From Perkinsus chesapeaki ATCC PRA-425 (Eukaryota; Protista; Perkinsozoa): a stretch of 64,000 bases of DNA. A program made the position numbers and the translations under genes. Of this stretch, positions 1 to 64,000 are shown piece by piece (the stretch's first letter is position 1; each line of letters opens with the position of its first letter). The DNA is taken from NCBI GenBank assembly GCA_013115145.1, contig JAAPAO010000012.1, forward strand, positions 62,001-126,000, read 5' to 3'. The notes below the pieces were generated by a model. That model was not told where the DNA came from. It did not search any database and saw only the letters and a list, made by a program, of their open reading frames with translations.

Positions 1-3000
1 TTTCAGATTACCATTGGACGGAATCGGGCTCTCAAGGCTAAGGATTTGGACTTGAAGCAATTGCTACTAGATTCGTATTCCAACGGTCGCCTCACGGCCA
101 CCCTGCCGCTGGCCTGCAAGATCTTGGAGTCGCTGAAGGACTCTCGGACGTATAGACCGCCCAATCCCTGGAGCAACGCACAGCTCAGCTTGCTGGCGGA
201 AATCCACGATGTAGGGGGAACGCTGAGATGAGGCTGATGAGGAGGAAATTAGCAGATTCCGAACCTCCGCACGAATTTGGTGTTTGAGATCGAGCTGTTG
301 GCGAGGAAGTTGGACCTGTCGCCGTCCTTCCGGGAATACAAGAAGACAGATCTCCTAGCAGGCAGGAATATGCCGGAGGGTAGGCGAGGATAGTTCGGGG
401 CGTAGGGGAAGTTGCGGTATGGCAGATTCACCTGATATCTCTAGAGGGCCCCATCCTATTGCGGCAATGGCCCAGAATCGAGTAGAGCCGCAGCGGCCGC
501 ATCCGTCGGCCCCGCCGATGGGAGCCCAGCCGGCAGCCTCGCCCCAGGTCGACTTCTCCCAGCGCATTGCGAACGCCATGAACATGGCCAATCTGCGTCA
601 GCAACAACAGGCTCAGCAAACCTCCTCGCCGCCCCAGCCGAGGATGCAGCCGATGCCTTCTGCCCCTCCTCAGCGACCGATGCCGCCGGCTCCAGTGCCG
701 TCCGTGGCTGCTATGCAACCAGCTAGCTCCTTTGCGGCCCAGGCGCAGGGTGCTCAACAACAACAAGGAGGGGGAGGAGGAGAAAACGAGGGCTTCATAT
801 TGCCCAACCTCCCCAGTCTTGTGATAATCGATCCTAATATCGAACTCTTCCGGCTGCAACCCAAATTGAAGCCCATAGTGCCTCTGGCGATGGACCGGGC
901 TATCAGGGACATCGTCACAGCAGGTAGGATACAGAAGAAGAAGAAGGATCAGCCTGGTGGAAGAATGGTGGTGCTCTTTAGTGGTGGAGCGTAGTGTGTC
1001 TATAGCGACGCTTACGACCAAGCAGGTCGTGCTGAAGGATCTTGCGATGGAGCCAGATGAGCAGGTTGTCCGCAAAGCTGCCCAGCTGATGGTCACTAAC
1101 CTGGCCGGAGCTCTGGCCCTCGTCACTTGCCGGTAGGATATTGAGAAGGCTAGCAGCAGGGCATGGTGTGATTAGGGAACCACTGAGGATATCCTTGACC
1201 AATCATCTTAAGGCTCTGTTGAACCCAGGCAATGCGGCTCCTCCACAGGACTACCAGGAGAATGCCCTCATCGACCAGGTAGGTTGGAAGTGCAGCTTCA
1301 TCATCAATAGTAATATTAAAAACAAGTGGAATTGTTAATACCATGTCGGATACTACTGCGCTATTCGAACGTCCTCCTCCTCGTTCAGAAGGGATATCTC
1401 TTCATCCCCTTCGGTGTCTTTATTATTACCCCCCTCCAGCTTCGAACCCTCGGTTTTCATGGAGGAGGCCGGAAACTCAGGAATTGGTTCCTATGGTCGT
1501 TGCAGGTCATTTCAACGGTCACCGCGGAGAACCTGGAGTTGGGCTGCCAGCTCATCGAGAAGATTGTGTGCGAGAGAGCTGTGAAGGAGATCGACGTGGT
1601 CTTCCATCCTGTACGTACCCCAGGCGAAGCTGGTTGATCCAATTTCGTGCGTCAGGCTTACGAGGCCCGCCGGAGCCACAGGGAGAAGTACGGCCCCAAC
1701 GGACCTCAATTCGTGGACACTGAGTTTTACAACGTCAACGGGACATGGCCCAACGCTCTGCCCAGCAGCCTTCGACCAAGACCTGGCCCGCTGCCGGCCA
1801 GGGAGCTCCGGGTAGGTGGAACCGAGTCCGGCTGTTCGATGCTCTGATTGATGTCACTCATGGCTCGCTGTTGGCTGAACGGCGACATCCACGTTGTGTT
1901 GGACAGTGGTGGGTTGTCAGGTGTACCGCGATTTCCTGACTAAGGTGAGGGCTCCAGCGACGGGTGGAGTGCCACCGCCAATGAGCGGTGCGGTGCCGGC
2001 CGACATACAGCGAAGGATAGTTGGAGCTCCCCCGGGGGTGATGAGAAGGAAGTGTGGTATGAATTTTTATGTTGTGTGTGTCAGATGCAGCCAACTGCAG
2101 CGCCGCAACCACCAGCTTTGCCTTCATTGGTGCAGGTCCAGAGTATCGTCAAGCAGCTCCATGCACAGGTAGGCATAACAGAGGAGAGGGGGGTTGGGTA
2201 GGACTGACATCATAGGCGGCTGGAGCGGTCCACCAATTGGAGGTCATGTCCAGTGATGCCAATCAAGCGAAGATCTGGAGGTTTACAAAGACGCTACTGA
2301 CCAGCGGCTTAGAGGAAGTTGTATCGCGTGCAGCTACAAACGAGAGGGTAGGAACTTCTCTTGAAGCAGGGCCTGGGTGCAACTCCCTTTTTAGGTACTG
2401 ACAATGCCGGAGATCAGCGACACCCAGCGGCCCCAGTTGGACAGCTTCTACGCCTTGGTTGGCTTGTGCAGTCTGAACACGCCAGCGGAGGAGTCGGGCA
2501 ATCCTAACGCGGGTCTTACCGGCTGGCAGGTAATGAGACTGGCTGATGAATTTTCATGCCGCTCCTTCCTCCTAGTTGTTGTTGAAAAACCTGGATGAAA
2601 TTCTGAAGCACGATCCTGGTCTGGCGACTGTGGTGGTGTCTCATGTTCTCAAGGAGATGAACCGCAGATTCGACCAGCTCGCGGCGATGTATGTTGGCGT
2701 TAACGTATTGGCTGAGAAGACGAAAACTGATGTAGGCGGTTTGCCTTGATTCCTGCGCATGCGTGCTGGTAGGCTGCCGGAGCCGTAGCGGTGAAGCAGC
2801 AACTTCAGTGGTCGCAGAGCCACGTTACCGAGCCACACGTCCGTCTGGAGCTCCATCTGGCTATGCTAGGTAGGGAGGAGTTGGTTAGGTTGTTATCGAT
2901 GGTTGGGTGCAGGTGTGGTGTTGCATACTGTGGGGACGGCGAGCGAAGATACCGCTCTGCGAGTGGTACAGACGCCCTTGCTGGCCTTCTGCGTCGAGCT

Positions 3001-6000
3001 ACTACACAAGAAGCTATTAGGCCATACTGAGGAGTAATGGCTAAAGTCACTGCGCCATTAAATTCTTCGTTTAGCGGCCAAAACCAGGCTCCCAGCACCG
3101 AGGCTCAGAGGCAGGCCCTCCAGCTGGCACTATGTGGAGTCATACGTTACTCTTTGGTGAAGGAATCTGAAGTTGACACTATCCTTCAACGACTGTTGAC
3201 TGAGTACAAGTCACCTCAGAACACTATGTTCGTGGTAGGCAGGCTCTATAGCGTATTGGGTATAACGTGGATCGTAGGAGGGAAGGATCAGTGGGATGAT
3301 AGGCTACTCCTGTGGACCAGCCTGTTTTACGGTTTTTCTCGGTGGGATCGAACCTCGATCATTGGCGATCTAAAATCTCCACGGGGAGTGAAAGTCTATA
3401 GATCGGGGCGTAGTGGATCTTGGGTCCCTGTCAAACCTAGAGATGCCTGTTAGTCTCCACGCTGTAGACCATGACCGGACATATGGTTATTATTGGCTCT
3501 TCCGCTGCTTCGGTTGTTGGGAGGGGTGCTTATTACCTGGTAATCTTTCTCGGCAGGGTTCAATTTACAGGCCTAAGATACTCGCTGAGCGATAGTGGGT
3601 GTGATGGCAGGTGACGTTCCTTCAATTGGTTCTCAACAAGATGCGTATCTCCACAGTCCAGAGCTGGGTGCATTCAATCGAGGTCATCCAGAGGATAGGC
3701 CTCCGCCTTAGGGAGCAAATGCAGCAGCCAGGATCTCATCTTGTAGCGAAGGGAATGCTAGTATCGTCCGGGAAGGGAATACTGGTGTTTAGAGCACCTT
3801 GGAGAAGCAGCTGGCTATGACGACGGCGCAGTTTGTGGAGGCTTGCAAGCATTCCGCCCAGGTTCTATACCCAGAGCGGGTACTTCAATACCGAAGGGTA
3901 CCTACCGTATCTTTGCCGGTGTATTACCCTTCCTTCAGGCCTTGACATTGAACAAGGCGCCACAGAACGCAGTGCCACCAGAGGCCATCCACTACTTGGC
4001 GATACATGTAGGTTCTGGTATAGGCTCTGTTCGGATTATCTTATGTACCGGTGTAGGTACCACCGTCATCTCAATTGCAACCTCCCAGCAGCACTAAGCC
4101 CTTCGTTGACCAGGTGAGCTTCGGGTTCTGGAGCGTAGCTGTGATGAGTCGGGTGTTAGATTCCGGATGCCACTAAGAAGTCCTTTATTGAGGCCTATGA
4201 TGAGTGGCGTAAGAGAACATCGGAGGAGATGAACTTCCCGTGTGAGGAGCCGACCACCAAGGAAGCGCTTAAGACGCTCAAAATAGACTACCTGAATGAG
4301 TATTTCATCTCCAAGGTAGGGGACGACCCCTTCTCCAGCGAACCGTACTGGTCTGGTTCAGGGCCTGGCGGTTGGCACTAACGCGCAGCCTACTTGGTTC
4401 CCGGGCTTCCTGGCGGTGGTCTTGGGACACGTCATTGATCTTGCTAGCAAGGAGACTATGGAAGCCAATAAGGACTCGGAGAATCCAGAGTAGGGCACCC
4501 TGCGGGAGAGGACCGTATCATTTCTCTCAGGAAATCTACCCACGAAACTGAGCTCAAGTTCGATGCGATAGATTGCTTCGCTTCGCTTGTGGTAAGTGCC
4601 ATTATGAACATTGGATTTCGATTTTACTCGAAATTGCAGGATCTACATAGTCGGTTGTAAAAAGCTCGTTATTATTCAATCCTAGCTTGGTTCAGCAGAG
4701 AGGCCTGAGTTAACTGTGATGTAGGTACTGTTGACCTTGGATCCAGCGAGACCAACGGAAGGCCCCGCCGATGCACCTACACCTATCACCACAACAGTCG
4801 AGTACAACTCTATCAGAATGCTCCATAAGGCCCTTGAGGTACACAGGGTTGCCATCAAAAAAGGGAAAGACGACTCGCTTCGCTCCGCTAATGCTTTTGG
4901 TCAGATGATATCTCGTCATATATGGACTGACGCTAATACCAATGGGGACAAATTCAACCAGAGGTTCTACACTAGGATGCTTTCCGAGCTCCTCCAGGTG
5001 GGATTCCACCGATTTGGCCAGTTTGTCACCGAGCCTCTCAGAAATGCCTGGATGCGAGAGTGTCACGGGAGATCCTGTACAAGGAAGCCCTGCGCGGTCC
5101 TCAGCCGATCGATCCGTTGAGCGAAAAGTAAGCCGGTGACCGCTCTGGGCTCGTGGCAGTGGTGGGTTTTCGTAGGTATCTGTGTGCAATACTATCGGCC
5201 TTCGCGAAGACCCTTTCTTGGGTGGGACCGGGACAGATTCCACAATTTGTTTTCGGATGGACGTCATTGCTTACTGATGACAAGTTCTTCCCCCGACTGG
5301 TAGGCTGCCGTCTCCGGTTTCCCTCGGCTTACTCTAGTGCCGTCAGATGCAAGTCCGTGGCCAGCGCGGTTGGTTAGCGGCATCGAGGCTAATTCAGCAG
5401 CTCCTGCGTTACATTGCGCCCCACCTAGCCAATAGCAAAGACACCTCCCTGAAGGACGGCTTGGCTCGTTCGGTAAATCCTCCCAACCCGCAGCCCGAAC
5501 TCCTGGTGTCCAGGTGCCGGAACCGATTAGAGTGCTGTACACTGGATTGTTGAAGATATGGATGACGGCCATCCAGGAGGACTATCCGGAGTTCCTTAGT
5601 GACTTCCAATTCTCGTTGGTCAGCGAGTTGCCGGAGAACTGCGTAGGGAACTCCTCCTCCTCGTCGTCGGTGTGAGGTGGCAGGCGTTGGTTCGTCAGGT
5701 GCAAGCCAAAAACATGATACTGTGCGCATTCCCAAGAGGAATGAAGTTGCCCGACCCGTTCGCCTTGGATCTACAAGTGGATACTCTTCCCGATGTCAAG
5801 ATCAAGCCTAGAGTAGGAGCGATGTACCTCCGGTGATGATGATGGCATCGCTGTCGTCATCCTCTTCAGGTGTTGCTCCCTGAAACTACCATCCTAGAGC
5901 AGGCAGGTATCATACAGCTCATCGACGAATATGTGAAGGTTAGAGACCGCACCCTTCTGGACGCGGTCATCAGACGCATGCACGGTCCAACGGGATACAA

Positions 6001-6730
6001 CCACACCTTAATGACGAGTGTTGTCCAGTAGGACGACGGCAACAATTTTCTTGCGCGCCACAATACTCCTTGAAGGTACATTGGCACCCGCTTGCCGATG
6101 GTGTGCCCCTCCTATGAGAATGCCATGAAAATCGGTGGTAACGTCCAGGTTGAGATCTTCATGTATCTGGCGTGTCACTTTGACCCTGAAGGACGGTAGC
6201 CATCGACGCCCGGCTATACCCTGTTGACGCGATCTCGTGCAGGTACATATTCCTGTCCACTATTGTTAACTTCCTACGCTACCCCAACTCTCACACTCAC
6301 TACTTTAGCTGTTTGATCCTGTAAGTCTCGGAGACCGGCGGCAAGGACCAGCATCACATGTTAGGAACCTATTTGGGGACGCTCCTATTGCGTCAGTTCG
6401 AGAGCAAATTGCGAGGATTCTTCTAGAACGGTAAAGCTTTGCCGACTAAGTCTTGCGTGCAGCCGGGCTTGCTCAGGTTGATCGTTCGTCGCCCTCACCC
6501 ATGGGGCCTTCTGATCACCTTCATCGAGCTTGTGAAGAACCCTCGGTATCGCTTCTGGGAGCATCCCTTCGTAAGCCACCAACTGAGCTTTGTTACGCGA
6601 GACTTGCTGATTTCAGATGAAGAACCCCGACGTCGAGAAGCTGTTCCGGACGGTAGCAATGACCTGTGTGGCAACCCTCCCGCCGCCGAGCTCTCACCAG
6701 GCCGGTGCTGTCGGGCCCAATCGGGCATAG
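1..6730 (+). CDS. CNOT1: CCR4-NOT complex subunit 1, multi-exon, 5' end outside window
   Basis: Spliced translation gives the DUF3819-type segment ([57 protein letters not shown]) and Not1 C-terminal motifs ([57 protein letters not shown]). The last exon ends ..GPNRA* with TAG at 6728-6730. A Q/P-rich linker lies at 419-800. Confidence 0.93.
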
Positions 6731-7052
6731 AAAGTTTGTCGGGCCGTCGGCGGTCCAGAGTCGAACAGCTAGCTGGGGAGCTCTGGTCTCTCGGGACCGC
6801 CGTAGTAGCCACTGAAGTTGGTAGCGATACGATTGCCTGTACATTTATGATCGAATGGTCCTCCTTATTTTCCTTAGTAGTAGCAACAGAGTAGCCGCAG
6901 CAGCAGCTCACAAATGTCTACTGTGATTGGTCTTATCAGAGATACCTCTGTTACAAATAGTTAGCACCTCTCCAATCACTATCAGATGTATTTTCTATTC
7001 CTTCTAGTCAGTCTTGTGTTGGTCACCATTCAAGTGTCCTCAGGTTAAGGAC

Positions 7053-9218
7053 ATGTCAATAGAGTTGGACAGAGCCATTGGCAGCAATCACTCAGAGGAG
7101 TTTCGTGGCCTCGCGGCTTGGTCGTCCGGCGATTTGTCAAAATACGCATCGGCCATGGGCGGTGCTGTTTGCCTGCAGTCGGCGGATGACCAGCAGGACC
7201 CACAGCAGTTCCTGACGAAGGCCTTCTCTATGAAGTGCAGTACCATGGCCGTCGGCAACAGGGAGGGCAGCGGGCTCATCGCCGCCGGCTTTACAGGAGA
7301 CCAGGCCGACGTCCTACTCTGGCGAGATGGCGAGCTACTGTATCGGCTAGAGGAGCATGATGAGGCTGTCACAGCCCTGGCCTTCACTTGCGATGACAGG
7401 TTCCTGGTCAGCACTGGTGGCATGAACGACCAAAGGCTCTATGTATGGGACTGCGAGAGAGGTCTGGTCATCACGTGTCGATCCTTGGCCACTTTGGTGC
7501 CGGTGAAGGCAATCGTGGACGGTGGGTTTGTGAAGGATGTTAAACGGAGGAACACCAGTCTGTATCAGCTGGCCAGCTGCGGTGGCCGTAACGTCACCAT
7601 TTGGGAGCTCAACGATGAAGTGCAGAGCATCACGCCGGTGTCGATATCCCCCAGTGGAAAGCACACCCGGGCCTTCGAGTGCCTTTGCTTTTCGAAAGAC
7701 TATGAGCTGCTCTTCATCGGCACTTCCTCCGGTGACATAGCGGTGGTCAAGATGCGTAACAGGGTTGTTCAGAGCTTTTCTGAGCCCGTTGGCGCTGGTG
7801 GGATATTTTCTCTGGCATACCTAGATGCCGCTGGGGATCTCGCACAGGGGAGCAGCCCCGCGGTGCTGGCAGGAAGCGGAGATGGCAGCGTCACGCTTTT
7901 CTCGTGTATCCTTACTGAGCTGCGGCAGCTTAAGCGAGTCGTGGTGGACCAGGGAACGATAGTGGGCATGTCGGTGGGGCGCAGGAGACAGATATTGTGT
8001 GCTTCCACTACCGGCAGTGTCTGGCTTCTCTGGCCGGACAAGGACATGGCCACCGCGTTGGTGCAGGAGAACACATCAGCTCCTCTGCAGGCTGTGGCCT
8101 ACCCCATGCCGGACATCAGCACCGAGTTTGCGGTCGGTGATGCGTCCGGAGCTGTCACCCTCTGGAGCTGCGATGGTTCCTACAGTGTCATCATGAAGCT
8201 CGCTGCTCGACCAACCGCAAGCAGCCCCGTGTCTGCTGTCACCTGCCTCGGGTACCTCAGCCGCGCTGGCCTGTTGGTTGCGGGACACAGTGACGGTTTG
8301 CTGCGCAGCTGGAACTGTGGTGACGATAACGGCACTCTGCTGTGGACAATCGATACCACCACTACCAGAGGCCGAACCAATCGGGCCTCCGATGTTGGCG
8401 CTTTGGCTATGTCCAGCAATGGCAGGTTTGTGGTGACGGGCGGAGGGGAGGGTGAGGTCCGAGTTTGGGAAGTTAAATCGAAGGATATGGTATCCGGCAT
8501 GAAGGAACATACTTCTCGAGTGAACGCATTGAAGCTGTTCTCGAATGACCAGTTCTGCGTCACCGGCAGTCGGGACCGATGCCTGCTGACGTTCGACTTG
8601 CGGGCGGAAAAAAGGCTGACCTGTCACAGAGAGAGGCACGGTGGCATCGACTGTTTGGCTATTGGCACTGATGAGAACGTGGTGGTTGCTGGTGGGAAGG
8701 AGAAGCATTTGACTTATTGGGACCTGCGGCAGCCAGAGCCGGTCAGGGTGGTATCAGCTGGGCCTGGGGATGAGCTCAAGGCGCTTAGTTTCCATGATGA
8801 TGGAAAAGGAGGTTTGCTGGCCTCAGGTGGGAGGAGGGGCGGCAAACGGTAGCTTTCCCAATGCGGATGCATATTAGGATTTCTTGAACCCGCCAGTGAC
8901 GTTCCCGGCGTTGTGCTAAATATAAAAGGAGATTTTTAGGTTAGCGGAAATTTTCAAAATTCCTTTTGCGATGTTTTAGTTCTCCTATCTTTCGATTTTC
9001 ACGTTTCTACTGCAGGTGGTACCGGCTGCGTTGTGAAGCTTTGGGAGATGGGCTCTGGCCGGTTGATCTCAACCCACTTGGAGGAGCCTCGCCACAGCAG
9101 CTGCATTAACGACCTAGCCTTCAGTCCAGATGGCAAGCAGCTTATATCGGTCGGCGCCGATCACTGTGTGATGGTTTGGAACGTGTTCCCCAACGACCCG
9201 CCTGAGGCCGGTGCATGA
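7053..9218 (+). CDS. CFAP52: WD40-repeat protein, CFAP52/WDR16-like
   Basis: Long exon 7053-~8826 (MSIELDRAIG..., many GH..WD-type repeats, LLFIGTSSGDIAVV), intron ~8827-9015, and a final exon GTGCVVKLWE..HSSCINDLAFSPDGKQLISVGADHCVMVWN. Orthology to CFAP52 is by motif recall only. Confidence 0.75.
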
Positions 9219-9595
9219 TTGCATATCGAATTAACGCTGTCACCATGCTCCTGCGCTTGCGTTAGTGTCTCACCTTTCCATATCTCGTTGCCCATAGGCG
9301 AAGGTCTACGCTTTCTAACACCGCATTCAGAGAGCTACCAGGGGGTGGGGTCGGTGGAATGGCCGGAAAGTGGCCACTATAATCCCAGCATTCTCGAACT
9401 AGGGAACCTCACACTGTGCCAGGTGAAAAATGGTGGTCTAGAAGTGCCTAGGAAAGATTTGAGTCGGTGGATCCGTTGACGTTGAATGGTTGATGAAATG
9501 AAGTGTTCGTAGTGGCGTGTCATCTACAATAGAGTAGGAGTTGTATATACGGCGTGTGTAGTCTGTAGTCTGTTCCTATCAGCCTAGGCATTTTA

Positions 9596-12500
9596 ATGTC
9601 AACGAATAGAGGCGGCAGCAGCAGTAGCACTGCTGCATCCTGGTGGCAGAGGAGCGTAGCCGCCTCCTCACCGAGAGCACCCTCCGGCAGGGTTTTGCGG
9701 ACACCATTGGGAAGCGGACGACGAATGCAGTCACAAGTCGGGTCGATACGGGACAGGCTTGACGTAGGGCATAGTTGACAGCATCTTGGTCCGGTATAAT
9801 AAAAATATCAGCCGAAGGAGCGTTTGAATATTTAACAGACTTGTGACATATCCTCGTTTTGGTAGGTCGACCGCTTAATGGAATGGCCAGGCTTCCTTCC
9901 TATTAGTTTTTATCTATTAGCCGCAGGCTGTACCGGATGAATCTTAGAATAGGGAGCAGCACGACATCTTTATATCCCAATTTTGCTAAAAACTCGGTGG
10001 CGTACAGTGGTTATGCTTGGTCAATTAGGTAAACCTGCGTGAAGCCATAACACGCCGGAACCCTCGACTTTCACAAGCGTGGAATTTATCGCCCGAACGC
10101 TCATCCACACCAACAGCGGACTCTCCTGTGGAAGAGCTGCCGGCTAAACGACGACGATCCTCGGAGGCCTCTTGCATTGATTTAATGGATGCAACTCAAG
10201 TGGAAATTCCTGAGAACGATGCCAGGGGTAGTTTTCGGGGTATTTATCAAAAGCTATTGCGTGCTTTGGCTGCCAATAACTGTAGCGGCTTCATAGCGTT
10301 TATGATATTTACTGTGATACTATGTGATCGAGTGGACGAGAAACAACTATACACGCAGGTACCGCTTCCCACAGTGTTACAGCATGATGCTGTAACACTG
10401 TCAGCATCTGCCGGCAGGCCTTGCTAAGGCAATGCTTGCACATTTGAGCCCGAACTTCACCTCACCGAAAGGCGATAGAAAATGCACTTTCCGACAATTA
10501 TTACACAGCGAAATATACAGTATGTCATGAATAAATGATAACATACTGTATAGTTTAGACTAAATTATAACTAAATTATTTAGTTACATAGATAGTATTA
10601 TAATATTACCGAAATTATACAGTAACGATATACTGTATAATACAATGTGATAATTCGGGTCTCCAGTGGGGACTCTCCGCTGGAGAGTACTGGGCTAGTA
10701 ATCGGGTGTCTGGGTTACCCATTCTTCAACCTATTATGGGGCGGCGCCATCGAGTTGAATCGACTATGCAGGTGAGGCTAGCTCGGTCCAGGAAGAGCCC
10801 AGCGGTATCGAGTGTGCCATTTGCCTCTGCCCGGCTGGGCCCGGCGCTACAGTTGGTACCTTGCACGCTAACGCATCGAATCCCGAGCCAAGCTGCTCTC
10901 ATCGGTTTTGCTTCGATTGCATCTACAAGTGGTCGAAGGCTACCAACTTGTGCCCGCTTTGCAAGGGACGATTTGGCTGCATACGAAAGCACAAAGTCGT
11001 TCAAGGGGATGTCATGCGGTAAGCACGTCACGCGCCACGAAATTGTGACCTAAGTTCAGTCCTATAGAAGGCCCCTTCGGTCTGGTGCGGATACGTAAGA
11101 AAGACATGCGGCCCGAGGACTTTGTGACGCCTCCGGGCGAGGACGCGGAGATCGTTCAACGATATAATGACTTGGTTTGCGAGGTGAGAAGGTATCACTG
11201 TTGGAAATTCCAACTTGGAATATATGTAGTTGCTCGTCCCGGACGAGTCGTCCTCGACATAGACGAGTGCATTCTCATACGTAGACTCTACGTATGTTGG
11301 TGAGGAAGGCTAATTTCGGGAAAATGTAACAAAACTCTTTTAGATGTGTTCATATTGGGATTCCCAGCATTGGGGTCTCCAATGCTGGGCAGCCCAGTTT
11401 GGGCTGAATGAAATTAAGGGCTCAACTGATGACGGCTGACAGTTATTCCGGAAAAGTCTCAGTGGAACTGTGAGAAGGCATCACTTTTGGAGCACTCGAG
11501 AAAATTGCCCACCAATAGACAGGAAATACTGAATTGTTGGGAAGTGAAAAAATGGGCCGTAATTTCGCAATAAACCCAACAACAAATCATGAGTATTAAT
11601 GCCAATATCGGCAAAATAATCATCAGAAGATGTCTGTCAAGAGATCCATCGTTTCAGGCCCTGACCCGCGGTCCCTGCAGCGCAGGACAATTCAATCATT
11701 GACATTGGGCATCAGATATAGAATCCGAATGATTGAGCTAGATAAAGCTAGCTGTCTAGTCAGACTAGTCGAATAATGGACTTTACATGGAGAAATTAAC
11801 ATCTTCTCGGTCTACAGGATTTTCTCTTCAAGTACGACCCTCCGCGTGGGAAAAGTACCAGGCGAATGACCTAATTCAACGAACGAAATAGCTTTCTCGG
11901 CAGCATTACGGCTGAAAACAACCGATTCGGCGTCTCTGGCGAGATAATACGCCACACCGAAGATTCTGAGCATCATAGGTGACGCTGTTAACTCCTTGAA
12001 GATGCTGTTGACCAAAAGCTGTGACCGTGTGAGCGAAAAACTCGATGGACGAGATGGGCTGCTGTTGAAAATCATAAGAGGCGCCTCCTCCTCGTCCGAA
12101 TCGAAAGGGAGTCTCCCTGACGATCTGCGATGCTTCCAGACGACCTCCACCATCCTTTTTCCTGATCAGAGCCACAACCGAAGTAGGGTCACTCACGTTG
12201 TAGAGATAACTTGTCTTAACTGAAAACCGTTTATGATCTTCGAGAGCGACTATCGGATAGTCTTGCGGCGTGGGTCACGCCTGGTGCAATAATCATCGCT
12301 AATGCACGATGCACTAGCATGGTTAAGCAGTAACCAGGTACCCGTCCTGCGCATTCTGCAGGTTGTGGAGCGACCATCGTGATCAGACTCCCCGCAAACG
12401 GCTGAAATGAGTTCACGTAGCCTACGTGACGTAGGTCGTCCCGAAAACGGTCATATGCCAGACCGAATACGCTGCCCTGGGCCAGCTTCTGACCCTTTTG

Positions 12501-14649
12501 GGCTGATTTGAGCAATCGATGGTAAGGATTCAGTCCCGGCCTCGCGGTACCATCGGTAAGACCTATAGTATTATTATCTATCCATTTCCTTCTGCATTCC
12601 GCCCACTGCTCCACTAAAGCTAGTTGTTCCGTCACTGCTCGATGCTCTTGTATGCCCTGGTGTTGTCTTCATCGCTGTCTTGCCCGGCGCCTGTGCCTAG
12701 CAGCCTCCGACCGTCTCGACTTCGGCCTCCCATTTCTCTGTTTGGTAACCGAAGATGCCAGATGAAATGAAAACAGTCGGTTAACCGTGGTTTCCTTAAG
12801 CGCCCACGAGAATTTTTCAGTCCCGTATACATCTATTGGAGTCTCCATTGGTGCAGTCAGTGTTCCAACAAAGGTCCGTGCACTCCACTCTTTGTTTCCG
12901 GACGGAGGCAGCACAGCGGCAGCAATCCCCGGTTGTCAGCTATGCCCACTCGGCTTGACTGTTACCGTAACAATGTCACGGCTTACAGCAGCCGATCGCA
13001 CGCTGAGTGAGAGGCCCAAGCTGCGGTCATAACGTCATAATTGGAGCTTCTACGATCCCTTTCGTAGAATACGGGATCTTAGTGAGCATTGGCAATACAG
13101 AACTTTCGCACGTCAGCCGAAACCCGTCAAGCTGAAACACATTCTTACTGAATGTGTGAACTTTACTGTGGAGTTCGACGTCCCTTAATTTCAGTAATTG
13201 GACAACCTCACAGATCCAGTAACTGACTCATAACCCAATCCCTCCACCTTCTCGTAAAAAGTAAGCCTAGTGACGAATCCCTTCGCATCAATGATTTCGA
13301 CAGAGAATAATCTACCAGCGTTGCCGCGGTAGAAGGCAACAGGGCTTTCCGATATAACCTCGCACTGTAACCTGAGCCTATGCAGCAACATAATGTCGGT
13401 TATGTGCATCACAATGTGATTCATTACATGTTTTTTGCATAGAATTATTATGCATTTTAGAATCACCCGGCGAATATTTGAATGAATGCCGGGAAATTTC
13501 TCAGTCTGAGAAATGTGCTTCTCTGAGAATCTCAGAGAAGCACATTTCGCGAAAACCATGGACATCGTTGCCATCTGATACTGACCCGTCATTGCTGGGT
13601 GCAAATCCGGTCACAGTTGTCGACTATGCAGTGACCTACTTGGTGTTATGCTCATTGTAGGGAACAAAGCGCAACACTTGTCTTCGAGAACGACGATTCG
13701 CAGGTGTCTGACCCATGGTACTGGGTGTGCTAAGCTCAGCTTCGCCAATTGTTGAAGTGGTGCCATTTTAGGCGCACTAGGAAGCATTTTCTCTTTCAAG
13801 TCACAAGCTCAGTGGATTTCTCCCCACCGTTCGGCATAAAAATCTTGAGCATCTTGCACTCGTTTACATTTCCCCACTGCCTGAACCCTCAGTTTGGCAT
13901 ATGCTTTTCAATTAATCATGCCCTTCGATATGTGATCGGCGTCATGAGCACTGCTCGCGTCTTTTTTCAGGCGTGCCATGAGGGTACCTCGGAGAACGCC
14001 TTGCTCATTTGCGAGATGTGCGACAGAGGCTACCACACATTCTGTCTCCGTCCAAGACTTACAGCAGTTCCGTTGGACGACTGGTGAGGCCATTGGAATG
14101 GAAGTTTCGACTCGTTCTTGGAACAGGTTCTGCCCGGAGTGCCAGCAAGCTATTTGCGAGTCTCGAGCGATGTCCCCGCCAGTGCGTAGATCTCTGCGGC
14201 TGCAACGAAGAACTTCGATAAGCAGCGGGGCTTCATCTCCGATCGATTGCGACTCCGCATCCTCATCAGCGACTGAGGAGCAGTCTCCGGCTGAGGTGCC
14301 TCGGCGACGCTCTACAGAGGAGCGGCAACCAGCGCCGACTAGACGGCTGCGACGTGCCTGTCGGAGAGATTCCTTTGCCAGCGAGGTCTCTTGCGGCGAA
14401 TCGTTCATTGACCAAATGGCCAGAGAGCACCAGCGGCGCTCTGGCAGGATATCGAGCATCCGGCATAGTGACGTGGAGCGGAATTTCGAGGCCGGGAGGA
14501 GGGATGAAGCCTCAAGTAGCGGAAGTGATGGAGATGTGCTTGCCAACAGCGAGGGGTGGACTGAGAGCCTGCTAAGAATTCGAACGCTGCATAAAAGAAG
14601 AAGCCATGGGTCGAGCTTGGATTCCAGACTGCGGCCGAGGGGCTATTAG
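9596..14649 (+). CDS. RING-finger + PHD-finger protein (PHRF1-like architecture); 5' end uncertain
   Basis: RING at ~10810-10990 (CAICLC..CSHRFCFDCIYKWSKATNLCPLCK). The PHD is split by introns: ..LVCE | ACHEGTSENALLICEMCDRGYHTFCLRPRLTAVPLDDW | FCPEC, which needs an intron of ~2.8 kb (~11184-13970). An R/S-rich tail runs to the stop at 14649. Confidence 0.78.
10514..10698 (+). mobile_element. Foldback-rich element with a Helitron-like 3' end (GC hairpin, then CTAG followed by T)
   Basis: Hairpin tctccagtgg-ggactct-ccgctggaga at ~10660-10686, followed 8 nt later by CTAG (10695-10698) and T. It is preceded by AT-rich inverted repeats (10514-10552, 10568-10586, 10615-10640). No 5' TC end or Rep/Hel ORF was identified. 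Confidence 0.35.
11812..12914 (-). pseudogene. Degenerate coding-like remnant nested antisense in the long PHD intron
   Basis: ORF-track pieces 12669-12914, 12231-12635 (134 aa) and 11812-12153 (113 aa) do not join into one open frame. No family was recognised. Confidence 0.3.
13493..13548. repeat. Chained perfect palindromes (9-1-9 overlapping 19-1-19)
   Basis: atttctcag-t-ctgagaaat (13496-13514) and gaaatgtgcttctctgaga-a-tctcagagaagcacatttc (13510-13548). Confidence 0.95.
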
Positions 14650-14919
14650 ATAACGCTGTAGAATTTACATTAGACTAACACAGTGTTGGTTCTTGCACAG
14701 TAAAGCCATGTAATGCATCGGAGCTAATTGCTATGTTGTGCGAGTTGGAAGGTCAATTTACATTGGGGTAGTCGGCAGTGGAGAGTGGTGATTTCATGGC
14801 ACTTCCATGGTCTCGAGTAAGCTAGCGAATTTTAGAGCACAATCGGGAAAGGCTAATAAATACGATCGCTGGGAATCGAACTTGCGGTCGTCAGGGTAGA
14901 TTCATTTTAAGGCAGTACA

Positions 14920-17900
14920 ATGGACTTGTCCCCACCAGCAGTGAAGCGTCTCCGTACCAGTGCGGGCCTCGACCCGAACTTGGCTGAGGAGTGCCGCCGC
15001 AGTCCTGTCCCGGTAGATGCCCTGCAGAAATCGCTTGCGTTCATGCAGGTTGGTCTGGCTATTTTGTGGCGCAGTGACGCTGCTCTTATTTAGGTTGACG
15101 TGGATAACTATGCTGCTGCATCGAGACCATGTGATTCCATACAGAATGGTGAAGTGCCGGTCATTCGAATGTAGGCGGATGAAACTCTCAACTCTCTTTG
15201 ATAGTTCTGGTTTGGGGTATGTGTGCATTTGATGTTTTCTTTCAATGCTAAGATCTTTCCTATGGGAATTTCTATAATATCTTTTCTGCACTAGTAACGT
15301 ATGTCCTACCAAATTTTCTATGACATCTCTGCACTAGCTGCGTCTCTCAACCTTGGAAGAATGCATTCCACGAGGAATGCTTGCTTCGATTTGTCAGGTT
15401 TGGCGTGACGGCTGGCGGCAACTCACTAATGTGTCACATCCATGGCTTCCTACCCTACTTCTACTGTCCGCGGCCTGACCAAACCGTGGACTGTGAGCGC
15501 TTCCAAGCCAGGCTAGAGTCGGCCCTAAGAGGCTCGCAAACTGCCTCGGGGACGAGATGCAAGCAGTTGGTCACCAACGTAGAGGTAGCTACTACCAGCT
15601 TCATCTTGGTCTGGACTACTCGAGTCGCAGATAGTCGTTCGAGAGAATCTGATGGGCTGGACCGGACGCAACACTGCCAGCGAGTATTTCCGAGTTACCG
15701 TGGCTCTTCCCAAATTTATATCAACTTCAAGAGGCGTCCTCGAACGCGGTATACCGGTGCTGCAAGGTAGGCTTCTGTATGTGCGAAGCAATGATTCTAC
15801 GTGGTTAGGTGATGCCCTGTGGAGCTGCACTACCTTCGAGACCAACATCCCCTATCCCCTTAGATTCATGATTGATAATGATATTGGCGGTGGTTCTTGG
15901 GTGAGTTGTCGGGCATCCTCTGAGGCTTCCCCAGTTCAGCTTCGAAGCTTTTTACCGAGAGTGATTCTCGGTTCGGAGGCGCAAGAATCGATGGGAAATT
16001 TTTGAATTCCGTCGCTCTGTCAATATAGTTCTCGGCATGGCCTTGGCGGTAAGAAGTCCTCTAGCTAAGGGTGGCGTATCTTAGGTTGAGCTTCCCGCAG
16101 GAGCCTACACTCCTCGCACAGAGAACGAGAAGGTGAGTACTTGCCAGATCGAAGTGGATGTACCGGACTATCGGCAAATCATAGGGCATATGGCTGAAGG
16201 TAGGCGGCCGGCAGTAGCACTGTGAGAATAACAGTGTCTCTCTCAGGTGACTGGATGGCCCTGGCCCCACTAAGGGTTGTATCTTTGGATATCGAATGTG
16301 TGTCCGAGCACGGCAAAGGGTTTCCCACTCCGGACGTGGCGCCTGTCATCCAGATAGCTGCTGTGATGCAAGAGGGGAGTCAGAGGCTTTACTCACTTAC
16401 CGGCCAGTAGCATATCCTTTTCAGCTGAGCAAAAGCATAAGATCGTCTGGACTTTGGATACGTGCGCGGATATTGCCGATGCCACTGTGGTGTCTTTTGG
16501 GAGCGAGAGAGATCTCCTTTCGAACTTCCAGCAGTAAGTCGGTCGGCTCCGGCTCCCTGGAAATTTCAAGTTTCGCTGGAATTGATGACATTGATGCCTC
16601 GCGGTGTCAGCTCTCACTTGGAGCCTTGCACTGTGCGGCACATCCATCTACTGTTGACATTGGATTAGTTCATGGCGTGGTACACAATTCTCTGAAGGTA
16701 CCTAGTCCTAGTGGACCCTGATGTCATGACCGGCTACAACATCATCAACTTCGATCTTCCTTACCTTCTGGATCGCGCCGCTCATCTGAAAGTAGTCGAC
16801 TCTCTAGTCTTTGTCGATTTCATCGGGACAGGTTCATCCGCCCTTCGAGTACCTTGGCCGTCTGAAGGGGGTGGCCTCCAGAGTGAAGGACTCTGTATTT
16901 GAAAGCCGTGCTCTCGGCAGGCGAGAGAACAAGGATATCAATATTGAGGGAAGGGTTCAATTCGACATGATGGTGGGTGGATTCTCATTTAATGCTACCG
17001 CCCCACTATCAACTGGGTTGTCCAGATTGTAATGCAGCGCGAGCACAAGTTAAGGAGTTATTCTCTCAATGCAGTATCGGCTGAGTTCTTGGGCGAACAG
17101 AAGGAGGACGTTCACTACTCCATCATCGGTGACCTACAGAAAGGCACGCCGGAGACTCGCAAGCGTCTGGCGGTGTACTGCCTCAAGGATTCACTCTTGC
17201 CGCTGAGGCTCATGAACAAGCTCGTCTGCATGTGAGCCATCGAGCGCGCTTCAACATTAGATTCCGAAACGCCATAACGTCTGACTTTCCCTCGGCATTT
17301 CGGCTGTAGGTATAACTATACGGAAATGGCGAGGGTGACAGGAGTACCGATTAACTACCTCCTCACCAGAGGCCAGATGATCAAAGTCGCCTCCCAGTTG
17401 TTCAGGAAGGTAGGCTCCTCAGCAACACCGCCAGTACTTTCGGGTAGGCTCGCTCTCATGGTTATGTCATTCCGGCACAGAAGTCTTCACCGGGCGGCGA
17501 GTTTGAGGGCGCTACAGTGGGTTCGGTGGTTCTCATTTCGACCGCCGTGATTGAGCCCTGGTCAGGTGTTGGAACCGTCGACGGGCTTTTACCAGTTGCC
17601 GATAGCCACCCTTGATTTTGCCTCGCTGTACCCGAGTATCATGCAAGCTCACAACCTCTGCTACTCGACATTAGTGCAGCCATCAGTGGCACAGAGGGAG
17701 GGCCTCACTGAAGGGGAGGGAGGAGATGTAAGCTTTTAAAGTTTCATTGAACGAGCGTGCTCTGATAGGTCACCCGTACGCCGTGTGGGCATTTATTTGT
17801 GAAGCAGAGCGTCCGAAAGGGTCTCCTACCTATGGTGCTGGAGGAGCTCCTCCAAGCTAGAAAGAGAGCAAAGAAAGAGATGGCACAGGCAACAGACCCT

Positions 17901-20107
17901 TTGAAGAAAATGGTAGGAATACTAGTAACCAGTAAAGACTTCTTGTGCGTCATTCTTCAAGACTGACACATAGTAACACCTTTCTCAACACATTCGTCAT
18001 GCGTAGTGCATCACAACGACATGCTGCCGCTCGGCAGTGCCGAGTCGGCACAGCGAGGAATGCCAACCGGCAATAGTTAATAACCAGTCCATCTCAGAAG
18101 AGCGTTTCTCTTTCAGAGTTTATAGGGATTCTCGCCTCGAATATCTCGCGCAGGTCCTCAATGGCCGTCAGCTCGCATTGAAGGTGTCTGCCAACTCGGT
18201 CTACGGTTTCACTGGTGCCACAGTCGGTATGATGCCCTGCCTTGAGATAAGTAGCAGCGTTACTGCTTTTGGCCGCCAAATGATTGAACACACCAAAACA
18301 CTGGTGGAACAGAAGCAAGTCGATTTCTGTCTCCCCCTATCGGCGACACTTCTCCTAAGGTACCGTGTGGAGAACGGCTACGCCCATGATGCTACGGTCA
18401 TCTATGGTGATACCGATTCTGTTTTTGTTAAGTTCGGTTGTGATACTGTGGAGGAGGCAATGAAGCTTGGACAGGAAGCTGCGGCATACGTTTCGACCAC
18501 ATTCATTGATCCCATTAAACTGGAATTCGAGAAGGTGGCTCGAGATTGGCATACTGAAAATGAGACTGTAGTTCTCTTTTGCGGCAGGTATACTTCCCGT
18601 ACTTATTGATGAATAAGAAACGCTACGCTGGACTGTACTGGACGAACCCTGTGAAGGCCGATAAGCTGGATGCTAAAGGTGGGCCACGCCTTCCGTTTTT
18701 ACTAGCGGTCAATATATGCTTGATTCCACCGGTCTACAATTTTGTACGGAAGCACGAGGAGTTAAAGTGCTATTTTCGGCAGGTATTGAGACAGTACGGA
18801 GAGATAACTGTGAGCTCGTCAAAGTGGTGGTAGAGAACACTCTGAATATCATTCTTAAGGAGAACTCCCTTGACAGAGCCATTGCGTAAGACTGCGCTAT
18901 TTTCATAATATCGAAGGGTCACTATACTCCGCGGAGCGAGGGACAATTCAATAGTAATGCTGCAGCATCACAATTGGTCATTTTCGTCAGTGCTTACCTT
19001 AGAATACTATCATTTATTATAGGCCAACATTTACCTAATCCTAAAAGCTATCTATGTACCCATTCTCCCTTTCACTGTGTTCTCTTTTCCAGGTTCATTC
19101 GTAACACTCTCTCTGAGTTGCTGCAGAATAAAGTGGACATGTCCATGTTGGTTATCTCCAAATCCTTAGCGAAGGGGATGGATGATGTACCTCGAGCTGC
19201 CCCACTTGGCTGGATTCTCGTCTCTCTGTAGGGGGCATACGCTGCAAAGCAAGCCCACGTTGAACTAGCAAAGCGAATGGCTCAGCGTGATCCCGGTAAT
19301 GCCCCGGCCATTGGTGATCGAATACAGTAAGCCGCAGGGTCCCTGATGCCATCTGGGAGGTGCCCGCCAGGTACGTCATCATCAAAGCGCCAAAGGGAGT
19401 GGCTCAGTATGAGAAAGCCGAGGATCCTCTCTATGTGCGTGGCAGAACGAAGAGCGGTAGAACGTGTGCTTTCATCAGGCTGTTGAAAATAATATTCCCG
19501 TGGACGGTCAGCACTACATCGATCACCAATTGAAGCAACCTTTAATGAGAATCTTTGAGAACATCTTACCGAATGCAGAGTCCGTACTCTTTTCTGGAGA
19601 GCATATGCGAAAAGTACGCAAATCAGCCAGGGGATCTCTGCAGTACGTTTGCAGGTGTTCCAATCGGCGCCATCGGCTACTGGTGGCCTGTCCATGTTTC
19701 TCAAGAAAACGCATAAATGTCTGTCGTGTAAGGCAGTATTGAAGGACGGCCATGGCGGCGCGCTCTGTCAGCATTGCAAGAATGTAAAGGAAGGACAGGT
19801 GAGTTTGTTCGAGTTTGTCTTCCTTTTCGTGAAACGCTCGGACGGCTCCAGGTGGTTGTCGAGAAGACGAACGAGTTGCGCGCGCTGGAGGTTCAATTCG
19901 CGCGGTTATGGAGCGAATGCCAGAGGTGTCAAGGAAGCGTCGAACAGGATGTCATCTGCACATCCCGAGACTGTCCAGTATTCTATCGGCGAGCTAAAGT
20001 AACATAATGATGCCATCGGCATGAAGCATATGCTACTGCAGGTGCGGAAAGACGCCGCCAGGGCCGCAGATGCTGTGAGCCGGCTAAGAGAGGCTGTTGA
20101 CTGGTAG
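14920..20107 (+). CDS. POLD1: DNA polymerase delta catalytic subunit
   Basis: Starts [11 protein letters not shown].. and contains [22 protein letters not shown], Exo I/II/III ([24 protein letters not shown]), Pol motifs [22 protein letters not shown] and YGDTDS, and C-terminal CysA/CysB clusters (CLSC..CQHC; CQRC..CTSRDC). TAG at 20105-20107. Many introns. Confidence 0.97.
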
Positions 20108-20564
20108 AGGACGAGGCTTGGCGAATTTCCACCTAATTTCGTGCACTGCAAATGGAATAGTTTTGTTATCAATTCAATTCAGCCATAAGAGAGTTAGAGT
20201 TCAAGTAGCGACGGACTAAAATGTCATCCAAAAGGGAAGCTCAGGAGTGTCGAAAAGCTCACACCAGGCTACGCACCGGAGCCTTTCAGTCGCTGTAGTT
20301 CTTGGCGAGTGCATCACTACCGAGCCAGTCCCAGTGAGTTACACGCTGCAGCGGACCTTTATAACTCGTAAACCGAGCCATGACGTCCTGATTCGGCAGT
20401 CAAGATTGTTGACTCAAGAATTACACAGGCTCCCAGTAACATCGCATCTAACTATGGCTCTATGTTCATTTTATCACATGAGGTTGCACAACTTGTTCTG
20501 GCCTTGGCTAGACTACTCGTATACCGTTAGCTCCTAGAGATTCCCGAAGACGGAGCTTCATCGC

Positions 20565-21212
20565 CTATCCTTCCTCGAGATTCGATGCGAGCAGAGAAAG
20601 AGCAACATCATACAAAGTGCTCGCTAGCGAAGCTGAGGCACAACCTTCAGGCTGAACACTTCTGGGTGAACTATGCAGTAACACAGGAGGATGAGCAAAC
20701 AAGCGCACTATGTGCCGCAATAGCCAGGTAAATATCAATCTTCCCGGTTGCACGGCCAGCAGAGGTGTCATAGAGCAAGCGCCGCGTTGCTCGGATGTCT
20801 TTCGCTCGGGCCACTGCCCGGCGCTCGACCTCTGGCGATTTATCCCTATTAACGCAAAACTACATATACCTATGATCGAAAAGCTTATGCGGAAAAGGCT
20901 ATCCACTTGGCAACTTCATGACAACGAAGGCCGTTATGCAGCGAGCGAGATCATAAGGCTCAACAAAAGCCAAGATTGAGGTATTCTCAGCTGTTCGCGA
21001 CGCTCTACACGAACGTCGCTACAGAACGAACGTGCTGGTGAACCTCGCAATCTTGTTGTATTAGCAAGGGTTTGTGAACAGATCTCTTCCTTCGCAGCAA
21101 ACGATATGACCAAGCACATCATGGTCACAGTGATTGCGACTTTGACCATGGTATCTAATACACGTGCCATAATTCCGCCCGAAGGAGACACAATCCTTGG
21201 TGCAGCAATCAT
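20565..21212 (-). CDS. Possible small hypothetical protein
   Basis: Two adjacent minus-strand ORFs (92 aa with a hydrophobic stretch, and 113 aa). No recognised domain. Confidence 0.2.
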
Positions 21213-22241
21213 CGGCGCCCCATAGTGCGACGAAAGCGATGTTGCAGAGAATACGAAATATCATGTTGGGATGTAGACAGCGAAAGGAGAGCTGAAAGGG
21301 CGAGACAACGCCTAAAGCAATATGGATATCTCTCAGTGGGACTCGGCTACGGATTTTCTATCCCTTGGGTGATGTCTTGTTCCGATATTCGAAAACAACA
21401 CATGGGGTGAACGAGCCAAAAACGTTGTACTAGGCGTAAATTATTTCCGTTGCTAACATCGACTTTAGATGAGTAGTTCTTGTATGGGATGCGAACTAAA
21501 TTCTTTGGGCTGCGATCACTTCGGCCCGCGTACCTTTTACCTATGCGTGCGTACGCAAACTGCGGCCAAAGTGAGATTCAAACGACCGACGCTGTTCTTT
21601 ATATTAGTGAAGTCTAGCTTCTGCTTAAGCTAGACTTCCTATACCCCGTAGACTGCCGGAAACAGAAGATCTGCTGAGTACTATGAGTAGTGTGGGCCCC
21701 CGCATACTATGCATGCGACGCATAGCGAGTGCCTATGCGCGTCATGTCACCCAACTTCCGAGTCGAAAATTTCGACGCCTCACCTTGCCCGACATTCGAA
21801 ACCGACCACAGTGATCAACAGCTCCAGGTCAACGAGGAACTTGTTGGTGGTCTCAGAGTAGCATCGAGTGTTGTCAGACGGACAGTGCGAGTTGCTCCCA
21901 GCATGTAGCAAGGAACCCTTTGTTGCATGAAGCGTGAAGCCCACAGCACGCCATTGGCACACTGCCAATGGGCCAAATATATGTCGATTCGATGCTTTGG
22001 AAGCGTTTACCCACCCAATTATATGCTACGAAGCAGAATGTCCTATTATAAGATCTTGCTACTTGTACTCGTAGTTTCTTGCTTTTAATGCTCTCGCTGG
22101 ATAGTTTAGTTAACTCTTCCGCTGTCTCAGATCAATGTTTTCAACTCAATTTTACTAGTAATAAATTACCATTCAAGTGGACATACAATACGACATCAAT
22201 AACTCATACTCTACGCTAATCGTTAAAGTTGCTTTTTTGGT

Positions 22242-24689
22242 TTGAAAAACATGCCAGACCTTAGCAAAGATGACAACACAGCTATCCAGGACGTCTTGGG
22301 ATCGGAAACCATCAGCTACTATGACTTGCTTGATCGTAGCTCTGGGTCACATCCAGAGAAGAGCGAGTGCAAGACAATCATTGGATTACTGCGCTCCAAG
22401 GCTCCGGAAAAGGTCGTCAGGTAGGAATATGCCGCTGACGCTATGGTCACTAACTTTGTCATATTCGTTAGGTTCCGAGGATTCCAGTGTTATCGATAAA
22501 GATGGAGCTAAATGCACCGTTGCAGGAACTCCTAAGCCCTACGAGCGTGCCACGCTCAGCGTGGTCCATTTTTGGTATTTGCAAAATTGAAAGCACACCA
22601 GCACTGAATATTTAGGAGACCGGTACGACTGACGATATCGCAAGCGCGGACGTTCACAAACAGCAGCCGTGACACCGAGCACCGTTGCGCCTCCGTATTA
22701 AACAAGAAACCTGAGAAGAATCTACACCATATGTTAATCGCCGTCTCTGCTGCGGTAGGCGGGCGGCTGGTCCAAAAGTTTTGGACCAAAACCAAGTTCG
22801 ACGCCAAGCGCCGACTCTTAGCAGTGGCTGAGTCGAGGGGGGCTCGCTTAGTTCCTTTTGAGCTGAATATCTTAGCGGCCCTACTTTCTACGAAGTGGCC
22901 ACCAGGGGGACTAATTCGATACTCAAGCACAACATTCTCACTGGGCCTTATGGCCCGCGCCTGAGATCGGAGGATCTCTCGGACGCAAGGAAGATAGCTT
23001 CTAGACTTTCAAAAAACCATGAGCGTTGGTTCTTGGCGAACGGAAAAACTTGTTCAGCGATCGACGCCGACAGAGAGGTAAGGTGCGGTGCTTGACGTAA
23101 CATAGCTTGACTTGCCTTAGGCTGAATGTGGAGAAACATCTCCAGCGATTGACGCAGACAGAGAGGTAAAAAAAGAAACGTTCACTTCCCGACTCAACAT
23201 AGCTCGATCTGCTCTAGGCTGAATGTGGGGAAACATCTACAGCGATTGCGAATGGAGTTGTACGACCCCACCGTGAAGGTGAACCGGAAGCTCCTACATC
23301 CTACCCTAGCGTAAGCTCTCTCTCAAAAGTAGTCCATCTTCCCGTGATTCAAAACATCTTTACAATGAAGAATGCCGAACAGCGCTCCGTCGAGAACGAC
23401 CGTATCTCGCTGAACCTTCCGAAACTCCCTGCTCAACTGGCATTCCGAGTAACTCCGGCAAGCCCGCATCGAGTAGTCCTAGTACTGCATGCTGGCGGAT
23501 CTGTAACTAACCACTTCGGTTCGTCACGGGGAACATGGTGGCCCAACTCGAGTCGGTGCATGTCGGTAAAAGCGACAATAGGGCCTGGTGAAAGTGCTCA
23601 AATTCATGGGAAGATCTCTGTGGCGCTGTTATTCTCGATCTACAGTAGCAAGACTGACGGCTGCGAGGGCTACTCAACCTCTTGCCGATGAAGAACACCA
23701 GGGACCATTCACCGATGAGAAGGTTCTGCCGTTTCACATCGCCTCACTGTCTCTAAATACTCGATCCAGACAGGTTGTAATGAGTCTAACACCAGAAACG
23801 TTGGAGGCCGATATGCTTCAAGGTAGCAACCAGAACAAGAGGTTCATGGCTGAGCAATCTTATCTTAGATGGTTGCTCTGCTATGATGTTCTTACTGGTG
23901 AGCCGGTAATAATGTTATGCAATTAGCATTGGCAAGTAAAACTGTGATCTTTTCAGGTGGCGGTTATCACCTACACTTAGCAGGCGAGTCACCAACTTCT
24001 AAAGCTTACTGGTTATCTCTAGGCTGGCGCAACAGCCGCTGTGGACGAACCAGCAACAGTTGGCCGTTTAGGCAGCGGCTCAAAGTTGCTGTCTTCTCCC
24101 GACAGATTGGTCCCAATTGGGACCGACGATGTCTAACAACGGTAACAGAGGTACCGTACTACGCAGAATTGAACGCTCTACTCATTATCGAGCAAATTCC
24201 GCGTACCCACTGTTGTTTTAGTGACGGCAACTGTCGCGGTGGACTGCCGCTTTGGCCCCTTGTGCGATGTACAAGGTTTGACCAACAAGCGCTTTGGCTG
24301 CGTCCCAACCGATGCGACCAAAAGTAGATGGCCGCTTCAGTTTGTCTTCAAGACACCAACTCTGAACCATTCCATAACTTTGCATCGGTTGACGGCTTTC
24401 ATCGTTGAGTGGCATGTATGTATTATATACAGTTGGCCTTATATACTATATAAGGCCGCGTGTCAGAGCCATTGCAGACTACATCAATGGCAATGAAGGA
24501 TGCTTGGCTACTGTTTGGGTCAAGCCCGGGAGGGCTGTCGCGATAGCGGACGAGCCGGGTGCCATCACAGAGTCAGAACTACATGTTTACTCTTCGCGGC
24601 CTTTCCATTCCAATCCTGATTTCCTTAATAAAGTCGTGGCTATGGGGTGGGAAATTTGCTTTCTTTGCGTAGCATATTCTTGTGTGTAG
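22242..24689 (+). CDS. Lineage-specific hypothetical multi-exon protein (possibly decayed)
   Basis: A series of + strand open frames separated by GT..AG introns, including a tandemly repeated 45-nt exon (AECGETSPAIDADRE). No recognised domain, and the exon chain is not fully resolved. Confidence 0.45.
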
Positions 24690-26049
24690 ATTGAAACGTG
24701 AAGTTAGAGACCCTAGCCTACTCAATATCAGACTCTGATAATCAGAGCCATCCAAGGACCTCAGAGGCATAATATCAACCAACCGAGTACGTGAAACGGC
24801 CGCTCATCGAATGTATTATTATTTTTTAGATGCCACAGCACAGCAAGCTGTTAACCAAGGGAATCAGGCCGCTTTTCCAGCACAACCAGTAGTATATCGT
24901 TATCGTTGAATACGTTCATACGTTCAATAGCTTGACTTGAAACTGCGCTCGTATTACTCTCGTCGCTATTGCCTCTTTTTAGGTCAATATCGCACCATTT
25001 GAGATCGAGACGAGACCGACAATCTCGAACTCCCGAGTCTCGATGCCGCTCTCTGTAGAAGCCACTTCAGCAAGCAACGTTAAATTTTCACTAAGAATAG
25101 CTGAGCTGGTTGAGTTTCGGGGCTCGAGAGTCTTGAGTCATGACCTGTACTACAGGTCCTGTAGGTCATGAGCTCGAACCCGGCAGTGAGATCACTCATT
25201 GAGAGGATTTTGTATGCATCCCTGGCACCGTGCCAGTGGCACGCAAACTATATCCGTTTGTGTCACACAAATTGTGTGCCAGGGATAACTGGGATAACTC
25301 TTCTCGTCGGTCTAACTGACGAAAAGCGTTTCGCAGAGCACGCGGAACTTCACTACGGAGGCGTGTACCGGCCAGCTCATAAGATACAGTAGTTATGGTG
25401 CAAAATTTGCACTGCACATTCCCCGGTATTCGTGTCCATGGACTCACTGTCCGTGGCATGGTGAGGAAATTATAATTTCATGGATGTAGTACAAATTTCA
25501 CTCTAAATTTTAGTAAATTACAGTTTTAAACTGTAATTTGAAATACTGTTTGTTATTCTCAATGTCCAAGTAGCTACTTTTGTTAGTTTTGTGTCCGAAT
25601 TATTTTACTAGTTGGTGTCCTTATGCCGCATAAGCACACGCATAAGATATACGCTATTGGACCGCGGCGGTCCTATAGCTCCCTTGAGGGTCAAGCTCTG
25701 CTTTAACTTATTTCTAACTTGAGTTACAACCGTGCGTCTCGGAGTCGCCCGAAGTCGGAATGGGGGGTGAAGCGGAGTCGCTCACTACTAGTCCCATAAC
25801 CGGTTATCAAACCTTACAGCTTTCGATCGACACCAACAAATCTTAAATATCCATAATCATGTAAACTATGACGACTCGTCATTGACGAGCACAGTATTTA
25901 CCATTGACCGACACAAGAGAAGTCGAGGTCAGCCAAGTTTGGTATTGACAGCATTGATGAGTGTTATCGAAACATCGGTCTTGGAGCCTCCTAAGCTACA
26001 GGCTAATGAAACTATAGCTCGGGATTCTCGAGCCGGGAGATTAAGTGAT

Positions 26050-26097
26050 ACTAGGTTACCTAGTCTTAACTTCTACCTAGTCTAGGTAGAAGTTAAG
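26050..26097. repeat. Abutting perfect palindromes (7-1-7 + 16-1-16)
   Basis: actaggt-t-acctagt (26050-26064) immediately followed by cttaacttctacctag-t-ctaggtagaagttaag (26065-26097). Confidence 0.95.
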
Positions 26098-26222
26098 TTT
26101 TCAACCCTGAGTCAAACGAGAACACGGTACCTAAGAATAGGTCTGTTCTTCAGCTGAGAATAAGAATTGAAGTGGGAATAATATTGTATTATAAGCTAGG
26201 GCTGAGGACCATCAAACTATCA

Positions 26223-27939
26223 TCATGCACGGCACTGAGCTCCGGGGTGAGCTCTTGAGAGGTTCGGCCTTGTGGGTGGCATTACGAACATGTTACACGG
26301 GCCTAGAGGAGATGGTCACCAGATAGTACCATAAGAGCGAGTAGGTTTACCATCAGGCCTTTCATCTTGTTTCTTGACAATCCTCATATATCCTCCTTCA
26401 CCCCACTCTTCTCCCCTCGAGTTCTTGAGAATCCAATAGCTACCATTAATAACCAATCACGTGAATTTTATCGCATCTCGCACTCACTCTTTTCCCACAT
26501 TTGTGTCCGTTCCAAACCCGACTAATAACATAGCATGGTCTGGCTTGCCATTGCACTCCTGGCCTGCAAACGGATGTGATAGACATCCGTGACACGGGTA
26601 ACACCGTGTTACCAACACGGATTCCGTGTAACCCCGCGTGGTAGCACGGGAGTACTCCGGGGTTGCCAATACGGCTTGTTTATCAGAATATATCTCCTTA
26701 CTATCAAACACTCCTCCTTTGTACTGTTGGAATTCGTGGGAGTTCGCAGAGATGCCCACAGCCACTGGGCCTAGGCGAAGGTGTGTAGCTACGAGTTGGG
26801 AATCTCGAGGTGGGATTATCCGAATATCGAAGCTTCTCAGGTCTCCAACCTACGAAAAGCTCTGTACGACCAAACAGCATACCTCTTGCCTGTAAACATT
26901 GATCTCCCTTGTTCGAGACGATGGCGTTGTTGCATGTCCCATTTTGTTCGGTGTAGAGGTAGCTGCTTGCTGAGACGATCCCTTTGTCACTCACATATCT
27001 CATTGCGTACACGGGCTTGCCATCAATACAGCCGCTGAGATGCAAATATAACTATATATGTATAAGTTGTACAGAGACTCAATCATTGAGACTCTCAATC
27101 AGAAGCGAAATGGTCTCATATCATCTTGTCACATGGTGGGGCTCACCGGTTTCCAAAATCGCCTGAGCAGTCTACAATTTGCTGCACTGAAAATTCGACA
27201 AGGCTTTTGGTTTTGATCTGGAAAGCTGATTCAAGCGCACCTGACAACTGTTGTCAGACAACATAAGTTCATCCATTCGAGTACCGCCCTCCTCAACATA
27301 CCTACTGCCGCGAACGCATAGCAGCTACCGCAGTCGCCTTGATCCTTGGGTGGAGTTACGGCGCCATTATTTACCCAATTGATTGCTTCGCCTGCAAATG
27401 TGTGACCCCCGGCCCGGCTACTTATTGTCGGAGATTTCTGCGAGAGGCGGGTTGCCGAAGGCTCATTGCCTGAAACAATTATGCGTGGATACAAAGTATT
27501 TATTTCCAGCCGTACCTGGATCACCTAAACAGCTACGTATTTTGGCCATCTCTTGTGACTCAAGGAATGTCACCCTATTTGCTTCCATCTTGAATGAAGC
27601 TAAAACCGACCAGCTTTCCAATTATTGGAATCCAATACGCCGTTTATTCTATGATCGCATACAATTGCCAGCATTGTGCTTTTCAATGAGCTTGTAGTTC
27701 TCGGTGAAGATTTTGAATCGATAATCGTTCTCCTTATAACCGTATCTTAGACCATACCTGATATTAATGCGGCACAAGTATTTATTAGAAAAGCGTGGCA
27801 TCGTGATGAGGTAGCTTCACCAACGCGCCTACTTTTTCTTAAGGCGACCATAAACATCTCCTATTTCCTTCAGAGAGGCTCCAGTTGACAGGGTAATCAG
27901 CAACACCAAATGGAAGAAGATAGCTTGACAGCGTAGCAT
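26223..27939 (-). CDS. Papain-family (C1A, cathepsin L-like) cysteine protease precursor
   Basis: Signal peptide MLRCQAIFFHLVLLITLSTGA; I29 prodomain (YKENDYRFKIFTENYKLIEKHN); KDQGDCGSCYAF (catalytic Gln/Cys); PDHAMLLVGFG (His); YWILKNSRGEEWGEGGYMRI (Asn). Confidence 0.9.
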
Positions 27940-28390
27940 GATTCACTAGAGAACAATGCCAGCACTTATACATTCTATATCACTTAAATGCCAAAACAGG
28001 ATGGCCGGCTCGGCCCCCACGAGAGCTCTAAGGTGTACCGCTAAGAGTTCAGGAAAGATGGTCTTCAACTCGCAGCATCTGGCGCGACATGACATCCATC
28101 AATGATAGACCATCATGTCACGAAATATATTATTTGTCATGTCACGTGTAACTCAAACGGTGTGAACCACAACGCATTACCGCTTTTTCCTCGTAGCACC
28201 AGTACCGGGCGAGTAGGTTCTTATTCTAAACTCGAGCAATGCTCGGCCTTAGAGCCGGATACTTAGATAACTTGCCAGCCTAAGGCGGGTGTAATGGCCC
28301 AAAGCAGAGCTTGTAAGATATGATTTAGAGTTGCTGTTCAGAGTTGCTGCAGTCCGCGGTGCTTGTAGCGGCTACAACGTGAGCTACAAT

Positions 28391-28526
28391 GTAGCTCAGT
28401 ATGAGAAAGTCAAGGATTCTCTCTATGTGCGTAGAAGAGTAAAGGTCGGTAGAACGCGTGCTTCCATCAGGCCGTTGAAAATAATATTCCCGTGGACGGC
28501 CAGCACTACATCGATCACCAATTGAA
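28391..28526 (+). pseudogene. Duplicated 136-bp exon-intron-exon fragment of POLD1
   Basis: Collinear with 19399-19534, including the 44-nt intron. Hand alignment gives 15 differences in 136 nt (~89% identity). Confidence 0.93.
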
Positions 28527-28655
28527 ACGCTTTTCCCTATTGGGAGCAGCAGTCCCTCGGAAGAACTCCGCGCTATGTAGAATGCGGGGTCGTTCCTATT
28601 TAGATAAGCAACTTGTCACAATCCATTCGCCTGAGCTAAGGGCGGGTATGCTGAG

Positions 28656-28681
28656 GCTCAGCTGCTCATGAGCAGCTGAGC
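28656..28681. repeat. 26-bp perfect palindrome
   Basis: gctcagctgctca|tgagcagctgagc. Confidence 0.95.
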
Positions 28682-29901
28682 TGACAGCACTTCGATCTGG
28701 TCAGCGGCGGCCGCTGAGAGAGGGCCGTCACAGAGCGACGCAGTCGATGAAACGGTGAATCGACTCGGGTTTCTCGGTGAAGTCTGCTGCTGCTGATGAA
28801 ACACAACGCGCTCCAGCGATTGTGGTGTTCCCCGCGTCTCCTGCGTCGATTAGTATCTGTAACAAAGATACCACGGCCAGCAAGGACCCGATTAACGAGA
28901 ATTGTAGCGAAATTGTTGTTCTTCTCAGAACCAGCTCGCTGCAGTCTGATTTTCTCGCACTTGAACTTCCGCGGTGTTGCGAGTGGACCACTTCATTCTG
29001 CGGGACGATTTCAATTCAGGCTTCCTACGCAGTCGATCGAGGAGACCTGTCCCACACAGACTAGTGATTAGTTACTAATCTGGCCCTATGGTGTGCAGAT
29101 GTCCGACCACGTCGATCACTTCTTCAATGAAGAATCCTCATCACCTAATTATGAGGGGTAGATGTGATATAGAGCCAAATTGACTCAGCCAATGTAAATT
29201 AAGAGGACGCGGAAATGTTATTGTATAGCATCTCGGCTTAAACCCTCTGCAACTACGTGATTATTAGTTTGAGTAACGATATGTATCCCCCAGCATTGTA
29301 TGGTGGCTTATGGCTACCGATAAGTTATATGTTGTCATAACACGACGCATTTCAGTCGTGAAAGATTTGCCAGCGTTGATGGACCTCCAGCGACGAGTTA
29401 TAAACATACCCTTCTAAGCAATTCGTAAGCTGACAACTGGAGGGTTCGACTTTACGTCATCAGTACTCACGTCGTTATGTTTTCTGTATTTGATGAGCCA
29501 GGCTTGGTTGTTCACGATTAATGACTAGTGCGGTGACGCTAATCCACAGTACGACTAAGCGCACTCAGTGACAAACTAAAAACTGGGGTACCGAATGTTA
29601 ATAGAGAGTATATTCCTGTTGAGGCCCGTGCCGATAAAATGAAAACGTTCGATCATCAACAACATCTTATCAGTCTGACTTCCATCAGTTGAAAGCGCAA
29701 TCGGGGAGCTTGCGACTCTTCCGCTCTCATAGTTCGGGTGATGTCGCAAGGATGGACTTGGAGCCAGTATCTGTGGAGGTGCAAACTCCAGTGGAAGTAT
29801 TCCACTTATGCCATTGGGAACTCGAGCATTCATATGGGACTGCAAGCTTCTCCTATGTGGTTGCAGTGGAGAATTCCCGTAAGAAACCAATAAGCAATTC
29901 A

Positions 29902-31959
29902 CTAGTGGAGAGGTTGCTCTCCGAAATGGCATCGTGAGTTTAATAGTACAGACTTAAGCCTACACTGGTCTTTCCTTCTTATAGACATAGCACTGTTGAC
30001 AAAACGCTTGATCAAATCCATAGCCGCATCAGGCTGATTCATGGGAACCATATGGCCAGCATTTCTACATGCAAAGTAACATGCGAGTGAGGCTATACGT
30101 AGAAGTCTGGTTACCGAACAGAGTAATGACTCAATGGGCCAAAGTGGCATTCGTATCCATAGACAGCTTCCTCTGGACTGGTTGGCTGAGAATATACAAA
30201 CCGTGGGGCATCGATATGAGACGACAGACAAGAAGGCTGAGCTGTGTTTTGCATGACTCTTCTAGCCCGAAAGTGTTATGACTCGGTGTTTGACCAACAA
30301 TAGAGGATAGAACCACGCGCTAAACTTACGTCGGGTCCCCTCCATATATTCCGCTTGCTGGCAAGGAAACCGGCCATGCCATCCCACACCATTTCCGGAA
30401 TCCAGGCGTTTGTCCTGGAATTCAAGCGATGTGACTTATGATGTGAGAAACGCTCACGCTAGCAAGCCGTCCCTCGCATCTTTGTCTCCTTGGTAAAGCA
30501 TGACCGGCACTTTAGCGTTGAGCAGAGGGGGTAAGCAGTGCATCATGGGCTTCATTATGTCTTCAAGCAAATGCTTGTGAACGGCATCATCAGTTCTGAT
30601 AAACGTACCATCTGAAGCCTAGCGCGAAGTAAGAGCTACCCGAAATGTCTGTCCGCAGGGACATGGAAGGTTTCTTTAACCTCAGGGAGATTTAAAAAAT
30701 GCTGTAGCCTCTCGTCGAGAAAACTGTAAGTACCAGTGACTCTGAGGAGGACAGCTAGTAATACAGTATTCCCTAGCAGCGCCAGGGATCACCGAACGTC
30801 GTAGATGTTAACTCCACCGCTCTCTTCCAGCATCATTTTCTCAAGGCTCTCGCGAAGCGTCAAGGCTTCCAACCATCTGAGGAAGCGAATGGCCATTGCA
30901 GATGACTCACAAAAATAACTTTTCTTCTAGGGCAAGCTTCTTCGCCTTCTGTCCCAGTTCACGGGCTTCATCAATCTTATCGGGGCCGATAAGGCCGAAA
31001 TAGTACGCAACATCGGCTTTGGCGGCAACTTGGAAAGCTAAAACAATACAGAGGTCGTTTGTCACCCGATATCGCGATGGGATATCGTTCAGTATTCCAC
31101 ACCGAGGACCATGTGAAATGGACTGACCTGGAAAGGTGAGTCCATTTCCTATGGCAACTCCACTGAGGGGTGTCTTATCGATAGGGTTCTCTATTAGGTA
31201 CTTCCCTAAGGCCGGGATATAGTGGCCTGCGTATGATTCACCAACGATGAACCTATTGGAAGATAATCGGAAGAAAGTGCCAATGGGCGGCTTACAATGG
31301 ATGCTCTTTTAGCTCAGGTTTGACTTCCCTATAGAATGTCGTTAGGAACGTATACAACTGCTCTGTCACATCATGTTCGGTACTATTGGCATAACCTTCC
31401 GGATAGTCAGTGTAACTGTAACCAGTCCCCACTGGGCTATCAACAAACACCATGTGGTAAGAATTAGCCCAGGTTACATTTCTACGAACCTATGTTGATC
31501 AAACGAACGATGCTGTTGGCAAGATCACAGACTTACGAGGGTTGTGTTGTTGATCAAGTTGAGAGGGCCCATCTCAAAGAAATTGCCGAAGAACCCAGGG
31601 GCACCGGGCCCGCCTTGGAGCCACAGAATCAAGGGTGTATTTTTGTCGTCTTTAAGCAAATCATCAAGCGGGGGAAAGTACCTTGTTAAAAAATACGACC
31701 AGTACTTCTACCTACAATGTTAATGATTGGCACTACCAATAGAACATGGAAGAATTGAAATTGGTATCAACTGCTACCATTCCAGCATCACTTTGTATTT
31801 CTGTAACCTTAAAAGGTTGAGGTGGTCGAATAGCGCGTTCACAAGAGGCGCCATTCTTACCCGAGTATCTTTTGATATTTTATTCAGGTCTACCGGTAGG
31901 CTAAAGACGCCAAGAGTATAAAGGATAGCCAGCCACGTAGTGCAGAGCCTTGCTGGCAT
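29902..31959 (-). CDS. Serine carboxypeptidase, family S10, copy 1 (3' end approximate)
   Basis: Signal peptide MPARLCTTWLAILYTLGVFS; PLILWLQGGPG; ESYAGHYIPA (catalytic Ser); GDKDARDG; AGHMVPMNQPDAAMDLIKRF (His). Confidence 0.9.
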
Positions 31960-33371
31960 TGCAAGTCTTCTACACTGACAAAGGCGCTCCCACCATTGTG
32001 GATCATTGTCTGCGGTGCTCAATGTCAGTGCAAGGTGTTTTCTTATGCACGTTCCGATTGTAGAAAAGTAGATGAGGGTTCGCCGTGCTCGTGGGGCAAA
32101 TGTTAACAGAGCCTATGCCTCCTGGTATGCACGTGCTAGGTCGACGGGGCCCTCATCCCCTGCCACTGAATCCAAGTAAGCTTGTCACTGTAGGATGGTC
32201 TATACGGCTAATCGATTTTATAACTCCACCAAACTCAAGTTGAAGATACAACACATATAAGAAGAGAGCGCAGTTACGACGCTAGTAGCGGCCTCCTCTC
32301 TGGCAATCCTCGGGATTAAGCCATGCAACTGTTGCGGTATATTGTAGTGCAACATGTGGAATCCCGCCATGCAAGGTGGTAGACGCAGTGCGTCTGACGC
32401 ACGCATGCGCAGAGACTAAGACGGCGCGGACTCTGCACCTAGGAGGAAGGCTCCCAAGAGCCGCAAGCTATGCACGGTTCCATGGGTTCGGCAAAACTCG
32501 CGACTTATGGGCAGAGGCAACCATTCCATTGGACTTACGTCTGCCTCTTTGAAACGAATTAGTGCTTGAAGCAAATGGAATGGAGCAGCGCACAGAGCAA
32601 CACAAGATCTGTCTTACATGTCGATATGATCAAGTCTGCCCGTATGTCAGCAAGCGAACCGCATACATCCGCAGTTCCTCAGTTGGATGCTTAGTCCAGT
32701 GTTCTATTATGCCACCCTCGCGGACACTGTATTGGCTTACACGGTATGACTGTTACAATCGCGTGATACTTTTGCGAGCTTGCAAAAACTTGTCCCAGGG
32801 ATCCGTGACGCGCAGCACGATTATAATGAGTGACGAATGCAGGTCATATACAGACTCAGCTCAAAATGTGAACCAAACGAATCTGTGAGTCGAAGAGAGC
32901 AACCGACAATGAGTCTCCGCTGATGGGCATTGAATCCTGTCCCGAATTATCTCAAGCGCCGAGAGGCGTCAATGTGGATGGTAAATGTTACAAAAGCCAA
33001 ACGGATGAGCGGCGCTGATTGAGACTTGACGGTTGGGCTTCCGATGGATTCGGTGGGGTCACTACCAAACCAACGAGTAGTAGTAGAAGCAAATTTGCCT
33101 TAGCAACTTCTGCCTGAACTCCTTGCTCAACCAACACAACGAAAACTCACGGAGCGAAAAGTGAACTACAAAATAGATTGTCCTCCCGGATTACAAGCGC
33201 AGACATCTGGAGTAGATATCCGACAGGAGATCAACCTCGTGGCCGACTCGCCACTGGCCACAAAGGCCATAACATGAGAACTGATAGCAGCAGGTAGGCA
33301 ACGGATACTTAGTAGGCTTCGTCTATCTTCAGGGGGAGCCCCGCTGGAGATAATTAGGTAGAGAATGTCTA

Positions 33372-33584
33372 CTAGACACCCAAGACATCAAAGCAAGGGT
33401 CTCTGCGCAAATCTTTACCCTCACAGCAGGAGAAGAATTGATCAGGCAAGCAGCGATTCCCAAGCCCGGTGACTTCACCACAAACTCCGGGTCCGGTCAT
33501 GCCCAGCCAACAGTCATTGAAACAGCAATCGTCTACTGCCCATGAAACAATGAAGAGAATGTTGCAGAGTGCCAGACGTAGTAT
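33372..33584 (-). CDS. Putative small secreted Cys-rich protein whose frame begins at ATA (non-AUG start or pseudogene)
   Basis: Open frame ILRLALCNILFIVSWA-VDDCCFNDCWLGMTGPGVCGEVTGLGNRCLPDQFFSCCEGKDLRRDPCFDVLGV*, directly preceded by an in-frame TAA. Confidence 0.4.
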   Translation of the reverse strand: MLRLALCNILFIVSWAVDDCCFNDCWLGMTGPGVCGEVTGLGNRCLPDQFFSCCEGKDLRRDPCFDVLGV

Positions 33585-34727
33585 TTAGTGCGCGGGAGCT
33601 GATGAGTGAAAGGTCTACAAAAATACGAATGATGCCAGAGAGGCACTCTATAAAGGTGCACTATAACTCGATGCAGTGTGACACAATAAGACAAGGCTTA
33701 ATTGTGAGTACGCTTAGTGCCCTGAGAGTCGATCAGCCCTGCGCGATGAGTCGATCACGCAATCGATAGCTGATTGTAGGTATTTGATACGCAAGTGCAA
33801 GCACTAACGCACAGAGGTCGGCAACAGTAATAGACAAGACCATACAGTAGGAATAGCGCACAGCCTGTGCGGCACAGGTTGCGCGTCGAACAAGTAGGAA
33901 GACGCTTCTCCTCCTCACGAGCAGTGAAGCGGCACTTTCTGAAATGAATCTGTGCGATCTTTTGAGACGTGACGCCCCTGTTGCCACGTATCGCGGGATA
34001 CGCGTACGTGTTCGGTGTTCCCTCTCGGCTCTATCCTTTCGAAAGCGGGGAGGAGTGGACTCAAGTCCTCCTTTAGCAGGCCTCCGTCGCCAAACCTCCG
34101 GAAAGGATCCCATGAGAACCAGAAGCACGCATGACAAATATGAGGTTTGGTCGGTGTTTTAAGTAGCATGCTTATTCGAAGCCTCTTTGACAGGTATCAG
34201 ATAATACAAGTAAACTACGCATCTCTTCGAGTACTTTGTAGATCTTGCCTTCCTCAACTGATGTTTTCTACCGATGTAACACTGCCAATCCTTGAAAATG
34301 GCTTAGCGAAAAAACAGTTTCCCATATAACAGCGACTGGCGAATTTCGTACCACCAGGGTGTGAGTGTAACATCAGTCCACCTCCGGCAGCAAGATTTAC
34401 TGGGAGCTGTTCGCACTATTAACTACTATGGCAGCCTTTGGAGGACGGAATCAGTTTCGTGAGTCTTACTGAACTCCACCGAACTTTCCGAGCACTTTGA
34501 AATGAATGACTAAAACACCACAAAGATAAGAAGAAACTAACGTGTGGTGAGGGCACGAGTCCATAAAATAAAAATTGTTTTATAGCCATAACATTTAATA
34601 TAACGAAACCTCGGCCAGTCGAAGCCCACCACTTGGTCGGAGAGTATCACTCAATCTCTGGTGACGCAGCGAGAAAAGACTTAGATTTAGTATCTGAAGG
34701 AAACGGTGTCCACCATAGAGAGTTAGG

Positions 34728-36960
34728 CTACACTAGCCAAACAAGAAGCCCGTGTCCAATGCCACTAGACACGGGCTTCTTGACCATGAAACTGAGATAA
34801 ATCATGTTCCTTGAGGATGATGTACGGTACGCGAAGTTGTACAAGGTGAGGACGGTATGCTTACCGTTTATTGAGATAGCATTTATAATGAAACGTTTGA
34901 TCAAATCCATAGCCGCATCAGGCTGATCCATGGGAACCATATGGCCGGCATTTCTACATGCAAAATAACATGCGAGTGAGGCTATAGAAGTGTGGTTACC
35001 GAACAGAGTAATGACTTAATGGGCCATAGTGGCGTTCGTATCCATAGACAGCTTCCTGTGGACTGGTAGGCTGAGGAAGAGATCACAATACGGCTATGCA
35101 GTGCATAGTATGCACTAAAGGCAAACAAACCAGATATCTAGCTATGAGCTGTATAACTCGATCGGCATTCTATAGCGCATCATAGTGGTCATTGTGTAGT
35201 GAATTGCCAGATGTTGGTACTACTGCCGGCAACAGCAACACCTGGCGAGCCCCCGCCTGTGAGTTCTGTAAAAACGACTATGCAACCGACTTACGTCTCG
35301 TCCTCTCCATATATTGCGTTCACTGGAAAGGTAGTCGGATATACCGTCCCATGGCAGCTCGGGGATCCACGCTTCAACTCTAAAATATGGTAGGCACTTA
35401 ATACGGGACGAACCGAGCTGAGCTGCGTTACGATATTAATCCGTCCTTCGCATCCTTGTCGCCCTCAAAGAGCATCACAGGCACTTCAGCGTTCAGCAAT
35501 GGCGGTAAGCAATGTACCATTGGCATCATTATATCCTCCAGCAAATGTGCCTCGACGGCCTCATCGGTTCTAAAAGACGAAAACCTTGAGATACGAAATA
35601 TGCAGTAAGCGCTACTTGAAGGACCGATCAACGGGAACATGCAGGGTGGCCTTAACCTCCGGAAGATTCAGGAAGTGCTCAAGCCTTTCGTCTTGCCAGC
35701 CATAATCGTCTGTGGTACTGAAGAGAGCGGCAGTTTCCGTCGCAGCTACTAAAGCGTGCCGCAGCTGACCGAATATCGTAAAGATTAATTCCACCACTCT
35801 CCTCCTGCATCAACTTCTCGAGGCTCTTACGTGCCTCCAGAGCTTCCAGCCATCTGGCAAAACAGGGTCAGCACTGGCTTACAGGAGGAACTCACCTTCC
35901 CTCTAGTGCGAGTTTCTTCCCTTTTTGTCCTAGTTCACGGGCTTCATCAATTCTATCGGGACCGATAAGGCCGAAATAGTACGCAACATCGGCTTTGGCG
36001 GCAACTTGGAAAGCTGAAAACAAAACAGAAATTCTGTATTCTGTAACAGAATTCAGCCTCGTCGTGAGAAGGAAGTAGCCGACGACAAAATGGCAGGGAA
36101 ATACGGCATTTAAGTGAAGTGAACTAACCTGGAAAGGTGAGCCCATCTCCTATAGCAACTCCACTGAGTGGTATCTTATCGATAGGGTTCTCTATTAGGT
36201 ACTTCCCCAAGGCCGGGATATAGTGGCCTGCGTATGATTCACCAACGATGAACCTATCGAAGGTAATCGGAAAAGGAATGCCAATGGGCGGCTTACAATG
36301 GATGCTCTTTTAGCTCAGGTTTGACTTCCCTATAGAATGTCGTTAGGAACGTATACAACTGCTCTGTGACATCATGTTCGGTATTATTGGCATAACCTTC
36401 CGGATAGTCAGTGTAACTGTAACCAGTCCCCACTGGGCTATCAACAAACACCATGTGGTAAGAATTAGCCCAGGTTACATTTCTACGAACCTATGTTGAT
36501 CAGCTCATGAACGATGCTATCGACATCAGAAGCTCACCAAAGTAGTTCGGTTAATCAAGTTGAGCGGGCCAAGCTCGAAGAAGTTGCCGATGAATCCTGA
36601 CGAACCAGGTCCTCCCTGGATCCACAGAATCAAGGGTGTGTTCACATCATTTTGAAGTGAATCGTCTAGAGGGGGGAAATACCTTGAAAAGGAATGGACG
36701 AATTAAACACTCGGAGGTTAATGCAAGTTCTACCAGTAGAACATAGAAGAGTTCAAGTTGGAATTGATGCTCACCATCCCGGCATCGCTTCGGATTTCTG
36801 TGACCTGAGGACTAAGGGTATTCCGATGGAAGAATATACGAGCCAGTCTCGGAATAGCTACCTTGGGGTCTGTCGAGATCTTAGAGAGGTCCACAGGTAA
36901 ACCGGAGACACTCCATAGATATATCAGCGCCACGAGAGTGGTAGGGAGAGCCGCGGGCAT
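34728..36960 (-). CDS. Serine carboxypeptidase, family S10, copy 2 (3' end approximate)
   Basis: Signal peptide MPAALPTTLVALIYLWSVSG; PLILWIQGGPGSSGFIGNFFELGP; ESYAGHYIPA; GDKDAKDG; AGHMVPMDQPDAAMDLIKRF. Paralogous to 29902-31959 at ~5.0 kb offset. Confidence 0.9.
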
Positions 36961-37517
36961 ATGGAAATTATTTTGCACTAGGTGACGTATAATCATGATA
37001 CAACGGTTGGTCTTGTTTCGCTAGGGGAAGCTAGTACAACGGAATTGGCGAGACCCGTCAAGTAGCATGTGTAGGCGTATTACAGTTGATACGTACAATA
37101 CTCATAACGTGAGATATAACTTATGTATATGAATATGAAAGAATTCACAGATTCTGAAACCGTAAGGTAGACAGTACATCGCTGAGCGGTCGTGAAAAAG
37201 GGACATCTTCGCGACACAACTGTGAGTAACTTCTAGCAGACTAACTCCTTGACAGGCTTTGATGGAGATTCTCGAAGAGTGTACATTTGAGCCTGCACGA
37301 GTCGAACGACGGGTTCGCTTGGTGCTTCAGCTTTATAAGCGAAGCATGCACAGTTACTCTCTGTACATGAACGTTGCCCGGGTTTTCGTCGTACCATCGC
37401 CGACCTCGTTATGCTTTCACAATGTGCTCTGACTGTTCTAACACAACCACTGGTAATACCGGCGATGAAACATATACGACAAAGTGAAGTATATCGCCTA
37501 ACATACAGTTATCATCC

Positions 37518-40697
<3,180 letters not shown>

Positions 40698-41059
40698 AAT
40701 GAAAATGACTCAAACTGATCAGAGCCGCCTTGGCGCTGCTAATACACAACAGCAGCTAGCAGTGTCAGCCACACCATACCACACTTCCCTCAAATCAAGG
40801 TTACAGGACACGTTCCTCTGTCAAGTTTCAGCAATACCAACATCGTCAAATCCAGTACAAGTGGCTGCTACTTTCGCCTTATACAAAGGCACCTATATAC
40901 CTATGCTCCACACTGTACAGTGAAGGTGGTCAGTATGACCGAAATGTAAGTAGCGCGCGCCCAGCTGATCGATATACAACGCAACACCGAAAGTGATGTC
41001 TGCTACACAACATCTTACATAAAACGTGTAATGCATGCGTGAATACCTCAGCGAAATGC

Positions 41060-43026
41060 TCAGCCGGAATGCCGCCATTTTCGGCTGTCCGAAGCGCATC
41101 GCTCCGCCGCCTCGCACATCCTAGTGTAGTCGATCCAGCCATCTCCCCTACCAAAGGCTTGAGCTAGGGCTTGAACCTCGGACTGCTTCGCGTGGATATT
41201 GGCACGCGCCAGGATATTAGAGAGGTCCCAAACTCTGACGCAGCCAGACCGATTGTGATCGAAGGCCTTGCAGTGGGGCATGAGCTGCACATCAGAGGCC
41301 TTGGTGAGCACTGATGTCGGGTCAAGGGCATCCAGCTCTACTTGGGGGACAGGGGTAGGGATACCAGCCGCCGCGGCGCACAGACGCCTATACGAGGGGG
41401 CAAAGTGCGCGGTAAGGCAGTCGACGTCGACCTGTGTGAGGGGGGTGTCTTGAGTGAGTGCGCTCAAGAGCTGGGACAGGCTCCTGTGGAACAGGTCTGT
41501 TGTTGCGGTCTCACCGCGCATACGGTCTATAGCCGAGGTCACGTTGGTCTCGAAGTAGTCACCAAGCGCCGCTGGTGATATGACATAGGCGGTCATATGG
41601 TGCTTCAGTCTTGTCAAGGCCTCCTCTACTCCTTCGGTGCTTTTAGCCAGCACGTTAATAGACTGCGGCGTCCACTCTTGGACGACCGGCTCTGTCGCCT
41701 TTGTGATCCTGAAGTCATTGTGTGAGAAGTTCCAAACGAACCTTTTATAGGCCTCGTGGAGGCGATACGGGTCTATGCAGAAGCCTTGGCCAGCAGTAGG
41801 CAGCCCGAAAGTGTCCATCATTGTCTGGGCGTCTTCTTCGGACAGGTGAACGTTCAGTCGGTGAGCTATCCTCCACGGACTGCCTTCAGCCTCGGCGCAG
41901 AGCTCACGTAGATCAACTCGTTGGTCAAAGGCAGCACGAAATAATATACGGACAGCCTCGGGTATGTCCGAGGATCTGCAAGCCCAAACCTGCTTTGGTC
42001 TTTCTCCCTTCAGAGTGTCGACATCCCGCTGGAAGTTCCGGTAGTTGACCTTTTCTGGATAGGTAACGGACTTGTATCGTTCAGCCAAGGCCTGCACTTG
42101 GACGGGCGTCAACACAGGGAACTCATCGGTGATTTTTCTGATGAACACTTCTCTGAAGCACTTAGTATGCTGCTTGCAAGATCTCAAGGTATGTTGAAAG
42201 ATATCGCGCAAGTCCTTGGCGCCGGTGCCATCGCACCTGCTGGCGATCAAACGTAAAGCGCTGTCGGCCTCATCACCCGGCTCAGGGCTTCCGTGATAAG
42301 CGGTGACCATTCAACAAGTACTGAATAAAAACAGGTACACCGGTAGCGGAGCACGCAACATAGTAGCTATAAGACACCGTGGGCAACTTGACATAGAGAG
42401 GCCTAACAGGCCTCGTACGAAAACTGGTAGAATAGGATCTGCCACTAGAAAAAGCATGAGTCCTGGCCATGCGATCGAACATCTGTTGATGCCTGGTCGA
42501 GGCGGGTGCTTGAAGGGTCCTGCCTTTAGACTTCAAACCGAGGGCCGTGGCGGAGCGCTGAGTAACAATGAGCTGCATAGCTGGCGAGGAAGGACCGTAC
42601 CACGCGCCCCGAAGCCGAATCTTCACTGTAAAACGGCTCACGAGCGCTGAAGGGGTGCCTGAGCTCGTCGGCAGTGAAGCGCCAGGGGTGATGAAGCGCC
42701 ATGGCCTCCGCTTCTTTGCTCAAAATCTTCATCGCGAACTCGTTCGGTCCCCGGTCATCCGAGAAAGGGTCGATGAACCCCCGTATCTGCTCCGGAAATT
42801 AAGGTACGACGAGCGGCAAGGAACCTACCCCAGCGAATTTGGCGGCCTCCGAATTTCTCAGATCGCCTGTGGCCTCCGCACGCCACTCTCCACGAGCCCA
42901 CCGGCTAACGGCGTCGGCGTATCTGCACGCGCCAACGTTCCGATGTGTGATGTACTGCAAGGGCTCACAGTCTGAGGAACACTTTCTCTCTTGCGCTGTA
43001 TTCTCGCCATCGCCGCGATGGCCCAA
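41060..43026 (-). CDS. EF-hand-containing hypothetical protein (5' exons approximate)
   Basis: 416-aa terminal ORF with an EF-hand-like loop AFDHNRSGCVRVWDL and other degenerate helix-loop-helix units. Upstream minus-strand exons extend to ~43026. Confidence 0.65.
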
Positions 43027-45626
43027 TGGACTTCAGGAGACTCGCTGGAAACTTGATACCCCGCTGCTGCGGGCTGGCATTGGAGCCTCGTGAGGTTAGC
43101 TCGAGCAACAAATCCTTAAGTTGCTCATTCTCTAGCTTCAGAGCTTCAACCTCCTTTTCGGAGGTGCTCGAATGCCAGGGCGGCATCAGAAACAGTTTCG
43201 GTGAACCTGCGGACAAATTCACAAACACCAGCCGTTTGGATGTTGGTTACTAGTGCTAGCTGGAGCACCGTCAGCCGAAGCCGATTGCTGATCGTCGACT
43301 CTTGGACCAGCGTTACGCTCAGCTGATGGCTGATATGTGGCACCAGCTTCCGCGCTTCCCATCGCCGACGCATACTCCAGGCAGATGGCGGCCAGCCGCT
43401 GCAATTCTTCGATGGAGCCATCGGATTCTAAAGGGGCAAAGATGGGCATACTCAGACTCCCAACATTCTCACCGTCTAGGTCACTCGCCACGAAATTCCC
43501 AGCCACGGTGGCCAGTTGTATCGTAGCGTCAGACATCATTCGCAATGCCTTTGCAGTTTCCGGCTCCCGCTCATCAGCCACAGCATCCGGTGCTGTGAAG
43601 CCGTCAGAGAGCCTCCGGCGGATACTCCGTTGACTAGGCTTGCTCGCTACTCGAGCGATGATATCCCTCGTGACGATCGTCGATAAGACACAGTCTCCGA
43701 CCCCGGTGATTCCCTCTGAATCGGCCTTAACAATGTCGCTATGCTCCGCAGCGGCCGATCCCTGCGAACACATATTTGAGCGCGGCTCCCATGCTACACG
43801 ACTGGACTGCCGCCTGATGTCAGGTTGATGCGGGGTGTCCGGCGCGTCTGTGAATGTAGGGATTAACCCATCGGTGGCTTCTATTAGTCGTCTTCGCACA
43901 CTCCTCCGCGGTGTGGCTTCCGACTTGACAGAGTGCCGCTTCATGTCAGTATGTGAGTTATCGCTGCTCTCGTCGGCTCTGCAAGGTGAAGTGGAGTCTT
44001 GAAGATCTTTCGAAGCTCCCGAGTCTTCCTGGGAGTACTCAGATATTGAAGGACTAGCTTCGCAGGAAGCAGACCGAGGACAGTTAGGCTGCGATGCGTG
44101 TGATTCCTCCGCTTCGGCGTGTGCCAGAACCGGGCTGTTCTCTGCCTTCACGACTTGATCGATTTCGCCACTCGCTGGGTTCCTCGTTTGCTTGCCTACT
44201 GTAGACTCCTCTGCGTTATGAAGGCGGATATGAAGGCCTTCTGGGGAATCGTCTGGCCCCACTGCGACACGATTCGTGCTCATTAGTTGCACCGTGGCAG
44301 TTGGTGTTAAACGCTCCGATGCGCTTTCTGTTTGGCTTGCCGCATCTGTGGCAGCCTTGCCAGTTTCGACGTCATCAGTTTGCACGAGAGCAGACGAAGA
44401 GGCAGTCTCATCCGTCTGTATCTCAACTCCTTCCAACGAAGGCGTATCCGTTTTTCTCGGAGACTTTGGCTCTGGAGGTATTTCTACTCGCCCTGGAACA
44501 ACTCGAGCTGACCGCGAGGCCTGAAAAACTTGACAGTGACATAGTCCATGTTCTGAGGGAACGTACAGAAGACGGAAGGCCAGTTTTCGCCAAAGAGTTA
44601 TCATTTGTCCGTTGTCGGCGCCATCTGGGGGAGTTGGCTAAAAGACCCATCACATTCGGGTGAGCCTGCCCTTCTCCCACCAAGTACTCAACCTTCGCCT
44701 CGACCTAGCACTGTCATTCACGGTAAGAGTACATTGCCGACAGCACTCACACATTGCTGCAGCACTTGACGTGTCTTATCATCGAAGTGAGTGAGTGGGT
44801 CGTAGAACTCGGGTTCCAGGGCTTCTGGGGCAAACTGGTCGAGCGAGTTGTCGTTGAGATTTCTGTGGCGGCGAAGCAACAGTATCTTTCAGAGGGGCGG
44901 CGGCTTGAACTCAAATCAGAGCGTATATGTTACCTCCTTGGCAGCATCAGATTGGCATCGCAAGAGAGTCTCCTCACTCTGACGAAGCCTTTTACTCAGG
45001 AAGGAGCAACCGATGCACTAAAGACAGTACGGCACTAACTCGACTGGATCGCAAGCCTACGCTTTCTTGGGCGCCAGCCTGGGGCGAGAAAGCCAGTTCT
45101 TGAGCCAGCTTCCACACTATATCGTGGACAACTTCTGGATGATCGAGAGCACCACCTAGCTCGCTTGTGGTTTTGGAGACGAGCCCTAGTGGTAACATCG
45201 CTCCCCCGGCTGCGAACTGGAACCGATTTCCTACTGCTGATGTCAACATCGTTTGGTAACTTCAGTAGAGCATTCGAACTGAGATTCGAGCTTTCACCAA
45301 GAGTGCTACCGTTCGGGCTATCAGCATGCTCTTGTTGCCTCGGGTTACTGAAAGGCACAAAATTTGGAATCCTATACGGTGCACGCCGAAGTCTCGAGTC
45401 CAAATACGAGTATGGCGAAAACAAGAGTTGAGGTCGCGTTCCTCACCAGCCTAACTGTGCGGCTTTTAGTTTCGCTAGATGCTCCTGCAGTTTGGCGATG
45501 ATGGAGTCTTTGCCCTGAACACCGGAAAGGGTCGTCACGAAAACAAAGAAGGTTGATAACGCTCCTCCGATACCTGAAGCTCCGCAGCGGACTCCGCTTC
45601 GTGGCCACGTTTAACATTCGGACCAT
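42965..45626 (-). CDS. Hypothetical low-complexity / coiled-coil protein
   Basis: 461-aa S/E/A-rich exon (43219-44604), a coiled-coil-like exon EKEVEALKLENEQLKDLLLEL, and upstream short exons. Boundaries uncertain. Confidence 0.55.
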
Positions 45627-45953
45627 GGACTTTAGCTCTGAGTTCTAAACGGTTAGGTTTTCTTGTCCCGGAATCCCCCATCGGAACAGTAGGTCTGGTG
45701 TATTTACGCCTCCGCGGACCACTGGGCCCGTGACCTCCCTTTTTGAGGCCCATGAAGAAACCATTGGCGCTATAGAGGAGCGGAGTTGGAGACTGCTTCA
45801 TGAGAAACGTGGCATTTGACTTCACCTTGCGAGTGGCACGCGTTCGGTGGCAGGTGACTTTAATTGACAACACTATGCTGATAGAGCAGAAACTATTGTT
45901 ATTGAAATCGAGAACTATAATTTATGCGTTCAGTAGCAGAGAATCGAATTCAC

Positions 45954-47138
45954 TCAATCTCGTTTGGTCTTCGGGCTTTCAACCGGCTGAGGGGCCCAAA
46001 CATACCCAAGGGAGCCAACTAGCAGCGCCAATGCGCCAAGAGCCATGGTCGGGGGCGGGTACGGAGGTGCGTGGAAGGCGTAGGCAGAAAGCAGCAGACA
46101 AGCAAAGCGTTGGACGGTAGCCATGAGCTCGCAAGTCACGTGCTGAGTGGTACTCGAGAGCTTCAGCTGATAGCGCCGACACAATTGAGCGAGTACCATG
46201 TTACCTGGAAGAAAAATGAGTTAGGATATCTGAACCGCTGGTCTCACCAGTGAGGCACGCTAAAGTTAAGACAGCAGCGTGGCGCGATGAGTGGGAGAGG
46301 AGCACCCGTCTGACGGACTCAGCGCCCTTTGGTGAGGCCAGCAGCAACGGCAAGCCAATGAGATGCTGCATGAGCAACTGCTCTTCCACTTGAGGACCGT
46401 AGATAATGAAACAACGGTTAACTAGGAAAGTCTGGAACGTGCCGCACAAAACTGCTATGAACATCAAAAACAAGCCGAGCGCCATCGCACTGTCATCGGA
46501 GGCCGAAGAGGAGCCGGAGGATGAAAGCGCCGCACACGATATGATGCCAGCTGTTGTGAGCAGCACGGAGCAAATCTGCATGCGAGAATATCTGAGATTA
46601 AGAAATATTTCACATTGGTGCTGCATTGTACCGTTTATCGAGCAATATCGCCCCGACTATCATACCGGTAGCAAGCTGCAAGTTGGACACAACCACCTGA
46701 AACAACGAGCACTCATTAAGGAAATTCCACGATACTATTCGCCATTGGTGGATTCAGCAACGTAAAATTTGTGCAAGGGAATGAAACGGAAAACCCCAAC
46801 CTACAACTGCTGTCATCGGCAGCATCGTGATGCCGAGCGCCTTGAGGTAGGCATAGCCAAAGGAGCATCCACTAAAGACCAGATGCCACTTCCAAGGGAT
46901 CTTATGATGAGCAATTATTGATGGTATAGAAGTGGCCCGCTTTAGAACAATAAATACGTGAACCTGAGCAGATTATGCGGTAGGACAGCAGGTGGCTCCA
47001 AAAATGGGGTTTAATTCTGCCTACAAGGATTGCGCACAGGAAAGCAGCAGACTTGTCCTCGCTGACTAGTAGCTCCATCGGAATGTGGGACCCGACACCA
47101 CAGAGGAAATACAACGACGCGAACGTGGTCGCCTGCAT
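45954..47138 (-). CDS. Nucleotide-sugar transporter, UAA family (SLC35B4/YEA4-like)
   Basis: Multi-TM spliced product: FLCGVGSHIPMELL (cf. GGCCSNV), TAGIISCAAL..ALGLFLMFIAVLCGTFQ, TCELMATVQRFACLLLSAYAF..LGALALLVGSLGYV. Confidence 0.7.
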
Positions 47139-47914
47139 AGTAGCGATAACGATCTGATGGCACCACTGCTTACCATCTTAACCCGGCGTCTTCTCGTAGC
47201 TGTCAGTTCGCGCTGCCATCTTGCCACAGCTTTGACCTTCGCCCAGTTCTGGGAAGTTCGGGCCGCAATCTCGTCAGGAGCCATACTGCCAGATTCTAGA
47301 GAAGATACGAACCTCTCAGACGATCTTGCCGGGAATATTCCCCGCAGGCCGTCACTAATGACCTCACGAAGGCTATTTTAACGCTATATTAGAGAACACC
47401 GCTGCCAGATTTTGTCCTGTGGAACCACCCCATGCCACACAGATACTCGATCGGAAATGGTCACCCTGAGATGATGGTTCTTCCCCACCGTCCGAAGACG
47501 TCGGGGTTTCTCCTATCAAATCGGCTTCGACATCCTCAGGGATAGCATCGTAGTCGCAGGAGTCGAAAATGAAGCTGGGCTCGAAGCACGATACCGACGA
47601 CATAGACCGAGGGACGCTCGAGGCAAACGGCGCCCCTGGCGGCGTGGGGATCCTAAAATCGACGGCTGGGCTTTGACGTGCTCTGAAGGCCCTACCATCC
47701 GGAAGAGGATAGTCTTCTCAATCTGTGTCTTGGATGTGCGAGACCGTCAATAGCGTGACCGATTGCCGGCAGCTGGGTGTCGGTCTCATATTTGCTCATG
47801 GCTGAAAATACAATCAACTGTCGAATCACTCAGGAAGCAAGGAAGACGTCACGGCGAGCGGGATACTCAGCCCCAAGGCTGCCGACAAACGCAAGCCAGT
47901 GGAGAGCTGAAATT

Positions 47915-49021
47915 CTACATCGGGTCCATGATTCGGCCTCCACCCCAATCCATGTCGCTGTCTTCTTCCCATGGCATCGGCATGGGCCGGCTTGGCACGA
48001 CCGGGCCGAGCTCCGCATCCAACCACGACTCCCGGGTGTGAGTATCCAAGTACTTCAACCTCAGGCCCATTGGGAGATCAGTCGAGTCGCTAATTATAGG
48101 GTACTCTGGCGAGGAACCGAAGATGACGTGCCAAACTCGATCTAAGGACGCGCAGGCGCACGCGGGTATTCCGGCCGCAACAGCGCGGAGCAAAGCGTCT
48201 TTTCGGACAATAAAGAGCCCGGAGTCGTAGCCAGCAAGTTGGCCTCGAGCCGTGTGTAAACCACAAACGTTGGAGCCTGGGGGCCTCAGGTGACGACTGC
48301 CGCCAAGATAAGCGAACCTCGTGTGGAAGGTGCCAGCTGAGATAGCCCGCAGAACTAGCTCCGCATATTCTACAGAGAACGCACCGTTCAGGAACATAAC
48401 GTAATCAGCGCCTACGGTAGCAGTGCGAAGAAAGTGGCTGTAGACATCACAGTGGGACTTGCCGGTCCACAGCCCAGTGCATGTGTTATAGGTAATGACA
48501 CGAGTACCATTGAAGAGACTGTCAATCGCCTGGCAACCAGCATAGACGATTTCAGCGATGGCACCATCGGATTGCAGTACTCCGTTTAAATTAGCAACGA
48601 CGCTTGTAAGCGGCCAACCAGAGAATAAGTGTTCTCGCCGCGCCTCGGGGATGTTTTCGTACACCGCTTGAAAAACGGCCAGCCATCGCAGGCCAGCGGC
48701 GTCTTCGGGATCGATGGAGAGACGAGATTCGGCTAGAAGGCCGTAGGCAATGACCATAGCACTTGGGCATTCGTCGATCATACGCATCACGAAGTCCCTC
48801 GGGGACCGTGCAAGCACGTAGGCCTCCTTTAAAGGCGGGCGCTTGCCGGTATCGTAGAAATTGACAGCCTTGAGTTGGAAGTGGGAGGCGCTGAAGGTGT
48901 AGTTGAACTCTTCACCACGTGCTCCCCACCAGGACACTTCATACTCGGAAAAGCAATTGAAGGCAATAGAGGGAAAGAGACGATGGCAAAACAACACAAG
49001 GAGGGGACAAAGCAACAGCAT
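47915..49021 (-). CDS. Type II membrane glycosyltransferase-like protein, DUF3431-like C-terminus
   Basis: Intronless ORF with an N-terminal hydrophobic anchor MLLLCPLLVLFCHRLF. The motifs VYSHFLR..ADYVMFLNG and LFIVRKDALL..LDRVWHVIFG resemble DUF3431 (YLT..PD.VVFLHG; QFAVSR..ER.WH.IFG) by recall. Confidence 0.5.
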   Translation of the reverse strand: MLLLCPLLVLFCHRLFPSIAFNCFSEYEVSWWGARGEEFNYTFSASHFQLKAVNFYDTGKRPPLKEAYVLARSPRDFVMRMIDECPSAMVIAYGLLAESRLSIDPEDAAGLRWLAVFQAVYENIPEARREHLFSGWPLTSVVANLNGVLQSDGAIAEIVYAGCQAIDSLFNGTRVITYNTCTGLWTGKSHCDVYSHFLRTATVGADYVMFLNGAFSVEYAELVLRAISAGTFHTRFAYLGGSRHLRPPGSNVCGLHTARGQLAGYDSGLFIVRKDALLRAVAAGIPACACASLDRVWHVIFGSSPEYPIISDSTDLPMGLRLKYLDTHTRESWLDAELGPVVPSRPMPMPWEEDSDMDWGGGRIMDPM

Positions 49022-49258
49022 GAAACAAAATGCACAACTCTGGCAAAGCCAACAGGGGATCTGTAGGCACGCTTTGACTGAAACCCACTGGGTAGTGCCC
49101 GCACCCAACCGAGACTCGACGACTGGCTCGCGTTACGAGTTATCCAATGATCGCATCTTGTTCCGCGGAACCAAACTCCATGGAGAACGTCGATCCGATC
49201 GCTACCGCAGCATTCACACAACACAACAAAGATGAACGTCTGGTAATAATACATCTCC

Positions 49259-51390
49259 TCATCTGCCTGATCTCGGCCTGGCCCTTTGGGCTGCCTGGGA
49301 CCGTTGTAGTGTACCAGCTCGAGAGAGCAACTTAATCCGCTGGGTCAGATTGGTGTACTCAGAATGGAGGTCCTCCACTTGCAGCCGTCCTGAGATATCC
49401 GGACTCCACGGAGACAGTAAGTAGACTTACTCTGTGCATGGATTTCCCGCAACATGGCCAGTATCTCGATCTTCTTGCAAAGGACCGCGAATCTGCACAA
49501 GCCGTACAGCGTTAGCAACACAGACTGTGGAGCTTACAGTCGGCAGGTCCTTGGTGTTCGACACTGTGGTTGTAACTGGCGGAAACCCATACCAGACAGA
49601 ACTGCGTTGATCTCGCTCTGAATGCACTTCGCCGCACTGTCCTGTTGCTTGTTCTGCCCCGAGCGCGGATTCTGGAAGACAGGATTGCCCGGAGAGAAAA
49701 GCCATGTCCCGCGGCGCTCACTCCGTTGACGAGAGATCCTCCTTGTCCCATTAGCACGTGATAGTGGAGTGGATGTCGGATATTCGCAGCTGAAAAATAT
49801 CGATAGCATTTAGTGGCACTATGGCATGCCGATGCCCAGGACGCTCCAGGTAAGGTACGTACTGGAAAGGCTGGCACCGATAACCGGCGGAGGAAACAGG
49901 GAGCAACTTCTAGCTGCTCGAACTTCCGAAGGATCCGCCTGAGTAAAAGGAGATGCTGTCGAAAATGCCAAGTGACAATCATCGACAGCCATGTGATACT
50001 CCGGCCGCAGCCAAGGATCGCCGTCGCCCACCTTCATCTCCCTCTTTCGCTTCTTCCGTGATTTGGTAACGTGCTCACCCTTCACAGTGTCGACAAATTC
50101 ACCGTACTTGCTAGTCTGAAAAGTTGATATCTCAAAATAGATCGCCCGGCTACCTTACCACAGGTATCTGACATGCTCGCAGTAGATTCCGAAAGTTGAG
50201 CCGGAAATGCAAACGTGAGCCCTCGTCGAGACTTAGTTGCTTCTCCAGTATTATCCGCCGATTATCATCGTACTCCTTATGGTACCTATCACAACTATAG
50301 TTCGAAGAGTATGGAGCGGAATTGCTCACTTTGTGGCCAGAATAGAGCACGACTTCTGCTGGGCATCGTTGACCGCGTGGATGCCGTCTTTTCTCTCAAC
50401 GGAGAGTAAGTGGACGAGCATGAGGTACATCAAACTCTTTAGAAAACGTTCTCGGCATGGACCTGCCAAAGCAAAATACTGCAAGTGTCGAGAGCGCCCT
50501 CCACTGACAGTGACTTGTCTTCAAATCCGAGTCGCAACGGGTGATCCAACGGTCCACTATGACCGGCCATCGTTCATAACCACCGTAGGTCTTTGCCGCC
50601 TCGAGGAGATACTGACACTCCTCCTGGGTATACACTGGCTTCGAGGTGGTAGCGCTGCTCGAACATGTACCTGACGCGGGGCGGCAGACTGGCAGTTCGC
50701 AGGGCATAATGCACCGATTGCGCGAAACACTCGTTTGTGATTTCCCGAGCTACAGAACTGGCTCGCTTTTTAGCCAATCCGAAAGGAAAGCGGAGCTGGT
50801 AGCTTTCCGTACATTTGAAACGCCTATCGGTCTCCTCCTTAATCTTCACCCATGTCCTCTGATCCAGAGTAGCAGGCACGAGGCCCTCTTCGCCCTGGAA
50901 CGTCCTGGCATACTTCGGAGGCAGATCTGTCGTGAGGGAGGTGCTCGGCCGAGCCTCGACGCCGTCAGCTTGCTGCTGCTGGTTCTCCTCCTCATCGGGA
51001 ACCTTCTCCCAGTGATAAAGTGTGAGCCCACTGGGCTGGAGCTGAAACAATTCCTCGGGCAGCCCAGAGCGGCCGGGCTATCTCACCACTGGTCTCCGGC
51101 GCCATCGGGGTCTGCTCTTGCACGCCAGCCCAGCCTTCACCGGTTCATCGACTGTGATGCCTAGATTGCAACTATGGATTCCCGACGGGCACTGGGCTGC
51201 TCACCAATGGGGAATAGTCGAGCCGGTCGAAACCTGTCCGACTCGAACAGGCTCTGGTCCGTGTCCACCGTGGAGGGCGGCGGCGACGGAGTTGTGGTTC
51301 TATCGCTGAAAACAACAGTCACGGTTTGGAGGACGGGAAGTAGAGGACCCACTCTTCATCTCGCACCTCCGACTTTGCCTCGGTGGACAT
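49259..51390 (-). CDS. DMAP1: DMAP1 / Swc4 (NuA4-SWR1 subunit)-like; start uncertain
   Basis: LTLYHWEK; SANT-like YTQEECQYLLEAAKTYGGYERWPVIVDRW; YHKEYDDNRRIILEKQL; C-terminal coiled coil ending ..RPRSGR*. Confidence 0.7.
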
Positions 51391-51626
51391 TTGGCACAAC
51401 CCTAGTGACTTCCCATAGTTACCAAACCGATGTCATTCGAACGAGACGCGCACGGTGATCAAGAAAAGTGTGAATGCAATAGTGATTACTGACAGTACTA
51501 TTAAAGGGAGAATATCCGCAAGCCGCGACTCCAAAAGGGCTCTTGGCTCGGCAGGGCCCGAGTCGGCTTGACACTAGAAGAAAAAATCTGAGCATATAAA
51601 AGATTACATAAAGCGAGTAGCGACGC

Positions 51627-54600
51627 TCAGAAATCAAGCAGAGTATCTCTGCCGCTGGCGACGAGTAGAACTCTCTGGAGACCTTGCGTGAGGCAATCGC
51701 AATACCTGAGAGAAGGGGTAGTCTTACGACAGTCACGCGCCCCAGATAGATCGATGAGCAGCTTACGCAGTGAATGCTTCGCAATCATCATCTGTTTCGA
51801 CCGACCAAATGCTGGGCATGTTCATCAGCACCAGGGAGCTATCGGAGGACCTGAGGCGACAACTCAGTATAGGGTACTGGTGGCGGAGGAAGCTCACCTT
51901 GACAGGATTATCTGATTGAGAGTGTAGAAGTAATGCTCGCAGTCGTCATGACTCGTCGGCGACTCTCGCGGGCTCTCTTCTTGGCTGCCGGCCGTCGGGG
52001 ACTCTCCAGAGCTCTCCTCTACTGGAACCTGTCCAAATCGAGAGTGAGGTGCCACCAGTAGGAAAAGGTGGCAACGAAACATTCTCGTGATAAAGGACAA
52101 AAAGGGAGATAGTAGGAAACGGCCAACTGCCTTACCATAGGAGGACTCTCGAGCTCCGCAGTAGGGCTGTGCACCGTTGAGGCATTCTTGCTGTCGATCG
52201 GATGTGGCACGAAGTTGCTGGACGGAGGCAGATCGTAGTGCGGGGCTCCAGCACTGGCCTGGGGCGGCTGCAGGTACATCTGGCTCTGGAGCCTGTTGAA
52301 GCTGGGCTGGCCAGTCTTATGAGCCATCAGCCTGCTAGGGGCATGAGAGGTACCGTCGAAGGCAGACGAGGGAACTGGCGTAGGGCCAACCATACCTGTA
52401 AGGGGGGCAGAGGCGGCAAGGCGTGGAAGAGGTAATTATTACTCGGCAATCTAGATCCAGGTAGTAGCGGATCAAGCAACGGTCCTGCAGAATGGGTTCG
52501 ATATACTCTCCCTCAGAAGGCTCACCTGATGCGCGTCGATCGTCGCTCGAGCAAGTGTTTTCGAACATAGCAGGGTTTGCCATCATAGAGGACGGTCCGA
52601 CCATTGAGGGGCTGTTGTGGTCGTAGGCTGAAAGGAAGCAAATAACGTAGCAAACGACCATGGCGATAAGCCCCTCACCTCCGGCGTTCTCCATAACTGC
52701 CCTCTTGTTGAGCACACGACTGCCAACGCTCCTAAGGAGCTGCTTCTCGCGGTCAGGGCTGATCGATACTAGGAGACACACGTGATAGGAGATAGCAACA
52801 ACAACAACGCTGCCATACCTCCCTGGGCTCTTAACGACTCTGCAATTTTACGGCGCAGCTCCGCCTCATCGATAGAGCCAATACTATTATAGACTTGGCT
52901 GCGACGCCGACCGTCCTCGGTGTACACCGCTGGGCCCTCACTGAAAAAATGATAATGAAGTAGGATAGTAAGACGGGGCTGTGGTTACGCATAGCTGGCA
53001 GACTCGAGACTGGACGCCGATGATCTTCTGTGGGGCGGCTGAGCTACATCAGGCTGATGGCTGTCCTCGCTTGGCTTGGTCGGGGGTAGCCTCTGCGCAT
53101 CTTGGATGTTGATGACAGGCAGGTCATGCCGGTCGTTGCCAGCTGGTTGTGTTACATCAATCTAAGCAAATATACACTACCCCCGTAAACGGGAGAGCAG
53201 CAGTAACCTACGAGCATCGGCTCAGTGTTCTCTCCATTGGCCGATCTCGGCTCTGGTTTTTCTGCCAGCTCATCGAGCGAGTTCTTGCTGTCTTTCGACG
53301 CCTCTAGTTGAGGGTCTTGCTCCTCGTAGGCATCGTTGCCACTAATGTCGGGGAAGAGGTCATCAAGCTGGCTTGGCAGGACGTTCTTCTTAGTGTGCGC
53401 CTTGTGGAGCTGACAGCAGCTCCGATCTACTGGTCACCTTCCCCACAACAGCCCACCGTTGGCTGGAACTGCGCCCTTTCCTCGTAACGAAGAGTCCAAT
53501 CGTAGGTGTACGGCTCGATCATTTTGTCATCGAGAACGACAACCTCCACCTCGACCGTCTGGAATAGCCTCTTCCGCCTCAGAGTGTTCTCTAATTTCTG
53601 TCCCGCGGCAGCTGCCTGCTCTGCCGTTATCTCCTCCATTATAACAAATATGCGAACCTAAGCCGCGCATGATGACAATGTAGAGAGCATCCATTACAGC
53701 AGCTTACTCGACTCGTTTTCCAGACCCAATCCTCATGAGTGGTGAAGAGCCACGCTAGAAGGGCCAACAGGCCGCCATCGTGAATGATCCACCAGACATC
53801 CACAACCTAACAGGCTGGTGAAGATATCTCGATGCCCTTCAGCTCACCTTAGAGTGCTCCTTGTAGGAGGGGTTCTCGAAGTAATCGAGGAAGCACTGAG
53901 AGAGGGAGTGAGTCGAGTCACCCTTCACGCAGATGACAGCCTTCTGTTCTATACGGCACACTTCCAACGTCTTCACCTGCACGAGAACGCGTCACAGCCA
54001 AACGCATGCGGGAACCGCTCACAAATTCGACAGCGGCGTTGGCACCGAGATCTCCGCCATCCGCCTTTTCCGGCCAGGCCAGGATGACCTACGAAGGGAC
54101 GGCGTGAACAGAATGCTTCTCGGAGGCAATTACGGTATTCGGTCGAAGGCCTCCTAGACCGGTGATGGTTACCGCGCTGGATGCGCCCTCGTACATGGAA
54201 GGGCTCGGTATGACGGAAGCGAAACCCGCCAGCTTGCCTAGGAAACAGATAGGAAAATGCTATACGCGCCTGTCGTACGTTGAGTGAGCTTGTGCTCTAA
54301 AAGAGCAGCTTCGGCCGACCTGGCCTCTTGCAGATGCTGGAAGGGGCATGAGACACACCGGCTGGCTCTGGGCTTACCCTGTCAGTCCTGTCACCGACTT
54401 CGATGGCTGCCACGACGCACATACCGTTGCTAACGCCTCGGATCTGGCTGCAGATGCCCAAGAGCACGTCACCCTGCCTGAGATGGACGGAATCCACATT
54501 GGCATGGGGCAAGCCTTGAGGCTTACCCCTCCCTGCCAGCCTGGTAGATGACCAGCGGCTGCGGACGCCAATTGACTCTACGGCTCTGTTCGTTGCCTTT

Positions 54601-56930
54601 AGCAAGCAAGGTCTGCAAGGCGAGGTTGTATCTGAAGGAGATGTACAGCTGTCATGAAGGGAAGATCAGCCGCTCACCTGATACCATCGATACCGGAGCC
54701 CCAAGCCGCCTGCTCGTTAACGTAGTCGGTGTAAAGGTAGACGGCAATACAAATGGCAAAGACAACCAAAGCGAATACAACATGGACGGTCAGCATCATG
54801 CCACAGCAGGCGATGAACCCTAGGAGGCTTGAGGTAATATACCATGCTCTGCCGTAGGTGGTATGGATACCCTCCGGCCGCCAGCTGACCGACCTCAGCA
54901 CGGTCTGAAGGAAGAGTATCGGAGAGGACAGGAGAAGTGGCGTGTCTTACCTGGACCAGACAACTGAGGTTGATGCAGGCGTAACAGAGCAGGAAGCACA
55001 TAGTCAGCAGCGGAGCGATGCTGTCCAAGGAGGAGCCAAGGATGCCCAAAGCCAGACATGCAGGAATCATTGTAACAAGCAGCGCTCGGTGGGGCTCCTG
55101 GGAGGAATTTACCACCAGAGATGGACGGTGAGAGGCTACCTGGGATTTCCCGCTGAGGACAGCGATGGGCCTGAGCGGTGGCAGAAGGTTATCGGATGCT
55201 ATCGAGTAGAGGAGCCTTGGAGCGACAACCTGACGACAACTACCAAGTGAAGGGCAGCTGAATTTAAAAACAGTGTAACCGCGTTCACTTAAGAGTCAAG
55301 CACCAGTGGAGATACACCGCTAGGAATGGCGGTTAGATTCTCGCGGCCGAAGCTGGAAAGGAACCCTTTCTTACAAGGCACTGAAGACTCTGCGATAGGG
55401 AAGATATCATGACCCCAACAAATACAACAGGGGCGTTGGGAAGTAAAATGCGGTACAATAAACCATTCTCCATGGCACCTGACAGAAAGCCATATCCGCG
55501 TCACGGCGTCACAGCGGCCATACCCCTCAGTGTGCCGGCGTCCGCCACAGCAGCCCAAAGCACCATAAAGAGAGCGTACATCACCAAAGAGAAAGTGATG
55601 GCTCCGAAGGTTCCCCGCTTCAGGTTCACCGGAGGATTTTTCAACACGTCGGTGCGATTGGCGCCAGACAGGATCCCTGTGAAGCACGGGAAGAAGAGCG
55701 ACAGCATCGAATTGAAACTGGTGCCGTCAGTGTACTGTGGCCAGAGATTTCCGTGTACGTAGTTCGAACCGGTGGTGAACACTGGGACAGCTAATGAGAC
55801 AAAGAAGGCCACCACGGTGGCCAGCACGGTGACGATGAAGATGACCGCCAGCTTGGAGACAGCATCGATACCGCCGATAAAAACCGTGAGGAATTGCACG
55901 AACAGGAGGGCAAACGACAGAGGTAGAGGTGTCAGAAACGGTGATAGCCAAGATAGGGATTGCGGCAGTAGGACAGCCCCTGCCGACGTCTTGGGCAATA
56001 GCATTAGGAGGGTGTCGATGGCACCAACAGACTCCATGACAGCGAGAAGGAGGCCACCCAACCAGTAGGCAATGCCAATCGAGACGCCTGGGTAAGCGCC
56101 GATGGTACCTATAAAAGCAAGGGTTACTCACACAAGAAGATGAGTTAAAGTCCCATGCGGAGATAGTAGGTGCAGGAGGACGTGACAGAAAGTATGTAAT
56201 ATATATCTAATCAATATATAATATATATAGGACTCCTTGACGAAGACCAGATAGTATTATTCCCGACAAAGATTCCTCTAGGTTTCTTTGATGCCCTGGG
56301 CAACTTACGTGATATCATATAGTACGGTCCACCCTCGGAGGCAATACCACCGCTGCTGGCCATAGCTGACATACACGCGGTTGTACCTGATTAAGCTGGG
56401 TTGATCTCGAGAAGGCCGACTGTTCCTTACAGAAGGCAACAACGAAACTGCACAGGACAATCAAGAGGGAATGAAAGAGACCAGCGTTGCCGACGATAAT
56501 GAAGAAACGCAGAAAGATAAGAACCTAAAGGGGACCAGGTCGATGAGACTGAGACGCACCACAGTGGAGATGAACTCACCCCCCACATGTTCTCGCAAGT
56601 GGGGACGAACACACCAGAGAAGGATCCTAAGAGTGGCGATGGCAGGCGGAGCGAAGCGATGCGGCTTACCTCTTTTCTTCTTGGCAGGCCTGGTCTGGTT
56701 GGTGGAGCTGCTCCCTCCCAAATGGTTCCCACCGTCGTCGTCGGACTCCAGCAGCTTATACGCCTGACAAACTAAACGTCGACAACGGCTCGGCCTCTCG
56801 CCGCTACTCTCGATGCGTTGGAGCGCATGGTGAAGTTGTTGGCTGCGCCGGGTCCGCCCGATAAGAGGCGCTCACGGAGACCGGGGTGCGCGCCGTCTAC
56901 TGTTCCGGAGCCTACAGACTCGTAGGGCAT
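51627..56930 (-). CDS. Cation-chloride cotransporter (SLC12/KCC-like)
   Basis: FSGVFVPTCENMWGV; SLFFPCFTGILSGANRTDVLKNP; C-terminal domain VVDVWWIIHDGGLL, VRIFV..EVEVVVLDDKMIEPYTYDWTL, and terminal LNQIILSRSSDSSLVLMNMP..LTQGLQRVLLVASG..DF*. Confidence 0.9.
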
Positions 56931-57029
56931 GACAAGAGATAAACAAGCCAGTCACTGAGAGACGCTCTCGCAAAGAACCAAACGCAAGGCAGACTTCTTA
57001 AGCACACCAAGTTGACAGCATAAGGAAGG

Positions 57030-60000
57030 CTAGTCCCATGACAGTATGTTCCTAACTGATGACCTATTCCGATGCTGCCTCATCGCATCGTTGTAAGCTC
57101 GACCTCTGGTGACCTCGGGAGACCCAGCAGGGGCGATCTTACCGACCCCAAGAGGATCTTCGGGATCGACATTGGTCTCGGCATCAAGCCAGGCGCATCT
57201 AGCCACGCCGGTAGGCTGGCCGCCGCGTGTCCTCGGCACCACCTTCCATTGAATCACACAATGGTCGCCCCCTCCAATAGAGACCAAAGTGTTCATCGGA
57301 CTGAACCGCACCTGAGCAGGAAGCCATGCCATCTCGGGCGGCATCCGGCGCCCTACATTAGTGACGTGGCTAGCATGGCCGCTGTAGGCTGCTGCACGAG
57401 CGTTCAAATAGGGGGAAGGAAATCTCAGAAGCTTAACTTTGCCGTTGTCATCACCCAGGGCCAGGAGGGTGGGGTTCTTGCCGGACGACTGGTGCACCGC
57501 ATTAACGTCGGTCTGGTCGTACTCCGGATCTGCCCAGACGCCTATGACCGGCCAGCCCAGCACACAGGACCAGTTATCTTGCCATTTGGCGTCTCTGAAC
57601 CTGAGCGGCGATGGGCCTCGGTCGGCATACCGGGGATGACTACATGCTGCTGGAGGTCATACGGGCGCCGTCTCTGGTTCGCCAGTAGAGGATCTGTGTG
57701 TCCTTGCTGTTGCTCATAACCACGGAGCCGTCCTTGGTGAACATGACATTCAGTGGTGAGGAGGAATTGCCTCTCAGTGTGGCATGCAATGATACGTTGA
57801 TGCCCTTCACAGCCTGAGAGTAAGCGAAACGAATGTCGGAGCGGCGTGTACAGAAAGCAGCAGTCGTTGATAATCATTCGCAGTGGCGTCCAGCAATGCG
57901 TTGCACTCTGGACAGTATGGCCAGCCACATGCTGCAAATCGACCAAGCGGCGCTCTCTGCGCTACACACTGCGATTAACGCAGCGCCAGTTTGGCACTTG
58001 AGTGAGCGTATAGTGCGAGTGGTCGCTAGTACCACGGTGGGAGAGTGTGGTTCCACCGACCGCGGTCGGCGGGTCGGTGCTGCGTGTGGTCCCAGCGATT
58101 GTCGGTAATGATCCCCTTACTACTTTATCATTAACATCGACCCTCACTGTGACACCGTAGTCAATTCGGAGAAGATAGACCTTCTGATCCCAGCAAGCCG
58201 CTGCCAACCACTGGCCGTTGTCGGCGAAACGAATGTCGCATATCCTCTCCCGAGTGGCAGACAGCCTGTGGGCATAGACCTGATCGCGAAAGTGTAGCAG
58301 ATGAGCCCGCAAGCTCCGAGCTACCTGCGTGAGGCTCGGAAAGTGCAGGACAGTGAGAAGGCCTTCACCTTGGCCGATGGCGAGCAGGTCACCTTGGGCG
58401 TTGAAAGCGAGCGAGTACACTGCTTCGGCGCATGAAACAACCTATGAAGGATCCACGGCTGTCAGCAGGCAATTCGTCTTCATTAAGCAATGACGTAAGA
58501 TACGCGGCAGGTATCCACCAGATAGTAGTCGCGATCACTTAACGAGTGGCGGTAATACGAGATAAGCGAAGATTCGGAGTACCGTCTCCGAGTACTGGAC
58601 AGACTTCCTCCACCAATAGAGTAGGTGCATACCGCACACTGAATTGGATACCCTCACTCAGCTACAGTTATCACTTTCATAAGAAAGCGGGAGGGTGAAC
58701 GATATGAAAGTAACGAGCAAGGCTTACCTTGCCAACCAGTGGGGCCCTCTCGGAGGTATTCCAGAACCTAACGTCACGATTGGTGCCACCAGTAGCACAC
58801 AGTGCATGTGTCGGATGGTGGGCCAGGCCCCACATCTCTCCACCGTGCCCAACCTGAACCATCATTGACAAAACGCTAAAACATACATCGGCAGCACCTG
58901 CACGACCGATAGGATCGCTCGCTGGGTGACGTCGAAGTGGAGCAAGCTGTGTCCGGCAGTGCCCAGCACGGCAGTTGTCCGCTGACCGCCACAAGCAACT
59001 GAGATGCTGTTGAATCTAGCCCCACCGCTAGTATCTGAATCAGAGGACTCCATGGGGATGAGGGAGCTGCTTACCACCGATTGCCATAAGCCTCTTGACC
59101 TCTCCAGTCCGACCAGCAAGCTCCTGGATCCCGTGCTTCCATAGAACCTTCAACCGCCCGCCCTCGAGGGCAAGCAGCGCTATCTCACCGCCGTATGTTG
59201 CGGCCAGGATGGTCCCATCGGGTAGGCCAGCAGCGCAGCCGACCTTCTTCGTGCCAAGCGACACTGCCTGGGTGGCGACGCCGTTTTGAAGGAGGTAGAG
59301 GTAACCGTTACAGGCGCACAGAAACGATATCTCCCCAGCGAAACCGCAGCACTGGGGTTGCTTGCTGGCCGGTGTCTTGCCAAAGGTGCCTCGCTTGCAG
59401 GCAATCTCCCCCGTCTCGCCGTCAACCTTCCAGAACTTGTAGTGACCCTCGCCCACCGATAGCAGTAAAGAGCTATCACAGGCGGAGAGAGCATAGGTGG
59501 GGCTGCGGCCGCTGCTCATGGTGAACAGCGGCGCCGTTAAGCGAACTGGCTTCGATGGTTGGCCGTCTGCTCCGCGGCCGGCCGAGCGACGCGGCAATCG
59601 GCCCCACACAGCCACCATGTTAGCCTCGTCTGTGCCAACGCTGACGAGCATGCTGCCACCGTGGACGAACGATAACGCACTGACGCTCCTCTGGTGGTAG
59701 TGTAGCTGAGCCAGAGTCACTGAAGGCTTGCTCGGGGACCAAAGACATATAAAGGGCCCCTCGATGCCCTTGGGATCCTGCTGCCCGCTAGCAGCCATAT
59801 CAGCTTCGCTGGAGTAGTCCAAGCACAGCACGTCCGCTGAGTGCCCCTCGAAGTAGCGTTGGGAAGCGTCCTCCAAGGAATGCATGACGACCATAGCACC
59901 GAGTGGGTACATGGCAGTTCGCCCGTCATCGATAAGCCGAAGCGAGCCTCGAAGGTCACCGTTGTAGCCGTAGACCGCCTCCTTCACCAGCTCCCAGTCA

Positions 60001-60269
60001 GGCAGCTGGGCCAGCTTCGGCTCGGGATGCCACTCGGTGGGCGGGAATACCAGACCGTAGCTGCGACCAAACACTACGCGCATAGAACCGTCAGGGCCTT
60101 GCTGAGCGAGCTCGGGAATCAATGGCGGATCAGCCGTCGTCGGCGCCGGCGCCGGCTTCGGAGGAAACTTAGGGACTGCTACGGACCTCCGACCACCTGT
60201 TTCCCGCTGCCTTGTGGAAGGTCTGTCGAAAAGCAAACTCATTCTACGAAGGGGAGCTGGAGGCCCCAT
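57030..60269 (-). CDS. EML/EMAP-like WD40 protein with HELP motif
   Basis: HELP-like LVKEAVYGYNGDLRG..QRYFEGHSADVLCL; C-terminal LGWPVIGVW..TDVNAVHQS..LGDDNGKVKLLRFP..YSGHASHVTNV..SIGGGDHCVIQWK. Confidence 0.88.
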
Positions 60270-60447
60270 TGAAAACCCAATGCACTGGAGCGACTAGACA
60301 AATGCTTCAAGAAATCCGAGAGGCTCCCATGACAGGAGGAAGCATGCTCCACTGTGTTACACATCAACTTGAAAGGATAATAATCGAGGTATCTACTCTG
60401 CCGTAGTAGTAGCAGGGTTCATCATAACACTTTTAAATGATATAATC

Positions 60448-61788
60448 TCACTCTTCCTTGTCACCGCGCTGCTCTCTGATGGCTTCACGGGCATGGCCGG
60501 CATTGGAGGCACCAAAGGTGTTAGCAAGCAGCGTCTCCTTATCAAACTCGGACACCTTCATAAAACGCTTCATGTCGACCTTCCTCGAATCCTCCTTCGC
60601 CTGCCTTTCCCTCTCAACCTCTTCAGCACGCATCTTCAACGCATTAGGTCCACCGCCACCGAGCACTGCAATATCGCAAATGTCGGAGTCCCTCATGCTG
60701 TCCGTATCCTCCTCGTCATCTCCAACAGCGCTCAGTATCTGTCCCGCGTCGTAGGTAGCATCATAGTCCATCACACTAGCCTTATTAAGGTCCTCGTTGA
60801 TCCACACACGGCAGTCACCTTCGCCGCCGCTCCTCCCACCGAAGCCGAGGCCCTTCGCTCTGACCTTGTTCCTGGCGTTCAGATAAACGTAGTTATCAGC
60901 GCTCGAGCGTGTGCGGCCTCGAATGACTCTGATCTCTGGCTCTAGCTGGAACAGCGTCGTCGTTACAGCGATCTTGTTGAAGAGGTCGTAGCCGTTGGTC
61001 GCTGCGTTATCAGGCACAATGGTGTCTTTGGACCAGTCCAAGGCGCTCCCAGTGGCTGCCCCCCAAACACGTCCCTTGGTGTCCTTTATAATAAGCGCAG
61101 TCGGGCCGGGATAGTGACCAGAGTTGCTCATGAGCCTCTGTAGTGAACGGCCGTGAGTGGAGCTCCAGTAAAGCGTGCTCAGTGGGGGAACGAGATCAGG
61201 ATATATGATCCTCAGCAGCAAGACGTGGTACTCTTTGACGAAGGACGGCGGGTTGGCCTCACTGCCGCCTGAAATGCTCATTCGGCGCTTGTTCATGCGA
61301 AGAGCGCATCTGAGCGACTCGTTGAAGACCGAACCAATGCCAGGCAGCATGGTCTGGAACTCGTGACCGAACACTGCCGAGTTCTCGGCAATCTTGATGT
61401 CTCGAGGAGGCTCGTTGGGATCGATCGATGCGACAACGAACTGGAGAACAGCGTGGGGTGTCCCAAACGCTTGGATTAGCGAGGCCCAGTCCGAACGATT
61501 GGCCAAGAGCTCCGCAGCGTCCTGGACCATCTCCTCGACCTTTGCTGACTTCTTACCACCGCCTGTGATGAAGTCGAAGAGTGCGGGCGCGAATGGCTTG
61601 TAGGCGATGAACAACTGGTTGCTGAAGGACTCCGGCGTGACATGACCGTTGCTCTCAGCAGACTTGAAGAAGCTCTGTAGGAGGCTCATATCCGTATCAG
61701 GCAGGGCGTGACTACTGTTTCGACGCGTGCTTGCAGCCGCTGCTGCTGCATGAGCGGCAGACGACTCAGTTGATGCTTTATTTCCCAT
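60448..61788 (-). CDS. TLDc-domain protein (MEAK7/TLDC1-like), putatively N-myristoylated
   Basis: Intronless 446-aa ORF starting MGNKAS. TLDc motifs LYWSSTHGRSLQRL..GPTALIIKDTKGRVWG, TLFQLEP, NYVYLN..GLGFGG. Confidence 0.85.
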   Translation of the reverse strand: MGNKASTESSAAHAAAAAASTRRNSSHALPDTDMSLLQSFFKSAESNGHVTPESFSNQLFIAYKPFAPALFDFITGGGKKSAKVEEMVQDAAELLANRSDWASLIQAFGTPHAVLQFVVASIDPNEPPRDIKIAENSAVFGHEFQTMLPGIGSVFNESLRCALRMNKRRMSISGGSEANPPSFVKEYHVLLLRIIYPDLVPPLSTLYWSSTHGRSLQRLMSNSGHYPGPTALIIKDTKGRVWGAATGSALDWSKDTIVPDNAATNGYDLFNKIAVTTTLFQLEPEIRVIRGRTRSSADNYVYLNARNKVRAKGLGFGGRSGGEGDCRVWINEDLNKASVMDYDATYDAGQILSAVGDDEEDTDSMRDSDICDIAVLGGGGPNALKMRAEEVERERQAKEDSRKVDMKRFMKVSEFDKETLLANTFGASNAGHAREAIREQRGDKEE

Positions 61789-62232
61789 AGTGACAAATGG
61801 CTTAACCTAGAGGGAAATAATGTCACGCGCACAGAGCTAAGCTCAGCGACGAACGCGATCGCCTAGGAACACGAGAATTCGAGGAAGTCTTTCAGAGCGC
61901 CCAGGAACTTGAAGAGAGAAGAAGACATCCACTGGGAACGAAAGTAACATCTACTCGGTTAACCGTGCAGGAACGGAAACCCAAGTTACACTGTCTAGCA
62001 GACAACCAACACAATCGCTGTCCCCCTCGACCACAGCCTGCAAACTAACGAGAATCGCACGCCTCTTGCCGAACAGAATCCACCACGAACCGGTAATCCA
62101 CCAGGGCCACGCAACACCACGAAGCTAACAGAGCAGCTGCCACTACTTATGTAGACGACAACCGCCGAACTCGGGTATAATATAATGTTATAGTGCAAGT
62201 TATTCAACATCAAAGTCAGCAGCAGCCTCTTG

Positions 62233-63171
62233 CTAGCCTTCTGCGGCAGCGTCGTGCCCAATCTCGGCACTCGAACCAGCGGGCTGAGAACAAGTGTCGC
62301 TGAATGCTTGTTGTATGGGCGTTACTTCGGCATCTGTTTTCGCCGGGCTCTGAATTGGCTTGTCGGTCTCATCGTCAACTTTACGCCTCTTATTCTCCCT
62401 CTCGCTCTCCTGCGCAGCGCCACCGTCGTTCTCCTTGGACTCTGCTTCTTGAGTATCATCAACCGGCGCAGCAGCACTCGATGACGACGAAGCTGCTCCC
62501 TCCTACAGGCAGATCATATTTACCCAAGCACAGCGCGAGACCTTACCTCCTCCACATTTTGCTGTTGTTGCTCCTCCTCAACTCGGCGTCGCTCTCGTGC
62601 AGCCTCAGCCAGGGCCGCCAGCCATCGTTGATACTGTCGCAGTTGCTCATGGTATTGTAGCTCCACCAGTTGCCGAGCCTCTCGTGGCGTTAAATTCCGC
62701 TTTATATCCGACGGGCTCGGCTTGTCGACTGGCATGTCAGCCATCAAAGGCTGAGCCGACGGCGGCAGTACGGCGGCTGAGAGGACGTCCCTTTCAATCG
62801 CCGAGGAGCCGAACACGCCTACCTTGAGGCTGCGAGCCAGTGTATTCCCGAAGGCCGTCAGCTTGCGGTTGCAGCGTTCCCTGCTTTCTTGCCTCTGGAT
62901 CGTTATCCACCGGGACATCGGGGATTGCGGGGCCTAAGAGGCATTTCCGAAAGGCCGTGCGCAATCTCGACTCACCATCCGCTTTGTCGTCGGCCATGGT
63001 TTGATCGCCTTTGCCGCTGTCACCCATCTCCATGTTGTCGGTTTTGGTGGGGTCGCCCGAGGCTGGCGCGGTTTGTGGTTCCTCTTTCTCAGCATCCCCG
63101 GGGTCCTCTTTTTTCAGAGCTGCCACCTTAGCACGAGTCATCATACCGGCCGTCGAGGAGACCTCAGACAT
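62233..63171 (-). CDS. Hypothetical acidic / coiled-coil protein
   Basis: Exons 63171-~62930 and 62918-~62540 plus a terminal exon ending DAAAEG* join through GT..AG introns. Confidence 0.6.
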
Positions 63172-63341
63172 GCCGATTCAGCGGAGGAGGTTTCAAAGCT
63201 ACACAGGGGGGGGCGTGGAACGCTGGTCGCGGGTGAACTCAACATACGGGGCAAGCTGAAACCAGGACAGATAAAAAGACATCAAAAACTTTCATGTGTG
63301 AGGGTAAAAAATCGGCCACCACAGTGGCGTACCACAACTGC

Positions 63342-64000
63342 CTAAACTCGGCCATAGCCGCCCCCGCCGGGTGTCATCAGTCTCAGTCTGTCGCCCCTAG
63401 CCATTTGCACCGTCCTCTTGCCGCCGATGTTAACCTCTTGAGCAGCTTCGCGCTTCAACCAAAGATTCAGTCCTTTCATACCGCACCCGCCGCCAGCCAT
63501 ACCATACGGCGATCTTGCCCTGCGTTCCGTTAGAACCGAAACATGAAGTGCGCGAACAAATTCTAGCTCTCTGAGCACGCCACAACCTCCAGAATGAGCG
63601 CCCTCTCCACCGCTGCCCTCGCGGAGGCCGAAGCGACGAACGATGCAGGGATAGCGGCGCTCCATGATCTCGACGTCGGTGATCCTGGTATTGGTCATAT
63701 GCGTGTGGACTCCGCTGACCCCGTTCCAGGTCGGGCCGGCTCCGGAGCCGCCTGCCACGGTCTCGTAGTAGCCGAAGGTTTCATCACCGAAGGTGACGTT
63801 GTTCATGCAGCCACAGCTGGCCGCGCAAAACTCGAATGCTCGGAAGATCACGTCGACCACTCTTTGACTGGTCACGACATTGCCGCCGACAACGGCAGCG
63901 GTGGGGGACGGGTTCAGCATGCACTGCCCTCGCTCTGGCAGGACCACCTGGACAGCTTCGAGGCACCCCTGATTGAGCGGGATGTCCGAGTCTACCATGC
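63342..64000 (-). CDS. OPLAH: 5-oxoprolinase (hydantoinase B domain), C-terminal part
   Basis: [86 protein letters not shown]. Confidence 0.95.

Follow-up and report, generated by a model that had tools for sequence, protein, structure and literature searches.

Uniform palindromic scars in a Perkinsus chesapeaki contig are probable footprints of hAT-type transposon excision

Introduction

Insertion of a hAT-type transposon duplicates 8 bp of the target, N1 to N8. When the element is excised, the transposase places a nick one base into each flank and seals the flank as a hairpin, such that the left hairpin reads N1-7, the complement of N8 and then N7' to N1'. This arrangement is a 7-base arm with a one-base centre, and the right flank is its mirror image. 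That the first nick is offset by one base is known for Hermes and, through its footprints, indirectly for Ac/Ds. Coen et al. (1986) are said to have proposed the hairpin model for Ac/Ds excision, Lazarow et al. (2012) reportedly also dealt with Ac/Ds footprints, and Zhou et al. (2004) are said to have described the mechanism of the Hermes transposase, including the flank hairpins.

The closest described footprints are those of Ac/Ds in plants, Saccharomyces cerevisiae and Candida albicans, which were treated by, among others, Mielich et al. (2018; PMC5873905). This study described inserted palindromes whose centre complements the transposon-adjacent base, with arms of up to 20 nt in yeast and joins that usually involved microhomology (PMC5873905). 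The scars described here, from the shellfish-parasitic protist Perkinsus chesapeaki, share the complement-centred palindromes, the 8-bp duplicate and the long arms. However, Ac/Ds footprints are heterogeneous, with 28 different footprints recovered from 128 C. albicans events, the majority carrying 0-3 palindromic bases (PMC5873905), whereas in Perkinsus one full-length 22-nt product carrying the whole inverted duplicate dominates. The Perkinsus events are also natural, fixed and dense, and their donor element is not in view. Hermes has in common with the Perkinsus scars an 8-bp duplicate and the sequence nTnnnnAn, a documented hAT target-site preference (PMC10368747, PMC2803484). If the first nick fell one base inside the flank, as in Hermes, the outcome would be exactly a 7-base arm and a one-base centre; unlike in Hermes, the offset in Perkinsus is deduced from the scars alone.

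Two further systems offer partial parallels. The P nucleotides of V(D)J coding joints arise from hairpins made by RAG and opened by Artemis; as proposed here, the hairpin forms on the retained DNA and is opened off-centre, leaving palindromic additions (PMC2175297). Since RAG nicks exactly at the border, V(D)J palindromes lack a centre base, and since the hairpin is opened a few bases from its tip, 0-4 nt are added, in contrast to the 8-20 nt considered here. Roffler and Wicker (2015) likewise read past excisions from genome sequence, in rice, where most events were deletions containing filler DNA and hAT elements accounted for only 9 (PMC4423477). The rice excisions are recognisable only by comparing two genomes (PMC4423477), whereas the Perkinsus scars identify themselves in one. 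Among the papers searched, none dealt with hAT elements or their footprints in Perkinsus, and none with stereotyped genome-wide scars. The excision mechanism is known; the uniformity and density of the scars are apparently undescribed.

A single class of palindrome

The window, that is, the whole stretch of DNA analysed, is 64 kb long. It contains 56 non-nested perfect palindromes with arms of at least 7 nt and a one-nucleotide spacer, whereas 20 first-order shuffles averaged 5.0 and never exceeded 10. Spacers of 0 and 2-10 nt gave counts of 1-9 against about 3-5 in shuffled sequence, and none was clearly enriched. The excess of palindromes with a one-nucleotide spacer, first noted in an initial annotation, is confirmed. 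At arms of at least 9 nt, 10 such palindromes were observed and 0.3 were found in shuffles. The arm lengths do not decay geometrically; the mode is exactly 7 (26 palindromes at 6, 39 at 7 and 7 at 8). All but two of the 56 (54/56) lie within 10.3-36.1 kb of the window. The seven palindromes listed in the initial annotation are all present, with centres (and arms) at 10577 (9), 11286 (10), 13505 (9), 13529 (19), 25527 (12), 26081 (16) and 28389 (9), and three more with arms of at least 9 nt had been overlooked, at 10386 (15), 22778 (10) and 24446 (11).

The canonical 22-nt unit

The chains formed by these palindromes have a single stereotyped form of 22 nt, N1-7 followed by the reverse complement of N1-8 and then N2-8. 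When this form was scored by its 14 pairing constraints, with a perfect unit having 0 mismatches, 15 perfect units and 7 with one mismatch were found, compared with 0 and 0.05 in shuffles. The 22 units together span 11.2-35.1 kb, and all features reported here are unstranded. The perfect units, each with the target site that it implies, lie at 11200..11221 (GTTGGAAT), 12414..12435 (CACGTAGG), 18030..18051 (CTCGGCAC; in the intron immediately upstream of a POLD1 exon), 22543..22564 (GAGCGTGG), 22771..22792 (TCCAAAAC), 24726..24747 (TATCAGAG), 25143..25164 (ACCTGTAG), 25222..25243 (CTGGCACG), 25257..25278 (TTTGTGTG), 25868..25889 (ATGACGAG), 27242..27263 (TGACAACA; within the region of the papain-like protease gene but not in coding-like DNA), 27616..27637 (TTCCAATA), 32381..32402 (AGACGCAC), 33857..33878 (CGCACAGG) and 35094..35115 (CTATGCAC). 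At 22771..22792 the left palindrome has an arm of 10 because the flanking TGG pairs with CCA. Units with one mismatch lie at 11233..11254, 20399..20420, 25398..25419 (whose first 19 nt recur at another genome locus), 26598..26619 (in a compound cluster at about 26585-26630), 28095..28116, 29120..29141 and 29172..29193.

The initial annotation had described eight overlapping chains of the type A-x-A'-y-A. Seven of these (11201, 18030, 25142, 27241, 32381, 33857 and 35094) are perfect copies of the 22-nt form, and the eighth is a 23-nt variant (27078..27099; CTCAAT C ATTGAGA C TCTCAAT) in which the centres are 8 rather than 7 apart. Pairs of neighbouring palindromes follow the same logic: 20 pairs have the N2-7 core in common, and shifting the register by 1-2 bases leaves 0-1 pairs.

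The sequences of the 22 units all differ, with no common motif, and each unit derives from its own flanks. The family is therefore defined by shape and not by sequence. Because the units are short, inverted and dispersed, they could be taken for a tiny mobile or fold-back (MITE-like) element that inserts whole. Such an element would bring its own sequence, whereas the units consist of the local 8-mer (N1-7, N2-8), and no sequence, termini included, is common to any two of them; this candidate was refuted and retains practically no probability.

Under a codon-usage mask, all 22 canonical units fall clear of coding-like DNA, as is expected of 14-nt insertions. The earlier suggestion that the palindromes are confined to non-coding DNA holds for all the canonical units but not for the isolated palindrome at 28701-28717, which overlaps coding-like DNA. 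Scars occur at about one per kb of non-coding DNA, with six within 24-26 kb.

Out-of-register scars, centre bases and target sites

Four sites with long arms (9-19 nt) obey the 8-bp logic of the canonical unit, joined out of register. At 10371..10408, an arm-15 palindrome (centre 10386) is followed directly by N2-8 (CAGCATC) of the site ACAGCATC. At 13496..13548, palindromes with arms of 9 and 19 (centres 13505 and 13529) have the site TTCTCAGA in common and are joined with a 5-nt overlap, GAAAT. At 26050..26097, palindromes with arms of 7 and 16 (centres 26057 and 26081) have the site ACTAGGTA in common and are joined without overlap. The fourth site, 28363..28398, has arms of 7 and 9 (centres 28370 and 28389), a target site TTGTAGC(C/T) and a 2-nt filler, CG; it adjoins a copied POLD1 fragment at the left edge of that fragment and provides an acceptor-like end, ...GCTCAG. 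In the three out-of-register pairs, five of the six centres complement the outer base of the duplicate, as does the centre at 10386. This rule is not imposed by the palindrome search itself. In addition, among 26 reconstructed 8-bp sites, T at N2 or A at N7 occupies 27 of 52 positions, against a background of 26% (p=6e-5).

Three properties together argue for ordinary hAT-type excision: the invariant 7+8+7 layout, centre bases complementary to the outer bases of the duplicate, and the preference for nTnnnnAn. The palindromes are very probably the footprints of a cut-and-paste transposon of this type. The lead offered in the initial annotation, that hAT transposases hairpin the flanking DNA and leave palindromes centred on one base, was the right one. 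Its main proposal, an undescribed process that repeatedly opens and extends hairpins or folds back, is not supported; each chain is the left and right flank hairpins of one excision, with an inverted copy of the 8-bp target-site duplicate common to both, and records one event without iteration.

Template switching during replication, or snap-back synthesis of the kind seen in Pol theta-type joining or in quasi-palindrome mutation, is the reading that the initial annotation favoured. It would need no transposon at all, is known to yield perfect inverted repeats beside the template, and might account for a few single palindromes that lack a partner copy. Such events vary in length and distance, whereas the 8-base unit here is fixed, the arm mode is 7 and there is one spacer class; the T2/A7 preference would go unexplained, and each out-of-register scar would require two independent switches on the same 8 bp. 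This explanation was set aside as very unlikely.

The transposon could instead belong to another superfamily with duplicates of 8 bp or 8-9 bp (Mutator-like, Zisupton or Novosib), or the breaks could come from a host-domesticated nuclease that forms hairpins. The Mutator-like element Muta1 makes 8-9-bp duplicates and also flank hairpins (PMC5499845), and the window yielded no hAT element. Against this, the T2/A7 preference is a signature of hAT elements of the Ac type (PMC2803484), and excision of Muta1 is more than 90% precise in yeast, where its authors suspect a repair unlike that of hAT elements (PMC5499845). Perkinsus is known to carry Dada elements, whose duplicates are 6-7 bp long (PMC3706591), and P elements leave pieces of their own ends, whereas the scars have no sequence in common. 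A footprint of the P-element or Tc1/mariner type was likewise rejected, as there is no retained shared motif and the duplicate is 8 bp and not TA. A source outside the hAT superfamily is thus unlikely, if the least improbable of the alternatives to hAT-type excision.

A proposed route from excision to scar

In the model suggested by these scars, a hAT-type transposase would form hairpins on both flanks, and each hairpin would be opened well away from its tip, at a distance of 8 to about 20 nt. Opening at this distance would leave long 3' tails, each bearing an inverted copy of the duplicate, and the two tails would be complementary across those 8 bases, such that they could anneal and be completed by gap filling. 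The product of annealing would always be N1-7 + revcomp(N1-8) + N2-8, with 22 nt replacing 8, a gain of 14 nt. Where the tails were joined elsewhere, longer arms would persist, which may be the origin of the palindromes with arms of 9-19 nt; at 10371..10408 the opening in the left hairpin would have lain 15 nt or more from the tip. The geometry, the rule for the centre base and the site preference are demonstrated here; the involvement of a transposase, the distal opening and the repair by microhomology annealing are presumed from the form of the scars, as is the one-base offset of the first nick in Perkinsus. The idea that the process builds new sequence stands insofar as each canonical scar adds 14 nt, but the total for the region is only about 420 nt, or about 1.6% of 26 kb.

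Authenticity of the sequence and searches for a source

Inverted chimeras are typical of multiple-displacement amplification, and palindromes could in principle arise during amplification, sequencing or assembly. The 5 kb at 24300-29300 showed 0 differences and 0 gaps, at full depth, across independently assembled contigs from three runs of two studies; the comparison was of assembled contigs and not of raw reads, and the runs may include the source of the window DNA and possibly all represent one culture. This identity indicates that the palindromes are not an artefact of one assembly. Moreover, the units lie outside coding-like DNA and favour particular target sites, neither of which would be expected of an artefact, and several carry point mutations, as in old sequence. 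An artefact is thus improbable in the extreme. A small RNA run gave no match.

No source of the scars was detected within the window. Strict and relaxed searches of the 64 kb for a resident element with inverted termini and an 8-bp direct repeat gave chance-level matches only, with no common termini. When 40 ORFs from across the window were scanned against Pfam, only host genes and no transposase domains came up, and Rfam and tRNA scans of the window found no RNA genes. Empty or occupied alleles were not seen among the run contigs, which represent one haplotype. A protein search with the POLD1 exon returned no Perkinsus protein (the best match was 72% identical), while a search with the WD40 ORF returned one relative, P0121, at 79%. 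The P0121 contig, L001, is collinear with positions 1-9219 of the window at 66-76% identity in coding DNA; its non-coding DNA is not alignable to the window, it stops short of the scar region, and no scars were found in it. Two copies of an S10 carboxypeptidase gene align in exons only, so their scar-bearing introns are not comparable, and since the copied POLD1 fragment ends at a scar, there is no clean empty site there. The scar at 35094..35115 lies in a diverged (intron) block flanked by conserved exon blocks of an S10 carboxypeptidase paralogue.

Implications

Excision footprints are usually so variable that past excisions are detectable only by genome comparison. One exact scar shape makes them recognisable in a single sequence, with the original 8-bp site recoverable from each scar, so the rate and history of transposition, insertion-site preference, regional hot spots and the repair of hairpin-ended breaks could be measured from sequence. 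Such a read-out would be useful in Perkinsus, a protist that is difficult for genetics. A more tentative proposal, which falls somewhat short of even confidence, is that Perkinsus mends hAT breaks almost always by one route, opening 8-20 nt from the tip and annealing of the inverted copies, with each excision leaving a self-identifying, datable scar of +14 nt. If so, fossils of tens of thousands of transposition events could be counted in the genome, including local hopping as in the six scars within 24-26 kb, and the genome would also report naturally on a form of end joining that does not open hairpins near the tip. The window holds more than 26 scars and 0 resident elements, an excess that could reflect a few very active, or host-kept, transposases. 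For annotation of this genome, short perfect palindromes in introns and spacers should be read with caution, as scars and not as regulatory hairpins or new elements.

Single and irregular sites

About 12 of the window palindromes examined are single, with no partner copy of the site. The AT-rich arm-9 palindrome at 10568..10586, for which no partner copy was found, is either a one-sided scar or a chance match, and the arm-10 palindrome at 11276..11296, also without a partner, is probably a one-sided scar that lost its other flank to resection. A palindrome at 12248..12262 has an arm of exactly 7 but no N2-8 copy, and further single palindromes lie at 24435..24457 (arm 11) and 25515..25539 (arm 12). 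The sole complex-sequence palindrome of this class (arm at least 7, one-nucleotide spacer) outside 10-36 kb, with an arm of 8 and no partner copy (43006..43022), may be due to chance. A decayed canonical scar with three mismatches at 29059..29080 contains an arm-7 palindrome centred at 29073. An irregular unit at 36031..36052 (ATTCTGT ATTCTGT A ACAGAAT; direct, direct, inverted) matches the excision model only partly. The compound cluster at about 26585-26630 includes extra palindromes centred at 26605 and 26622.

Palindromes with single-base centres

Perfect inverted repeats in the window, which is eukaryotic DNA of 52% G+C, were tallied for each spacer length of 0–10 nt between the arms, with nested cases dropped and 20 first-order shuffles as the control. 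At spacer 1, i.e. with a single-base centre, 56 sites have arms of at least 7 nt, against a shuffle mean of 5.0 and a maximum of 10, whereas the remaining spacers (0 and 2–10) have 1–9 sites each against about 3–5 in shuffles. The enrichment that the initial annotation had proposed for single-base centres therefore holds against shuffled controls. With arms of at least 9 nt, there are 10 spacer-1 sites versus 0.3 in shuffles; these include all seven palindromes listed in that annotation and three that it overlooked (centres 10386, 22778 and 24446). Arm lengths at spacer 1 are not geometrically distributed, with 26 sites at 6 nt, 39 at 7, 7 at 8 and a thin tail to 19. All but two of the spacer-1 sites with arms of at least 7 nt lie in 10.3–36.1 kb.

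A canonical 22-nt unit

Two arm-7 palindromes with centres 7 apart produce the chain x1 W x2 W' x1' W x2', in which W stands for a 6-nt word and a prime for the reverse complement. This layout can be rewritten as N1–7, then the reverse complement of N1–8, then N2–8, where N1–N8 would be an 8-bp target-site duplicate. The units have no common sequence, each being supplied by its local 8-mer. When every 22-mer of the window was scored on the 14 constraints of this form, 15 had no mismatch (shuffle mean 0), 7 had one (0.05), 4 had two (0.25) and 17 had three (2.1). Palindromes were also paired at spacer 1 by requiring a match between the last six bases in the left arm of the first palindrome and the opening six in the right arm of the second. 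This yielded 20 pairs, falling to 0–1 when the register was moved by 1–2 bases; 16 of the 20 are canonical units, and the other four have centres 14–24 nt apart.

Both flanks of one probable hAT-type excision

Insertion of a hAT transposon duplicates 8 bp, and excision closes the flanks into hairpins. Zhou and colleagues (2004) reportedly located the initial nick of Hermes one base into the flank. A nick with this offset would leave a left flank of N1–7, the complement of N8, and N7' to N1', which gives exactly 7-base arms around a one-base centre. Given this hairpin geometry, each chain would combine both flank hairpins left by one excision. The chains had been suggested to be the product of an iterated and novel fold-back process; iteration is not borne out, and no new process is needed, since these putative excision footprints (“scars”) fit a mechanism of known kind. 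In Saccharomyces cerevisiae, footprint palindromes have arms of up to 20 nt, with microhomology at most joins (PMC5873905).

Independent evidence for the hAT reading came from target-site preference, which the scar-finding procedure does not impose. Among the 8-bp sites rebuilt from 26 scars, T2 or A7 is present at 27 of 52 places versus a 26% background (p = 6e-5), and no further position within or beside the sites deviates (n = 26). Hermes and related hAT elements prefer nTnnnnAn (PMC2803484; PMC10368747). The dominance of one full-length product and the genome scar density of about 1 per kb of non-coding DNA both seem to be undescribed in the literature searched.

Out-of-register scars and a proposed repair route

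Longer arms are found in pairs that depart from the canonical register. Pair 13505/13529 (arms 9 and 19) has the common site TTCTCAGA and is joined by a 5-nt overlap, GAAAT; pair 26057/26081 (arms 7 and 16; common site ACTAGGTA) is joined without overlap; and pair 28370/28389 (arms 7 and 9; common site TTGTAGC(C/T)) has 2 nt of filler. A single unpaired palindrome at 10386, with an arm of 15, is directly followed by N2–8 of its site, ACAGCATC. The palindrome search leaves the centre base of these scars unconstrained, yet in 5 of 6 cases this base complements the outer base of the 8-mer, and it does so at 10386 as well. Tails that can be measured are about 10 + 20, 8 + 17, 8 + 10 and 16 nt, showing directly that hairpin opening can fall 8–20 nt from the tip. 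Tip-proximal opening with direct joining, as for Artemis in V(D)J recombination (PMC2175297) or in Candida albicans (PMC5873905), would leave just 0–3 palindromic bases.

The uniform product most likely arises by annealing. A hairpin nick on the 5'-ending strand, far from the tip, would give each flank a 3' tail that opens with an inverted copy of the duplicate. The tails on the left (N8' to N1') and on the right (N1 to N8, on the opposite strand) would be perfect complements; they could anneal, have the overhang beyond trimmed and be filled in by 7 nt per side to give the 22-nt unit. Because this outcome is the same wherever the nick falls, annealing would explain the uniformity, as we infer. 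Integration in transfected Perkinsus marinus is mostly non-homologous (bioRxiv 10.1101/2021.06.11.447996), which does not settle the repair pathway.

About a dozen single palindromes, including 10577, 11286, 24446 and 25527, have no partner copy of the site and may be scars that lost their second flank to resection. Two irregular units depart from the plain model: 27078–27099, a 23-nt form with centres 8 apart, and 36031–36052, which is direct-direct-inverted (ATTCTGT ATTCTGT A ACAGAAT). Overlapping palindromes at 26585–26630 (CCGTG A CACGG, a one-mismatch canonical unit, and ACACGGA T TCCGTGT) look like a second insertion and excision within or beside an older scar. The irregular scar at 28363–28398 adjoins the left edge of a 136-nt copy (28391–28526) of a DNA polymerase delta piece (19399–19534) that lies 9 kb downstream of its source at 89% identity and includes an exon-like core. 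This copy may be filler DNA taken up during repair of an excision break.

Genomic setting

The 10–36 kb region carries intron-rich genes: a RING-finger-like exon (cysteine pattern judged by eye; one ORF tested there had no Pfam match), a PHD protein, DNA polymerase delta, a papain-like protease and two tandem serine carboxypeptidase paralogues (Pfam S10; 29900–31500 and 34790–36500, minus strand). The paralogues have exon blocks about 90% identical and unalignable introns, and scar 35094 lies in a non-aligning block flanked by well-aligned exon blocks. Six canonical scars lie in a convergent-gene spacer at about 24.7–26.2 kb. By a crude codon-usage mask, 12% of the 10–36 kb region is flagged as coding-like versus 44–46% of the window flanks, which have more long ORFs; all canonical scars lie entirely outside the flagged DNA. 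The flanks have no canonical scars with 0–1 mismatch, though about half of their DNA is unflagged, so the scars are clustered by region too. The clustering might reflect re-insertion close to the donor site or a preference for open chromatin.

Contigs from three sequencing runs, belonging to two studies (2020, 2022), match 24300–29300 with no differences, no gaps and full depth, although such contigs cannot reveal rare variants and the samples may include the source of the window DNA. This agreement excludes an error of one assembly, though the sequence could still be specific to a single culture. Searches of the 64-kb window for inverted termini flanked by an 8-bp duplicate found no element, and the 40 window ORFs scanned had no transposase domain. 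In the run contigs, short stretches at 25636–25820 and 25397–25416 have 2–3 times the surrounding word depth, and a separate 593-nt contig links 25397–25416 to 25784–25818 via 80 different letters, versus 367 in the window. This pattern suggests a small repeated sequence family with one copy interrupted here, which might be a mobile-element remnant. In a related organism, positions 1–12342 of L001 (a Logan contig, run SRR12548988) are collinear with window positions 1–9219 (CNOT1-like and WD40 genes; 66–76% nucleotide identity). This stretch has no 22-nt scar and no spacer-1 excess, as is also true of the corresponding gene-dense portion of the window. L001, the single related locus compared, is too diverged to supply an empty-site allele and stops short of the region matching the scars.

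Age and sequence gain

About 11 substitution events over 26 units of 22 nt suggest that the recognisable scar class is roughly 2% diverged, and the excess of three-mismatch units indicates that older scars are present too. The claim that the process builds new sequence stands in kind, at a modest scale: the gain is about 420 nt (22 × 14, with four irregular scars adding 22–31 nt apiece), or about 1.6% of 26 kb. Across the whole window, non-nested spacer-3 palindromes with arms of at least 7 nt are mildly above shuffles (9 versus 3.6), and may be scars with a mutated innermost pair.
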